The translations under genes and the position numbers were made by a program. Below, in pieces: positions 1 to 64,000 of a stretch of 64,000 nucleotides of DNA; positions within the stretch are counted from its first letter, which is position 1, and each line of letters opens with the position of its first letter. The stretch is taken from the NCBI GenBank assembly GCA_001643675.2, contig LSRY02000045.1, forward strand, positions 744,001-808,000, given 5' to 3'. The notes below the pieces were generated by a model. It had not been told where the DNA came from and ran no database searches. It was given only the letters and a program-made list of their open reading frames with translations. Source of the stretch: Monocercomonoides exilis PA203. Its lineage: Eukaryota; Protista; Preaxostyla.

Positions 1-15
1 GAAGGGTTTGAGTGT

Positions 16-3000
16 GTGAATGGGAATGGAGGGGGGATAAAGGTTGAGTTGGAAGCGCCTTCAAGCAAAACTCGGATTGGAACATCAACATCGCACAGCG
101 GAGGAACAACAAAATTCAACAAAACGAAGTGCAGTGGATATGGAGGAGGGGTGATGCTATGGCTAGCAGATAATTCATTTGATTTTGCGATATCATCAGT
201 GAGTTTTGTTGGTTGCAGTGCAACATCGGGAGGGAAAGATGTGTTTGTGAATGGGAGCAGGTTGGTGAGTGGAACAATAACAACCACAAAGCTGAATTTC
301 TCACAAAATGTTTCTATTTATGATGAGCTGATGGGATATGACCGGAATGAGGGAGAGATGGGAATATTCACATTGAATGTGTTTTTGGATGCATTTTCAG
401 GAGCAGCACATGTGGGGAAAGCGGTGAATGGGAATGGAGGATATGACTGGTGGTTTTGTGGGTTTGGTTATTTTCCATGCAAAACGATCGCGTTTGCTTC
501 ACAGAACAGATTCAGTTCGTTAAAGAAGAATATTGCGTTGGATTCAGGGTTTGAGCTGGGAGAAGTTGTGTCGATGGCAGGGTCATATGAATGGGAGGTG
601 TATTGTGGGATTAACAAGACGAATGTGAATGTGAGAGTGCCGAGTGGAATGACATCTTCGTGTTTGATAAATGTTGAGAGTGCAAGCTCCATTAAGAACA
701 TTGGGTTCCAAATTCCATTTTCGTTATCGAGTGCAACATCACTCATTGGTTTGACCAGCTCATCACTCACACTCACAGACTGCTCAGTTGCTCATTCATC
801 AGAGAGCACATCGAGTGTAGCCTTTGGATACAGCATTGTGAATGCGCAGAGTGGGAGTCTGAAAATGGAACGATTTGTGATTGGTGGAGAACTTGTGTTT
901 GGAGCTCATTCAGCGATTGAATTTTCTGAAGGAATGGCGAGTGTGATTTGTTCAGGATGCAATGTCAGTGGAGTCAAAAGGAATGAGGGAGATGGAGGAT
1001 GGATGAAGGGGACAGTTGGAGGGAGTGGAACGTTGACAATTGATGGATGCAATGTGAATGGGTGCAGTTGTGTTGGTGGAAAAGGAGGAGGAATATATGT
1101 TGGATTGAAGGGAAATGGGAAAGCGGTTGTGAATGGGACGAGTGTGATTGATGGGAATAAGGCAGAGAATAATGGAGGGAGAGGAGGGAGAGGAGGAGGG
1201 ATGTTTGTATTGATGGAGAGTGGAGGATGTGGATTGACAATTGGGCAGAATGTTGAGTTTTCGAAAGTGAATGGGAATGTGGCCTCATATGGGAAGGATG
1301 TGTTTGTTGATTGTGGGAGTGGAGTGTTTTTGGAGTCAAAAGTGAATACCAGTTCATTTGCATTTTTTGACACAAACACCATTCCATCAGATGTATTGAA
1401 ACTGAGTGGGAGTGAAAATGGGAAAGAAAGTGGAGTGATTCCACTGCTTGTGTATTTGTGCACAATGGGAACAAAAGGGATTGTTGATGGGAGTGGAGGA
1501 AATGGGAAGGACCACAACCATTGTGGATTTGAGGCATTCAGGTGTTTGACAGTTGATTATTGTGCGAACTCAAGATTGAGTGAAAGTTCAAAAGAAATAG
1601 AAGTTGTTTCATCTTCGTCAATAACCAAGGAAATCACAGTACCATCATTTGGTGTGATAATTTCAGGCAGAATAACATCATCATCAGAAGGAGAGAGGAT
1701 GGGAGTGAATGTGAGTGATGGAGGATCAGACACACAAGATTGGCTTGTTGGATGTTCGAGTTCACTGACAATGAGGAGACTTTCATTTGTTGTGAAAGGT
1801 CAGTTGAATCCAAGGAGAAGTGCATTCATTCATTCAACATCATCAACACTCAGTGTGACGAATTGTTCAGTCTCATTTGAGAGTGGGGCATTGACTGATG
1901 GAAAGATAGGATACAGCATCATTGACATGACAGGAGGGAATCTGATTGTTGATGGATTTGTGATGGAAAGTGGAGTGACACTGACAATGAATGGGAAATC
2001 ACCAATAACGATGACAGGTGGAGTGAAAATGGAGATTTTGAATAGCAGAATGAGTGGAGTGGAAGTGGAAGTTGCAGGTGGAAATGGAGGAGGATGTTTG
2101 AATGTAGGGATGGGGGATAATGGGAATGTGAAAATTGAAGAAAGCAATTTTTCATCAAGATGCTCAGGTGGAAGTGGAATGAAAGGAGGGGGGATGATGA
2201 TATCAGTTGGAAGCGGAGGAACATTGAGGGTGAAAGGAGTGAAATTATCGGGATGTGAAGTGCCATCAGAGGATGTTGAGAATGGAGGGAGAGGAATGGG
2301 AGGAGGGATGTTTGTTGAACTTGCCAATCAAATGGGAACATTTTCATTGGAGAGCATGGCATTTGAAGGATGTGAGGCATGGAAAGGGAAGAATTTGTTT
2401 GTGGAAGCGCAGGATTTATCTGCTGTCATCAACAGCACTTCAATTGGATTCAATCCAGTGATTGAAGTGAATGTTGCAGACTTGAATGAATTTTTTGGAC
2501 GAGAAAGAGACAAGCCAGAGCTGATTGTTCCACTTGTTGTGTTTCTTCGAACATTTTCATCACCAGGATATGTGAGTGGGAGAAAACAAGGAAGTGAATT
2601 CAGGCTGTGTGGATATGAAGATTACCCATGCAGGACAATTGGGAATGTTGGAGAAGTTCAGTTTCCGAGTTCAAAGAGAGTGATCAGATTGACAAACACA
2701 TTTTCATTTGATGAAGAAGCTCAGTTGAATGAACAGTCATATGAGATTGATTCGAGCAACAAAGACGTTGGAATAAAAATCGAGGCAACAGGAACAAAAA
2801 CACAAGAAGCGTTGGTGATGAACAGTGTTTCATCAACATTGGCAGGGATACTGTTTGAATTGGGAGAATCGATTGGAGATCGATCATCATTTGTTCATTC
2901 GACAAGTGGCACATTGAAATTTGCTGATTGTGGGATAAAGATGGGAAATGGAGTGGATGCAGTGAGTTATGAGTTTGTGAGTGCAAGTGGAGGGACATTA

Positions 3001-6000
3001 TCCATTTCAGGTTTTAGTATGACTCATGTGAAATTTGGAATGAATGCATTCATTGTTGTTGATGGAAATGGGGGTGCTTCGATTAGGGATTCGTTGCTTG
3101 AGAGTGTGGAAACAACAAATATGAAGGGATTGATTGAGTATTCATCGTCATCAAGTTCATTGTCGATCGGGAATGTGACAGCACAAGAATGTGTGATGGG
3201 AGGGAAAGGACTGATATGGGATGATAATGGAAAGAAGCTGGGGATGAGGAATTGCACGATTATGAAAATGAGCAGTTTGGAGGGAAATGGGAGTGTTGTG
3301 TGTGGAGAAGTTGGGGATGGATGTGCTGTTGAGGTGAATGAAGTTGTGATTGAAGGATGTGGAACATTGAAGGGATGTGGAGGAGGGATGGCAGTGATCT
3401 TGAAGGGAACAGGAGAAATGTGTTTGGGAAAGAGTGGAGTGGTGACATCGTTTGAGAAATGTTCAGCTGGTGGTGAGGAATCAGTTGGGGGATATGGGGG
3501 AGGAGTGAATTTGGATTTGAGTGACAATTGTGTGAATAATTTTTTACTTTCAACATTGACATTCAAAGAGAATGTTGCTGCTGAGGGAAGGGATTTGTTT
3601 ATTTCGTGCAAGAAACTGAATGAAACAGTGACGAAGGAGAGGTTTGGATTTGAATACAAATATGAAAATGGAGAAGGAGAAGGAGAAGGAGAAGGTCAGG
3701 CAGTTGACATGAAAGGGATTGACAGAGACCATTTTGCAGAGAATGTTGATCTTGAGCTGTTTCTTGTTGAAATGAAGGGAATGGAGGTGTGTGTGTCGAA
3801 GGAGGGGTATGACACATTGGGATGTGGGAGCGATGGACATCCGTGTGAATCGATGTGGAGTGGAATAAGTCACATTGACAAAAGTGGGACAGAAGGAGAA
3901 AGGACAGTGAAAGTGAGGGATGAAGGGACAATTGAAGATGTTTATTCATTCACAGATGCACTTGTGATTGATGGATGTGTGAATGAAGGAGATGAAACCA
4001 AACACAAGCCCGTTCATTTTGAAGGGACAATCAAAGAGAATTCAGCATTTGCTTCATCTGTTATTTCATCAACAGTATCACTCAGCTTGTTATCATTGAA
4101 ATTGCAGATTCCAAGTCAATTTGAGCCAAATATGAATACACTGATCTCATCGAGTGGGGTTCTTCAACTCGAAAGCTGCATGTTTGAGATCCGATCATCA
4201 ACAGATATTGTTCAATACTCATTAATATCCACAACAAGTGGAAGTTGCACATTGAAGGGATGCAGTTTAAAAGGGTCTTCATTCGCCAAATCACCATTGT
4301 TATTAGCTTCTTCTGTTTTGCTTGAAAACAGCAACTTTTCAAACATTGAGAATACTGGAAGCGGTGAAGGAGGTGTTGCAAGAGTGACATTAAAAAATGA
4401 CGAAAATTTGATCATTAATTCAACAAATGCATCATTTTGCTCACTTTCATCAGGCAACGGAAAAGGAGGATTTCTTTATTTGGATTGCCAAAATTGTTTG
4501 AATGAGAGGCCATTTGTTTTTGATGCTGACGTAACTTTTAAGAATAACAATGCAGCCATTGGAAAGAATGTGTTCGTTTTGGGAAAGGATTTTAATTCTT
4601 CTGTGACAAATGACTCATTCAACTTCGATTATTCCTCAATGATAAATGATAAAACTCTGTTTGTTGGAAGTGATGATTTTCATCATGAAAAGGATTTATT
4701 CATGTTCCTCATTCCATACAGCTCATTTGAGATATTTATCTCATCGAGTGGATTTGATGTGGCACGTTGCGGAAGCGAGGAAGAGCCATGCTTCACAATG
4801 TGGAAAGGGATGGAAAACATGAAAGATGAAGAAGGAAATAAAACCATTCAAATTGAAGGATCAACTGTTATTCGAGATTCATTCAACATGTCCAATTATC
4901 TGATAAAAAAGGATGCTAAGATGGGAGAAGAGAATGTGAAAGCCAAATTGAATTTTGAAAAGGCAGTTGGAAGTCAACTGGAATATTTCATGGTGAATAA
5001 TATTCATTTTGAATTGACAAATATCCAACTCCAACTATCATCTGGATTTGACAACTCAGCCAAAACAATTATTTCAAACAGAGCTGACGAGTTGGTGATA
5101 AGTGGATGTGCATTCCATTCAGCAGCAGGAGTGAACAATGGATTTGATTGTGTATTTGTGGATGCGATCGGAGGCAGTGTGGAAGTGAATGATTTGTCAA
5201 TGGAATCGTGCAATGTTGGAAACAGTATTTTTGTCATTCACGATGCTGGAATTACTTGCCATTTTGTGAATGTTCAAGTGGAATCGTTGAATGAAAGCAG
5301 AGAATGTCTTCTTCTGATCAATGGAACTGAATTAACAACAAAGTTAAATGAAGAATATGTAAATATCGAGATTGATAATTCGTCATTTTCAGGAGTGAAG
5401 AGAAGTGACAATGGAGCAAGCATTTTGGAATCAAAGAGTGAGAATAAGATTTGTTTGGTTGTGAATTCGAGCAACATCACAGAAGACAAAGCAGAAATGA
5501 GTGAAAAAGGAGGGGCGATATTCTTCACATTGGGTGCATCTGGATCAATGAAGACGATTGACTCAAATATTTGCTATTGCAGCTGCAGTATTTGTTCAGG
5601 GAAAGGAGGAGGGGTGTATCTGGCAACAAAGGAAAGAGGAGAATTGAAATTCACATTTGTGGGGATGAAGTTCAATTCAAACACAGCAAGAGTGGGGAAT
5701 GACATTTTCATTGAATGTTTCAACATCACATCTCAGATCAATGAAAGTCAATTTCAGTTTGATCTTCGAGAGAATCATTACTCACGAATTAATGCAATAT
5801 TTGGAAGAGATGAATGCATTTACACATATGACATTAATCTGATTGGATTTGTGACTATCCATCAGAGTGACACAATTGTTGTGAGCAGTGCGGTTGGATC
5901 GAATGACAGACAATGTGGAACAAACACACTTCCTTGTGATTCAATTGAACGGGGTCTGATTCACTTGACATCGGAGCTGATAAGTCAAATACTCATTGTT

Positions 6001-8671
6001 GAAGAGAGTGTGATTGGAGAAGAAATAAATCTGAAGGAAATGAGTCTGAATTCGAAGAGCAGAGATTTTTGTGAAGTTGAAGTGAAATCTGGGATTGAAA
6101 AAACAAAGGATTCTTTGGTTTCAACAAGAGAAACAGTCTCATTGGTGAGAGTGAATTTTGTATTTGATTCGTATTTCATCTCTTCACATGAATCACTGAT
6201 ATCACCAGAGAGAGGTATTCTTGAAGTGATGAATTGCTCTTTTTCATCAAAACAATCAGTGGAAGGTGAAAATGCTGAATTTGCAAATATACCATTTCAC
6301 ATTATAAACATGAAAAAAGGAGAATTACAACTTGATGGATGCTCAATATCAAATCTCATTCTTCATAAATCTTCAATATATCTATCATCATCACTTCCAT
6401 CAGTGATTTATTTGTTTGAGATATTCAATTCAACAATAAAAACATCTCTGATAGATATTAATGAATGTGGACAATTAAACATGGAAAAGTTTCATTCAGA
6501 AAATATCACAGTTGAGGGAAATGAAGAATCATTGATATCTTGCTTGTCAATGAAAACGACAATTCAATTTTCAAATTGCACAATTGGTGGGGTCAGTTCA
6601 AACACCGCAAAAGGAAAATTGATGAAATTGGAGAATTGCACAGATGTGAAAATGGACAGTTGCGTTTTTGATGGGAGTTCAAAGAAAAGAAATGAGAAGA
6701 ATTTGAATGAAGGGGAAGAGATGTGCAGATGGTCAGGATCTCTTGTGGATGTTGTGAAGAGTTTTGTGGTGATGAAAGACACAACAATCTGGAATTCACC
6801 AGAAGGTGGAATCACTATGGGTGGAGGAAATGTGAATATTGAGATGGGGTTATTTGAGAACAACAATCCTTTCATTGAAAAATATCCATCATTGAGAAGA
6901 AACATCATCTGTTCAGATTCAGGAACATTGAATGTGATGAGTTTGAAAGGAGGAGATGGATGGAAGGATAACACGTCTTTTTGGATGTTGAATGAAGGGT
7001 GCAGTTTTGAGGGGATTGTTTCTGAGAGAGATTCATCATTCTTCATTCCTATTCTGGAGAGTGTGGAAGCAAAAGAAGAGGAAAATAGAATGAAGCTGAT
7101 ATTCAAAGGAATGCTTCTTGTTCCATGCAATCTGTCATTTTCAGTTGTGAAGAAGAAGGGAGAAGAGAAAGAGATTGAAAAACATGATTTTGATTCAAAT
7201 GGATTCTTATCGGAAAGAGAAGCAGAAGGAAGTGTTGGAAAGGATCTAATCAGCAATTGTGGAGATGAAATCGAAGTGAGCGTGCATATTTTGTTTGGAA
7301 AAGCAGAATCTCCATCATCAACTCGGTCATTCATTCTGAAGAATGCAAGCGAAGCAAAGACAAATGGAGATGAAAGAATTGTTGAAGGAGGAAAAGAGGG
7401 GAAATCTTATTGGATTATCATTGTTGTTGTGTTGATTGTGATATTATTGGTTGTTCTGATTGTATCTATTGTTGCGACCATCCGCTGGAGAAAAGCAAAG
7501 AAAGAGAACAAAGATTTGAGAGAGATTGTGAATGATAACATCAGAAAGGATCCGAAGGCGTTTGAGATGGTGACGATGGAGATGTCACCAGAGGCGCAGC
7601 GGAGGAGAGAAGAGAAGGAGAATGAAGAGAATGCAAAGAAGAGGGTGTTTGTGAAAACAATGGTGCATTCGGAGTCAGAAGAGTGTTTGCTGAGTGAGAG
7701 TGGATCGACAGAATATATTCTTGGAAAGGATTCAGATGAGATTCCTGATTGGGCATTGGAGGAAGTGGATGAGAAGGAGATGGAGGAAGAAGAGATAAGG
7801 AAGAGATCACTATCACCATCTATTTCATCCACAGGCACAGAAACCACATTTGTGCAAATTGAAGATGTGAGTCCAACAACCTCATCGATGTCGAATCTGG
7901 TGGATGCAATTGCCTGTTCAACTCCACATGAGAAGCTGATTGTGGATCTGAGGGATTCGCTGTTCATGCTGTTGCATGGGCTGAACAAGACAAAGGAGAT
8001 GGCGATAGGCACATTGAAGGAAAGAGAGCAGACAGCAGCAGAAGTGCTGCTGCTGGTGGCGAATCTGGCGCTCCACTCGTTTGACGAGATGGAAGTTCAG
8101 CTTTCGTCTCTGGAGAATCTGAGTCCGCACATTGTTCTGTTTTCGGAGCACATGGTGATCTGCATTGCACTCCACTCGGACTGTTCGTCAGATGATGACT
8201 CAGATTCTTCATCCACCTCTTCATCAACTGTTGTAACATCTGAAAGTGATGATGATGATGATGATGATAGTGACTCTCTTCCCTCATCAGCATTTGAGGA
8301 TGAGCCCGACAACTGGAATGAGTGTTTGAGATGGAAGGCGCCAGAGCTGCAGATGAAGAGGAAGATGGGAGCAACGAAGGAGTCGGTTGTGTTTTCGATG
8401 GGGATGATGCTGTGGGAGATTCTGAGTTTGCAGATTCCGTTTGGGGAGTATTCAGCAGAGGTGGCAGGATGGAAGATAAAAGAAGGGGAGCTGCCGAGCA
8501 TGTATTTGGTTGAGGGATCGTCATTGGGAGGGATTGTGCGCTGTTGCACATCGCGGGATGCAGCAGAGCGGATGGGTTTGGCAGATCTGAAGCGAGAGTT
8601 CGTTCGACACATTCCTGCAGGAGCCATGATAATGACGATTTCGGATGCGATTATCGAGGAAGGGGGAACAT

Positions 8672-8709
<38 letters not shown>

Positions 8710-8817
8710 TATGAAGAGGGAAACATGGTGATGCAGAGAGCTTGCGAAGTGGAGAAAGTGATGAAGGAAGAGGGAAAGGAAGATACTGGGGAAGAAGTGG
8801 ATCACAATGAAAAATAG
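16..8817 (+). CDS. Giant type I membrane protein (5'-truncated by window): tandem Gly/Cys-rich beta-helix/PMP-like modules, one TM helix, C-terminal tyrosine-kinase-like pseudokinase
   Basis: Uninterrupted 2933-aa ORF running in from the window edge. Six CGxxxx[P/R]Cx[TS] motifs (FCGFGYFPCKT, HCGFEAFRCLT, LCGYEDYPCRT, GCGSDGHPCES, RCGSEEEPCFT, QCGTNTLPCDS) and GG[AG][IVM]/FxxN repeats. Hydrophobic TM YWIIIVVVLIVILLVVLIVSIVATI followed by RWRK (~7408-7494). Kinase C-lobe motifs RWKAPE (8329) and SVVFSMGMMLWEILSLQIPF. Colinear paralogue at 44851-56094. Confidence 0.88.
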
Positions 8818-8996
8818 CATTCACTCAATTTAACTAATTTGCTGTTTTATTTTTTGACAAAGTGTTTTGTTAGACTTTTTTTTAAATGTGTTGAAATTGG
8901 CAATTGTTTAATTTTTATTTCAGATTAATGCTCAGTATTTGAAATGATTATGTAATAATATGAAATTTTTGATTTTTTGTTGGACATTTATTTTTT

Positions 8997-9017
8997 GTCT
9001 GTCTGTCTGTCTGTCTG
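8997..9017. repeat. (GTCT)n microsatellite
   Basis: gtctgtctgtctgtctgtctg read directly. Confidence 0.9.
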
Positions 9018-9591
9018 TTGATATTTAACGATTCAACAAGAATTGATATCCAGTGACAATTTTTGTTTTGATGAATGGAGAAAGTCTCATTTTTGGAGTG
9101 TTTGAAATGTGAATGATCACATTTTGTTCGGTTTGTTTGAGATTTGTGCAAACAGAGCAGATTTTGTTTTTAAAGAGTGATTGATAAATCCAGTTTATTT
9201 TTTTCTTTTTTTTAATAATCACTTAGAATGTATTTTTGTGATTTTGATATTTCAATTTCAAATCCTTGTTGAAAGCCAAATCTTATTTGTTGAATATTTT
9301 TATATCTATTTATGTGTATGTATTTATCCTTTTTTGTATGTTTTTATTTTTGGCTCAATCATCGCTTTATGGAGATATTTGTATGTATTTTTCAAACATA
9401 TTTTTTTTTTTTTGCTTGTTTCCTTCACAATAATGTTTATTTTTTTGGCAATCTGTTTTCGCTGCTTGCTTTAATCAAATGAAGCACAAATCAATCATCG
9501 TTCATTGCATTCATTTCAAATGAATATGATTATTTATTTGTCCATATTCCTTTTGTTTGCATGGAATAAAAAATATGAAGAAAAAGAAAAG

Positions 9592-9623
<32 letters not shown>

Positions 9624-11219
9624 GAAAAAGATATTGTTATTGTTTCCTCCTATTCGTACACATCACAAATTGGTTTTTCGATGCTGATGATAAATATCCA
9701 TCTCGTTTGGAAATAAAATGAACTTCTCAGGCGTTCCATCTTTCTCTTTCAAGCAATAATTCCTCTTCATTCTGGTTTCAGCTTTTGTAATGTGCTTGCA
9801 AAATCATTCAACATCCTTTCATATCATTGCATCATTTCTCCTCATCTCCATGTTATTCATTCGCCTCTATCTTTCATCAAATCGTGCATTGCAAAAAAGA
9901 AAAGAAGAGAAGAAGAAAAAAAATGAAAAGTACAAAATGATCTCTTCACTGTTCAAAAGGGCTGCTGCAGATTCGAAGAACCAATCAAATTCAGATGGAC
10001 TGTCTCAAGAATAATTTGCCCGTCATCCATCTTTGTCTCATTCATCAACACCTCATCAGCCGCACTTTCCATGGAGACATCGCAGCTGGATGCCATTGTT
10101 CCAGACAATTGAACAAGCAGTTTCTTTCATTGATGGATCTGATAGCCATCGCAGAGTATTCTGTTTGGAGCTCCCTCACACAACCACATGGGCTGTAATA
10201 AGTTGGCTTCATTATTCAAGATCACCACGCCTGCATTCCATCTGTCTTTCGTTTGTTCATGATCTCCTTCATTTTCAGAAGATGGAGTTCATCGTGAGGA
10301 TGTGAAATTGAGTGCGCCTGTGTAAACAGTCGAGGATGGCACAAAAGGCAGATTCACTTTCTTATTGAAAGATATGAAAAGGCATTGACTCCAACTATTG
10401 TGGAAGTCGTGAAGAAGAATGAAGACCCCACAATCCGTAATACAATTTGAATAACTTTGTGAGCAATAAAAAACATTTTTGTGTTTGTTGAATTCGAAGG
10501 AACTTGTCATTGATGTTTGAGAGAGCGACATTGTTGGTGCTTTTTAAGAGGAAAATGACTGAATAGCAGCGGATTATGAGAGTTTCCTTGTTTTGTAACC
10601 AGTCAAAAAGGAGTGGATGTTTAAATGAAGACCATCTGGTGATGTGGAAGAGAAAGAAAAGGAAGGATAAAAAGTGAAAGGATGACAAAAAATAATTCTT
10701 TTTTGCAGAAAAGTCTGAGTGCATCAGAAAGAGAAGATGATTTTTTTATGTGCTTCATCTTCGCACACACACGTGGAAAGGATGGCAGGAGAGTTCGAGT
10801 TGATGTTGAAGTTGAACAGGTGGAGACTGATATTTTACGAGATTTGTGAAGCATGTGTGAGAGTTTGTGAAGTGGAAATAGATTCAAGTGTTAACCAGAA
10901 GGAATAGTAATATAAGTATTTTCTACAAACTTTGCTCAAGGCTCTTTGAAACAATCTGGAATTTATTTTTCAATCTTTTTCTGTGAAATGGCAGTTTGTC
11001 ACATTCAACAATGGAGTCTTCAATTGTTCTGCATTTAAGATGCTTTCTGATAACGAAATTGAATTTCTTCCACTTTTGATAAATGATGAAATCGAGGATG
11101 TTTCAATTGTTTTTCTTTCTGAGTCAAAACATTGTAAATGGTAATGAAAGTTCAGATGAAGCACTTTTAAAAGATGGAAGGTGTCGAATCGGTGTCAATT
11201 AAAAAGAAAAATGGCAAAG

Positions 11220-11282
11220 ATTCGCAATAGAGCGAATATACGAACGCAAGAAGCAAATTTGTTCCTCGATAATGAGTATTGA
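11220..11282 (+). repeat. Left inverted repeat (ITR) of the DIRS-like element
   Basis: attcgcaatagagcgaatatacgaacgcaagaagcaaatttgttcctcgataatgagt matches the reverse complement of 15297-15354 (attcgcaataaagcgaatctatgaacgcaaggagcaggtttgctcctcaatagtgagt) with scattered substitutions. Confidence 0.8.
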
Positions 11283-11924
11283 TAATAAAGTGAAGGTGGT
11301 TTTGGATCAAACTTCACCAATACTCACTTTTTCTGGAACATCATTATCCACAGTCGGAATGGAATCGACTTTCGGAAATAGCAAATGGGCATAGGAGCAG
11401 AGAGGGAGAAAGGAGAGAGAGTTTAGAGAGAAGAGAGATCCGTGCTTTGCAGCATGACAGAGAAAGAGGAGAGATTGTCAGGCTCCAGCGAAATGACTAT
11501 ACAACAAAAAACCGCAGCTCATTGCGATATGAAATTTAAGACGGAAGTGCCTTAACAGAACGAGAATATCAGAAATGCGGTGACCGTGTTCGATCGTGAG
11601 AAGATAATTGAACAAGAATCATCGAGAGATCACGAGATTGAAATATGAAAAGAGATGACAGAAGAAGACCCCGCATATCCCAGAGTGATGGGACAGATGA
11701 ACGAGATGAGGAACAAGAAGGAGAAAGAGAATGGAGCCTGAAGAGCTTCTGGGACTGTTATTGAGTCCCCAATTGTGAGCGCCCTGGAGGTGACCTCAAA
11801 GACAGCTCTTGTATAAATTCTCGAATGAGAAGAGAATGCACAAATGCAGTGTGGCCACAAGACTCCAGAAGTGAAGTGGAGCATAGCGATCGGATAACCG
11901 AAGGAATCACTGCCTGGGAGACTA

Positions 11925-12977
11925 GTGAACAGGCTGAGCGAGTGGAAGAAGATTGAGGGAGACAAACTAGTGAACCGTGGTATAAGAGTTCGATGGAAAA
12001 GTTCCCAGTCCCCAATCATACTCGAGGAGAGAAGACACAGACAGGAGTTAAGGGGGACGATGAAAATGAAGAACAATTATTTATCCCTCTTGGAGGAGGA
12101 ATTGAAGGACGGAGTGGTGAAGCCCGTGCAGGAGTCGGAGGTGAAGTGGTTCAACCCGACATTCATGGTGCGAAAGAAGAACGGGAAGTGGAGAAAGATC
12201 TTGGACTGCAGAGTTCTAAACGAGGAAGTGTAGGGAAAACACTTCAAGATGGATTTCCAGGAAACAGTGGTGGAACTCCTGGAGGAGAACGACTGGATGA
12301 CAATACTGGACATATCGAGTGCATACCAGCATGTAAAGGAGGACGAGCAATTCAGTCCCTATCTGTGTTTCAGCTTTCAAAGTCAATGCTACGCTCACGT
12401 GTGGATGCCATTTGGAGCGAAAGATGCGCTTAGAATATTGACAAAAATAATGGGACGGGAGGCGTCATATATCAGAGAAAAGTGGAAAGCGAAGCTAGTA
12501 ATTTATCTGGACGACATTCTCCTCATGCACCCAGACAGTGAAGTTTTGAGATCGATCTCACAGGAGATTGCCCAGTTCCTGAGGAGTCTGGGGTGGATAC
12601 TATCGGAAGAGAAACTGAACTTGGAACCCACAAGGAGCGTGGAGTTTCTGGAATGGCTGTGGAACTCGGAGAAGATGGAAGTGACGCTCCAAGAGAGGAA
12701 GAGAGTGTTGCTGCAAGAGGATGTGCGAATGTGGATAACACTGGCAAAGAAGAGAAAGAGACAGAAGACGAGAGACTTAGCAGCACTCCTCGGGAAGCTG
12801 AATTTTGTGAGACTGCAACACCCGCCAGCGATCTTGTGGATGACGAGGATGCAATATGTGCTGAGGCAGGCGATAGCCCGCGGAGGCTGGAAGGGATTCG
12901 TGATAGTCAACCCAATGATACTGGGAGAATTAACACACTGGAGAAAGATCCCACAATCAACAGACCGAGGTGTCTGA
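11925..12977 (+). pseudogene. DIRS-type reverse transcriptase with in-frame TAG at 12231-12233
   Basis: PGRL..W, WFNPTFMVRKKNGKWRKILDCRVLN, HFKMD, LDISSAYQHV, MPFG, YLDDILL, LGWILSEEK and LAALLGKLNF motifs. ORFs 11925-12233 and 12249-12977 are in the same frame, separated by one stop. Confidence 0.9.
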
Positions 12978-13004
12978 AGAGAAGGAACAGACCAGCATAA
13001 CAAA

Positions 13005-13834
13005 CAACGGACTCGTCAAAGCTGTGATGGGGTTCTATGTAAACAGTTCCGATGGGGAACAAAGACGAGAAGATATATGTCCACGGAAGTTGGACACCCC
13101 GGGAGAGCATGCAAGCAGTCAACGAGAAGGAGTCCAGAGCAGTGTTGAGGACTTTTGAAAGGAAAGGAGCATGGCTGCAACAACAGAAGATAGATCATAT
13201 TCGTCTGAAGACATACAATATGTCCACGAGATGGACAATCCAGAAGAAGAGAGGAGCGCTATCACTCATTCCAACACTGAGAGCACTGGAGAAGAAACTG
13301 AACAGCCTGGACATGACTATACAGACGGAACACCTCCCGGGAGAGCAGAACACGGAAGCAGATGCACTCAGCCGGATGGCGAAAAAGCCGGACTATGCAC
13401 TGAGGGTGGAGAAAGTCGCAGAGATATTTCAGACAATCGCACCGAGAATACTAGATACCATTTTAGAACAGATTGTGCCGGTGCCCTGCGGAAGTACTTG
13501 GAGACTATCCTCCGTGAGAAGGAAGAAAGAGAGAGGAACTCCAGAAGACGACATAGTGCTAGTCCACCCGTTCCTGAGAAACATTGGACGAGTGATGAAA
13601 GAGAAGATGAACGAAGCTCAGAGGGATCTGACGATTCTGATTCTGCAATCCTGGTGGAGGCAGACCTGGACCCTGCAACTGCAGCCTGGGCATTCGATAA
13701 AGACCCTGGGGACCTTTCAGGAGTGCATGATACTGGGAGCGAAGATGAGAAGGGAAGGCTGGAAATTACCCCCAGGAGAGGTGATATGCGTCGCACTGGA
13801 GAAGAAAATATCAAAGGAAGAGACCTCTTCCTAA
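13005..13834 (+). pseudogene. DIRS RNase H plus degenerate methyltransferase-like region (frameshifted from RT)
   Basis: TDSSK.*WG (DAS..GWG equivalent, with a stop), VNEKESRAV, IRLKTYN (D lost) and HLPGEQNTEADALSR. Downstream LVHPF..IGRV.K...ILILQSW..QTW resembles the DIRS1 NPP/P-x-W methyltransferase-like region. Confidence 0.8.
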
Positions 13835-15237
13835 CATGTGGAGAACACGTTGGAGCAAGAGATATAGCAGCAGCAACACTTGGAAATCAAAAGAGCGAAA
13901 GAGATACGTGGAGAGTACTGCGAAGATTTAAACAATTCTTGGATAGAGAGAGCATGGATGACATTGACACCCTCGCATCCAGAGATGCCAAATGGATTAT
14001 GGAAGAGTTCACTGAAACACTCTCGAATACTGACCTGTCAAGTGGAGTGATTTGTCAGACAGTTCGGAAAGTACTGGATTCCATTAACCTATTCAGAGAG
14101 ACGAATATTGATGTGAAAGACATAGAGATATTTCTAAAAACCTATGTGGGGGAGAAACCAAGAAGAGGCAAACGATACAAATCGACGTGGGACTTGACAA
14201 TCATCACGAAATGGGCTGAAGCCACTCACGATATGAAAGACCCACAGACCCTCCAGAGGAGAGCCCTCATTCTCACTATGATCTTTGGTGCCCTAAGGCC
14301 AGCAGAGCTGGAAAGAATGAGAAGAGAGACAACAACATTTAAAGATAACTCTATCCAAACACAGGTACGAACCAAGACGTCGGGAGGTGAGATTATCAAA
14401 GTTATAATACGGAAACACCCCAACCCACGTATCGATGCAGTTGAGGCTCTCCAACACTGGATGGACTATACGAAGACGACCTTTAAGAGCGAACATGTGT
14501 GGTTCGACATAGAAGGGAGAAGACCCGCTAACCCACAGAAGATCAAAGAAGAACTAACGGCAACTTTGAGAGAGAACGAAATACCCGAAACTCTCACAGC
14601 GTTCTCGATTGGACATGCAGCGATAACACACTTAGCCAGACAACAAGATGCAGATTGGAAAGCAATCAATGCGTATGCGAGATGGGATCTCGGTTCAAGA
14701 GTGGCACAGGAATATGAAACCGTGTTACCGGTTCAAGACACAAAATGGATTCTGGAGACAATCGGTGGCCCAGTACCCCTGGCAGAGAAGGGAGGAAAGT
14801 CGGAGAAGGACAGCAAAGGAAAAGAAATTTCAAATGAGAATACAGAATCTGAAACTAAGGAGTTACCTGAAGAAACATCACAATCCGGGGGAGAAGCGGA
14901 GACGAGCGAGAGAAAGAATTCGAAGAGACAAGGGCCGACTCGAGAGAAGAGTTCGCATCATGAGAACGATATAGCACAACTCCCCAAGGGTGATGAGACA
15001 CCCTCCATAATTCCCCGCTGCATTATGGAGCTTACGGAGGGTAGACAAACTGCCTTGCAGAAGAAGCTCGAAACCGATCGGGGAAAACGCGGAGAGAGAA
15101 GCATAGGACAAATTGTCATGCCCGCTCGAGTACAGAAGACCCGATCGAGAACCCCCCGAAAACATTCCAAGAGAGGGAGGGAGAAGAGACAGGGGCCGCA
15201 CTTTCATCCGCAGGCTCTCTGTTCATCCAACGCATGA
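13171..15237 (+). CDS. Tyrosine recombinase (YR) of the DIRS-like element, probably inactive
   Basis: 688-aa ORF overlapping RNase H in another frame. RYKSTWDL, IFGALRPAEL (catalytic R), RTKT (K), RIDAVEALQHW, AFSIGHAAITHL (HxxR box degenerate), ARW and AQEYE (nucleophile region). Confidence 0.85.
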   Translation: MAATTEDRSYSSEDIQYVHEMDNPEEERSAITHSNTESTGEETEQPGHDYTDGTPPGRAEHGSRCTQPDGEKAGLCTEGGESRRDISDNRTENTRYHFRTDCAGALRKYLETILREKEERERNSRRRHSASPPVPEKHWTSDEREDERSSEGSDDSDSAILVEADLDPATAAWAFDKDPGDLSGVHDTGSEDEKGRLEITPRRGDMRRTGEENIKGRDLFLTCGEHVGARDIAAATLGNQKSERDTWRVLRRFKQFLDRESMDDIDTLASRDAKWIMEEFTETLSNTDLSSGVICQTVRKVLDSINLFRETNIDVKDIEIFLKTYVGEKPRRGKRYKSTWDLTIITKWAEATHDMKDPQTLQRRALILTMIFGALRPAELERMRRETTTFKDNSIQTQVRTKTSGGEIIKVIIRKHPNPRIDAVEALQHWMDYTKTTFKSEHVWFDIEGRRPANPQKIKEELTATLRENEIPETLTAFSIGHAAITHLARQQDADWKAINAYARWDLGSRVAQEYETVLPVQDTKWILETIGGPVPLAEKGGKSEKDSKGKEISNENTESETKELPEETSQSGGEAETSERKNSKRQGPTREKSSHHENDIAQLPKGDETPSIIPRCIMELTEGRQTALQKKLETDRGKRGERSIGQIVMPARVQKTRSRTPRKHSKRGREKRQGPHFHPQALCSSNA

Positions 15238-15291
15238 TATTGTGCAAGGCAGGAAGGTTTAAGATCAGAAGAGAAAAAAGAGTGAGGGATT

Positions 15292-15385
15292 TCAGAACTC
15301 ACTATTGAGGAGCAAACCTGCTCCTTGCGTTCATAGATTCGCTTTATTGCGAATTGATAGAACGCAGTGAGACAGGATTTGCTCC
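15292..15385. repeat. Right inverted repeat / internal complementary region of the DIRS-like element, forming a local hairpin
   Basis: 15292-15354 is complementary to 11220-11282. 15309-15385 self-pairs: ggagcaaa/tttgctcc, cctg/cagg, tgcgtt/aacgca, attcgc/gcgaat. Confidence 0.75.
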
Positions 15386-16456
15386 GAAATAATACGAACG
15401 CGGATGGAGAGACTCAGAGCGGCTGGGTGCGAAAGAGAGAGAAACATATTAGGAGGAATATGACGAGGAAAAGGGAGAGATAGCAGAGGAGATGGGAAAA
15501 GAATAACCGCCCAGAATGATCTAATACACCTAAACCTGTATTGAGAAACAGGGAAGGAATTAAAAGTTTTAAGAAAAATCCAACTCCTTTAATTGGTGTC
15601 GAACAAATTCAAGGAGAAGAATCAGAATGACCCACACAGTGCATAATGGGTGGATTAGCTCTGCTGGATCAGCAGAAGAGCGGGAGGCAGAGCATTGTAC
15701 ACGCAGTTTTCTTTTTTACGCCTCGCGGAAGCGAGAGTTGTTTTTCTTTCTGCTCCGTTTTTTGCTTTTGCCTCACCGAATTCCTGCACGACTTGCAGGA
15801 GACGGCTCCGAGTGGCAATGTCCCCGCCCTCTGGTCTTCGTGACCATGGAAAAAAAAAAAAGGTGAAGTCGGTGGTGAAGTGAAGCGGACAATGTATAAT
15901 ACCCTTTTCATTGTTAAAAATGTTATTGTCTATATTTTTATCTATCTCTTTTTCCACGTCATTTTGTGATGGCGAAGTTTTCACTCAAACCTCCCATTCT
16001 TTAGATCAATACTCATTATCTCGGAGCAAACCTTTTTCTCTGCGTTCTGTCAAAAAAGTGTTTGTTATTTCGCTGGTTCTGACTTCCATCATAATTCGTT
16101 TTGTAGTTTTTCTTCAAAATGTTCCATGGATTAAGGACTGATAAAAAGTTCACGCTCATGTTCATGAGTTGTTCCAACTCGTCCTGTTCAACTGAATTTT
16201 TTCTTAAATCATAAAATGCACAAAAAATTTGAAAAATGAAACAAGAAACTGTTTGAGGTTTATCGTCTTTCAGAACAAACAGATCTGCATCACCTTTATG
16301 TTGTGATTCTTTTGCGCTGAGTATCACATTTTCATGCAAATAAAGTAAAAAGGAATGAAAATTCAAATACAACGAAGAAATTCATCCGTAATGAGAATAA
16401 TAATTTTTCCTTCTCTTCAGCCAACAAAAAAAAAAGTTCTTGCCACAAATCATATT

Positions 16457-17163
16457 CTAGTTTGAGTCATCATGAATAACAAGGGCTCTTTCCTTTTGCC
16501 CAGTCCAATTCATTCCCCCAAAGATAGACATCTCAGAATGGCTTGCATCCTTTCTTTTCATCCTTGCATATTCTTTCTTCAGCTCTGTCTTTGATCCTTT
16601 TCCTTTTGCCCTTCCATTTTCTTTTGTCTGTGCCACCTTCACATCAGCCACAGAAACCGACCTTGGCCACTCAATCAGGACTGAGTAAAGCAGCTGCCAT
16701 ATCTCTTCGACATCTGTCTTCAATCTCCACATATGAATACAAGAGTCTGCAAATCTGAGATAGAGCCGATCGGTGCTCACAACGCGAGTGTCGATGCTGA
16801 AGCGCAGAACAAACATAATCCGACTGAGCAACTCTGCTTGGCATTCGCCCTGCCACATGTTGCAAAACACAGAAATGAAAAATGGATTGAAAAGGCAAAT
16901 ACGCAGTTATAATCGCATGAATTCAATTAAGCATATAAATAAAATGCCATATTAAAAACACCACACCTTGTAGAACGGAATGAAAAACGAATGATGCGGA
17001 TGAGAGATGTTTGTCATCCTGTCAGTCAGTTGTTGCTTGTTGGCTGATCCGAACGGCTCGATGAAATGAACAGGAATCATCCTCATCTCATTCGCATTTC
17101 GATCCTTTCCCAACGAATTTGTGCATCCAACAGCGTTTGGGCTGCACGGCGAGGAAGGAACAA
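16457..17163 (-). CDS. Probable further 3' exons of the USP7-like gene (C-terminal UBL region)
   Basis: GT donor right after ...FRME near 17377 and a ttttcag acceptor near 17164. Peptides HPHHSFFIPFYK and GECQAELLSRI loosely resemble the USP7 C-terminal region. Reading frame across these exons is not fully resolved. Confidence 0.4.
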
Positions 17164-17369
17164 CCTGAAAATGGGTTGTTTATTTTTGGTTGGGCAAAAG
17201 TCAAAAACACACAAATCAATAAAATAAATCACAGCATATGCAAAAATTATATATTTGGAAAAAAAATTGAAAAAAAAAGAAAGGAGAAATATCATTCAAG
17301 CAAATAGCAAATTTGTTGAATGAAAAGAAATCTTCATTTTCAAAAAAAACTCTCTCGCACTCACAGAAA

Positions 17370-20300
17370 TCAGCACACTTCCATTCGAAACACAGTCAAT
17401 GGCTCATTCAGCGAAGTGTATCGCTCGTCCATCGGCAGGACAAAAGAAGCGAACGATGTGTTATAAAGCGGATATTTCGCCACTCTGAAATTGACATTGC
17501 CGATGTCTTCCTCTTCCCAAACATCCACCAACTCTTCCTCTGACCCTGCGCTTGTACCTTCCGCTTCAGCTTCTTTTGCATCCTTCTCCTCACATTTTTC
17601 AGTCATGTCTTCGCGCACCTTCGCTCTCCTTTCCTGCCGCTTCCACACCCTCACTTTCTGGTGGTTGAACGGCGCCTCAGCCAGCGCTGTCCGAGTCGCG
17701 CTGATGACATCCGCAACTGTTCCGCCAAACGGCACGCGAATCGCACACTTCTCAATCAGCTGCCCCACTTCGTCAACTGCCCTCACCTCCAAATGATCAG
17801 CCTTTTCGTACTCGCTCAGCTGCTCTGGCAAACACAAAAAGTGGATTGGCCGCTGCCTCCACGCAGAGAAGAAGCCCAAGCGAGAAAAGAGCCCCGCTGC
17901 TCCGTCCTTCTGCATTTCCACATGTGCCATCTCTGTCACTTTCTCCCCGCTGTCGGCCTTCACCACCCCAAGCTCCTCGTCTTCTTCCTTCCACACTTTG
18001 ATGTGTGTCTCTGGATGCTTCCTTATCGCCCCTATCAGCTCAACCAGCTCCCTAAACCCTGCCTCGCTGTCGATCCTCACACTGAACGGACGCCGCGTCG
18101 CATCCGCTTCGTCTACAAGCTCAATTTCAATCTCTCTATCCTTCCGCCTCTGCCACTCATTTGCCTCGCTTCGCGCATCTGCTTTCTTCTCCTCTTCCGT
18201 CGGAGCCATTTGAACAACAATCTCGTCTCCCATCCCCACATTCATATCTTTCAGTCGGATTTCTGCCCCATCGCCTCTTCTCAGCGGAATCACGTTGTTC
18301 ACTCGCCCTGCAAAGCGGTACAAAATAAGAGATGAATCTGTAATGGCAGGCAACGAAACTGAATCTAACGTTGAAGATTGCTGCTGGGATGGCAAAAGAT
18401 GAGAAATCTGCTGACATAAGCTCGGCTTTGAATGCGGAAGTGGAGATGCTGAAGAAGAAACACCAGGTGAAGGTGTTCGAACAGATCCTTCATTTTCTTC
18501 TTCATTTTCTTTGCTCCTTTCTTCTTCTTCCTCTTCTTCTTTACACCATTTCTGAATCCTTTTCATATGATTTTCAATCAAAATCGCTAATTGCGGCAGA
18601 AGCGAAATAAAAGTGCTTTCGCCGTTCTTCGCTTTCACTTTCCCAATCAAACTGATCAAATGAGTCATCTTATCGAAATATCTCACAAACAAATAGATCG
18701 CATCTTCTGCAACTGCTTCCTCTTCCATTTTGCCTTCTTCCAAAATTTCCAGCTTCTTTTCCTTCCTCTCTTCATCCTCATCCGCTTTGCCACAACCAAT
18801 AATTGCCTCGTCCTCTTCCTTTTTCTCATCAGCAATCTCAACATAAAGCCCATTCATCACTCCCCATCCAACAGACCTCAATGGCTTGTTTTCTATTTCA
18901 AAGTCATCTTCCTTTTCTTTCTTCTCTTTCTCCTTTTCGCTTCCAATGCTTTCTCTTTTCCTGTCTTCAAACAACAAAACAGGAACCAACACTTTCTCTT
19001 CTTTTGATCTCTTCCTCCCCTCTGCCTCTTTCTGATCCACCACGCTTCTGCCTCCTTTGCTTCGTTGCCATCCTGCCGCATTTGCACTCCCCAAAAGCTG
19101 CCTCTCTTTTTCTCTCATGTTTCTCAGCTGTGCAGCTTTCCATCGCTCCACCAGCCGCCACACACGCACACGCTGGCTACGAATGCCGAGTGCTTCGCAG
19201 ATCGATCTCCTCAGCCTTCCAAACGTCCCAAAACGAGGCACAACGATAGTGCATGCACAGTGCGTAGACTCAAACACCTCATCTGTGCCAGTCCTTCCGT
19301 AATTTGCACTCTTTTCGTTCTTCTCTTTCTTCCCCTTCTTCTGCTCTTCTTTCTCCCTCGCTGCTTTATCTTTCGCTCGCAATCCCAGCGCAGATGTGTT
19401 GGCAGAGCGTATCCCCAAAATCGACTCCTCTGTGAAAAGCCTAAACGAAAGCGACATTCTCTGCGACTCAGCCTTTATGCCCTCTCTGATGGGCTTTGGT
19501 ATGTCCTCTCTGCCGATGTCGCACAGCAGCGCTGCTTTCCAACTCTTCTTGATGTACACCAGCATGTACGCACTCGCCATCTGCTGCACTTTCATCTCCC
19601 GCCCAAAAAAGTCCCTCACAACCTGCGTTCCTCCCCCAAAGTTGCCTTCAACCGCTTGCTTAGCGCTCGCTACGCTGACAGACGTGTCGTTGAACAGGAA
19701 CCACTTCCCGTCGCACTTCGGCTGGATGTACACATAATAATGTCCTGCCCCTGCCACACCCGCATGCACAAGCACCGAGTGCAGCACATATTCCGTGTCT
19801 TCCTCTGCCTCTCTCCCAAACATTCCTCCGTTCAGCCCCGACGCTTCCTGTGAAGACGCCGGCTGAGACCGGACTGCTGGCTTCATTCCTGTTTTGCGCT
19901 CAAATGCCAAAGAAAAGCGTTTCACATATTCAGACGAAAGAGGTGGATCAGGAACTTCCTCTTTCTCTCTTTCTTCTTCCTCCTCCTCCTCCTCTTCTTC
20001 TTCTTCCCCTTCCTTTGACTCTTTCCTCCTTCTCTTCTTCTCTTCTCTTTCTTTTCTCTTCTTTTCTCTCTCTCTTTCTTTCTTCTCCTTCTCGTTTTTC
20101 CTCTTCTCTTCCATCGCCTCCTCTTCATGCTTCTGCAGCAGCTCCTTCTCCTTCCCCGAAAGATGTGCAACATAAGGACTCATATCCAGCTCCACAGGAA
20201 ATCCAAACTTTGAGTAGACTTTGCTCGTGCGCATTGTGAAATAATTCAGCTCAAATCTGTTCAGCTGGATCGTCAGAATTGGCGGCAAATGCAGATATTT

Positions 20301-22432
20301 CAGCCCCTGCATCCATTTGGTGCGCATGGAATCACAAAAGGATATACAAAAATATAAATAAATGAAAGAAAGCCATGAAAAAGAATGGAGTGTTGACATT
20401 GAGCAAATGAATCAAATTAGATGAAGAAAAAAGGAAAATGTCGTTTATTATTTCTATTCACAAAATACGCCACACCTTTTTCGCTCTTTGAAATCCGTGT
20501 TCTCCTGCTTTGTACTTGTTGTCTCCATCCAAAATTTCATCTGCGACATTCGCTGCTAAGCTTTGCTCAAGCGAACTCTTTCCTTTCACAGCAACACTTT
20601 TATTTTGAGCAAACGATGAATAACAACAGAAAGAAAGAAAGAAAGAAAGAAAAAAAAAGAAAATGTCATAATAAAAACATCATCTGGCATAATAATAAAC
20701 AACAATAAATTCAATCCAACTTGATTTCAGTGAACGTCTCCAGCGACGGTGACACGTAATCGATGTCGGTGCATCTGACAGAAGAATACGCTGTTCCTTG
20801 AAACAAATGCTCAATAAACCCACGAATAGGCGTGTGCTGTGTTTGGGCAGCAGAACATTGTTTTTGAGTCGTGCAAAACAAATCACATGAATTTACGTGG
20901 AATGAAATAAAAGATAGAAATAATAATAATAATAATAATAATAAAACATAGTACGAACAATAATCTTCTCAAATAAAAACCAAACTTTAGTTTTTTCTTT
21001 CAGTTTGTCTCTCAAAATCAGGTTTAGCTCAGTCACATCGTGTTGTTGGAACGTTTCCTCTGAATCCCACCCAAACGAAGCTGTCAGCTCTTTTGTCCCA
21101 ACGCTAACACACCACACACCACGATTCAAACAATATATATATATCACATCCAAAAACGAATAAGAAGACAGAATTAGTAATCATTCATTATTTTGCAATC
21201 CAAACCCAAATCAAATGCCAAAAATTCAATACCATTTTCGAATGAACAAAAAAATGCCAACAAAAAGGAGCAGACCTCGAAGGCGAAAATTGGAGATTAT
21301 AAAAGAGCCTTTGCAGCGCCTCAGCCAATTTTGGCCTTTTCTTTCGTTGAACTTCACAAGAAGAAGAGCAAACTGAAGGCGAATCAGCTTCGTTTTCATT
21401 TTCCACATCTCGTTGCATTTGGTAAACACACTTCGCAATTACCGTAAAAATAAATAGAAAGAATAAGATATTAGGGGGGAAAAATATCAAAGTTTCAAAA
21501 ATAATTTTGTTTTTTGATGATTTTTTTTACAAATATCACCAAAAATTCAATAAAAGCACAAGTTTCTTTCAAAATGTGCATACCCATCTGAACAATGGAA
21601 TGTGATAAAGCGTTTGAAGCAGCGAATTCATGTAGCATGTTGTTCCTTGGTTGAACAGCCCAACCATTCCCAGTTCCTTTCGGCTGCAGGTCTCGCTTGG
21701 AAATGGATTCTTTTCCGGCCTGCCTTCAAAAGGCTGAAAAAGCAAAGTCGAACGCAAAAAACATTTGAGCACATGTTAATGAATCTCTTTCAACACATCA
21801 AACGCAAACTGTAAGGTGAACGCTCAAAACAAGGCATCCATTAACAATAAATCCCTCATCAATCGTCAATCGTCTCCTTGGAATAAACTTCCAAAACCCT
21901 TGATCTCTTTCCCCTGCCGTAAATCTGTGATGGCCCCCTTTTAACGTCAATTCCAAATCAATAAATTAAATAAATAAATAAATAAAGAATGAAATTCATA
22001 AAAAAAAACACAATCAAAAGCAGAAGAAAAGGCAAAAATACATTCGGTGACAGAACGTCTCCTATCTCTGTTATGCAAAGTTACAGCAAATGACAGGTCA
22101 TCTGTCGGTATTGCATCAGCATCGTCGAAGCTCTTAAATACATTTGTTAATGTTGCAATTTTCTTTAAAAGAAAAATAAATCATTGAAAAGACCTGGCAA
22201 TCGATGAAAAATGCTTGGTAAAAATAGGAATTTATGTCCCCTCTCCTTGAAACAATTCTCCTGCGAAAAGAAAAAAATGCAAAACAATCGGAATAATTTT
22301 GTGATAGAGGCAACTTCAATTAAACAGTAATGCACACCACTTGTAGTCAAACGCTTCTACAGTTTCTGAGTAAACTGCCTGAGCAGGATTCCACGGAATA
22401 TGAAACGTGTGCTCAAACAAAATATCATCCAT
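17370..22432 (-). CDS. USP7: Ubiquitin carboxyl-terminal hydrolase, USP7/UBP15-like (MATH-like N-terminus + peptidase C19), multi-exon
   Basis: ATG at 22432 (MDDILFEHTFHIPW...YSETVEAFDYKW, MATH-like). Cys box GMVGLFNQGTTCYMNSLLQTLY (~21600-21670). LTASFGWD..FQQHDVTEL (~21030-21090), LDGDNKY (~20510-20530), HLPPILTIQLNRF, His box LHSVLVHAGVAGAGHYY, WFLFND..VS and AYMLVY. Exons are separated by short AT-rich GT-AG introns. Confidence 0.92.
20918..20945. repeat. (AAT)n microsatellite inside a USP7 intron
   Basis: aataataataat... run read directly. Confidence 0.85.
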
Positions 22433-22646
22433 TAATTCTGCGTAAAAAGTGTTGGGACAAATAAATGTTTATGATTCTGTTCTTCATAATTAACATATAA
22501 TTTTTTCCCCCGCAATATCTGCTCAAACATTTTATTCTTCAAACTCTCTCCAATCTGTCCCATTCATTATCATTTCATATTTTTTTCATCAAGTTTTTGC
22601 GCTTGAGCAGAGTGCAAAAGCATAAAAACAAACTTTGCTGAATGAA
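22433..22646. promoter_or_regulatory. Putative bidirectional promoter / shared 5' region
   Basis: About 214 AT-rich bp between the divergent start codons of the USP7-like gene (22432, -) and the metallophosphoesterase (22647, +). No specific motif identified. Confidence 0.5.
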
Positions 22647-24392
22647 ATGAGCAGCATTGAAATGACTGTGCGCAATTTGCGAAGAATGAGGAAAGATGAG
22701 GCTTATCGTATTTTGAAGGAAACTGATTTGTTTGATTCTTCAGTTCCTTTTGTTGTGTGTGACCACTCGAAGCCAAAGGCGAGTTCGCATTTTGTTCGGT
22801 ACGTTTGCATTTCGGATACGCACGGGCTGCACGAGGCACTTGAGAAGCCACTTCCTTATGGAGATGTGTTGATTCATGCAGGAGACGCGACGCATCTTGG
22901 GAAGCCAAAGGAGTTTTCAAGCTTCGTGCGGTGGTGGAGGTCACAGCCGCATCCTGTGAAGATTTTTGTTGGGGGGAATCATGACTTGCCCCTTGATCCG
23001 CTGTTTTACGCCCAAGAATATCAGAGGTTTGGCCATAAAACCAGGCTTTCTTATGAGCATGTAAAAGACTTCCTAAATTCTGGAAGCAATTACTTGGACG
23101 GAGACTGCATCACGGTCTATGGCCAAAGGATTTGTGGGCTTCTTTATCCCGAGCGTTCATCTGTTTGCCTTGGGAGATTGAGGCCGGAGTGGCGAAGGAT
23201 CTGCTATAAGAGAATTGCATTTGAACAGCAGCTGGACGTGTTAGTTACGCACGCTCCTCCGTTTTCGAGGTGTGACTGCGATCCTGTGGAGCACGGCGGG
23301 TCGTTTACGCTTTTGGAGGCAGTGAAAAAGTACAGACCTCGAGTGCATGTGTTTGGCCACTGCCACGAAGGGCACGGCTGCTCGTACGATGGGCATACGC
23401 TTTATGTGAACTGCTCGATTGTGGATGATAAGTACAAAGCGGTGTTTAAACCGATTGTGTTTGACTTGCCAAAGGAGGATTGCGGGATGAAGAACGAGGA
23501 GTGGAAAGAAATTGAGATTGCGACAATTGATGAAGATGAAGCCAAAATGGCGAGAGACGGAAAGGAAAATTGCGAAAGTCCATCGGTTGGTGAAGCACAC
23601 ACGCTGCACGGCACCTCTAAAGAGTTTGAAAAGAGTTTCGAGAAAGAGGAGAGCAAAGCCAAAGCCATGAAAGAAGGCCAAAATGATGGTCGCACGCAGA
23701 AAAGGAGGATACAATGGCTAAGTGTGTGCAAATGTGATGGGAATGCAGCGAGGAGGAAAGAGATAGGAGAGAAAGCAGAAGAAGCTGCAGCCTCATTTCG
23801 GAAGAGAGAAATGGCAAAAAGAGAAGAGCAGCTGAGGGTTGCGGGGAAATCGTGTTTTACGGTTGTTTCAGTGACAACAGCGAGAAGAAAGGAAATTAGC
23901 AAATGTGTTTCCTTGTTAGGCAGCAATTCGACAGAAGTTGTGAATCGCCTGTTTTATTCTGAGATGGTTGCGCTGAAAAATGTTCCTTCGACTTTTCTCC
24001 AGATGGCATTAGCACCATCGTTTCAGTTGCCATCTCTTCAAGTTGCTGAATCGTCTGATTCAGTTGCGTCTGCATCTTCTGCTTCTTCATATAAATCTTC
24101 ATGCCCAGTTTTAACTTCAGCATCAATATTGAGTTCTTCCTCTTCCCCTTCTTCTTCTTCTTCTTCAACTTCTTGTTCGGTTCCTGTGACTCAGAAATTT
24201 TCAAATTCAATGCAGAGGGAAGAGCAAATGAGCAGAAAGGCTATTGAGATTGGTACACGACCACCTTTGCCTCTAGTGAATTCATCACCAAGAAATGCAT
24301 TTTTGCCTTTTTCAAACATTACGACTTCTGCTCGTTGCATTGCAAACGAAACGGATAATAGCAAGAAACTTCAGTCAACGCCCCATCAATGA
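22647..24392 (+). CDS. Calcineurin-like metallophosphoesterase, MPPED1/2 (239FB)-type, with long C-terminal extension
   Basis: Complete motif set: CISDTHG, DVLIHAGD, FVGGNHD, VLVTHAPP, HVFGHCHEGHG, YVNCSI..PIVFDL. First in-frame ATG at 22647; intronless ORF. Confidence 0.93.
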   Translation: MSSIEMTVRNLRRMRKDEAYRILKETDLFDSSVPFVVCDHSKPKASSHFVRYVCISDTHGLHEALEKPLPYGDVLIHAGDATHLGKPKEFSSFVRWWRSQPHPVKIFVGGNHDLPLDPLFYAQEYQRFGHKTRLSYEHVKDFLNSGSNYLDGDCITVYGQRICGLLYPERSSVCLGRLRPEWRRICYKRIAFEQQLDVLVTHAPPFSRCDCDPVEHGGSFTLLEAVKKYRPRVHVFGHCHEGHGCSYDGHTLYVNCSIVDDKYKAVFKPIVFDLPKEDCGMKNEEWKEIEIATIDEDEAKMARDGKENCESPSVGEAHTLHGTSKEFEKSFEKEESKAKAMKEGQNDGRTQKRRIQWLSVCKCDGNAARRKEIGEKAEEAAASFRKREMAKREEQLRVAGKSCFTVVSVTTARRKEISKCVSLLGSNSTEVVNRLFYSEMVALKNVPSTFLQMALAPSFQLPSLQVAESSDSVASASSASSYKSSCPVLTSASILSSSSSPSSSSSSTSCSVPVTQKFSNSMQREEQMSRKAIEIGTRPPLPLVNSSPRNAFLPFSNITTSARCIANETDNSKKLQSTPHQ

Positions 24393-24850
24393 ACAGCAAG
24401 AACTCAATGAACTGTCATTCCATTTTTTATTTGAACGAATGAATTTTCTGTTTATGTTTAATTCGCATGATTTGTTGATAATGAAGTTCCATTATGAGTG
24501 TTAAAGAAGAGAACACTTACAATTTCAAATCTTTGATGTTTGATTGTGAATTTTCGATGGTTTTTATTTCAGTTTGAATTTTGATTAGGAACAAGTTGTT
24601 GTTGTTACGTTGAATTGAAAAACAAAATAATTTGGGGGGAAATTAAATTTTTTTAAAAACAACTTCAAAAAAAAAGGAAACAATTCTGAATCATCTCCAA
24701 AGCCACTGTCTTTTTTCCTCAATTAAGAGAAGTCATCATTCGTTTCCTCCAAAAGGAAAATATACTTTTGCAGTACATCAATTCATATCTGAATGTGATT
24801 TGTTATTTTTATAAAAGTCGCGAATGTTTAATTATCAGGTGAGATTAAAA

Positions 24851-24982
24851 TCTCATTTTCTGATCAACGTTTTGTTCACATCACCAAACTTTTCAAATAA
24901 GGAATCCACAACTTGGTAATACTGTTATACACATTCTTGTGCAGATTCGTGAGTGCGAACAGAAATTCGATCAAGATATAAA
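24851..24982. repeat. Degenerate inverted repeat (hairpin unit copy A)
   Basis: Reverse complement of 24851-24894 (gaaaagtttggtgatgtgaacaaaacgttgatcagaaaatgaga) aligns with 24946-24982 (ttcgtgagtgcgaacagaaattcgatcaagatataaa) and with 25745-25790. Confidence 0.6.
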
Positions 24983-25163
24983 GTGTTAAATCAATCATTA
25001 GAATTTAGCGTTTGCGACTTTTCAAAAAGAATATCACAAATGGAATATTTCTTTGTCGAGAAGTTATTAATACAGTTGTCAAAAACTTTCTAGCTCTTTT
25101 AATATTCAGTGTCTGATAACCATTCATTGTGAAATTGAATGTTATTAAAATTATCACTTTTCG

Positions 25164-25166
<3 letters not shown>

Positions 25167-25232
<66 letters not shown>

Positions 25233-25248
25233 GGTGGGTGGGTGTGTG
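25167..25248 (+). repeat. Compound simple repeat: poly-T, (TG)n, (GGGT)n
   Basis: ~31 T, then a TG dinucleotide run, then five GGG tracts with single-T spacers (25224-25242). Confidence 0.92.
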
Positions 25249-25599
25249 AAAATATTGACTTTCAAGCTTTTTTTGCACAAAGCATGAAAAAATCGATTCA
25301 CTCATAACTTTATCAATCATTCTCAGATTTCGAAATTAATTTCATTTTCATATCAGAAAACAGGTGTCGTTGAAATAAAAACATATAGTTTTCCAACATT
25401 TCGCGAATGTCAAAAAATGGACCAATTTATATTGTGTTTTTTGATCTCAAAAAGTCAATGAAAAGGGCATAATTTTGTAATGAAAATGCCTGAAATCAAA
25501 TATTTTGTCCCATATAGGTAATTTGTTGAACTGAAACTTCTTATTGAAAAAAATGCAATTCCAAAAATAATTGCTTATTTCAATACTTATATATTTCTA

Positions 25600-25840
25600 A
25601 AAAATTTTTTTCTATTGAAAAGTTCTAATTGTTTCATTTTCAAATTATGAAAAAATTTCATATTTCGATCATATTTTTGTTCCCTCTCACAAAATTTCGC
25701 TGTCATGAAAACAAAATATAGAAAATGTTTTTATTTAAATTCTAGAAAAGTTTCGTGAGTGGGAACAGAAATTTGATCGAAATATGAAAAATTTTCATTA
25801 TTTTATAATTATACAAAAAGAACTTTTCAAAAAAATTTGG
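25600..25840. repeat. Imperfect inverted repeat with ~95-bp arms (hairpin unit copy B)
   Basis: tgaaaagttc...atgaaaaaatttcatatttcgatcatatttttgttccctctcacaaaa pairs with tttcgtgagtgggaacagaaatttgatcgaaatatgaaaaattttcat...gaacttttca. Confidence 0.8.
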
Positions 25841-26064
25841 ACATCTGCATAAGTAAAATACATTAAAATACACTTTTCCTGTAATTTTTCGTTGGCCACG
25901 AGCTTGTATTAAGCCGTAGCCAGCTCCACAAAAAAAAGGGTGGGGATAAAATAGAAATCAGAGTAAAAGTGTTCCCCTACTCGTGAAATAGAAAGAGAAG
26001 AATATTTGGCGAATGCTCTATCGAATACACATCCAATAAAAAGTTTTCTTCCAAAAATTATTTA

Positions 26065-27043
26065 GGTTCATAATTTTATTAGTACCCCGTTTTTTATTAG
26101 ATCCTAAATTATTTTTCTCATATTGCTTTATATAGAAGCTTATACGCAATGAGAATAATTTTAAAATAAATAATATATTATCATAAGGTTGTATACCAAA
26201 TATTTTTGAAAATCATTTCTTTTAAAAAAAGATCTGAATTTTTTAAGTTTTATTTTTTGATCAATGTTTTGCTCGTGTTTCCACGAGTTTCTGAAACCAA
26301 GCATTTTCCTTGTTAGCATTGTTTTTAAACTTTTCTTTTTAACATTTTTGGTTATTTTATAACATGAAAAACTCTTTTTTTTCACTAGTTTTCACACCTC
26401 ACCTTTTTTTCGTAAAACTGAAATATTAACAAAGAGAATATTATTTACACCTTTTTCTTATGTTCAAATAATGCATTATTTAGTATAATATCATATATTT
26501 AAACTATAATATATAAATATTTGAGAATGACGAGTTTAACACGAAAAACAAAATATCATCTTTTTCATTTAGTGTGCCAAATGTTTTTTGTAAAATATTT
26601 TTATTTCATCACATATTTGTAACAAACAATAATGCATTATTTGAACATAAGAAAAAGGTGTAAATAATATTCTCTTTGTTAATATTTCAGTTTTACGAAA
26701 AAAAGGTGAGGTGTGAAAACTAGTGAAAAAAAAGAGTTTTTCATGTTATAAAATAACCAAAAATGTTAAAAAGAAAAGTTTAAAAACAATGCTAACAAGG
26801 AAAATGCTTGGTTTCAGAAACTCGTGGAAACACGAGCAAAACATTGATCAAAAAATAAAACTTAAAAAATTCAGATCTTTTTTTAAAAGAAATGATTTTC
26901 AAAAATATTTGGTATACAACCTTATGATAATATATTATTTATTTTAAAATTATTCTCATTGCGTATAAGCTTCTATATAAAGCAATATGAGAAAAATAAT
27001 TTAGGATCTAATAAAAAACGGGGTACTAATAAAATTATGACCC
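26065..27043. mobile_element. Fold-back / MITE-like element: 413-bp inverted arms (26068-26480, 26628-27040), 147-bp spacer, TA on both flanks
   Basis: Arms appear to be exact reverse complements; identical 74-aa spurious ORFs at 26161-26385(-) and 26723-26947(+) share the same symmetry axis. Termini are ta|ggttcataa and ttatgaccc|ta. No coding capacity. The repeat itself is clear; mobile-element status is inferred. Confidence 0.7.
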
Positions 27044-27566
27044 TATTGACAAATACTCATCATGATAAATTTTGAATAATAAGTTCAACAATTTTGAATT
27101 ATAAAAGAGGCAGTCGAATATCTTGCAAATTGGAATCTTTTATTAAGCATTGAAAAAAAGAACACGATGAAATTTCTAAAGAAAGTATTGTTTCGAAAAG
27201 GATTAATGATGTTATTCATATTTATTTCTTCTTTTCCATCTGGATGAAATTTGAATGGAAAGTGGTGATATTGACAAAATACACTTTCATTCTTTTCGCA
27301 AAAGAAAGAAAAAACATGATATGAGGTAAAAATGAATCAATATTTATCTCATACTAAGCAAAACAAAATTTGAAACTTCAATTTGAGTAATGAAATATCA
27401 ATCTCACAAATGTAAAAAAAATTAGCTTTGATATGTTTTCAATATTTCACTTTATTTTTTTTAAACAATATTCAAAGAAAAAAAATGTTAAACACCTGGT
27501 ATTGCCTTTCTTTTCTCTTTTGTTCTCTTTCTCTTCCACAACATCATTTATTTCAATAATTCACTT

Positions 27567-28855
27567 TTACGCGTCTTTCTTTAAGTCGGCACTTCCTTCA
27601 ACATCGTCCGTCTTCTCCATGCTTGATCCGCTTCCGTCAGCTCTTTCCGCACTAGACGACGCCTGCTCTTCTCCGGCCCTCTGGTCGCCTTCGCCTTCGC
27701 CTTCGCTTCCTGGACTTCCGCCTGCGTCCGCCCCACCTGACCGGATAATCATCTGAACGTAGCTTTGGCACACTTCTGGAATTTCCGCTGCCAGAGACGT
27801 GTCAAACGTGAAGCGCACGCCTTCTTCGCTGTCCGAAGGAATCGTATACAGAAACGTGTGCGTCGGCTGATGCATCGCCCAACCTAGAATCTGCTGAAAT
27901 GAGTTCGTCCGTGTCAAAGTCAACGGAATAATTCCATTTTTCTCGGGCCCTTTGTCCTTTCGCAGCGTGTGGATGCCCACTTTGTTCACTCCCAACAGCA
28001 CAGGAATCTGCTCTCTGACGATCTTGTCAATCACCACCAGCTCCAGCGCATCATAGAAAGTGCTTCCAAATATCTCCCCTTGCCACTCGCGAAGTCGCGC
28101 AAGATAGCGCAGCTTCCCTTCCAACTCTGTTGCAATCGGATCAAACGCCACACGCTGATATTCATCCAGAAGTGCTTTCTCCCACACAGCAGGCTTTCGG
28201 TACTTCAATAATGGAGCAGGTATAAATTTGTTTAGAAGATTACTTGAACTAATTGAAAAAATTTTTTATTTGAAAGAAAAATAAATAAATAAATAAATTG
28301 TAAAAAATAAAATTAAAATTTAATTAAAAATAAATATGTCATTCAAATATGCTACTACAAATAAATAAATAACACACGTCAGAAATCCAGCTTTATGCTT
28401 TGAAGGATCTGGATTTCCAAATGTGACACGTAAATCAATAGCTGCAAGCTCTAAAAATTGCCGCTCAGTTATTGGATATCGCCCACGCAACACATCTTCA
28501 CGAATTTGAATATATTCCATATGCACAACTGTTGGATCAACATTTTCTTCAAAGAAAAACCGTTTTTTGAACAAAAATCTTGAAGGAGTTATCAATCTTG
28601 GACAAAGTTCATCGGGTTTCAGATATTTATCTGCCACATGAAAAAAATATCGATATGCTAAGTCAAACACTACATGTGTTTTAACAAACCAACTTGATTG
28701 CCATCGATGATTGTTGATTCATATAATGCAAATGACTCAACATCCACAGTAATTTGCATTTTTTGAGCAATTTTTTGCACAAGTTCTCCAACAGTGGTTT
28801 CATCAGAAATGACGAATTTTTTGGTCGATGAATCTTCAAAATGAACGTCGATCAT
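27567..28855 (-). CDS. FERM-domain protein (F1-F2-F3 plus short acidic tail), about three exons
   Basis: F1: MIDVHFEDSSTKKFVISDETTVGELVQKIAQKM..FALYE. F2: FLFKKRFF, YIQIREDVLRGRYPITE....LAA, FIPAPL. F2/F3: KLRYL...FGSTFY, VLLGVNKVGIH. Introns near 28635-28692 and 28245-28377. An upstream exon is possible. Confidence 0.88.
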
Positions 28856-29265
28856 TAGAAAGATAAATTCTTGAAATATTTGTGAGAAAAAAGAAACAAT
28901 AAAACATAAGCAAAACATTTTTATGGATAATTATAAAAGAAATTATTATTTATCATAAATATTGTTAGCAAACTTTTAATAACAAGAATAAAATGATAAC
29001 AAAGATATTATCACAACCTGTTTTGGGTTGTTGTGATCATTTTAACCGAATCTGTAATCATTGCGATAAATGTTTCACATAAATAAATCTTGATGCGATT
29101 CATTTTTTTTGTCATTATGTTTTGAGCCAATTATCATGTGATATTCGAAAAAAATTAAAAAAAAAAGGTTTAAAAAATATTTCAACGCATTTCAAAAACT
29201 ACAAATAAACTTGTTAAAGATAAATTTTTTTCAATAGACTTAAGTCTCATCCACGAGGATTATAT

Positions 29266-31617
29266 TCACCACAATTTCCTATTTGTCACTTCTTCTTTTT
29301 TCCTCTTATATCCAAGCACCGCTGCAACCGTCACAGCCTGCGCCACCACAAACAGCGAGATAAGCGTTCCGCTCTTTGCCCCCGCCATCTCCCTCGCAAT
29401 CTGCCCTTCCTTGTTCTGTATCTCCCTCCGCACGCCTTCAAACTCCTCTCTCATCAGCCTCGCCTTCTTCTGCAGCACCCCTTTGATCGCCTGCACGCCT
29501 TTCCCGAGCTCCTCGTCAACCACTTTGTCCATCTGATCCACATTCTCCATCATCCCTTTCACCATCTTCTCATTCTCTGCTTTCATCAGCGAACCAACTT
29601 TCTCCTCAATCAGCTTCGCCACATCCTCCACCCCCTTTTTCGTCATCCGCGCCTCCTCTTTCTTCCTCTCCTCTTCTTTCTCCGCCTCCGCTGCTTTCTT
29701 CCACGCTTCTTCCGCTTTCTCCACCGCCTTCTTCACCACCTCCCCCTTCGCTGCCTCTTCTCTCGCTGCGTCTGCTATTGCGTGTGACAGCCTTTCCCTC
29801 ATCCCTCCTTCTGCTGCTGCCAGCTGGCTCCGCACTTCCTTTCCCAGCTGCTCCACGTCCTGCTTCGTGACGTACTGCGACGAAAGCGCTGAGGATGTGC
29901 CTTGCGCTGCCTGAGAGAAGAGAAGAGAAGAAGAAGAAAGTTTGGCCTCGAGTGACTGCAGGCGCTGGTCGACTTGCTGGAGGAGCTGCTGGAGGGAGGA
30001 GAGGGTGAGAGGAGGGGAGGAGGAAGAGGAAGAGGAAGAGGAAGAGGAGGAGGAGGAGGAAGATGTTGATGTTGACGATGAAGATGATTGAGGAGTGTGA
30101 GGATTCTGATGATGTGATTGATCAGATGATGAAGGTTGTGAAGATGGATTAGAAGAAGAAGATGGATTAGAAAAAGAAGAAGGAGAGGTTTGCATTTGCT
30201 GTTGATAAGAAGGAGAAGAAGAAGAAGGATTTTGTGAGCTGCCAGCTACTGCTGCTGGCTGCGGATTATTTGAATTGCCCTCTTCGTTCATGTCATTCAG
30301 TCCAGGCGACGATGTCGTCACTTCTCTTCTCTGATACCCTTCTGCTCTGTCTGACTCTGGCTGTTGCTGCTGCTGTTGTGGTTGAGGCTGGTTTGCTTGA
30401 CTTGGCTGATTTTGAGTGTTTTGAGTGTTTTGAGTGTTTTGAGTATTTTGCTCGCTTTTCTGGCTGGCGCCCTGATTTCCAGCACTTGCATTGATGCCCT
30501 TGTATTGCTGGGCATACTTCTCCACCCCAATGGGAAACGCGTGGATCTGATCAGAAATCTCCACGTCTTTCAAGTCGTGGCAATCGAAATTCTTGCCAGT
30601 CGAGGCCGAAAAGCCGAAGAAATAGCCCGCCGGCAAATGCACGTCCTTCACAAGCAGAACAGTGTGCAGCTTCGCATCTGTGCTGCCGACCTTCACCACA
30701 CTCGACTGCGGCTCTCGCACCTCGTCGATGGGGTGGCTTTTGCCTCGGATCGGAGACGTCGTCTGCACCCACAGCACGTCTTGCGAGTACGTCACGCGGA
30801 TGTGCACGGGCACGTCAGTCTCAACAGACGACACACGGAAGCTGCTCTGGCACCCGCCGATCTGCTGGGTGCTGCCATCTGTGGCGTGATCAAAATGCAT
30901 CGTGCCGTCATTCACGATGGCCTTGAAGGATTAAAAAAAAAAAAAAAATAACAGGATTAATTTAATTGCAGATGCATATTAAAAAGCACTGAATAATTAA
31001 AACAAATAGAGGCTCAATACCGAAATTGAAGGATTATTTCTAAAATATTTATTTTGAAAAATTTTTTAATTAAAAAAATAAAAATACAAGATTACCAACC
31101 TTTTATGCGCACTATCATATGTATTTAATATTAAAGCTAATCCTTCCCATTGATCTTTACTTCCATATACGTTTCCCTCTATTCGAGGTTCTTTTGCATA
31201 CCACATCACCAAACCTTCTGCTCGCAATTAAAAAAATATATATATAATATAAAAAAACATAGGAAAGATGTATGCAAACCTGCTCCTATTCGTTCAGAGC
31301 TCCCGATCTTGCGAAAATAATTGGAAAATTAAAAATGAAAATCATAATTTGAAGAAATTTTTTGTTTAGCAAACAGCAGCTTGAAAATTGACTTCCCATG
31401 TTGATGCTTCATTGGGGTATTTTGCCCACAAATGTCCTTTTTGTCCTTCCTTGTGTGAAGTCAGCTTTATTGCATTTTCAGTAACAACAGTAGACCCCAA
31501 TGAATCCCATCCATCTAATCCATCATAATGTCCTGCAAGGAAAGGACGTTTTAGCATAAGAAACGGCATGCATTGAGAAAACAAGAATAACGAAAAAAAT
31601 GAAACGACATTCAGCAT
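29266..31617 (-). CDS. L-type (legume-like) lectin cargo receptor, ERGIC-53/VIP36/Emp47 family, multi-exon
   Basis: Signal peptide MLNVVSFFSLFLFSQC. W..LGSTVV...IKLT....QKGHLW, GAEGLVMWY, VYGSKDQWEGLALILNTY, NDGTMHFDHATDG..QQIGGC, LPAGYFFGFSASTG...D.HD. Then a Q/S-rich linker, coiled coil, C-terminal TM (LISLFVVAQAVTVAAVLGY) and tail ending RKLW. Confidence 0.92.
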
Positions 31618-32016
31618 CTTTCAAACAAAAACTGAATGATATTAATTTTGGGATTTGATTTATGAAAAGTTTCTAAATTCAGTTTTTGCTTAAGCTTTAA
31701 TCTTATTATAAAACAAAAATAATCCTGATATTCATAAATAAGACAGCATATTTATCAAACAAAAAGCTATACTCACAGTTGTAATAAAAATTATATATAT
31801 ACAGAAATAATCCTTTATCCAAATACCAACAGCATAAAGGATTTAGTAATATATATGAAGAAACAAACTGAAAAATTAACAAACATACTGAGAAAATAAA
31901 ACGACAAAAAAATGAAATTCTGAAAAAAATAATTCAATTAGCCAATATAATTGCTAACTCTTTTTTCAACAAATAAAAATATCCCTCCTTAAAGATTAGT
32001 TCCAAAATCAAAAATT

Positions 32017-33396
32017 TCATGCTTTAACCCAAATTTGTGGTTGTCCGTTGTTGATGCGTACTTCGAGACCATCAGAAATTGTTTGAGTGTTTCCAGAAAA
32101 TATTTCTCTAACTCTTTCTCCTCTGTTAAATGGAGTGTATGTCAGTTTGCGTTGAACATTTCCATCATATTGATTTGTTGTACATACAAGTGTGGTTCCG
32201 CGGGAGAAAGCATAAAATTGATCATCAATGTATCTTTCAATTTGAGGCTCTCTGGAATTAATTCTTTGTCTTTGCTTTGCGGCTGTTGAAATAAATCTGT
32301 ACAATTCGTGATTCTTATTCCATCCAGCTCTCCATAATGGCTCTCTGTTATTTGGATCATCTCCTCCATTGAATCCTTGCTCAGTTCCATAGTACACAAG
32401 TGGAATGGAAGAAGCCATGATATTGTAAGCAAGCGCATTCTTTAACGCTCTCCAATCACCGTTAATGTTCAACCATCGTTTGTTGTCGTGATTATCAATA
32501 AATCCTCCTAAAATGCTGGCATCAATTCCAACATTTGCATATTCATTCAATCTGTTTCTAATTTGGTAGCATGATTGATGGTAAGCATAAACATTGATTA
32601 AAGTGTAGTACATTGGATATGACAATTGACCTCCCATCACGTCATAATAAGGTTTCAAATAATTAACGTTTCCGTCAAAGACTTCACCAAGCATGTAAAT
32701 ATTTGGTACACGTTGAGAGAGTTCGCCCCAGAACCACTTTGGAACATGTTTCACTGTATCAATACGAATTCCATCAAGATTGTATTCCTTGATTATCCAT
32801 TGGCACCACTTAATCAGCTCGTCTTTAACCCAACTATTTTCCTGTTTCAAATCTGGGAGATCTGCAACTCTGCAATTCTCAATTTTCCATTGATCGCTGT
32901 AATCAATTGAACACCAATCATGATAATGCTCTGCTCTGTCAAATGGTTTAATTCTGCCAAAATCTGTTCCAACTGGTCCAACATGATTGAAAACCAAATC
33001 AACCATCACCCAAATATCACGTTTTTTGCATTCATTTATCAAGTTGCGTAAATCGCTTTCCGATCCGAAATTAGTATTCAATGCATAAAAATTTGTTGCG
33101 TGGTAGCCATGATATGATCCTTGAGTATTTTCTACGATTGGTGAAATCCAAATCGCGTTCATGCCAAGATCTTGGATGTAATCCAAATGATTCATTATTC
33201 CTCTGTATGATCCACCGCAATAATTCCCAAGATTACATGAATAGTTATTATTATCGCTTCTTGCAAAACGATCAGTTAAAATTTGATATATGATACGCGT
33301 CTTCCAGTCATCATATGATCTTCCAACAACAATTTCATTTGTATCATTTGCAGCACTCACAAACAAAATTGATAAAAATCCCAAAAAGTACAACAT
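32017..33396 (-). CDS. Secreted alpha-amylase, GH13 (eukaryotic Taka-amylase/GH13_1-like)
   Basis: Signal peptide; W..RIIYQILTDRFAR, YCGG..GI..HLDYIQDLG.NAIWISP, YHGY, MVDLVFNH, LPDL. Catalytic DGIRIDTVKH, GEVF and FIDNHD; YYGTEQ..GG.DP.NRE.LW. Intronless. Confidence 0.96.
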   Translation of the reverse strand: MLYFLGFLSILFVSAANDTNEIVVGRSYDDWKTRIIYQILTDRFARSDNNNYSCNLGNYCGGSYRGIMNHLDYIQDLGMNAIWISPIVENTQGSYHGYHATNFYALNTNFGSESDLRNLINECKKRDIWVMVDLVFNHVGPVGTDFGRIKPFDRAEHYHDWCSIDYSDQWKIENCRVADLPDLKQENSWVKDELIKWCQWIIKEYNLDGIRIDTVKHVPKWFWGELSQRVPNIYMLGEVFDGNVNYLKPYYDVMGGQLSYPMYYTLINVYAYHQSCYQIRNRLNEYANVGIDASILGGFIDNHDNKRWLNINGDWRALKNALAYNIMASSIPLVYYGTEQGFNGGDDPNNREPLWRAGWNKNHELYRFISTAAKQRQRINSREPQIERYIDDQFYAFSRGTTLVCTTNQYDGNVQRKLTYTPFNRGERVREIFSGNTQTISDGLEVRINNGQPQIWVKA

Positions 33397-33915
33397 CTCA
33401 AACACAAGCGAATCTTATAAGCAATTTAAGGTTTTCAGATCATTGTTTTGTTATTCCGTTTGACCATTTCTTTTCATTTTGAACTTGATAAATATGATGT
33501 TAGCGATTTCCAAAAGAAAACCAGGAATTTCCTTTAATAAATATATATTTTCGATATTAAGATGGTTTTGATCACAATGAAAATAATAATCAAAAATGAT
33601 ATTTGACCCAAATATTAGCGATAATTTATCTTTAGTTGATAATTTTGACGTTAAAGATAATGTATTTTCCTATTTTTATTGATTTAGAACTTTTTTTTAA
33701 AAAATTTCCTGAATTAGTATTATCAACAATTTCCACAAAAATCTGATTATCAAAGCAGAGAAACTTATCGTTTAAACGGAAGCTTTGCAAATTATCTTCT
33801 TGGAAACGTAGATTCAGATTCAGAGGATATTTCTGCTTCATCTTCAGATTCACTTCGAAACGAACAAGAAAGTTCAAGTAGTCAGGAACTTTTAGAATCA
33901 ATCAAATTAACTCAC

Positions 33916-36900
33916 ATGAGAGCGCGAAAAAAGAATTTCGAAATATTAATATCTAGTGATTCTGGATTTGAAGAAAAATCATCAAAAAAGAAATTTTTTT
34001 TCCCACGAAAGAAATCGAAACAAAACCGAAAATTGAACAAAAAACTCAGAAGTAATGATCAACTGACCTATCCAATATATACTCATAAATCATCTGAAGA
34101 TGGTTCCATTAATAATGCGTCTCAAATTCAAATGTTCCGTTCTGCCTCACTTTACTTTGCAACGAAATTTTCATACAAAACTTTGAAGTTCCCAATACTG
34201 TTATGTTCTCCTTCACTTTCCACCGTTGATTCTGAATCTTCTCCATTCTCTGTTGCACAAGTGGCTTGCTCAAACATCAACCTTCCCAAATTGTGGTGCG
34301 TTATTCCTGTCGATCCAAGAGCAGAGTCTGTGTGTGTGAAATGCCGCTTGGTTGACTACAATCAGCTGCTGGTGACTGGCTTCCAAGCCTTTTTCAACCA
34401 CGGCTCGCTGCTTGTCCACGCAGTGGTGGTGCTTGACTGCGACAACGACGACGACAATGCAGAAGAAGAAGAAGGAGAAGGCAAAGAAGGCGAAGGGATC
34501 AGAAGCAGCAGCAGTAGCGGAGGAGGGGGTGCGAACGATATGCTGGATGACAGTGACTACGATTTCGAGGACGAGCTGTTTGATTTTGGAGGAGAAGGAA
34601 GAGGAAGAGGAGAAGGGAGTCCGTCATTGGGCAATGTGGGAGTCGGGTTTATGGGAATGTCTATGCAGCAGGAGAGCAAAAGGCGTATGAGCCCAGAGAT
34701 GAGAGAGAAAAAAAGGAAAGAAAGATGGATGCAGCGTGTCTTGAAGACGATGCACAGCCCAAAAAGGGGGCGAGTGGCGTTTTCTCTGGTGACAGAGACA
34801 GAGCCTATTCTCTCTTCGTTCGGGGCAGATGGGTCAGTGAGAATGAGTGAGGAGAAGGAAATGCGTGATTATTCTGTTGATTCTTCTTCTTCTTCTTCTT
34901 CTAATTTCTCTTCCTCTTTAGCTTCTTCATCATCTTCCTCTTCTTCATATTCAAATGCAACTTCATTACTCCCATCATCATCTGCATCATTTTCTTCTCA
35001 TTTGTTCAATTCATCTGCTTTTCCTTCATCATCATCATCTTCTTCTTCTTCATTTTCTTCTTCTTCCTTTTCCTCCTCTTCTTTTCCCTCTTCTTCTTCT
35101 TATTCCTCCTCCTCCTCCTCCTCTTCTTCTTCTTCCTCCTCTTCTTCTTCTTCCTCTCTCTCTTCATTTTCTTCACATCATTTCGATCCACCTTTGTCCC
35201 CCTTCTCCCCTTCTCTTCCTTCTCCTTCTCTCATGTCTCCTTATCTTCCACCTTCTTCTTCTTCTTCTTCTTCTTCTTCTTCTTCTTCTTCTTCTCTAAT
35301 TACCCCTTCTTTTCCTTCTCCTCTTCTCTCTTCCCCCTTTTCTCCGTATCTTATCCCTCCTCCTTCTTCCTCTTCTCTTTCTCTTTCTTCTTTTTCCTCC
35401 TCTTCTCTTTCCTCTTCTTCTTCTTCTTCTCTTTCCTCTTCCTTTTCTCCTTCTCTTCCTTCATCATCATCATCTTCTTCTTCTTCTTCTTCCTCTTCTT
35501 TCTCTTCTTCCTCTTCTTCCTCTTCTCCCTCTCTCCTCCCTTCCATGAGCTACCTTTTCCCTCCCTTCCAAAAGACTCTTCTTCCTTCTTCTTCTCCTCT
35601 TCTCTCTTCTCTCACCCTTCTTTTTGCTTCGATTGTCAAAACAAGCGCTGTTTCTGTGCTGCTGAAGGCGATTTTGAGTGACGTGAATGTGGCTGGTGGA
35701 GAAGCGATGAGTGGAGATGTGGAAGAGGAGAAGAGGAAGGAGAGGGAGAGGGATAGAGAGAGAGGGAGAGAGAGAGAGAGAAAGGAGAAGGAGGAGAAGG
35801 AAAAGAAGGAAAGAGAGAGGGAGAAGAGAGAAAAAGTGGATGAGACGGAAGAAGAAGAAATGGAAGTGGAGGAAGAGGAAGAGAAAGAAGAGGAAGAGGA
35901 AGAAGAAGAAGAAGAAGATGATGAGGAGGAGGATGATGATGAAGATTATGAGGAGTATAAAAGGAAAAGAAGAGTACGGAAAGAAAGGAGGAGAAGGAAG
36001 ATGAATAGGAAAAATGGTGTGAAAAGAGAAAAAGAGGAGAAAGAGGAGAAAGAGGAGAAAGAGGAGAAAGAAGAGAGAAGGGAAAAAGATGTGGAAGAAA
36101 TTGAAAAAGAGGAAGAGGAGGAGGAGGAGGAAGAAGAAGTGATAAGCATTGAAATGGAGAAAGAAGGAGAAGAAGAGAAAGAAGAGAAGAAGGAGAAGAG
36201 AGGAAGAGGAAGAGGAGGAAGAGGAAGAAGAAGAAAAGAAGCAGAAAAAGCGAATGAGAAGAAGAAGAAGAAGAAGACAGAAAGAGGAAGAGGAAGAGGA
36301 AGAGGAAGAGGAAGAAGAAGGAAAGAAAGTGAGAAAGAGGAGAAAGAGAAAGAGAAGGAGAAAGAAGAAATGAGAAAGGGAAAAGGAAAGGGGAAAGGGA
36401 AAGGGAAAGGGAAAGAGAAAGAGAAGAATAGCAATGAAATGAGTGAGATGAATGACATGACAGAAGATGTGAAGGAAATCGAATTTGAGAGCATTTCATC
36501 AGGGTTTGATGTGATTGTGCTGGAGTCTGAGGCAAATGAAGAGAAAGAAGGAGGAAAAGGAGGAAGAGGAGGAAGAGAAAGAGAGAGAGAGAGAAAGGAA
36601 GAAGAAGAAGAAGAAGAAGAAGAGGAGGAGGAGGAGGAGGAAGGAGAAGAAGGAGAAGAAAGAGGGAGAAGAAGAGGAAGAGGAAGAAGAGGAAAGAAGA
36701 AGATAAAAGGCAATTATGCATACAAACCTTATGAATTTGCAAGGAAGATATTTGTGAGTGAAATGGAAAAACAAAAGAAAGAAGAAGAAGAAGAAAGAGA
36801 AAGAGAAAGAGAAAGAGGAGAAGAAGAAGTTGATGATGATGAAGAAACAGAGGTTATGGATGAAGCATTAACAAATAAGAACATAAACATGAATGAAAAA

Positions 36901-37756
36901 GAAGAAGAAGAAGAAAAAGAAGAAGAAGAAGATGATGATGATGAAGATGAAAAAATGAAGAAGAAGAAGAAGACGATGATGATGAAAGAAAGAGCAGCAC
37001 AAATAAGAAGAAGAAAGCAAGTGTTTGATTATGGAAGAATGAGAAAGAGGAGAAGAGGAAGAGGAAGAGGAAGAGGGGGAAGGAAGAGAAAAGATAATGA
37101 GATGATGATGAATATGGAAGAGGAAGAGGAAGAAGAGGAGGAGGAGGAAGAAGAAGAAGATAAAGAAGAAGATGGCATTGATAATGAAGAATACAACGAA
37201 GCAGGAAAGAAAGAAAGAATTGAAGCTATTTTAGAAGGAGAAGGAGACGAAGAAGGAAGAGAAGGAAGAGAAAGAAGAGAAAGAAGAAGAGGAGGAGAAG
37301 AAAATGAAGAAGAAGGAGAAGGAGAAGAAGAAGAAGATGATGAAGACATTGAGTCAACAGCACGTTTTTATCTTTCCTTTCAGAAGTTGCAAGAGAGAAA
37401 AGCGAAAATTAGAGAGAAATACAAAAATGACAGAAATATTCATCTTCTTCCTTCTTCTATTGCTTCTTCTTCTCTTCCTCCTCCTCCTCCTCCTCCTTCT
37501 TCTTCTTCTATTGCTTCTATTGCTTCTTCTGGAGAAGGAAGAAAGGAGGAGAAGAAGGAAGAAAGAGAAAAAGAGAAAGAAAAGGAGAAAGAGAAAGAGA
37601 AAGAGAAGGTAAGAGAAAGAGAAAGGGACAGAAGAGAGAAAGAAACGGAACAAGAATCATCTTTTCTTTCGACTTCAGACAAAAACGTGTTTGAAATGGA
37701 AGCAGAACAAGAGAAAGAGCAATCTTCTGAGAAGAAAAATTTGAAAATTAATATTC

Positions 37757-37789
<33 letters not shown>

Positions 37790-38097
37790 TATCATCATCA
37801 TCATCTTCTTCTCTTATTTCTCCCTCTCTTACATCTTCATCTTCACTTTCACCTTCACCTTCATCTTTGTCTATGTCATTATCATCATCATTACCCTCTT
37901 CTTCTTCTCTTTCTCCTTCTCCTTCTCCTTCTCCTTCTCCTTCTCCTTCCTCTTCTCTTTCTCTTTCTCCTCTTTCTCCTTTTTCTTCCATTTCTCCCCC
38001 AAAAATCACTCAAAATCCTATCCAATCATCATTATCTTCTTCTTCTCCCTCCTCTTCTTTAACCTCTTCTTCTTCCTTCTCTTTTTCTCCTCCTTCT

Positions 38098-38129
<32 letters not shown>

Positions 38130-39513
38130 CCTCTTCCTCTACCCTCCTCTCTCTCTCCCAGACAAGCTTCTCCGCTCTCCCAAGTTCATTGGAGAGGCTG
38201 TGTGTTATTGGAACACCAACAACCTTCCACTCAGAATGCTCGTGTTGCCAAAGAGGAAGAGAGGAAGGCCTCCTGGGTCATTGAACAAGCAGAAGAAGGG
38301 AAGAAGGGAGAAGGGGGAAGGAAGAGAAGGAGGAAGAAGAAGAGAAGAAGAAGAAGAAGAAGATTTAAGAGGAGAAGGAGATGATGGTGATGATAAAGAA
38401 GAAAAAAGAGCAAGAGAAAGAGAAAGATCAAAATCAAACACAAATCCCTTCAATAGAACCCATCCATCTTCCAATTCCTCGAATACAAAGGAGAATTCCA
38501 CTGCTCTTTCTCTTCTTTCTCGTTTCAGCCCGATTTCAGCGATTCCGCTCAAGTCTTCCTTTGAAGACGTGCAGATGTCTCTTCTGGCAGACAGGTTGGC
38601 TCACAAACAGGAGGGAAACGAGGAGAAGATGGAGAAGATGGAGAAGGAGAAGGAGAAGGGGAAGGAGAAGGGGAATTCGGTTGCTGTTTTTTCTTCTTCT
38701 GCTTCTTCTGTTTCTGCTTCTTCTGTTTCTGCTTCTCCTCTTTCTACTTCTCCTCTTCCTTCTTCTTCTTCTTCTTCTTCTATTCAAGTTTCTTCTTCCA
38801 TTTCTTCTTCTCCTTTTTCTTCTTCTTCTTCTCTTCCGCTTGTTTCTTCTTCTCCATTTAATTCTTCTTCCTCTCTTTCTCCTCTTCCTTCTTCTCCTAT
38901 TTCATCTTCTCCTTTCTCTTCTTCTCCTTCTGCTTCCATTTCTTCTTCCATTTCTTCTCCTTCTCCTTCACCTCTTTCTTCTTCTTCTCTTTCTTTTCCT
39001 TACTCTTCCTCTTCCTCTTCTTCTCCATTTTCTTCTTCTTCTTCTTCCCTCTCTCCTTCTCCTCCTTTGCTCTCTTTCAAACATAATAATAATTCACCTC
39101 CTCTTCCTTTTGCTTCTTCTTCATCTTCATCATCCAATTTAATTTCTTCTTCTTCTTCCTCTCCATATAATTCTTCCTCTTCTTCCTCTTCTTCTTCCTC
39201 TTCTTCTTCCTCTTCTTCTTCCTCTTCTTCTTCCTCTTCTTCTTCCTCTTCTTCTTCCTCTTCTTCCTCCTCCTCTTCCTCCTCTTCTTCTCCATTATCA
39301 TCATCTTCGTTACCTTCTTCTTCTTTCTCTTTCTCTCCTCCCTTTTCTTCTTCTTCTTCCTCCTCCTCCTCCTCTTCTTCCTCTTCCTCTTCTTTGCCCT
39401 CTTTTCCTGCTTCACTTCAACACACTCCATCTTTCAAAAATCCTTTTTCTTCTCCTTCTCCTCCTTTTCCTTCTCCTTCTTCCTCTTCATTTTCTTTCTT
39501 CTCTTCCCCCTTG

Positions 39514-39544
<31 letters not shown>

Positions 39545-40029
39545 TTTCTTCTTCCTCTTCTCTTCCTTCTCCTCCTCTTCCTTCTTCTTCATTTCCTTCT
39601 TCTTCTCTTTCTTTTCCTTCTTCTTCTTCTTCTTCTTCTTCTTCTTCTTCTTCTTCCTTCCAATCAATCTTCATTCAACCATCCATCTTCCCTACAAACA
39701 CAAAACCTTCTTCTATTTTGTCTGCGTCTCAACATTTCATCCACACAAGCAAGACAAATTCTGTCTCTTCTTCTGCTTCTAATCCTTTTTCGCCTTCACA
39801 AACAATTTATTCTTCTTCTCCTTCTTCCTCTTCCTCTTCTTTTTCTCCTTCTCCTTCTTTTTCTTCTTCTTCTCTTTCTTTTCCTTCCTCTTCCTCTTCC
39901 TCTTCTTTTTATACAAATTCTCCTCCTTCTTCTTCTGCAATGAAGACAATCGTCTCATCATCTCCTTCATCATCATCACAATCACAATCACAATCACCAT
40001 TTTCTCCTCCTCCTTCTTCTTCTTCCTCC

Positions 40030-40062
<33 letters not shown>

Positions 40063-40449
40063 TCTTTTACCTCTTCTTCTTCCTCTTCTTTTACCTCTTC
40101 TTCTTCCTCTTTCCCATCTTTTCCATCTCCTCCTTCAAACTCTCCTTTTCCTCCTTTTTCTTCTCGATCAATCGATCCATTTCTGTACTCTTCAATCAAA
40201 AGCTCTCCTTCCTCATCCTCATCCTCTTTCTCTTCCTCTCTTTCCTCCTCCTCTTCCACCCCTTCTTCTTTGTCTTCCTCTTCCTCCTCACCTTCTTTTT
40301 CTTCTCCTTCTCCTTCATCATCGTCAACTTCTTCCTCTTCTTCTTCTTCTCTTCCTTCAAATTATTCTTCGCTCAATTCTTTTTTGGCCTCAAATACGAT
40401 CGTCACACAGCAGATGGCACTCGCCAATCCGAATAACCTGACTGTTTGA
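33916..40449 (+). CDS. 2177-aa low-complexity protein: alternating poly-Ser/Pro and Glu/Lys/Arg blocks, with AT-hook motif
   Basis: 6.5-kb open frame. A globular-looking segment near the N-terminus (KLWCVIPVDP...FQAFFNHGSLLVHAVVVLD), LPKRKRGRPPGS AT-hook (~38245-38280), and RGRGRG and KGKGKG runs. Length is partly sustained by stop-poor repeats, but non-repetitive islands stay in frame. Confidence 0.65.
39174..39290 (+). repeat. Tandem ~12-nt (TCTTCTTCTTCC) repeat encoding poly-Ser
   Basis: Regular 12-nt periodicity read directly. Confidence 0.8.
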
Positions 40450-41361
40450 GGTCTTTTCGAAGAATGCTTTATTTCTAAATGTTTATTGAGATGATATAGT
40501 TATTTTTTTATGTTTATTTTTATTTTTATTATTTATTTATTTGATTCACTTTGGAGAAAGAATTGTGGATTCTGAAGTTTTTATTCTTTTTCTTATTATT
40601 TTTAATTATTAAAAAAAAATTTTTTTTTTTTTTTTTATCTTCCAGATTTTCAGAAATATTTTTATAAAGCATAAAACTTTTCGTTTTTTTCCTGTTAATA
40701 TTTATATTAACAAATATCAGAAAAGGGTTGTTCGTTTCTATTTTTAAAAAAATCACACATAACATGAAATATCCTTTTTGAAATTATTCTTTCTTTCGAG
40801 TTGTGATCAAAAATATTTCCTCAATGAAATTTTTGAAAAAACAGTTACAAAGGTTAGTTCATTCTGCTCATGATGATGTAATTAAGGATATGTGGAAAAA
40901 TTCTTTAATTTAAGAAAAAAAATTGGATTATTTCCATTCTTTTTCTGCTTTCATTTCTTAATAAGTTAATCATTGTTGTGCTTAAAATATTGTTTCAAAA
41001 TCGATAAACAAGAAACATTCAAAATGATGGATGGGACACAATTCTGAAAACTTAAAAAAACTGTCCCTCTTAAAATATTCAACAATTCCAATTGAGGGAA
41101 AAAAAAGAAGAAAAGGAAACAAACAAACAAACAAATAAGTTGTTAAACAAAATAAAATATAAAAACTTTGCCATAATTGATGTTTTGCCTTTATTTTTAT
41201 AATCTCGAATATAGTTAGTGTTGATAATTGTGGACTCTTTCAATTGCTGTAAACAATGACAATATCTCATCAACTATTAATTGTTGCATTTCGACTATTG
41301 ATCAAATAATCACTTCAATAAATGCAAACTTATATGAATTGTTTCCATCATTCATCCAATT

Positions 41362-43409
41362 CCAAGAATTATTTTTTTTAATTGGGTTATAATTTTATCT
41401 TGACCTTTTTTTATCAAAACCTTTTTTTTTAATTTATCATTATCTTTTCCCACAATTTCATATTTTTAAAGATTTTTAAGTATATATATGAATTCAATAG
41501 ATAAAAATAAATCCATTTTGCAACAAACCCAATTTCGAATGGGGGGGGGGGGGAGATGTGGGGGTTTAGCCCCTTCATTGAACTTCTGTGTGGAATTGGA
41601 GGGTTACATGGGGCATAAAACCTTCAGTTTGTTTAAAACGTTATTTTTCGATTTTTTTTTTCATTTCATCTCTATAAAAAAATAAAAAATTGTTATAATC
41701 GTAAAAATATTATTATAAAAATGAAAATATCCACAAAAACAAAATTAAAAGAAGGTCAGTAAATTACAGAGAGAAATGTCTTCACGCAAGTGTAGGAATT
41801 ATTACAGTCGGCTGGAGCGAATGGCTCACATCGTTGTCGATGGAGTAGTTCGCTTTCCGGATGCTATTAATTCCAAGGAATTCAGCCGTGCAGGAATAAA
41901 GAATGCAGTTCGAGCACTGAGAAAAGGAAGGCTTGTTGGAAAAGTTGGCAGACCTGCAGCAGTAGTGGGCGAAAAGGAACAAAGAGTTTTAGACATTATT
42001 CACATTGAAGCAAAGTCTGGAACATGTTTAACTTTGAAAAAAACAAGAGAATTGGTTTGTTTAATTTTTATTAATATGTTTTAATCATTTGTTTTTCAGA
42101 TAGAAAATGTTATAAACGACAACAATGACGAAGACGCACCATTTACCGAAGTTTCAATATCTGCCACACATGGCTTTGTCAAGCGTCATCCTGAGCTGAT
42201 GACTGGAACGCCGAAGAATTTGGACATCAGCAGATTGGCTGTTTCGTGCAAAAGTGTTTTTAAACACTAATGAAAAATTCTCGAAGATCTGAATGAAAAG
42301 TTTCACAACAAGCCAGCTCTTATTATCAACATCGACAAATCTTCAACGTGCGTTCCCTCAGATTCAAAATAGCTTGATACGCACTCTGCTGATGCGAAAG
42401 TTGGTTTCACAAAAGAACATCCAAGAATGATAAATTCTACATTCGTAGCAGCTGTTGCAGCGGACGGATATGCCTTTCCTTCAGTCATTTTGTGGCCAAG
42501 TGCAAAGCTGCCAGAAGAACTGAAATGCCTGCTATCTCCAACGCATGAGATATGGGCAAATGGAAGCGGCTGGATGGACAACGAGTGCTTCAAAATGCAT
42601 GCTCTCACTGTTCTTCTGCCTTCTATCATCGAAAGAAGAAAGCGCATGTCACTTGAAAACGAACACATTCTTCTCCTCCTTGATTCGCATGGATCTCGCG
42701 CAGATCCATCGATCTGGCGAGAATTCCAAAAGCAACAAGTCGACGTTCTAACCTTCGTGCCACACAGGACACACCTCTGTCAGCCGTTAGACAGAGGAGT
42801 GTTTGCTGTATTCAAATCTGAACTGACAAACAGATTTGAGGCTCCCTCTTCTTTTTCATCTTCCTCCAAACGAGCAGCAATTTCCGACGTTCTGCCTCAA
42901 GCCATCCACACTGCATTGTCTCCTTCTGTGATTCAGAAAGCTTTTGTCTGCAGTGGTGTTCTGCATAATACTTCTGGGCCAGTTCTTTTGAAACTGCCCG
43001 AATCTTCAATTTACCCTCTTCCATCCCGAAGAAATAGATTCAACTTTTATGGAAAAGTGATAACCGACGAAAATCTTTTAGAGAAATGGGAAAATCATTT
43101 GAAAATGAATATTGAAAGGAAAAATGAAATGGATGAAAAGGAGAAAGATGAAGTGAAGACTGTTGTGGATGAAAAGAAAAAAATAAAAAGAAGATTTCTT
43201 CATGTGAAAAACGATGATTCTGATGAAGAAAAGAAAGATAATGCATTAAATCGAGCTGAAGGAAAAAGGAAAGTTATCAGAAGAATTAATTCTGATTTTG
43301 TTTTCTTTTAATTATGTTGTTTTTTGAATTTTTTTCACTTCATTTTTTTGGGTCAGAATAAAGAAAAAGGGCCAAGATAAAATGATAACACTTAATCAAA
43401 TTTTCTTGG
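41362..43409 (+). mobile_element. pogo/Tigger-like (Tc1/mariner superfamily) DNA transposon relic with degenerate TIRs
   Basis: Left gttataattttatcttgaccttttt (41386-41410) versus reverse complement of right 43364-43389, gttatcattttatcttggcccttttt. Outer ccaagaa/ttcttgg also match. Encloses the transposase. Confidence 0.72.
41776..43311 (+). pseudogene. DDE_1 (pogo/CENP-B family) transposase pseudogene with a 45-nt intron
   Basis: GRPAAVVGEKEQ, GFVKRHPEL (CENP-B-type HTH), INIDKS (first D), VAAVAADG, NGSGWMD, LLLLDSHGSR, VPHRTHLCQPLDRGVF..FK. Removing GT-AG intron 42055-42099 joins the frames. In-frame stops at TAA 42268, TGA 42271 and TAG 42370. Confidence 0.9.
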
Positions 43410-44850
43410 TGAAAAAATCCTGAGAATCTAATTTCTACGTGTTTCTCCGAAAATGGATAATGTTTTTATCTTTATTGCATATATCAAAAATTTGTGATAA
43501 GCTCCTTTTGTGTAATTTTCAGAATAAAATGAAAACTGAACATTTTCTTCATATTTTCAATCCAACTCACTGAATTCAACAGCATGGGAAAACAAGCTTG
43601 ACAATGCAATAATAAACATTCTTGTGAAGTTTAGTAAGTGGAAACAAAATATTTATCGAAAAATGAAAATTTTATTTTGCATGATATTTAAACAAAAGGA
43701 AGTTTTCAAAAAAAAAATATCAATGTGTTATTTTTTTCAGAAAAGAAAAAATGATTTCTGCAATTCATGTATTGCTTTTCATAATTAATTCGATGTCATT
43801 TTCTTTATCGTGTTAGATTCATTTGCCTATCCATCAGAATAAAGCAAGATATTTGTGAGTGAATATCCTTTTCGCAACATATTGTCCTTGCTCAATATCA
43901 TTGAACAGTGTTGTTATTCATTTGTATTGAAATGTCAAAAATCTCAATAAAAAACTATTTTTTTCTTTGGAAAAATAACAAGCACATCATCGATCACCTT
44001 TTTCAACAATGAATTACAGCGTCTCGCTTCGGTCATCAATCTTTCTTCAACAATTTATTTTATCTTCAAAAAAAAATCAGTTGCCTAAAGTGGAGATTTG
44101 AAGAACATTGATCATTCAGGAATGAAAAATGTAACGAGAGATAAAACCTTCACCATTTATCATCCTGTTCGAAGAGCGTTTCATAAAGATGACTGCATAA
44201 AGGATGGAGGAAAATTGAGGTTTGAAAAGTTTCAATTTCAAAGAGATTTCAAACACAATGATTTCAAATTAACCATTCACATTTCTTGTTTTGATCTCTT
44301 TTATTCATTCCCAATAACATTCCTTTGAAATGACTAAATAACTAAAAAAGAAAAGAAAAGAAAACACGTATATCTTCTTTGTTGTGAAGAAGACCAAACA
44401 GAAGCTCCAAAAATGATGAAAAGATAAATATTGCAAAAGTATATCACAGCACAGCCAAATACATACACACACCAATACATACAAATACATACTAATATAT
44501 ACTGATATGTGCGCCAACTGTTCACTGGCACATACCAGAGGCTTCAAATGTTCCATTGGAGAGAGAATGGAAAAATGAATGTGAATGAAAGACAAATGCA
44601 AATGCAAATCAAACACTTCAAACAGAAAACAGAAAACAAAAAACGAAAGAATAATTCCATTCAATAAAAATATCACTCACTCACATACAACCCAACAAAA
44701 ACAACAAAAATTGCAAACACGTTTCACTCCACTTGATCTTTTATCCGTCCATCTCCAATTCAACTGCCTCCATTTCCATCGTTCAAACCCTCCAACTCTT
44801 CGTCTTTTTCTCTCCTTTTCCTTTTCATTTCGTTTGTATCAATCGTCCAT

Positions 44851-47800
44851 TCATGCCATCCCTCTCTCTTCCCCTTTCAAATAGCTGCTCGGCACAATCT
44901 CATCCCCGCTTTTGTCTCGCCTGATCACCGACCCATCCACCAGGCAAAGCGCATCCGATGCTGTCACCATCATCGCCCCTGGCCCGCACCCCGCCGCCAG
45001 CTCTCGCCTCAGCTCCCCCAGCCCACACCGGTCTCCAGGCGCACACACCACACACCCCTTCACAACCCCGCCAAATGACGACCCCGCCACCTTCTCCATC
45101 TCCGGCCTCTCCCCATTCACAATCTTCTGCCCTGCCACCTCTGCCGGATACTCCCCAAACGGAATCTCCACCGTCAGAATCTCCCACAGCATCATCCCCA
45201 TCGAAAACACAACCGACTCCTTCGTTGCCCCTATCTTCCTCTTCATCTGTAGCTCTGGCGCCTTCCATCTCAAACAATCATTCCAGTTGTCGGGCTCATC
45301 CTTAAATGCTGATGAGGGCAGAGAGTCACTATCATCATCATCATCACTGGCAGATGTCACATCTGTTGATGAAGAAATGGATGATGAGTCTGAGTCATCA
45401 TCTGACGAGCAGTCTGAGTGGAGTGCAATGCAGATCACCATGTGCTCCGAAAACAGAACAATGTGCGGACTCAGATTCTCCAGAGACGAAAGCGGAACTT
45501 CCATCTCGTCAAACGAGTGGAGCGCCAAATTCGCCACCAGCAGCAGCACTTCTGCTGCTGTCTGCTCTCTTTCCTTCAATGTGCCTATCGCCATCTCCTT
45601 TGTTTTATTCCTCCCATGAAGCAGCATGAACAGCGAATCCCTCAAATCCACAATCAGCTTCTCATGTGGTGATGAGCAGGCAATTGCATCCACCAGATTC
45701 GATATCGATGAGGTGGTCGGACACAGATCGTCCATCCTCACAAATGTTGTGTTTGTGTCTGTGGATGAGATGGATGGTGATGGTGTTCTCTTCCTTATCT
45801 CTTCTTCTTCTTCTATCTCCAGTGCCCATTCAGGAATCTTGTCTGAATCCTTTCCAAGAATATATTCAGTGGAGCCACTCTCAGCCAACAAATACTCTTC
45901 TGACTCCGAATGCACCATCTTCTTTTCATACACCCTCTTCTTTGCATTCTCTTCATTCTTCTTCTCTTCTCTCCTCCATTGCGCCTCTGGTGACATCTCC
46001 ATCGTTACCATCTCAAATGCCTTCGGATCCTTCTTGATGTTATCATCAACAATCTCTTTGTATTTTTTCGCTTCTTCTTTTTCCTTTCTCCATCGAACAG
46101 CCAAAACAATAGATACAATCAGAACAATAAGCAGAATTACAACAAGCACAATCACAATCAACAACCAATAAGATTTTCCTTCTTTTCCTCCTTCAGCAAT
46201 CCTTTCATCCCCATTTGTCTTTGCTTCACTTGCATTCTTCAGAATAAATGAATTTGTTGATGAAGGATAATCATTAACTCCGAATAAAATGAGCACACTC
46301 ACCTCAATATCATCTCCGCAGCTGCTGACGAGATCTTTCTCCACATTTCCTTCTGCTTCTCTTTCTGATAATAGCCCATTTCTATCAAAATCGTGTTTTT
46401 CAATCTCTTTCTCTTCTCCCTTCTTCTTCACAACTGAGAATGACAAATTGCATGGAATAAGAAGCATTCCTTTGAATATCAATTTCATTCTATCTGTCTC
46501 TTCTTTTGCTTCCACACTCTCCAGAACAGGAATGAAGAATGATGAATCCCTCTCTGAAGCAATCCCTTCAAAACTGCACCCATCATTCAACATCCAAAGA
46601 GATGTATTTCTTTCCCATCCATCTCCTCCTTTCAGACACACAACATTCAATGTTCCTGAATCTGAGCAAATGATATTCCTTCTCAGCGATGGATATCCTT
46701 CAATTGATGGATTATTGTTTTCAAATCTTCCATCATTAACGATCAATGCCCCTCCATTTATTGTTATTCCACCTTCTGGTGAATTCGAGATTGTTGAATC
46801 CTTCATCATCACAGAACTCTTCGCAACATCCACAAGAGATCCTTCCCATCTGCACATCTCTTCTTCTGTATTTAAATATTGTTCGTTTCTTTCATTTGAA
46901 CTCCCATCGAAAATGCAACTGTCCATTTTCACATCCAAACAATTCCCCAGCTTTATCAACTTCCCTTTTGTTTTGTTTGAACTGACTCTGCCCATTGTGC
47001 AATTTGTCAATTGCATCGTCTTTTTCATTGACAGGCAACATATCAATGATTCTTCATTTCCTTCAACTGTGATATTTTCTGTTTTGAAATCCTTGATTGT
47101 CAATTGCCCGTATTCATAAACATCTATCAGAGATTTTGAAATTGTTGAATTGCAAATCGTTAATGAATCGATGACTGATGCAAGTGATGATAATAGAGAT
47201 AATGAAGATTCATGAAGAATGAGATTTGATATCTTGCATTCCATGAGTTGTAATTCTCCTTTTTCCATTTTTATAATGAGAAATGGAATGTTTGCTAATT
47301 CTATACTTCCTTCTCCAGCCGATTGTTTTGAGTCAAATGAGCAATTTATTATCTCAAGAATCCCTCCCTCTGGTGATATCAATGATTCGTGTGAAGAGAT
47401 GAAATTTGAATCAAACACAAAATTCACTCTCACCAACGAGACTGTTTCTCTTGTTGAAATCAAAGAATCCTTTGTTTTTTCAATTCTTGATTTCACTTCA
47501 ACTTTACAATTTTCTCTGCTCTTCGAACTCAGACTCATCTCCTCCAGATTTATTTCTCTTCCAATCACACTCTCAGTGTCAACATACAATAGACTCACAT
47601 ATTCAGATGTCAGATGCATCAGTCCATGCTCAATTGAATCACATGGAAGAGCATTTGTTCCACATTGTCTGTCATTCGAACCATTCACACTGCTCACAAC
47701 AATTGTGTCACTCTGATGGATAGTCACAAATTCAATAAGATCTGTATCTTCTTTGTGCTCACAACTATCAATTCCATATATAGCATTAATTCGTGAATAA

Positions 47801-50800
47801 TGATTCTCTCGAAGATCAAACTGGAATTGGCTTTCATTGATCTGGGATGGGATGTTGAAGCATTCAATGAAAATATCATTCCCCACTCTTGCTGTGTTTG
47901 AACTGAATTTCATTCCCGTAAATGTGAAATCAAGAAACCCTCTTTCCTTTGTTGCCAGATACACCCCTCCTCCTTTTCCATTGGTGCAGCTGCATTGGCT
48001 GATTGTTGAGTCAATCATCTTCATCGATCCAGATACACCCAATGTGAAGAATATTGCCCCTCCTTTTTCACTCATTTCTGCTTTGTCTTCTGTGATGTTG
48101 CTCGAATTCACAGCCAAACAAATCCTTTTCTCACTCTTTGATTCCAAAATGTTTGGTCCATTGTCACTTCTCTTCACTCCTGAAAATGATGAATTATTAA
48201 TCTCAATATTTACACATTCTTCATTTATCTTAAATCCTTGTTCAGATTTCTTGATTGATAAAATGCATCCTCTGCTTTCATTCAACGATTCCACTCGAAT
48301 ATTCACAAAATGGCAAGTAATTCCAGCATCGTGAATGACAAAAATACTGTTTCCAACATTGCACGATTCAATCGACAAATCATTCACTTCCACACTTCCT
48401 CCAATCACATCCACGAATACACAATCAAATCCATTATTAACTCCTGCTTCTGAATGGAATGAACATCCAGTTATCACCAACTCACCAGCTCTGCTTGAAA
48501 TAATCGTTTTGGCTGAGTTGTCGAATCCCGATGTTAATCGGAGCTGGATATTCGTCAATTCAAGATGAATATCATTTTCCATGAAATATTCCGGTTGACT
48601 TCCTATTGACTTTTCAAAATTCAATATTGCTTTTGTATCTTCTTCTCCAATCTTTACACTTTTTTTGATCTGATAATTGGACACGTTGAATGAATCTCGA
48701 ATAAAAGTTGATCCTTCAATCTGAATTGTTTTATTTTCATCTTCATCTCTCATATTTTTCATCCCTTTCCACATTGTGAAGCATGGCTCTTCCTCACTTC
48801 CACAACGTGCAACATCAAATCCACTTGATGAGATAAATATCTCAAATGAGCTGAATGGAATGAGGAACATGAATAAATCTTTGCTTGAATGAAAATCATC
48901 ACTTCCCACAAACAAATTGTTATCATCCTTCATTGATGAGTAATCAAACTTGAATGACTCATTTATCACAGAAGAATTAAAATCCTTTCCCAAAATGAAC
49001 ACATTCTTTCCAATGGCTGCATTGTTGTTTGAAAATGAAACGTTTTCTAAAAGAAATGGCTTCTCATTCAAACAATTTTGGCAATCCAAATACAAGAATC
49101 CTCCTTTCCCATTGCCTGATGAAAGCGAACAAGATGATGCATTTGTCGATTTCATCACCAATTCTTCTTCATTTTTTAATGTAACTTTTGCAACGCCTCC
49201 TTCTTCACCACTTCCAGTGTTCCTAATGTTTGAAAAGTTGCTGTTTTCGAACAAAACAGAAGAAGCCATTACCAGTGGTGAAATGGAAAATGAACATTCT
49301 GTCAGACTGCATCCCTTCAATGTGCAACTTCCACTTATTGTGGATATCAATGAGTATTGAATGGCCGTTGATGATAAGATCTCAAATAAACAGCTTTCGA
49401 GTTGAAGAACCCCACTCGATGAGATCAGTGAATTCAAATTTGGCTCAAATTGACTTGGAATCTGCAATTTCAATGATAACAAGCTGAGTGAAACTGTTGA
49501 TGAAATAACAGATGAAGATGATGATGCAGAATTCCCTTTGATCCTTTCATTAAACTGAATAGGCTTGTGTTTGGTTTCATCTCCTTCATTCACACATCCA
49601 TCAATCACAAGTGCATCTGTGAATGAATAAACATCTTCAATTGTCCCTTCATCCTTCACTTTCACTTTCCTTTCTCCTTCTGTCTCACTTCTGTCAATGT
49701 GGCTTATTCCACTCCACATCGATTCGCATGGATATCCATCGCTCCCACATCCCAATGTGTCATACCCCTCCCTCGACACACACACCTCCCTTCCCTTCAT
49801 TTCAACAAGAAACAGCCGAAGATCAACACTCTCCGCAAAATGGTCTCTGTCAATCCCTTTCATATCAACTGCCATCCATTCACCTTCTCCTTTTCCATTT
49901 TCATATTTGTATTCAAATCCAAACCTCTCCTTCGTCACTGTTTCATTCAGTTTCTTGCAAGAAATGAACAAATCCCTTCCCTCAGCTGCAACATTGTCTT
50001 TGAACGTCAATGTTGTCAACACAAAGTTATTCACACAATTGTCACTCAAATCCAAATTCACTCCTCCCCCATATCCCCCAATTGATCCCTCACCTCCAGC
50101 TGAACATTTCTCAAACGATGTCACCACTCCACTCTTTCCCAAACGCATTTCTCCTGTTCCCTTCAATATCACTGCAATCCCTCCTCCACATCCCTTCAAT
50201 GTTCCACATCCTTCAATCACAACATCATTCACCTCAATAGCACATCCATTTCCAACTTCTCCACTCACAACACCCCCATTTCCCTCCAAACTGCTCATCT
50301 TCATAATCGTGCAATTCCTCATCCCCAGCTTCTTTCCATTTTCATCCCATATCAGTCCTTTTCCTCCCATCACACATTCTTGTGCTGTCACATTCCCAAT
50401 CGTCAATGAACTCGATGATGACGAATACTCAATCAATCCCTTCATATTTGTTGTTTCCACACTCTCAAGCAACGAATCCTCAATCGAAGCACCCCCATTT
50501 CCATTAATAACAATGAATGCCTTCATTCCAAATTTCACTTTTCTCTCACTCCCTCCACAACTCATCCGGATAATCTCCACATTCCCTCCACTTGCACTCG
50601 CAAACTCATAATTCACTGCATCCACTCCATTTCCCATCTTTATCCCACAATCAGCAAACCTCAATGTCCCTCCTGAAGAATGAACAAATGATGTATGTTC
50701 CCAAATCGATTCTCCCAATTCAAATAATATCCCTGTCAATGTTGATGAAACACTGTTCATCACCAATGCTTCTTGTGTTTTTGTTCCTGTTCCTCCAACT

Positions 50801-53800
50801 TTCAATCCAACATCTTTGTTGCTCGAATCAATCTCATATGACTCCTCATCCAACTTCACTTCTTCATCAAATGAAAATGTGCTTGTCAATCTGATCATTC
50901 TCTTTGAATTCGGATATCGATATTCACTCGCTTCTCCAATTCTTCTGCATGGATAATCTTCATATCCACACAGCCTGAATTCACTTCCTTGTCCTCTCCC
51001 ACTCACATATGCTGGTGATGAAAATGTCCGAAGAAACACAACAAGTGGAACAATAAGCTCTGGCTTGCCACTCTCTATTCCACAAAGTTCATTCAAGTCT
51101 GCAACATTTATTCCAATTTCTGGATTGAATCCAATTGAGGTGCTGTTGATGACAGCCGATAAATCCTGTGCTTCCACAAATAAATTCTTCCCTTTCCATG
51201 CATTGCACCCACTGAATGTCATGCTTTCCAATGAAAATGTTCCCATTTGATTGGCAACTTCAGCAAACATCCCTCCTCCCATTCCTCTCCCTCCATTCTC
51301 AACATCCTCTGATGGCACAACACATTCTGACAAATTCACTCCTTTCGCTCTCAATGTTCCTCCGCTTCCAACTGATATCATCATCCCTCCTCCTTTCATT
51401 CCACTTCCACCTGAACATCTTGATGAAAAATTGCTTTCTTCAATTTTCACATTCCCATTAACCCCCATCCCAACATTCAAACATCCCCCTCCTCCATTTC
51501 CACCTGCAACTTCCACATTCACCTCCACTCCACTCACTCTGCTATTCAAAATCTCCAATTGAACTCCATTTGTCATCGTTATTGGTGATTTCCCATTCAT
51601 TGTCAGTGTCCCTCCACTTTCCATCACAAATCCATCAACAATCAGATTCCCTCCTGCCATATCAATGATGCTGTATCCTATCTTTCCATCTGTCAATGCT
51701 CCACTCTCAAATGAGACTGAACAGTTCGTCATATTGAGTGTTGATGTTGAATGGATGAATGCACTTCTCCTTGCTTTCAACTGACCTTTCACAACAAATG
51801 AAAGTCTCCTCATTGTCAGTGAACTCGAACATCCAACAAGCCAATCTTGTGTGGCTGATCCTCCATCACTCACATTCACTTCCATCCTCTCTCCATCTGA
51901 TGACACTATTCTGCCTGAAATACTCACACCAAATGACGGTCCTGTTATTTCCTTGGCAATTGACGAAGATGAGACAACTTCTATTTCATTCACAGTGCTG
52001 CTCATTCTTGAGTTCGCACAATAATCAACTGTCAAGCACCTGAATGCCTCAAACCCACAATGGTTGTGGTCCATCCCATTTCCTCCACTCCCATCAACAA
52101 GCACTTTTGACCCCATTGTGCACAAATACACAAACAGTGGAATCACTTCACTTTCATTACCATTTTCACTCCCACTCAGTTTCAATACATCTGATGGAAT
52201 TGTGCTTGTGTCAAAAAATGAAAATGAGCTGGTATTCACTTTTGACTCCAAAAACACACCACTCCCACAATCAACAAACACATCCTTCCCATATTCTGCC
52301 ACATTCCCATGATCTTTCGAAAACTTCACATTCTGCCCAATTGTCAATCCACATCCCTCGCTCTCCATCAATACAAACATCCCTCCTCCTCTCCCTCCTC
52401 TCCCTCCATTATTCTCTGCCTTATTCCCATCAATCACACTTGTTCCACTCACAACCACATTCCCATTTCCCTTCAATCCAACATATATTCCTCCTCCTTT
52501 TCCACCAACACAACTGCACCCATTCACATTGCATCCATCAACTGTCAACGTTCCACTCGTTCCAACTGTTCCTTTCATCCATCCTCCATCTCCCTCATTC
52601 CTTTTGACTCCGCTGATATTGCATCCTGAACATATCACACTCGTCATTCCTTCACAAAATTCAATCGCTGAATGAGCTCCAAACACAAGTGCTCCACCAA
52701 TTACAAATCGTTCCATTTTCAGACTCCCACCATGCGCATTCACAATGCTGTATCCAAAGGCCACACTCGATGTGCTCTCTGATATATGAGCAACTGAGCA
52801 GTCTGTGAGTGTGAGTGATGAGCTGGTCAAAACAATGAGTGATGTTGCACTCGATAACGAAAATGGAATTTGGAACCCAATGTTCTTTATGGAACTTTTG
52901 CTCTCAACATTTATCAAACACGAAGATGTCATTCCACTCGGCACTCTCACATTCACATTCGTCTTGTTAACCCCACAATACACCTCCCATTCATATGACC
53001 CTGCCATCGACACAACCTCTCCCAACTCAAACCCTGAATCCAACACAATAATTTTATTTCCTGTTGCAAATCTTGTTTCAACTGCATGAGAGATGGTTTT
53101 ACATGGAAAATACCCAAACCCACAAAACCACGAGTCATATCCTCCATACCCATTCACCGCTTTCCCCACATGTGCTGCTCCTGAAAATGTGTCAAAAAAC
53201 ACATTCAATGGGAATATTCCCATCTCTCCCTCATTCCGGTCATATCCCATCAGCTCATCATAAATAGATGCATTGTGTCCAACATTCAGCTTTGCAGTTG
53301 TTATTGTCCCGCTCACCAGTCTGCTCCCATTCACAAACACATCCTTTCCTCCCAATGTTGCACTGCAACCAACAAAACTCACTGCTGATATCGCAAAATC
53401 AAATGAGTTATCTGCCAGCCACAGCATCACTCCTCCTCCACATCCACTGCACTTGCACTGTTTGAATGATGTTATCCCTCCACTGTGTGAAGTTGAATCT
53501 CCAATTCTAACTTGGCTTGTTGAAGAAGCCAACTCAACCTTTATCCCTCCGCCATTTCCATTCACACACTCACATCCTTCTATTGTTGTGTTCCACACAA
53601 AAAATGTCTCTCCCGCCATCACGCTTTTTGCCATCACCACACCATCACCTGTTGTCCGATTCACATTTCGAATTGTCACATTCGCTAAAACACTTTCTCC
53701 AGATGCCAATCCTGCTGATGATGGTTCTGCAAATAGTGATCGACTCATTTTCATATTTTTGATCTCAACGTCAATCATCTTCAGCTGCCTCAGCGCCACT

Positions 53801-56094
53801 TCAAACACAGATGCTGATTTAACACTCCCTCCTGGTGTCGAAGAGTCGATCACCACATCCTCCAGCGAAAGAGCCCCGCTCCCCAGTGACACCACAAACA
53901 CACTCGGCGATGGACTTCTCATCGAGTTGTGGTCGATCCCCACATGCCCCACCTCCAGTTGGCCAGAAGATATGCTAAACAGCGTTGTTGCAGGCGAAGA
54001 AAGTGCACTTGTCCCAATCACACTCACTGTCTTCCCTCTCCCAACAACAGAAATCGTCTTTTCCCCAACACTGATCGTCGCCCCTTCACTCACGTGCTTC
54101 CCACCCATCAACATGATTGTCGAGCTCATCCCCAAAGCACATGTCCATAACGCATGCCCCACTGTCTTGCAAGGTGCTGCCTCACTCATCCCACACAGAT
54201 TGCTCGCGTCACTTCCACTCACCACAACATACCGTTCCTTCATCCCTTCCTTCAGCCATCCCTTCTTTTCTGTATGTTGATTCACCCAATTGTTTCCGTT
54301 ATAATATTGGAGGCACACTCTCGTATCATTACTATTCGTTGTATAAGATTCGTAGAACGGGTTGTTCGATGAGAAGAAATTGTATCGATCTTCCAAATAC
54401 ACATCGAGGCCATATGGAGTAGAAGTGGTTGTGCATCTGCAATCGTGGAAGAAGAAGAAATAACAATAATGATTGTAACTTGGAGCTGTTGATTGATATG
54501 GCCTGAAATCCAATCCTCCGCCATATGACACTGCTGAGCACGAAATAAACTGGAGGCTCCTCATTTTGAATGCAGCTGGAACACCGTAGCAATACATCCC
54601 TCCACCACTTGAATGTGTAAGAGAGCACGTAGTGAATGAACACTCAAACACACAAGCACTCTCACCTTTTCCACTTTCTGCTCCAATACATGAAGATCCA
54701 GAAACATTAAAAGAATTAAGAAAAAGTCCTCCTCCATCATTTTTTCCGTTGCAGCTCTTAAATTCGCACCCATTGACCCTGACACACGAAGTAATCGAAT
54801 TTGCATACAATCCTCCGCCACCATAAGTTTGAGAAATACAAGCATTGAACGAATTGTTCTCAATCTTGATGGAATTTATTGAAACGCAAAAAATTCCTCC
54901 ACCAGCATAATATGCAGTGCAGTCGTTAAACAAACAAAATTTCACTGAAAGCGTTCCAGATCTTAGATTATACATGTAAATTGCTCCACCATTTGAAGTT
55001 CCATCTGAATAAGATCCACTTGTTCCAGTAGTTTTTGAGCCATTCCATACACACCAAGTGAATGAATTCGCCCCATTGTCTGCAATCTGCTGTCTCCCTG
55101 GTTTCGATGGATTCCCCTCACTCCCGCTGACTGCAACATTCTGAGACCGATAGCACCTGACAAACGAGGCGTTCGAGGCAGACAATGACGATGAGGGGCT
55201 GTTGAGTGAGGAGACAATTCCCCCATCATAAACATCCCACACTGATGAAAATGTGCATCCACTCATCAGAAATGATGTTTGGCTCTGCCCTTCACCCAGT
55301 TGTCTTGTTTTCTGTGGATTTGTGGAGATGTTGAAGAAGGTCAAATAAGAGAGGGATACAAAATGTGATGAGAGGAATGGAGCTGAAGATACACAAAAAG
55401 ATGAGAAATGAGAAGAACAAACAGAAATGTGGCATTTCTCTGAAATCTCTCCTTCCACTGTTTTTGAAGAGAAAAGTGGAGGAAATATCTGTTCAGTCGA
55501 GGTTGAAGTTGAAGTTGAAGACGATCTGAGGGAAATGTTGGTGAACAATCCACAGCTCCCACACAAATCAAAGGGGGGTCTCACTCTCTCAACTCCAATC
55601 ACACATCCACTCACCTCAACAGAACTTCCATCCGATGCCCTGAGCACACTCTCCCCACCCATTTCCCTCAATCCCAACAAATTCAGTTGAATTGATGAAT
55701 TGACCCCAACAACACTTCCCTCAACCCCACTCCCACCACACACACTCCCCTTTCCCCACATTTTCCACTCATCACAAAAACCCCATTTTTCAACTTTCCC
55801 AATCTCTCCACTTCTCCCATTCCACCGTTTTGTGCATTTCTTCATTGTTATCGCCTCTTTCCAGGTTTCTCTCGCTCCACCTTCTTTTCCTTCAACATAT
55901 GTGTCAAACAAATGGCCATCTCCAATTTTGTTGTTTTGAGCCTTCTCTCTCCATGTGCCTTCTGGATAATCCAATTCTCCTTCTTTCGCTGATTCCTCAA
56001 CAAATCCTGCTCCATCACTTGTGGAACCCTTGCACACACACCCCACACTAATTATCCACACACAATATAATATTCCTGACAGTCCAAATATCAT
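44851..56094 (-). CDS. Full-length giant receptor-like pseudokinase (paralogue of 16-8817)
   Basis: Intronless ~3750-aa ORF. ATG 56094 gives signal-like MIFGLSGILYCVWIISVGC. GGAI/GGG[ILM] and FxxC/FxxN repeats, seven CG-x4/5-[P/R]C modules, TM YWLLIVIVLVVILLIVLIVSIVLAV-RWRK, then RWKAPE, VFSMGMMLWEILTVEIPF and GERP. Confidence 0.9.
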   Translation of the reverse strand: MIFGLSGILYCVWIISVGCVCKGSTSDGAGFVEESAKEGELDYPEGTWREKAQNNKIGDGHLFDTYVEGKEGGARETWKEAITMKKCTKRWNGRSGEIGKVEKWGFCDEWKMWGKGSVCGGSGVEGSVVGVNSSIQLNLLGLREMGGESVLRASDGSSVEVSGCVIGVERVRPPFDLCGSCGLFTNISLRSSSTSTSTSTEQIFPPLFSSKTVEGEISEKCHISVCSSHFSSFCVSSAPFLSSHFVSLSYLTFFNISTNPQKTRQLGEGQSQTSFLMSGCTFSSVWDVYDGGIVSSLNSPSSSLSASNASFVRCYRSQNVAVSGSEGNPSKPGRQQIADNGANSFTWCVWNGSKTTGTSGSYSDGTSNGGAIYMYNLRSGTLSVKFCLFNDCTAYYAGGGIFCVSINSIKIENNSFNACISQTYGGGGLYANSITSCVRVNGCEFKSCNGKNDGGGLFLNSFNVSGSSCIGAESGKGESACVFECSFTTCSLTHSSGGGMYCYGVPAAFKMRSLQFISCSAVSYGGGLDFRPYQSTAPSYNHYCYFFFFHDCRCTTTSTPYGLDVYLEDRYNFFSSNNPFYESYTTNSNDTRVCLQYYNGNNWVNQHTEKKGWLKEGMKERYVVVSGSDASNLCGMSEAAPCKTVGHALWTCALGMSSTIMLMGGKHVSEGATISVGEKTISVVGRGKTVSVIGTSALSSPATTLFSISSGQLEVGHVGIDHNSMRSPSPSVFVVSLGSGALSLEDVVIDSSTPGGSVKSASVFEVALRQLKMIDVEIKNMKMSRSLFAEPSSAGLASGESVLANVTIRNVNRTTGDGVVMAKSVMAGETFFVWNTTIEGCECVNGNGGGIKVELASSTSQVRIGDSTSHSGGITSFKQCKCSGCGGGVMLWLADNSFDFAISAVSFVGCSATLGGKDVFVNGSRLVSGTITTAKLNVGHNASIYDELMGYDRNEGEMGIFPLNVFFDTFSGAAHVGKAVNGYGGYDSWFCGFGYFPCKTISHAVETRFATGNKIIVLDSGFELGEVVSMAGSYEWEVYCGVNKTNVNVRVPSGMTSSCLINVESKSSIKNIGFQIPFSLSSATSLIVLTSSSLTLTDCSVAHISESTSSVAFGYSIVNAHGGSLKMERFVIGGALVFGAHSAIEFCEGMTSVICSGCNISGVKRNEGDGGWMKGTVGTSGTLTVDGCNVNGCSCVGGKGGGIYVGLKGNGNVVVSGTSVIDGNKAENNGGRGGRGGGMFVLMESEGCGLTIGQNVKFSKDHGNVAEYGKDVFVDCGSGVFLESKVNTSSFSFFDTSTIPSDVLKLSGSENGNESEVIPLFVYLCTMGSKVLVDGSGGNGMDHNHCGFEAFRCLTVDYCANSRMSSTVNEIEVVSSSSIAKEITGPSFGVSISGRIVSSDGERMEVNVSDGGSATQDWLVGCSSSLTMRRLSFVVKGQLKARRSAFIHSTSTLNMTNCSVSFESGALTDGKIGYSIIDMAGGNLIVDGFVMESGGTLTMNGKSPITMTNGVQLEILNSRVSGVEVNVEVAGGNGGGGCLNVGMGVNGNVKIEESNFSSRCSGGSGMKGGGMMISVGSGGTLRAKGVNLSECVVPSEDVENGGRGMGGGMFAEVANQMGTFSLESMTFSGCNAWKGKNLFVEAQDLSAVINSTSIGFNPEIGINVADLNELCGIESGKPELIVPLVVFLRTFSSPAYVSGRGQGSEFRLCGYEDYPCRRIGEASEYRYPNSKRMIRLTSTFSFDEEVKLDEESYEIDSSNKDVGLKVGGTGTKTQEALVMNSVSSTLTGILFELGESIWEHTSFVHSSGGTLRFADCGIKMGNGVDAVNYEFASASGGNVEIIRMSCGGSERKVKFGMKAFIVINGNGGASIEDSLLESVETTNMKGLIEYSSSSSSLTIGNVTAQECVMGGKGLIWDENGKKLGMRNCTIMKMSSLEGNGGVVSGEVGNGCAIEVNDVVIEGCGTLKGCGGGIAVILKGTGEMRLGKSGVVTSFEKCSAGGEGSIGGYGGGVNLDLSDNCVNNFVLTTLTFKDNVAAEGRDLFISCKKLNETVTKERFGFEYKYENGKGEGEWMAVDMKGIDRDHFAESVDLRLFLVEMKGREVCVSREGYDTLGCGSDGYPCESMWSGISHIDRSETEGERKVKVKDEGTIEDVYSFTDALVIDGCVNEGDETKHKPIQFNERIKGNSASSSSSVISSTVSLSLLSLKLQIPSQFEPNLNSLISSSGVLQLESCLFEILSSTAIQYSLISTISGSCTLKGCSLTECSFSISPLVMASSVLFENSNFSNIRNTGSGEEGGVAKVTLKNEEELVMKSTNASSCSLSSGNGKGGFLYLDCQNCLNEKPFLLENVSFSNNNAAIGKNVFILGKDFNSSVINESFKFDYSSMKDDNNLFVGSDDFHSSKDLFMFLIPFSSFEIFISSSGFDVARCGSEEEPCFTMWKGMKNMRDEDENKTIQIEGSTFIRDSFNVSNYQIKKSVKIGEEDTKAILNFEKSIGSQPEYFMENDIHLELTNIQLRLTSGFDNSAKTIISSRAGELVITGCSFHSEAGVNNGFDCVFVDVIGGSVEVNDLSIESCNVGNSIFVIHDAGITCHFVNIRVESLNESRGCILSIKKSEQGFKINEECVNIEINNSSFSGVKRSDNGPNILESKSEKRICLAVNSSNITEDKAEMSEKGGAIFFTLGVSGSMKMIDSTISQCSCTNGKGGGVYLATKERGFLDFTFTGMKFSSNTARVGNDIFIECFNIPSQINESQFQFDLRENHYSRINAIYGIDSCEHKEDTDLIEFVTIHQSDTIVVSSVNGSNDRQCGTNALPCDSIEHGLMHLTSEYVSLLYVDTESVIGREINLEEMSLSSKSRENCKVEVKSRIEKTKDSLISTRETVSLVRVNFVFDSNFISSHESLISPEGGILEIINCSFDSKQSAGEGSIELANIPFLIIKMEKGELQLMECKISNLILHESSLSLLSSLASVIDSLTICNSTISKSLIDVYEYGQLTIKDFKTENITVEGNEESLICCLSMKKTMQLTNCTMGRVSSNKTKGKLIKLGNCLDVKMDSCIFDGSSNERNEQYLNTEEEMCRWEGSLVDVAKSSVMMKDSTISNSPEGGITINGGALIVNDGRFENNNPSIEGYPSLRRNIICSDSGTLNVVCLKGGDGWERNTSLWMLNDGCSFEGIASERDSSFFIPVLESVEAKEETDRMKLIFKGMLLIPCNLSFSVVKKKGEEKEIEKHDFDRNGLLSEREAEGNVEKDLVSSCGDDIEVSVLILFGVNDYPSSTNSFILKNASEAKTNGDERIAEGGKEGKSYWLLIVIVLVVILLIVLIVSIVLAVRWRKEKEEAKKYKEIVDDNIKKDPKAFEMVTMEMSPEAQWRREEKKNEENAKKRVYEKKMVHSESEEYLLAESGSTEYILGKDSDKIPEWALEIEEEEEIRKRTPSPSISSTDTNTTFVRMDDLCPTTSSISNLVDAIACSSPHEKLIVDLRDSLFMLLHGRNKTKEMAIGTLKEREQTAAEVLLLVANLALHSFDEMEVPLSSLENLSPHIVLFSEHMVICIALHSDCSSDDDSDSSSISSSTDVTSASDDDDDSDSLPSSAFKDEPDNWNDCLRWKAPELQMKRKIGATKESVVFSMGMMLWEILTVEIPFGEYPAEVAGQKIVNGERPEMEKVAGSSFGGVVKGCVVCAPGDRCGLGELRRELAAGCGPGAMMVTASDALCLVDGSVIRRDKSGDEIVPSSYLKGEERGMA

Positions 56095-57766
56095 GCCTCT
56101 CCAACTGCTTTCTTTTCTTTTTTCTATCACAGACTAATATGGGCACTTCAACGAAAAAAAAATAACATTCAATTTTTGATGAATATCATATTTTCATATA
56201 GAAATAAATATTCTCCTTTGCTGTTTTTCAACATTTATTTATGATCCGATGAATAATAGAGAATGATTCATCCATTTTTGTTGATGTTCCGATATTTCAG
56301 CCGTCGCTCTCCGTCCAGCGATATCTGCCTCTGGGATGGAACAACACATGATTTAGAGCATATAATTACGTTGGCTGTATTTTCATGAGAAAAGGCAATT
56401 GGGAAAGAAATGAATGATGTGAAGATTGGTTTCACAGATAAACAGAAGAGATGTGAGCGGTGGAAGTTTTGCTATTCTGCGCCACATGAAAATGTATGTC
56501 TTTTGGTGAATTATTTGTGATATTTTTATTTGAAGAGATTTTCGATGTTTTGAAAGAAATGATTGTTTTTGCCTCGATTGGCTGAAAAGGACACTTTTTA
56601 CAAAAGGGATGGGATGCATGGAACAAGGTTATTCGAGCATTTGAGTTGGGTTTTTGATGTGTTTTTCTCACAGATAGAGATGGAATTTCAGTTCAAGGGA
56701 AAAAGGATAAAATGTGAAATGAGCGAAAATGGATATTTTTTGTTGAGGCAAAGAGGTTGCATTAAGAGATAATATTTGTTATTGGTATGCAACAGACTTT
56801 GTTTTATTGACTTTTTTCATGAAAAATGAAATTTTTTATTTTTATTTTTTCATATTTTTGGGTTTTGAAAGTTATTTGAGAAATGCCTGACGGATTTCAG
56901 TTTTCTGGGAGAATTTCTTTTGGGGCAAGAGATTGATATGGAAAATGAAGAAGAAAAATCAGGTTGAAGTCTGTTTTTTGATTGAAAAGGGATTGAAAAG
57001 GAAAAGAACAAACTGCAATAATGATTGTGAAAGCAAAGAATGGAAGAAGATTCCATTGAAACAATTCTTTCGAACTTTTCTGGATCATCGTTCATCAGCA
57101 TCGTTTTGGAAGAGGAAATGGATTTCTATTTGCTCATCAACTTATTCAAAGATGCGAGAAAGTTGTGAAAGTTAAGGAAAAGAAGGAGTCTTTGAGAAGT
57201 TGAAGATATTTTCAATGCAAAAGCAAAGCAGGTTGCAATTGACAAGCGGACAAAAAGAATAAGTGATTTATTCTCGCAACAAATTGCCATTCCCTTCTAT
57301 TTCGGTTTGTTTGCTTTTGCTTCGTCGGATGGAGCTGTTATCACAACCTTTCTTTTCAATGTGTCTTTTGAATGAGTCTTGCCTGTTTTGGGAATCATCC
57401 TCACAACTTCATTGCAAGCACTTTTCTTTTGCTATGTCAACGTTTTTTTTGTTTGCACTTGCTTCGTGTTCATTTCACACACCTGCACTTTTGTATTAAA
57501 ATTATTTCACATTTTTGAGCAAAAAAATATTTTTTGAATATTTTTTTTTATCTTCATGATATTTTCTCCAAAAATCTCACGAATACAAGTGAGTATAACA
57601 AAAATGATAATATTACTGTCACATAAATAACATATGCAATAAGATAGCAACAGTGCTGGGGCATTTGAAGAGTTGTCAAAACGATTGATTGTTCCAACAT
57701 TTTTTTGTTCGCTTTCTTGTTTGCTGTTTTCGCTCTGTTTCTGAGCTTTATGTGTTTTGTGTGCAC

Positions 57767-60700
57767 ATGGACTACGGAAAGAAGTTGACACCTACTGCAC
57801 TGCCATCGCAGATAAAGCGCGCCGGGTCGCCGTTTGGGGGCGGAAGCACGCAATTGCGCTCGACGCCGTTCCAGCCTTCGAGCACAGCGAAGCGCGCTTC
57901 TGGGGCTGCGGGCGGGCAGACGAAGTTGCTGGATCGATCGTTGACCCCCATCCGGAGAGAGGATGCGATTGACTCAAGTGTGTGCTTTGGGTATTTGTTG
58001 TTTTGTTTTTGACGAGTTGGCTGTCTTCTGCGGGCGTGGGTGTTTTTGTGCTGCGCCAGCTGTTGCGGGACTGGCCTTTGAGGAGCCACGCGGGATGGAG
58101 GAAGACAGGGCTGGCGATTTGTGTGGCAGTTCCTTTGAACGATGAAAAAAAATGTGATTGAATTTTGTTTGGTGTATTTTTTTCAGGAACCCGCCGTCGC
58201 AGATTGACGACAGCGACTACTTCATGAGCCGGGCGAGGCTGCTGGCATCGAGGAAAATAACGTTTGGGGCGATGGAGCGACGGGGGAGCTATTTTATGCC
58301 GATGGAGGGGAATATGTGGAGAGAGTCGCGGGGGCCGCTGGTGACGTACACGAGGGAAGGGGTGCGGCGGCTGGGGGAGCGGTTTGAAGAGCTGATGGAG
58401 GCGAAGGAGATGGACCGGCTGGGGGCGGGGGAGCAGATTATGCACAACCAGATGTGCATTGATGTGACGCTTGGAGATGTGGGAGAGATGCTGGGGCTGC
58501 GGTGCAGCGAGGAAGGAGAGCTGCTGCACCGGATCCGGGTGGAGTATGCGCGTGTGTATGGGGCGCTGTGGAAGGAGCAAGAGGCGGGGGCAGCGCGGGA
58601 AGAGCGGCTGCGGGAAGAGCTGAGGAACAAGGAGGAAGACCTGGAGAGGACGAAGGCGAATGCAGCGCAGATGCTGAGCGAGACGTGCGTGAAGTACGAG
58701 GCGCAGGTGGCGGAGCTGGCGGGGGAGAAGGAGGGGCTGGGGCGGCAGATCCGGGAGCTGAAGGAGCAGCACGAGGAGGCGAAGCAGGAGATGGAGAAGC
58801 GGTACTCGGAGTTCAACATGCTGCTGCAGAAGATCCGGGACGACGAGCGGATCTCGAAGCGGACGAGCGGGCTGGCGGAGCAGCTGCAGGAGAAGGACAA
58901 GATCATCCGGATGCGGGAGAGGAAGATCCTGGAGCTGAGCGAGAAGTACAATGCAGAGGTGAAGGAGCTGCAGGAGCAGCTGGTGGCGATGAAGGAGAAG
59001 GCAGCGCTGATTGATGTGGGGATTGAGAAGGAGAAGAAGCGGCGGACGCAGCAGGGCGGGGTGGTGAGCGAGGACGGCGAGGGAGCAGGGGCAGGGGCAG
59101 GTTCTGGAGCAGGGGCAGGGGTGCCGCTTGCCACGCCTTCTTCGTTGTCGTCTGCAGGGGGTGGGGTGATTCCGTCTTCGGCGTCGTTGATCCTGCCGTC
59201 GGGGCTGTGCGAAAAGTGCCAGGAGAAGTTTGCAGCGAGCATCGGGGATGGCAGCGCTGTGGTGGTTGGGCCAGACCCGAGCGGGAAGGGGGTTGTTGTG
59301 AAAGTGGGGAGCGGGGTGAGTGTTGTGGGCGAAGCAAACAGCGGCGGGGGGAGGAGGAGGTGGAGGAGGAGGTGGTGGCGGAAGCGAGGGAACGAGATCA
59401 TTGATCAGCGAGAGATCAGAGAAGAACAGTGCTGGGGCCAATGGTGGTGGTGGAGGAGGTGGTGAAGGAGGAGTGGATGCGAGTGTGAGGCAGAAGATGA
59501 ACAAGATGGAGAAGGAAACGAAGATGCTTATGGCGCTGTCGAAAGTGCAGGAGCAGACGATAAGCGAGCAGAAGGCGCTGTTCAAGGAGGTGATTGAGAA
59601 GCAGCAGACGGCGCTTGCGCAAAAGAAGCAGGAGCAGAAGAAAATGAAGGCGTCGTATGAAGAGAAGGTGGAGCGGCTGGTTGTTCAGGTTCGGGAGCTG
59701 GAGGAGCAGGTGCTGCGGGGGGAGATTGGCGGGGGCAGGGAAGGCGGGGCAGAGGAGAAAGGGGGGAGAGGGAGGGATGGGGCGGGGAGGAGGAGGAGGA
59801 GGAGGAGCAGGAGCGGAGGGGGAGAATACGAGGAGGCAGGGGAGGGGGAAAAGGCAGAAGAAAGAGATGCGAGTGCGGTGTATGGGATTCCGCTGTCGCC
59901 GCACGAGGATGCGAAGAGAGAGCGGGAGGACTGGATGCCAGCTGGGGCAGAGGCAGGGGCAGGGAAGGCGACTGTTGTGCAGCGGCTGTACATGCTTCTT
60001 GAGCAGACGACAGACAGCCGAGACCGGGAAGAGTCGGAGTGGCCAGTGACTTCGCGTGGTGGAACGGGGGCAGGGCAGCCAGGGGCAGGCGGGGTGCCTT
60101 TGCCGGCGGGGCAGACAGCGATGGAGCGGCTGATGAGCGCAGTGTCAGGGTCGCTGGGGCAGGTGGCGTACGAAACGGCGCATGTGCTTCGGATGCCGCC
60201 CACGCGGCGGTCGTCTGTGCCGATGGAGCGGCTGCTGACGCCGCTGAAGACGGGGCTGCAGCCATCGCTGGTGTGGACGCTGTCGACGATCCGGGGGATA
60301 TACGGAGACAAGATTGCGGCAGACGTGGGCGGGGGCAGTGCCGGGTGGGGAGGGGCGGGGGCAGGGGCTGGGGCTGGGGCAGGGAGGCAGGGGTTTGGGG
60401 ACTTTGTGTACATGTGGCTGGGGGAGAAGCACACGGCGCAGAAGAAGAGCGAGGCGGCGCGGTGGGCGATGGTGTACGGGGTGGAGCTGTTCCGGAAGGA
60501 CTTTGCGGAGGTGTGGCTGTTTGGGAAGTTTGTGCGGGAGGAGTTCACGGGAGACGAGCTGTCGTTCTTCCTGTACTGCTACACGGTGCTGTTTGAAGGG
60601 GTGCTGCCGCAGCAGCCGATGGAGGAGAGCGAGAACTTCCTGATGGTGTCGTTCCGGATGTGCCGGAAGTGCATCAACACGGTGCTTGAAGGGGCGTCGG

Positions 60701-62123
60701 AGAAGAAGATCAAGATGTTTTTGGGGAGTTTGAGGGGCTGCAGTCGGAGAAGGGGGAGGCGGACGCGTCAGTGTTTCTGGGGTTTCTGCTGAACTACTAC
60801 CGGGCGGAGGCAGCGAAGCGGAAGGAGGCGATGAAGGCGCTGTATGATGCGATATGCAGTGGCGATTCATCGACTTCATCATCATCAGCATCAACAACAT
60901 CATCATCGTCATCGCCAGGGGCAGTGTGCAGAGGAATCACGTACTCGGAGCTGGAGTCTCTTCTGTGTGTGTGCTATCCGCAGACGCCGCAGGCGCTGTC
61001 GCTGCGGATCTTCCGGGATGCATACCGGCTGTCGGGCTGCTGTCTGCCGTCGTTTGCGTCTGTGCTGGAGGCGTGCCAGCGCAACGACTTCTTCACGCTG
61101 TGCCTGCGGCTGCCGGATGTGTGCGACGCAGCCGACCGGCGGGCGCCTCTGACGGCGTCTGAGAACAGCGCAGTTGTGAAGACGGTGAGCCGGCACCTGG
61201 CGCTGCTGAAGCCGGCGCTGGACGATCGGGTGCGGGTGCTTTCGGGGGTGTCGGCGGGGGCGTCTGGAGGGGTGCTGGCAGGGGCAGGGCTGAAGCGGCG
61301 GGTGGAGGCGGTGCAGTCGGCGGTGGGGAAGAAAGAAGGGCGGCGGGCGCTGTTCCGGATGGCGCGGCTGCTGGTGGAGCTGGTGCTGCTGCAGCTGGGG
61401 AGGAACGAGGTGGAAGGGGCGATCTGCTTTGGGCTGCCGCTGGGGGACGGGCAGCGTGTGGTGCAGTTCCACGAGGCGATGGCGTGGCAGAGGGAGGGCG
61501 AAGGAGGCGATGCCTTGCCTTCATCATCATCTTCTTCCTCCTCTTCTTCATCAGCACAGCACAAACAGGTTCCGAGCGAGAAAGAGATGGCGATCAACAA
61601 CATGCTGCTGTCCTTTGAGTGTGCATTGGGTGTGATCGATCCTTCGATTTCGCCGCCCACATCGTCAGCAGCGTTGTCATCCTCCTCCTCGTCGTCTTCT
61701 TTTTCTTCCTCCTCTTCCTCCTCTTCCTTCTCTTCGTCTTCTTTTTCTTCTTCGTCTGCTGGTGCAATGAGCGGGCCGCTCTATCCTTCGCTTGGTCCGC
61801 CGTTCACACCGACGCTTGCCGCAGTTCTGCCTTCTTTGGGGCTGTTCAACCCGCTTCTGAGGTATTCGATTGTGTCAGCGTCGGCGATCGATCTGCGGGC
61901 GATTGGGGCGAATGCGATTGGGATGGACGGGGAGGAGGCCGAGCGAAGGGACAAGGAAAAGGAGGGGGCTGGAGATGGGCGAGGAGAGCGGGAGGCAGGG
62001 GAGGCAGCAGGGCACAGCGCAGATGGCAAGGCAGGAGCAGACGCAGCGAGCGCATCGAGTGCATCGAGCGCATCGAGCTCGGTGCTGGCGGGCGTGAAGA
62101 AGAAAAAGAAGAAGAAGAAATGA
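57767..62123 (+). CDS. GC-rich coiled-coil protein with axonemal-dynein-light-chain-like motif and helical C-terminal domain; two apparent frameshifts
   Basis: Exon 1 from ATG 57767 (MDYGKKLTPT...), acceptor ttttcag at 58186. DVGEMLGLRCSEEGELLHRIRVEY resembles the ELIRQV...C.ERG.LL.R.R motif of p28/AXDND1-type domains. Long E/K/Q heptads. WTLSTIRGIYGDKIAAD..FGDFVYMWL....VWLFGKF is reminiscent of TSNAXIP1-like flagellar proteins. Consistent G/C-ending codons across ORFs 58158-59465, 59320-60792 and 60771-62123. Confidence 0.65.
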
Positions 62124-62371
62124 AGATTCTCAACAACCTGCTCACTTCGCATTTCAATAAAAAGCACTTCATTTTTTTTCATCACTTTTGCCTTATTTGT
62201 TATTTTATTTCTTTGCTGTTTTATGAGTATTTATTGTGTGTGTGGCGGAAAAAGATAAAAATAAAAAAAAATAAAAAATGAATGGAAGGATAAATCTGAT
62301 GAAAAGAAAATGGGAATGGATTCTTGATTGTTTTTTGTTTTTTGCTTTTGTATTTTTGATTCCAAGATGAG

Positions 62372-63857
62372 ATGACCCGGGTCCTCCATGTTGTGAATGT
62401 GTCGAGCGGCGGTTGCGAGAAGCCGTCGGTGCTGGTCCCGTGCGAAACGGGGCAGGGGGCGTTTGTCCTTTTTTATCAGCAGTGCAATTGCGCGACGTCC
62501 TGGGCGTGGAGCCAGGAGGCGCTGCTGTTCTGCGAATCGCTGCTGGAGCGCTCGGTTGTGGACGTGGTGGTCGTGCAAGAGGAGCGTATGTGCATTTTGG
62601 ATTTGGCGATGTTTGCTTATTTCCATTTTCAGAGCATCCGCGGTGGCGGGAGCCGGAGGAGGACTTCACAGTGCGGTTTTTCGGGACGCTCAGCCGGATG
62701 CTGGAGCGGCACCAGGGGTCCGTGAGTTTTGTGGTGGAGGAAGGCAGAAAAGACAGTTTGAGCGCAATCAGTTGTGTTGGAAGAGTTTTTGATATTGTCT
62801 GGGAATGCAGGGCTTTTTCAGGTTGAGCAGGCGCAGTTCTGGTCGGAAGTGCTGGGGAAGTCGCTGATATATTTCACTGGGGAAAGCATTGTTGAAGAAG
62901 TTTGTTTTTCTGAATGAGAGTTATTTGACTGGTCTTTAAAGATTGGAAAGGAAGCGAAGCGCAGCGTTGGAGACTACTCTGCATTTCGATTTCCGTCAGC
63001 GAAGTTTCCCCTGTGTGGCCGAGGCTGTGCGTTCTGATGGCAGCCAAAGGATGCCGAATCTACACCCGCTTTTGGCTTTTGCTTGCGAGAATCGTTTGTT
63101 TTGCGAGAAAGTGATTTGGAAGGGGAGCATTAGGTCGATGCTGAGCGAGCCTGGGCTGAAGGGATACTTTCCAGCAGGTGGAGATGACAACTGTGTGCAC
63201 TGAGAATTGCGTTGTTTTGCGAATGAGCTGGAAATAATGATTTATTTATTTTATTTATTCTTTTTTTATGCCACGCAGATTATTCGCTGTGCTCCACAAA
63301 CGACGAATTCCGGCTGGTTTCGAGCGAGCGTGTTGGACTGCATGTGTTTGAGGGGATCGAGATTGTTTCGCGAGTGCCGTCTGAATGCATGTTCCATTGA
63401 GCTGGCAGCGCCGATGGTGTTTGTGCTGACACACACAAGGTATTGGGCGAGGGGTTGAAGGAAGCCCATGTTGATGTGCAACTGGGTGAAGTGAATGAGC
63501 AGATGTGGGGAAAAAAAGAAAGAAAATTATTTGTTTGTATTTTCATCAGTCTTTTTGTCAGGTTGATGATGGCTGAATTTGTTTGAATGGAATAATCACC
63601 ACATTATTATTTTTTATTTTCTTTCTTTGCATTTGTGTTGGGTGGATGTTTGCTGCAGCTGCACACATGAGCTTTGCAGGGATTGGCCTTTGGCTGGCAG
63701 CAAGCTGCTCGAAAGGTGCATTTTGAGGGAGTCGGCTGAAGAGAATGCTCCTCCAGTGTTTTTGGGCCGTTTTGCATCGGCAAGGGTGGACTTGGTGCTG
63801 GGCGAGAAGGTGAAAGGTGTGGGCGATTGGCCAACGAGCTGCTTGTTTTGTTCGTGA
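62372..63857 (+). other. Possible multi-exon hypothetical gene or gene relic
   Basis: GC-richer blocks alternate with T-rich intron-like segments ending in CAG (e.g. ~62632, ~63279, ~63561). No recognisable motif and no coherent model built. Confidence 0.3.
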
Positions 63858-64000
63858 AAGGCTTTTGTGAGTAATTTTTGGTGAGATTTTTATATCCTTA
63901 TTTTTTTATTTGTGGTAATTTTCTTTTTCTTTTTCTTCTTTTCAATGTTTGGAAATGTGCCACAGAGGATTATGTTCTGATTGTGCCGCTGTCAGCTGAG

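Follow-up and report, generated by a model that had tools for sequence, protein, structure and literature searches.

Two giant genes, here called A and B, lie in the window, a 64,000-nt stretch of contig C42 in the assembly of the gut protist Monocercomonoides exilis that was searched (82.3 Mb, 101 contigs). The window opens inside gene A, the initial 840 codons of which lie upstream, and the recovered protein was mapped at an 840-aa offset (Table 1). The open reading frame of gene B extends over positions 44851-56130 (-), with a probable ATG at 56094. The sequence-only reading had described two colinear reading frames, and both were found where it had placed them, as paralogues joined by a single BLASTN alignment spanning 8563 nt. 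Its statement that the two are nearly identical over long stretches is too strong: the two agree at 87.5% of DNA and 80.6% of protein positions, and only the best 150-nt windows reach 96-97%. The other open reading frames of the window bear no relation to this family. A special sister relationship between A and B is ruled out, as B ranks only about tenth among the matches to the head of A in a DNA search of the genome and is missing from the 40 scored matches to the tail half of A. Carriage by a transposable element is likewise ruled out; homology between paralogues stops while still within coding sequence, at about nt 8478 of A, and the flanks are not shared.

Table 1. Features of genes A and B (window coordinates; A on the forward strand, B on the reverse strand)
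Feature	Gene A (+)	Gene B (-)	Description
Gene A	16-8817		ORF; 3' 2933 codons of the 3773-aa protein P0002
Gene B		44851-56094	Complete, single exon, 3747 aa, protein P0001
Six CG-x4-[PR]C motifs	starts ~457, 1522, 2608, 3823, 4768, 5914 (span 457-5937)		Spacing 315-405 aa; one beta-helix module begins at each
Patch P1	487-531	53050-53094	Classes AFASQNRF, TKAAENRF, SHAVETRF/THAAQVRY; short cap helix and loop after motif 1
Patch P2	1576-1593	51988-52005	Classes LSESSK (~22 proteins), MSSTVN (~21); loop behind module 2 cap helix
Patch P3	2634-2670	50908-50944	Classes GNVGEVQFPS, GEASEYRYP; module 3 cap helix and loop
Patch P4	2995-3027	50539-50576	Classes TLSISGFSMTH, NVEIIRMSCGGSERK; beta-strands and turn within module 3
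Patch P5	5977-6003	47575-47601	Classes ELISQILIVE, EYVSLLYVDT, DFMSQM-type; first strand past the last module's cap helix
Further patches of like kind	5296-5358, 5794-5850, 6454-6501, 6808-6861		Found by unbiased scan, without motif
Candidate recent conversion tract		~50420-50624	212 nt, 100% identical to paralogue C42:627864 (L032); spans P4
Transmembrane helix	7411-7482	~46096-46167	
Kinase C-lobe remnant	8320-8598	~44998-45279	In A, PF07714 profile positions 166-257 only

Both proteins consist of an N-terminal region and six motif-defined modules followed by a single transmembrane helix and a kinase-like tail; in the complete protein B, a hydrophobic signal-like peptide precedes the beta-helix ectodomain. 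A right-handed parallel beta-helix (pectin-lyase-like) fold is predicted for the modules. The AlphaFold2 (AF2) model of three ectodomain modules is all-beta with short periodic strands (pLDDT 85), and its top Foldseek matches in the PDB are right-handed beta-helix proteins (GH55, PL6, tailspikes, and pectin methylesterase; best E=5.6e-4, with global TM-scores that are low because the query comprises three modules). GGxI/GGG-type rung motifs occur in the modules. Their language-model neighbours (0.93-0.94) carry DUF1565 (PF07602), Chlam_PMP (PF02415), and Beta_helix (PF13229); a Pfam search of each ectodomain module gave no match even at E<=1, and the relation to DUF1565 and Chlam_PMP is one of resemblance rather than membership.

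Judged by its sequence, the tail is a pseudokinase, a conserved remnant of the C-lobe, as the sequence-only reading had proposed. It matches PF07714 with 26.8 and 29.2 bits in the two genes (cutoff 23.1), and in 10 of 10 tails the match is limited to profile positions ~160-258. Among 65 tails, the HRD and VAIK-like motifs are found in none, DFG in one, GxGxxG in four, and APE in all 65; the tail thus lacks the complete domain of a catalytically competent kinase, with its glycine-rich loop, VAIK lysine, HRD aspartate, and DFG aspartate. The best PDB sequence match is to the pseudokinase ILK, over the C-lobe only. The N-lobe sheet is absent from the AF2 model of the last module, transmembrane helix, and tail, a model of low confidence that gives secondary-structure hints only (pLDDT 53).

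The family to which the two genes belong is large. A protein search recovered 353 proteins at E<=1e-10, where a handful of paralogues would have spoken against exchange within a repertoire, and a DNA search returned 371-1278 candidate matches. All 120 of the listed protein matches are MONOS_* proteins, most of them with PF07714. According to Karnkowska et al. (2019, PMC6759080) and Treitli et al. (2021, PMC8767320), tyrosine-kinase-like genes form the largest gene family of M. exilis, with 332 genes predicted and 320 of these assigned to TKL, and they overlap sequence classed as “unclassified repeats” (28.9 Mb). By homology to MONOS_* proteins carrying PF07714, A and B belong to this same TKL expansion and are very probably ordinary members of it. 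In the sections of those two reports drawn on here, the genes are counted and classed as kinases only, and the beta-helix ectodomain, the lost catalytic motifs, and the conversion mosaic are not described.

Divergence between A and B is concentrated in short patches. All five patches first noticed in the sequence are present in A with counterparts in B, and an unbiased scan brings the number to at least nine. Nucleotide identity is 37-59% within the patches, which have sharp edges, and roughly 90-95% in the flanks. Mismatch counts in windows have a variance 10-12 SD higher than in permuted data, at synonymous and non-synonymous sites alike, so that divergence is far from uniform along the alignment. 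A compensated frameshift is ruled out for P1, P2, P3, and P5, which are of equal length and in frame at these low DNA identities. It is possible in part for P4, whose two classes differ by indels of 7 nt and 5 nt on either side of a similar 11-nt core that is read in different frames. A position just behind the CG-x4-[PR]C motif had been suggested for three of the patches. This placement is correct for four of the five patches of the sequence-only reading, yet it does not stand as a rule: only two of the nine patches of the unbiased scan are so placed (P=0.08), and across 34 family members the post-motif windows fall at the 53rd-70th percentile of column entropy. Post-motif positions are not hypervariable family-wide.

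Recombination was analysed in DNA segments from the N-terminal 3.3 kb (L031-L043) and the C-terminal 4.5 kb (L001-L030), together with 154 database proteins. Open frames are kept over 3.3-4.5 kb in 13 of the 15 N-terminal and 28 of the 31 C-terminal paralogous segments, which argues that the genes are real and under constraint. In these 15 and 31 segments and in 120 proteins, patch alleles reappear with different flanks in nearly all combinations; the recurrence that would be expected from exchange is therefore present, with all four gametes in 28 of 45 patch pairs. No convincing association between patches was found over the 45 pairs (the lowest Fisher p, before correction for 45 tests, was 0.046), and the P1 allele of B was found again at three further genomic places. 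In PHI tests z was -16.4 and -13.0 (p<0.002). Compatibility between sites falls off within ~30 nt; part of the incompatibility is homoplasy at the 10-20% divergence among paralogues. Trees for different segments are not congruent: each ~965-nt segment rejects the tree of every other segment (AU p<=6e-4, delta lnL 285-1107), and the nearest paralogue of A switches every 150-300 nt.

Traces of individual exchanges can also be seen. Some pairs that are only 80-92% identical share perfectly matching runs of 100-484 nt, and 16 and 30 pairs survive Bonferroni correction in a test that presumes uniform divergence, so that some long runs could be conserved stretches. The perfect 212-nt tract in B (Table 1) is shared with a paralogue of only 90.5% overall identity, and a 128-nt run across the patch at 5794-5850 is identical between B and the paralogues L008 and L013. 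Copy number, the PHI, AU, and four-gamete results, and the identical tracts are those of a multigene family diversified by ectopic conversion. The suggestion of segmental gene conversion among many paralogues is thus upheld, since divergence is uneven, segment trees conflict, and paralogues are numerous; the data show pervasive ectopic gene conversion across at least 350 giant paralogues.

The account favoured here, to which we give a probability of about 0.8, is that of an intronless family of beta-helix pseudokinase receptors made mosaic by duplication and ectopic gene conversion. Its members, 2000-4300 aa long, would be type I membrane proteins that carry a signal peptide and one transmembrane helix. 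The ectodomain would be a series of right-handed beta-helix modules of ~360 aa, DUF1565/Pmp-like in character, each begun by a CG-x4-PC cap motif, and the highly conserved cytoplasmic tail would retain only the C-lobe of a TKL kinase. The family would evolve by duplication and by pervasive ectopic conversion that copies stretches of tens to a few hundred nucleotides among full-length genes, head-only truncated copies probably serving as donors too. Such short-tract copying would make every gene a fine-grained mosaic. The patches would then be sites where the family has two or three block alleles in circulation, deeply diverged from one another and pasted into homogenised flanks. The proteins presumably lie at the cell surface and may bind ligands or particles, as adhesins or receptors with scaffold-type signalling; reshuffling would yield useful binding diversity.

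Strong positional diversifying selection had been offered as an alternative source of the patches and finds no support. Between A and B, pS/pN is 0.69/0.47 in the patches and 0.165/0.064 in the flanks, and windowed pS and pN correlate (rho 0.78). Pairwise estimates of omega, which leave recombination unmodelled, are ~0.37-0.4 in patches and background alike, and family-wide piN/piS is 0.31-0.42. These values show overall purifying selection on the family; positive selection on exposed variable regions, of the kind that marks antigenic variation, was not detected in them. The high synonymous divergence of the patches alongside the non-synonymous indicates old or imported blocks rather than rapid positive selection. 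A subtler form of selection, in which the patches are ligand-contact surfaces, balancing or diversifying selection preserves their alternative alleles, and the flanks alone are homogenised by conversion, would make the deep divergence adaptive. The patches first noticed have some of the highest piN values of any window across paralogues (P4 has a piN/piS of 1.06), P1-P3 lie at the cap helix and loop of module starts in the AF2 model, and discrete allele classes with little variation within classes are what balancing selection with recombination produces. However, pS is saturated in the patches and their omega is that of the background, the most variable C-terminal windows are transmembrane and juxtamembrane segments rather than ectodomain loops, and the motif association and post-motif variability are unexceptional, as described above. 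Selection of this kind is considered unlikely as the cause of the patches.

Programmed diversification akin to antigenic variation is a still less probable alternative. By analogy with VSG mosaics, vls, and avian immunoglobulin genes, arrays of truncated, head-only cassettes might form a donor archive for a few expressed receptors. Many genomic matches to the head of A end at common points (query ~2387 and ~2980), 34 short head-only proteins bear the same patch alleles, and the rare P1 allele of B recurs in two head-only copies on contig C58. Against this, hundreds of full-length genes retain both an open frame and the conserved tail, consistent with a repertoire whose members can all be used at the same time, and RNA-library contigs include both alleles of P2 and of the patch at 5794-5850, although these are bulk libraries that are silent on single cells. 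M. exilis is, moreover, regarded as a commensal (PMC6759080). A broader version of the idea, in which short tracts are copied from a head-only beta-helix archive into full-length receptor-pseudokinase genes in somatic or evolutionary time, is equally doubtful. If true, it would give a commensal, mitochondrion-less eukaryote a combinatorial repertoire of surface binding specificities, an analogue of VSG mosaics or immunoglobulin conversion built on beta-helix modules.

It is very improbable that the mosaic is an artefact of assembly, in which short-read polishing of a long-read assembly pasted patches from the wrong paralogue into members of a family of more than 350. The decay of linkage at ~30 nt is near the short-read or k-mer scale, and positions 890, 3301, and 3342 of A are contradicted by every aligned read contig. 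But the protein P0005, listed in EukProt only and taken by us to come from the older 454-based proteome, agrees with the translated locus L032 of this assembly without a single difference over 1102 aa, patch combination included, and for many other proteins NCBI and EukProt give one and the same sequence. Branch-free DNA unitigs match A exactly over patch edges (e.g., 492-565), trees are incongruent at the 1-kb scale, and open frames with omega below 1 are retained. The read data are Logan unitigs of 74-136 nt, too short to phase patches or gauge expression, so that long-range phasing rests on the assembly; RNA-library contigs match A in 22-23 of 30 bins, with none within 2816-3815. Plain divergence without exchange, in which weakly constrained loops mutate faster after a single duplication, is refuted: some patches do lie in loops or turns of the AF2 ectodomain model, but synonymous sites are affected equally, identical multi-residue alleles reappear in other paralogues in all combinations, PHI and AU reject a single tree, and B is far from the closest paralogue of A.

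Roughly one third of the genome of M. exilis has been reported as “unclassified repeats” overlapping “tyrosine kinases”, and these genes can now be read as encoding giant beta-helix proteins with a dead-kinase tail. The functional label would change accordingly from kinase to predicted pseudokinase receptor or adhesin. The family offers a large natural data set from which tract length and the choice of donor in ectopic conversion could be studied. In annotation and population genomics, family trees and dN/dS are meaningless unless recombination is modelled.

Several known systems share parts of this organization. Right-handed beta-helices like those predicted for A and B characterize the DUF1565, Chlamydia Pmp, and PbH1 surface proteins, but the modules described here are eukaryotic, serial, and fused to a transmembrane helix and pseudokinase. 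The merozoite surface proteins of Plasmodium falciparum have discrete, deeply diverged block alleles in similar flanks, which conversion between paralogues has generated or moved (PMC10919680), and so resemble the patches; that dimorphism separates the alleles found at a few loci in a population, whereas the blocks of A and B are distributed over hundreds of paralogues within one genome. The EhTMKs of Entamoeba histolytica are likewise a large type I receptor-like family with a variable ectodomain, one transmembrane helix, and a kinase or pseudokinase tail, with many near-identical and truncated copies for which antigenic variation has been discussed (PMC2880585). Their ectodomains, however, are Cys-rich CXXC repeats rather than beta-helices, most retain a full kinase domain, and the proteins are ~3-4 times smaller. 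A likeness in both architecture and mosaic evolution is seen with the DGF-1 proteins of Trypanosoma cruzi (~3400 aa), which have a signal peptide, seven tandem right-handed beta-helix modules, and a C-terminal membrane region. DGF-1 is present in tens to hundreds of copies and fragments (mean nucleotide identity 88%) and evolves through duplication and recombination as well as gene conversion; its variable regions are local. In contrast to its seven “rib” modules, “hat” domain, and 7-9 transmembrane helices without a kinase-like tail, A and B have six motif-defined modules, one transmembrane helix, and such a tail. The two families belong to different supergroups, DGF-1 to the Discoba and A and B to the Metamonada. 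Their likeness may reflect convergence or very deep ancestry, and the M. exilis family represents a metamonad counterpart to this enigmatic trypanosome family.

Genes A and B, the two giant receptor-pseudokinase paralogues, were found by an ORF check to lie where the sequence-only reading had placed them, and they are colinear over a single BLASTN alignment of 8563 nt. Their description as nearly identical is too strong, because identity is 87.5% for DNA and 80.6% for protein and reaches 96–97% only in the best 150-nt windows. All five low-identity patches of that reading (P1–P5) are present, with coordinates in B correct to within one base; the patches have nucleotide identities of 0.49, 0.44, 0.59, 0.50, and 0.37 and sharp edges against well-matching flanks. 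Differences between A and B are clustered, the variance of windowed counts being 10–12 SD above permutation, and clustering beyond permutation is seen for codons with synonymous and nonsynonymous differences alike. The proposed position just after the CG-x4-[P/R]C motif, which opens each beta-helix module, holds for four of the five patches but is not significant among unbiased ones: a motif-blind scan of A against B recovers nine internal low-identity patches, together with a C-terminus that cannot be aligned, and two of the nine follow the motif (P = 0.08). Across an alignment of 34 family members, variability over the 16 residues that follow each motif is unremarkable (53rd–70th percentile), and P4 is the only patch within the top 5%. 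The original observation is real, yet overstated. The two P4 alleles have in common an 11-nt core, GGA[C/G]ATTATCC, in differing frames and flanked by 7-nt and 5-nt indels; their sequence hints at birth by a compensated frameshift.

Features of the window and related copies elsewhere in the assembly (C, contig; C42 contains the window)
Feature	Position	Strand	Remark
Gene A	16-8817	+	5'-incomplete in window
Gene B	44851-56094	-	
P1	487-531		in A
P2	1576-1593		in A
P3	2634-2670		in A
P4	2995-3027; 50539-50576		in A; in B
Further patch	5794-5850		in A
P5	5977-6003		in A
688-aa ORF	13171-15237	+	Phage_integrase (tyrosine recombinase) domain, E=1.2e-8
2177-aa ORF	33916-40449	+	mostly poly-Ser/Pro low-complexity; no Pfam match
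Head-only copies, examples	C80:1923314-1925698; C58 (four), C31 (three), C2 (four)		genome matches to A head
Near-identical copy	C42:298391-301679		
Near-identical copy	C42:314637-317927		
Near-identical copy	C42:370936-374225	-	

The product of gene B is a database protein of 3747 aa (P0001), and the complete product of gene A is one of 3773 aa (P0002), of which the window covers the last 2933 codons only (offset 840 aa). Both begin with a hydrophobic signal-like peptide and continue with six CG-x4-[PR]C motifs at 315–405 aa spacing and one TM helix. No Pfam model matched any module; language-model neighbours of the modules are clusters with DUF1565, Chlam_PMP, and Beta_helix. An AlphaFold2 model of P0002:960-2080, built from 54 family sequences of 21–88% identity, has short periodic strands and a mean pLDDT of 85. 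Its best PDB matches by Foldseek are right-handed beta-helix proteins (GH55 glucanases, PL6 lyases, phage tailspikes, and pectin methylesterases), at weak E-values of 5.6e-4 at best. In this model P1 and P3 form the short helix and loop after the motif, P2 the loop after the corresponding helix, and P4 strands and a turn inside module 3; P5, placed by a second model in a region of low confidence, is the first strand to follow the cap helix of the final module. Both genes have a markedly G-rich sense strand: GC skew along the coding strand is very strong, at +0.27 to +0.50 in window 1-8000 and -0.30 to -0.42 in 44000-56000, where the gene runs in reverse.

Nowhere is the family more conserved than in the cytoplasmic tail, where an alignment of 66 sequences has many invariant columns. 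Pfam covers only profile positions ~160–258 (the C-lobe) in each of ten tails, and by sequence the closest PDB entry is the pseudokinase ILK, matched over its C-lobe. Among 65 tails, HRD and VAIK-like motifs occur in none, a DFG-like motif in one, and APE in all 65. With a C-lobe only and neither HRD nor VAIK-like motifs, the "largest kinase family" looks, on sequence grounds, like one of pseudokinase-tailed receptors or adhesins.

The assembly (82.3 Mb, 101 contigs) is rich in relatives: gene B as query in a word-based search of proteins returns 353 of them at E ≤ 1e-10, and all 120 of the matches listed are MONOS_* proteins of M. exilis. The family itself is already on record. Published work names "protein tyrosine kinases" as the largest gene family of the species and classes 320 of the 332 genes as tyrosine-kinase-like (PMC6759080); tyrosine-kinase genes are also noted to overlap the 28.9 Mb of "unclassified repeats" (PMC8767320). 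The literature passages searched contain no account of the ectodomain or mosaic evolution of these "tyrosine kinases"; within them, neither the architecture nor the pseudokinase nature nor the mosaic evolution seems to have been described. Close relatives of the A head are mainly on contigs C41 and C42. These are similar in size (821,271 and 810,774 bp), and the majority of the nearest relatives of A and B are on one or the other. Module number varies among paralogues; copies at C42:298-375 kb, for example, have ~2.2 kb extra between head and tail matches. Three copies in C42 (L035–L037; L005, L006, and L018) are 99–100% identical across the N-terminal 3.3 kb and lie inside 75 kb, two in direct and one in inverted orientation, a sign of recent segmental duplication. 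A stop-free frame is lacking in some of their segments (22–61 stops in the best frame), and the copies are either pseudogenes or affected by homopolymer errors. Between A and B, the 688-aa ORF may belong to a Crypton- or DIRS-like mobile element, and the 2177-aa ORF has no kinship to the receptor family by BLASTP.

Patch alleles recur with different flanks, as seen in 15 N-terminal segments, 31 C-terminal segments, and 120 proteins. In the N-terminal set the alleles of every patch are discrete, multi-residue, and two or three in number, and their combinations differ. Across P1–P4, A is a-a-a-a and B is b-b-b-b; among the paralogous segments, L033 is a-b-a-a, L035 a-b-a-b, L041 c-a-a-b, and L032 a-a'-a-b (a' being MSENSK, a variant of a), and L043 is a-a-b for P1–P3, with P4 outside its coverage. 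Five patches in the C-terminal segments and the proteins are mixed likewise. With alleles classed as A-like or B-like, all four combinations exist in 28 of 45 patch pairs, and no convincing association between patch alleles was found (smallest Fisher p = 0.046 among 45 tests). The P1 allele of B, unique in the first sample, has three further occurrences in the genome, two in head-only copies on contig C58. Many genome matches to the A head are head-only with common end-points; among the matches listed, more than 15 end at query ~2387 or ~2980, and one, at 92% identity, is closer to A than any full-length paralogue. The same patch alleles are carried by 34 short annotated proteins.

Segmental gene conversion among paralogues, one of two explanations first proposed, is well supported by this recurrence in all combinations, by PHI, by incongruent trees, and by identical tracts. 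PHI lies 16.4 SD below the permutation mean in the N-terminal set (584 informative sites) and 13.0 SD below it in the C-terminal set, and the increase in site compatibility is confined to distances within ~30 nt. Each of four consecutive ~965-nt segments rejects every ML tree built from another segment (delta lnL 285–1107, AU p ≤ 6e-4), and the nearest paralogue of A switches every 150–300 nt. Pairs only 80–92% identical overall contain perfectly identical runs of 100–484 nt, and exchange therefore includes recent events; 16 pairs among 102 and 30 among 462 pass Bonferroni, at a threshold that assumes uniform divergence. B is identical to L032 over 212 nt spanning P4, to L035–L037 over 209 nt, and to L008/L013 over 128 nt spanning patch 5794-5850.

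Strong positional diversifying selection, the other explanation, fares poorly. By pairwise counting, which is not recombination-aware, A and B have pS = 0.241, pN = 0.100, and omega = 0.37; pS spans 0.07–0.58 in 100-codon windows and tracks pN in 50-codon windows (Spearman 0.78). The five patches pooled have pS = 0.69 and pN = 0.47, the latter biased upward by selection of patches for amino-acid difference, whereas their 30-codon flanks give 0.165 and 0.064; corrected omega is ~0.4 in both. Family-wide piN/piS is 0.42 for the head and 0.31 for the tail half, and the highest-piN windows include P1–P5 but also the TM helix and juxtamembrane segment. Because patch pS is high along with pN at omega ~0.4, the patches are blocks of much older coalescence or imports from more distant subfamilies, rather than sites of rapid positive selection after duplication. 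Balancing selection preserving such alternative blocks is conceivable but rather unlikely. Antigenic variation, an analogy, gains no support from the tests that could be made.

That short-read polishing in so large a family fabricated the fine mosaic is highly improbable. Read contigs are too short for patch phasing, but there are branch-free DNA unitigs that cross patch edges with an exact match to A, and trees are incongruent at the kilobase scale. Many family proteins are found as a single, identical sequence in NCBI and EukProt alike, the latter presumably the older 454-based proteome; P0005, a protein listed in EukProt only, matches the translation of L032 from this assembly at 100% identity over 1102 aa, patch combination included. 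At bases 890, 3301, and 3342 of A, every aligned DNA contig does show a different letter, which could stem from errors left in the assembly or from cross-mapping of paralogues. At base 890 an RNA contig differs from the assembly too. Unitigs of the RNA libraries, which report family members in the libraries rather than A individually or single cells, match A at ≥97% in 22–23 of 30 bins, with no match within 2816-3815. Alternative alleles of P2 and patch 5794-5850 appear at the loose ends of these unitigs; family members of both allele classes therefore occur in the RNA libraries.

Judged by analogy, the closest described counterpart in architecture and evolutionary mode is DGF-1 of T. cruzi, a many-copy family of ~3400-aa proteins with seven beta-helix modules and 88% mean identity that evolves by duplication, recombination, and gene conversion. 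In contrast to A and B, the DGF-1 membrane region is multi-pass, without a kinase-like tail. The A/B family would be a fresh instance of a well-known kind of system.
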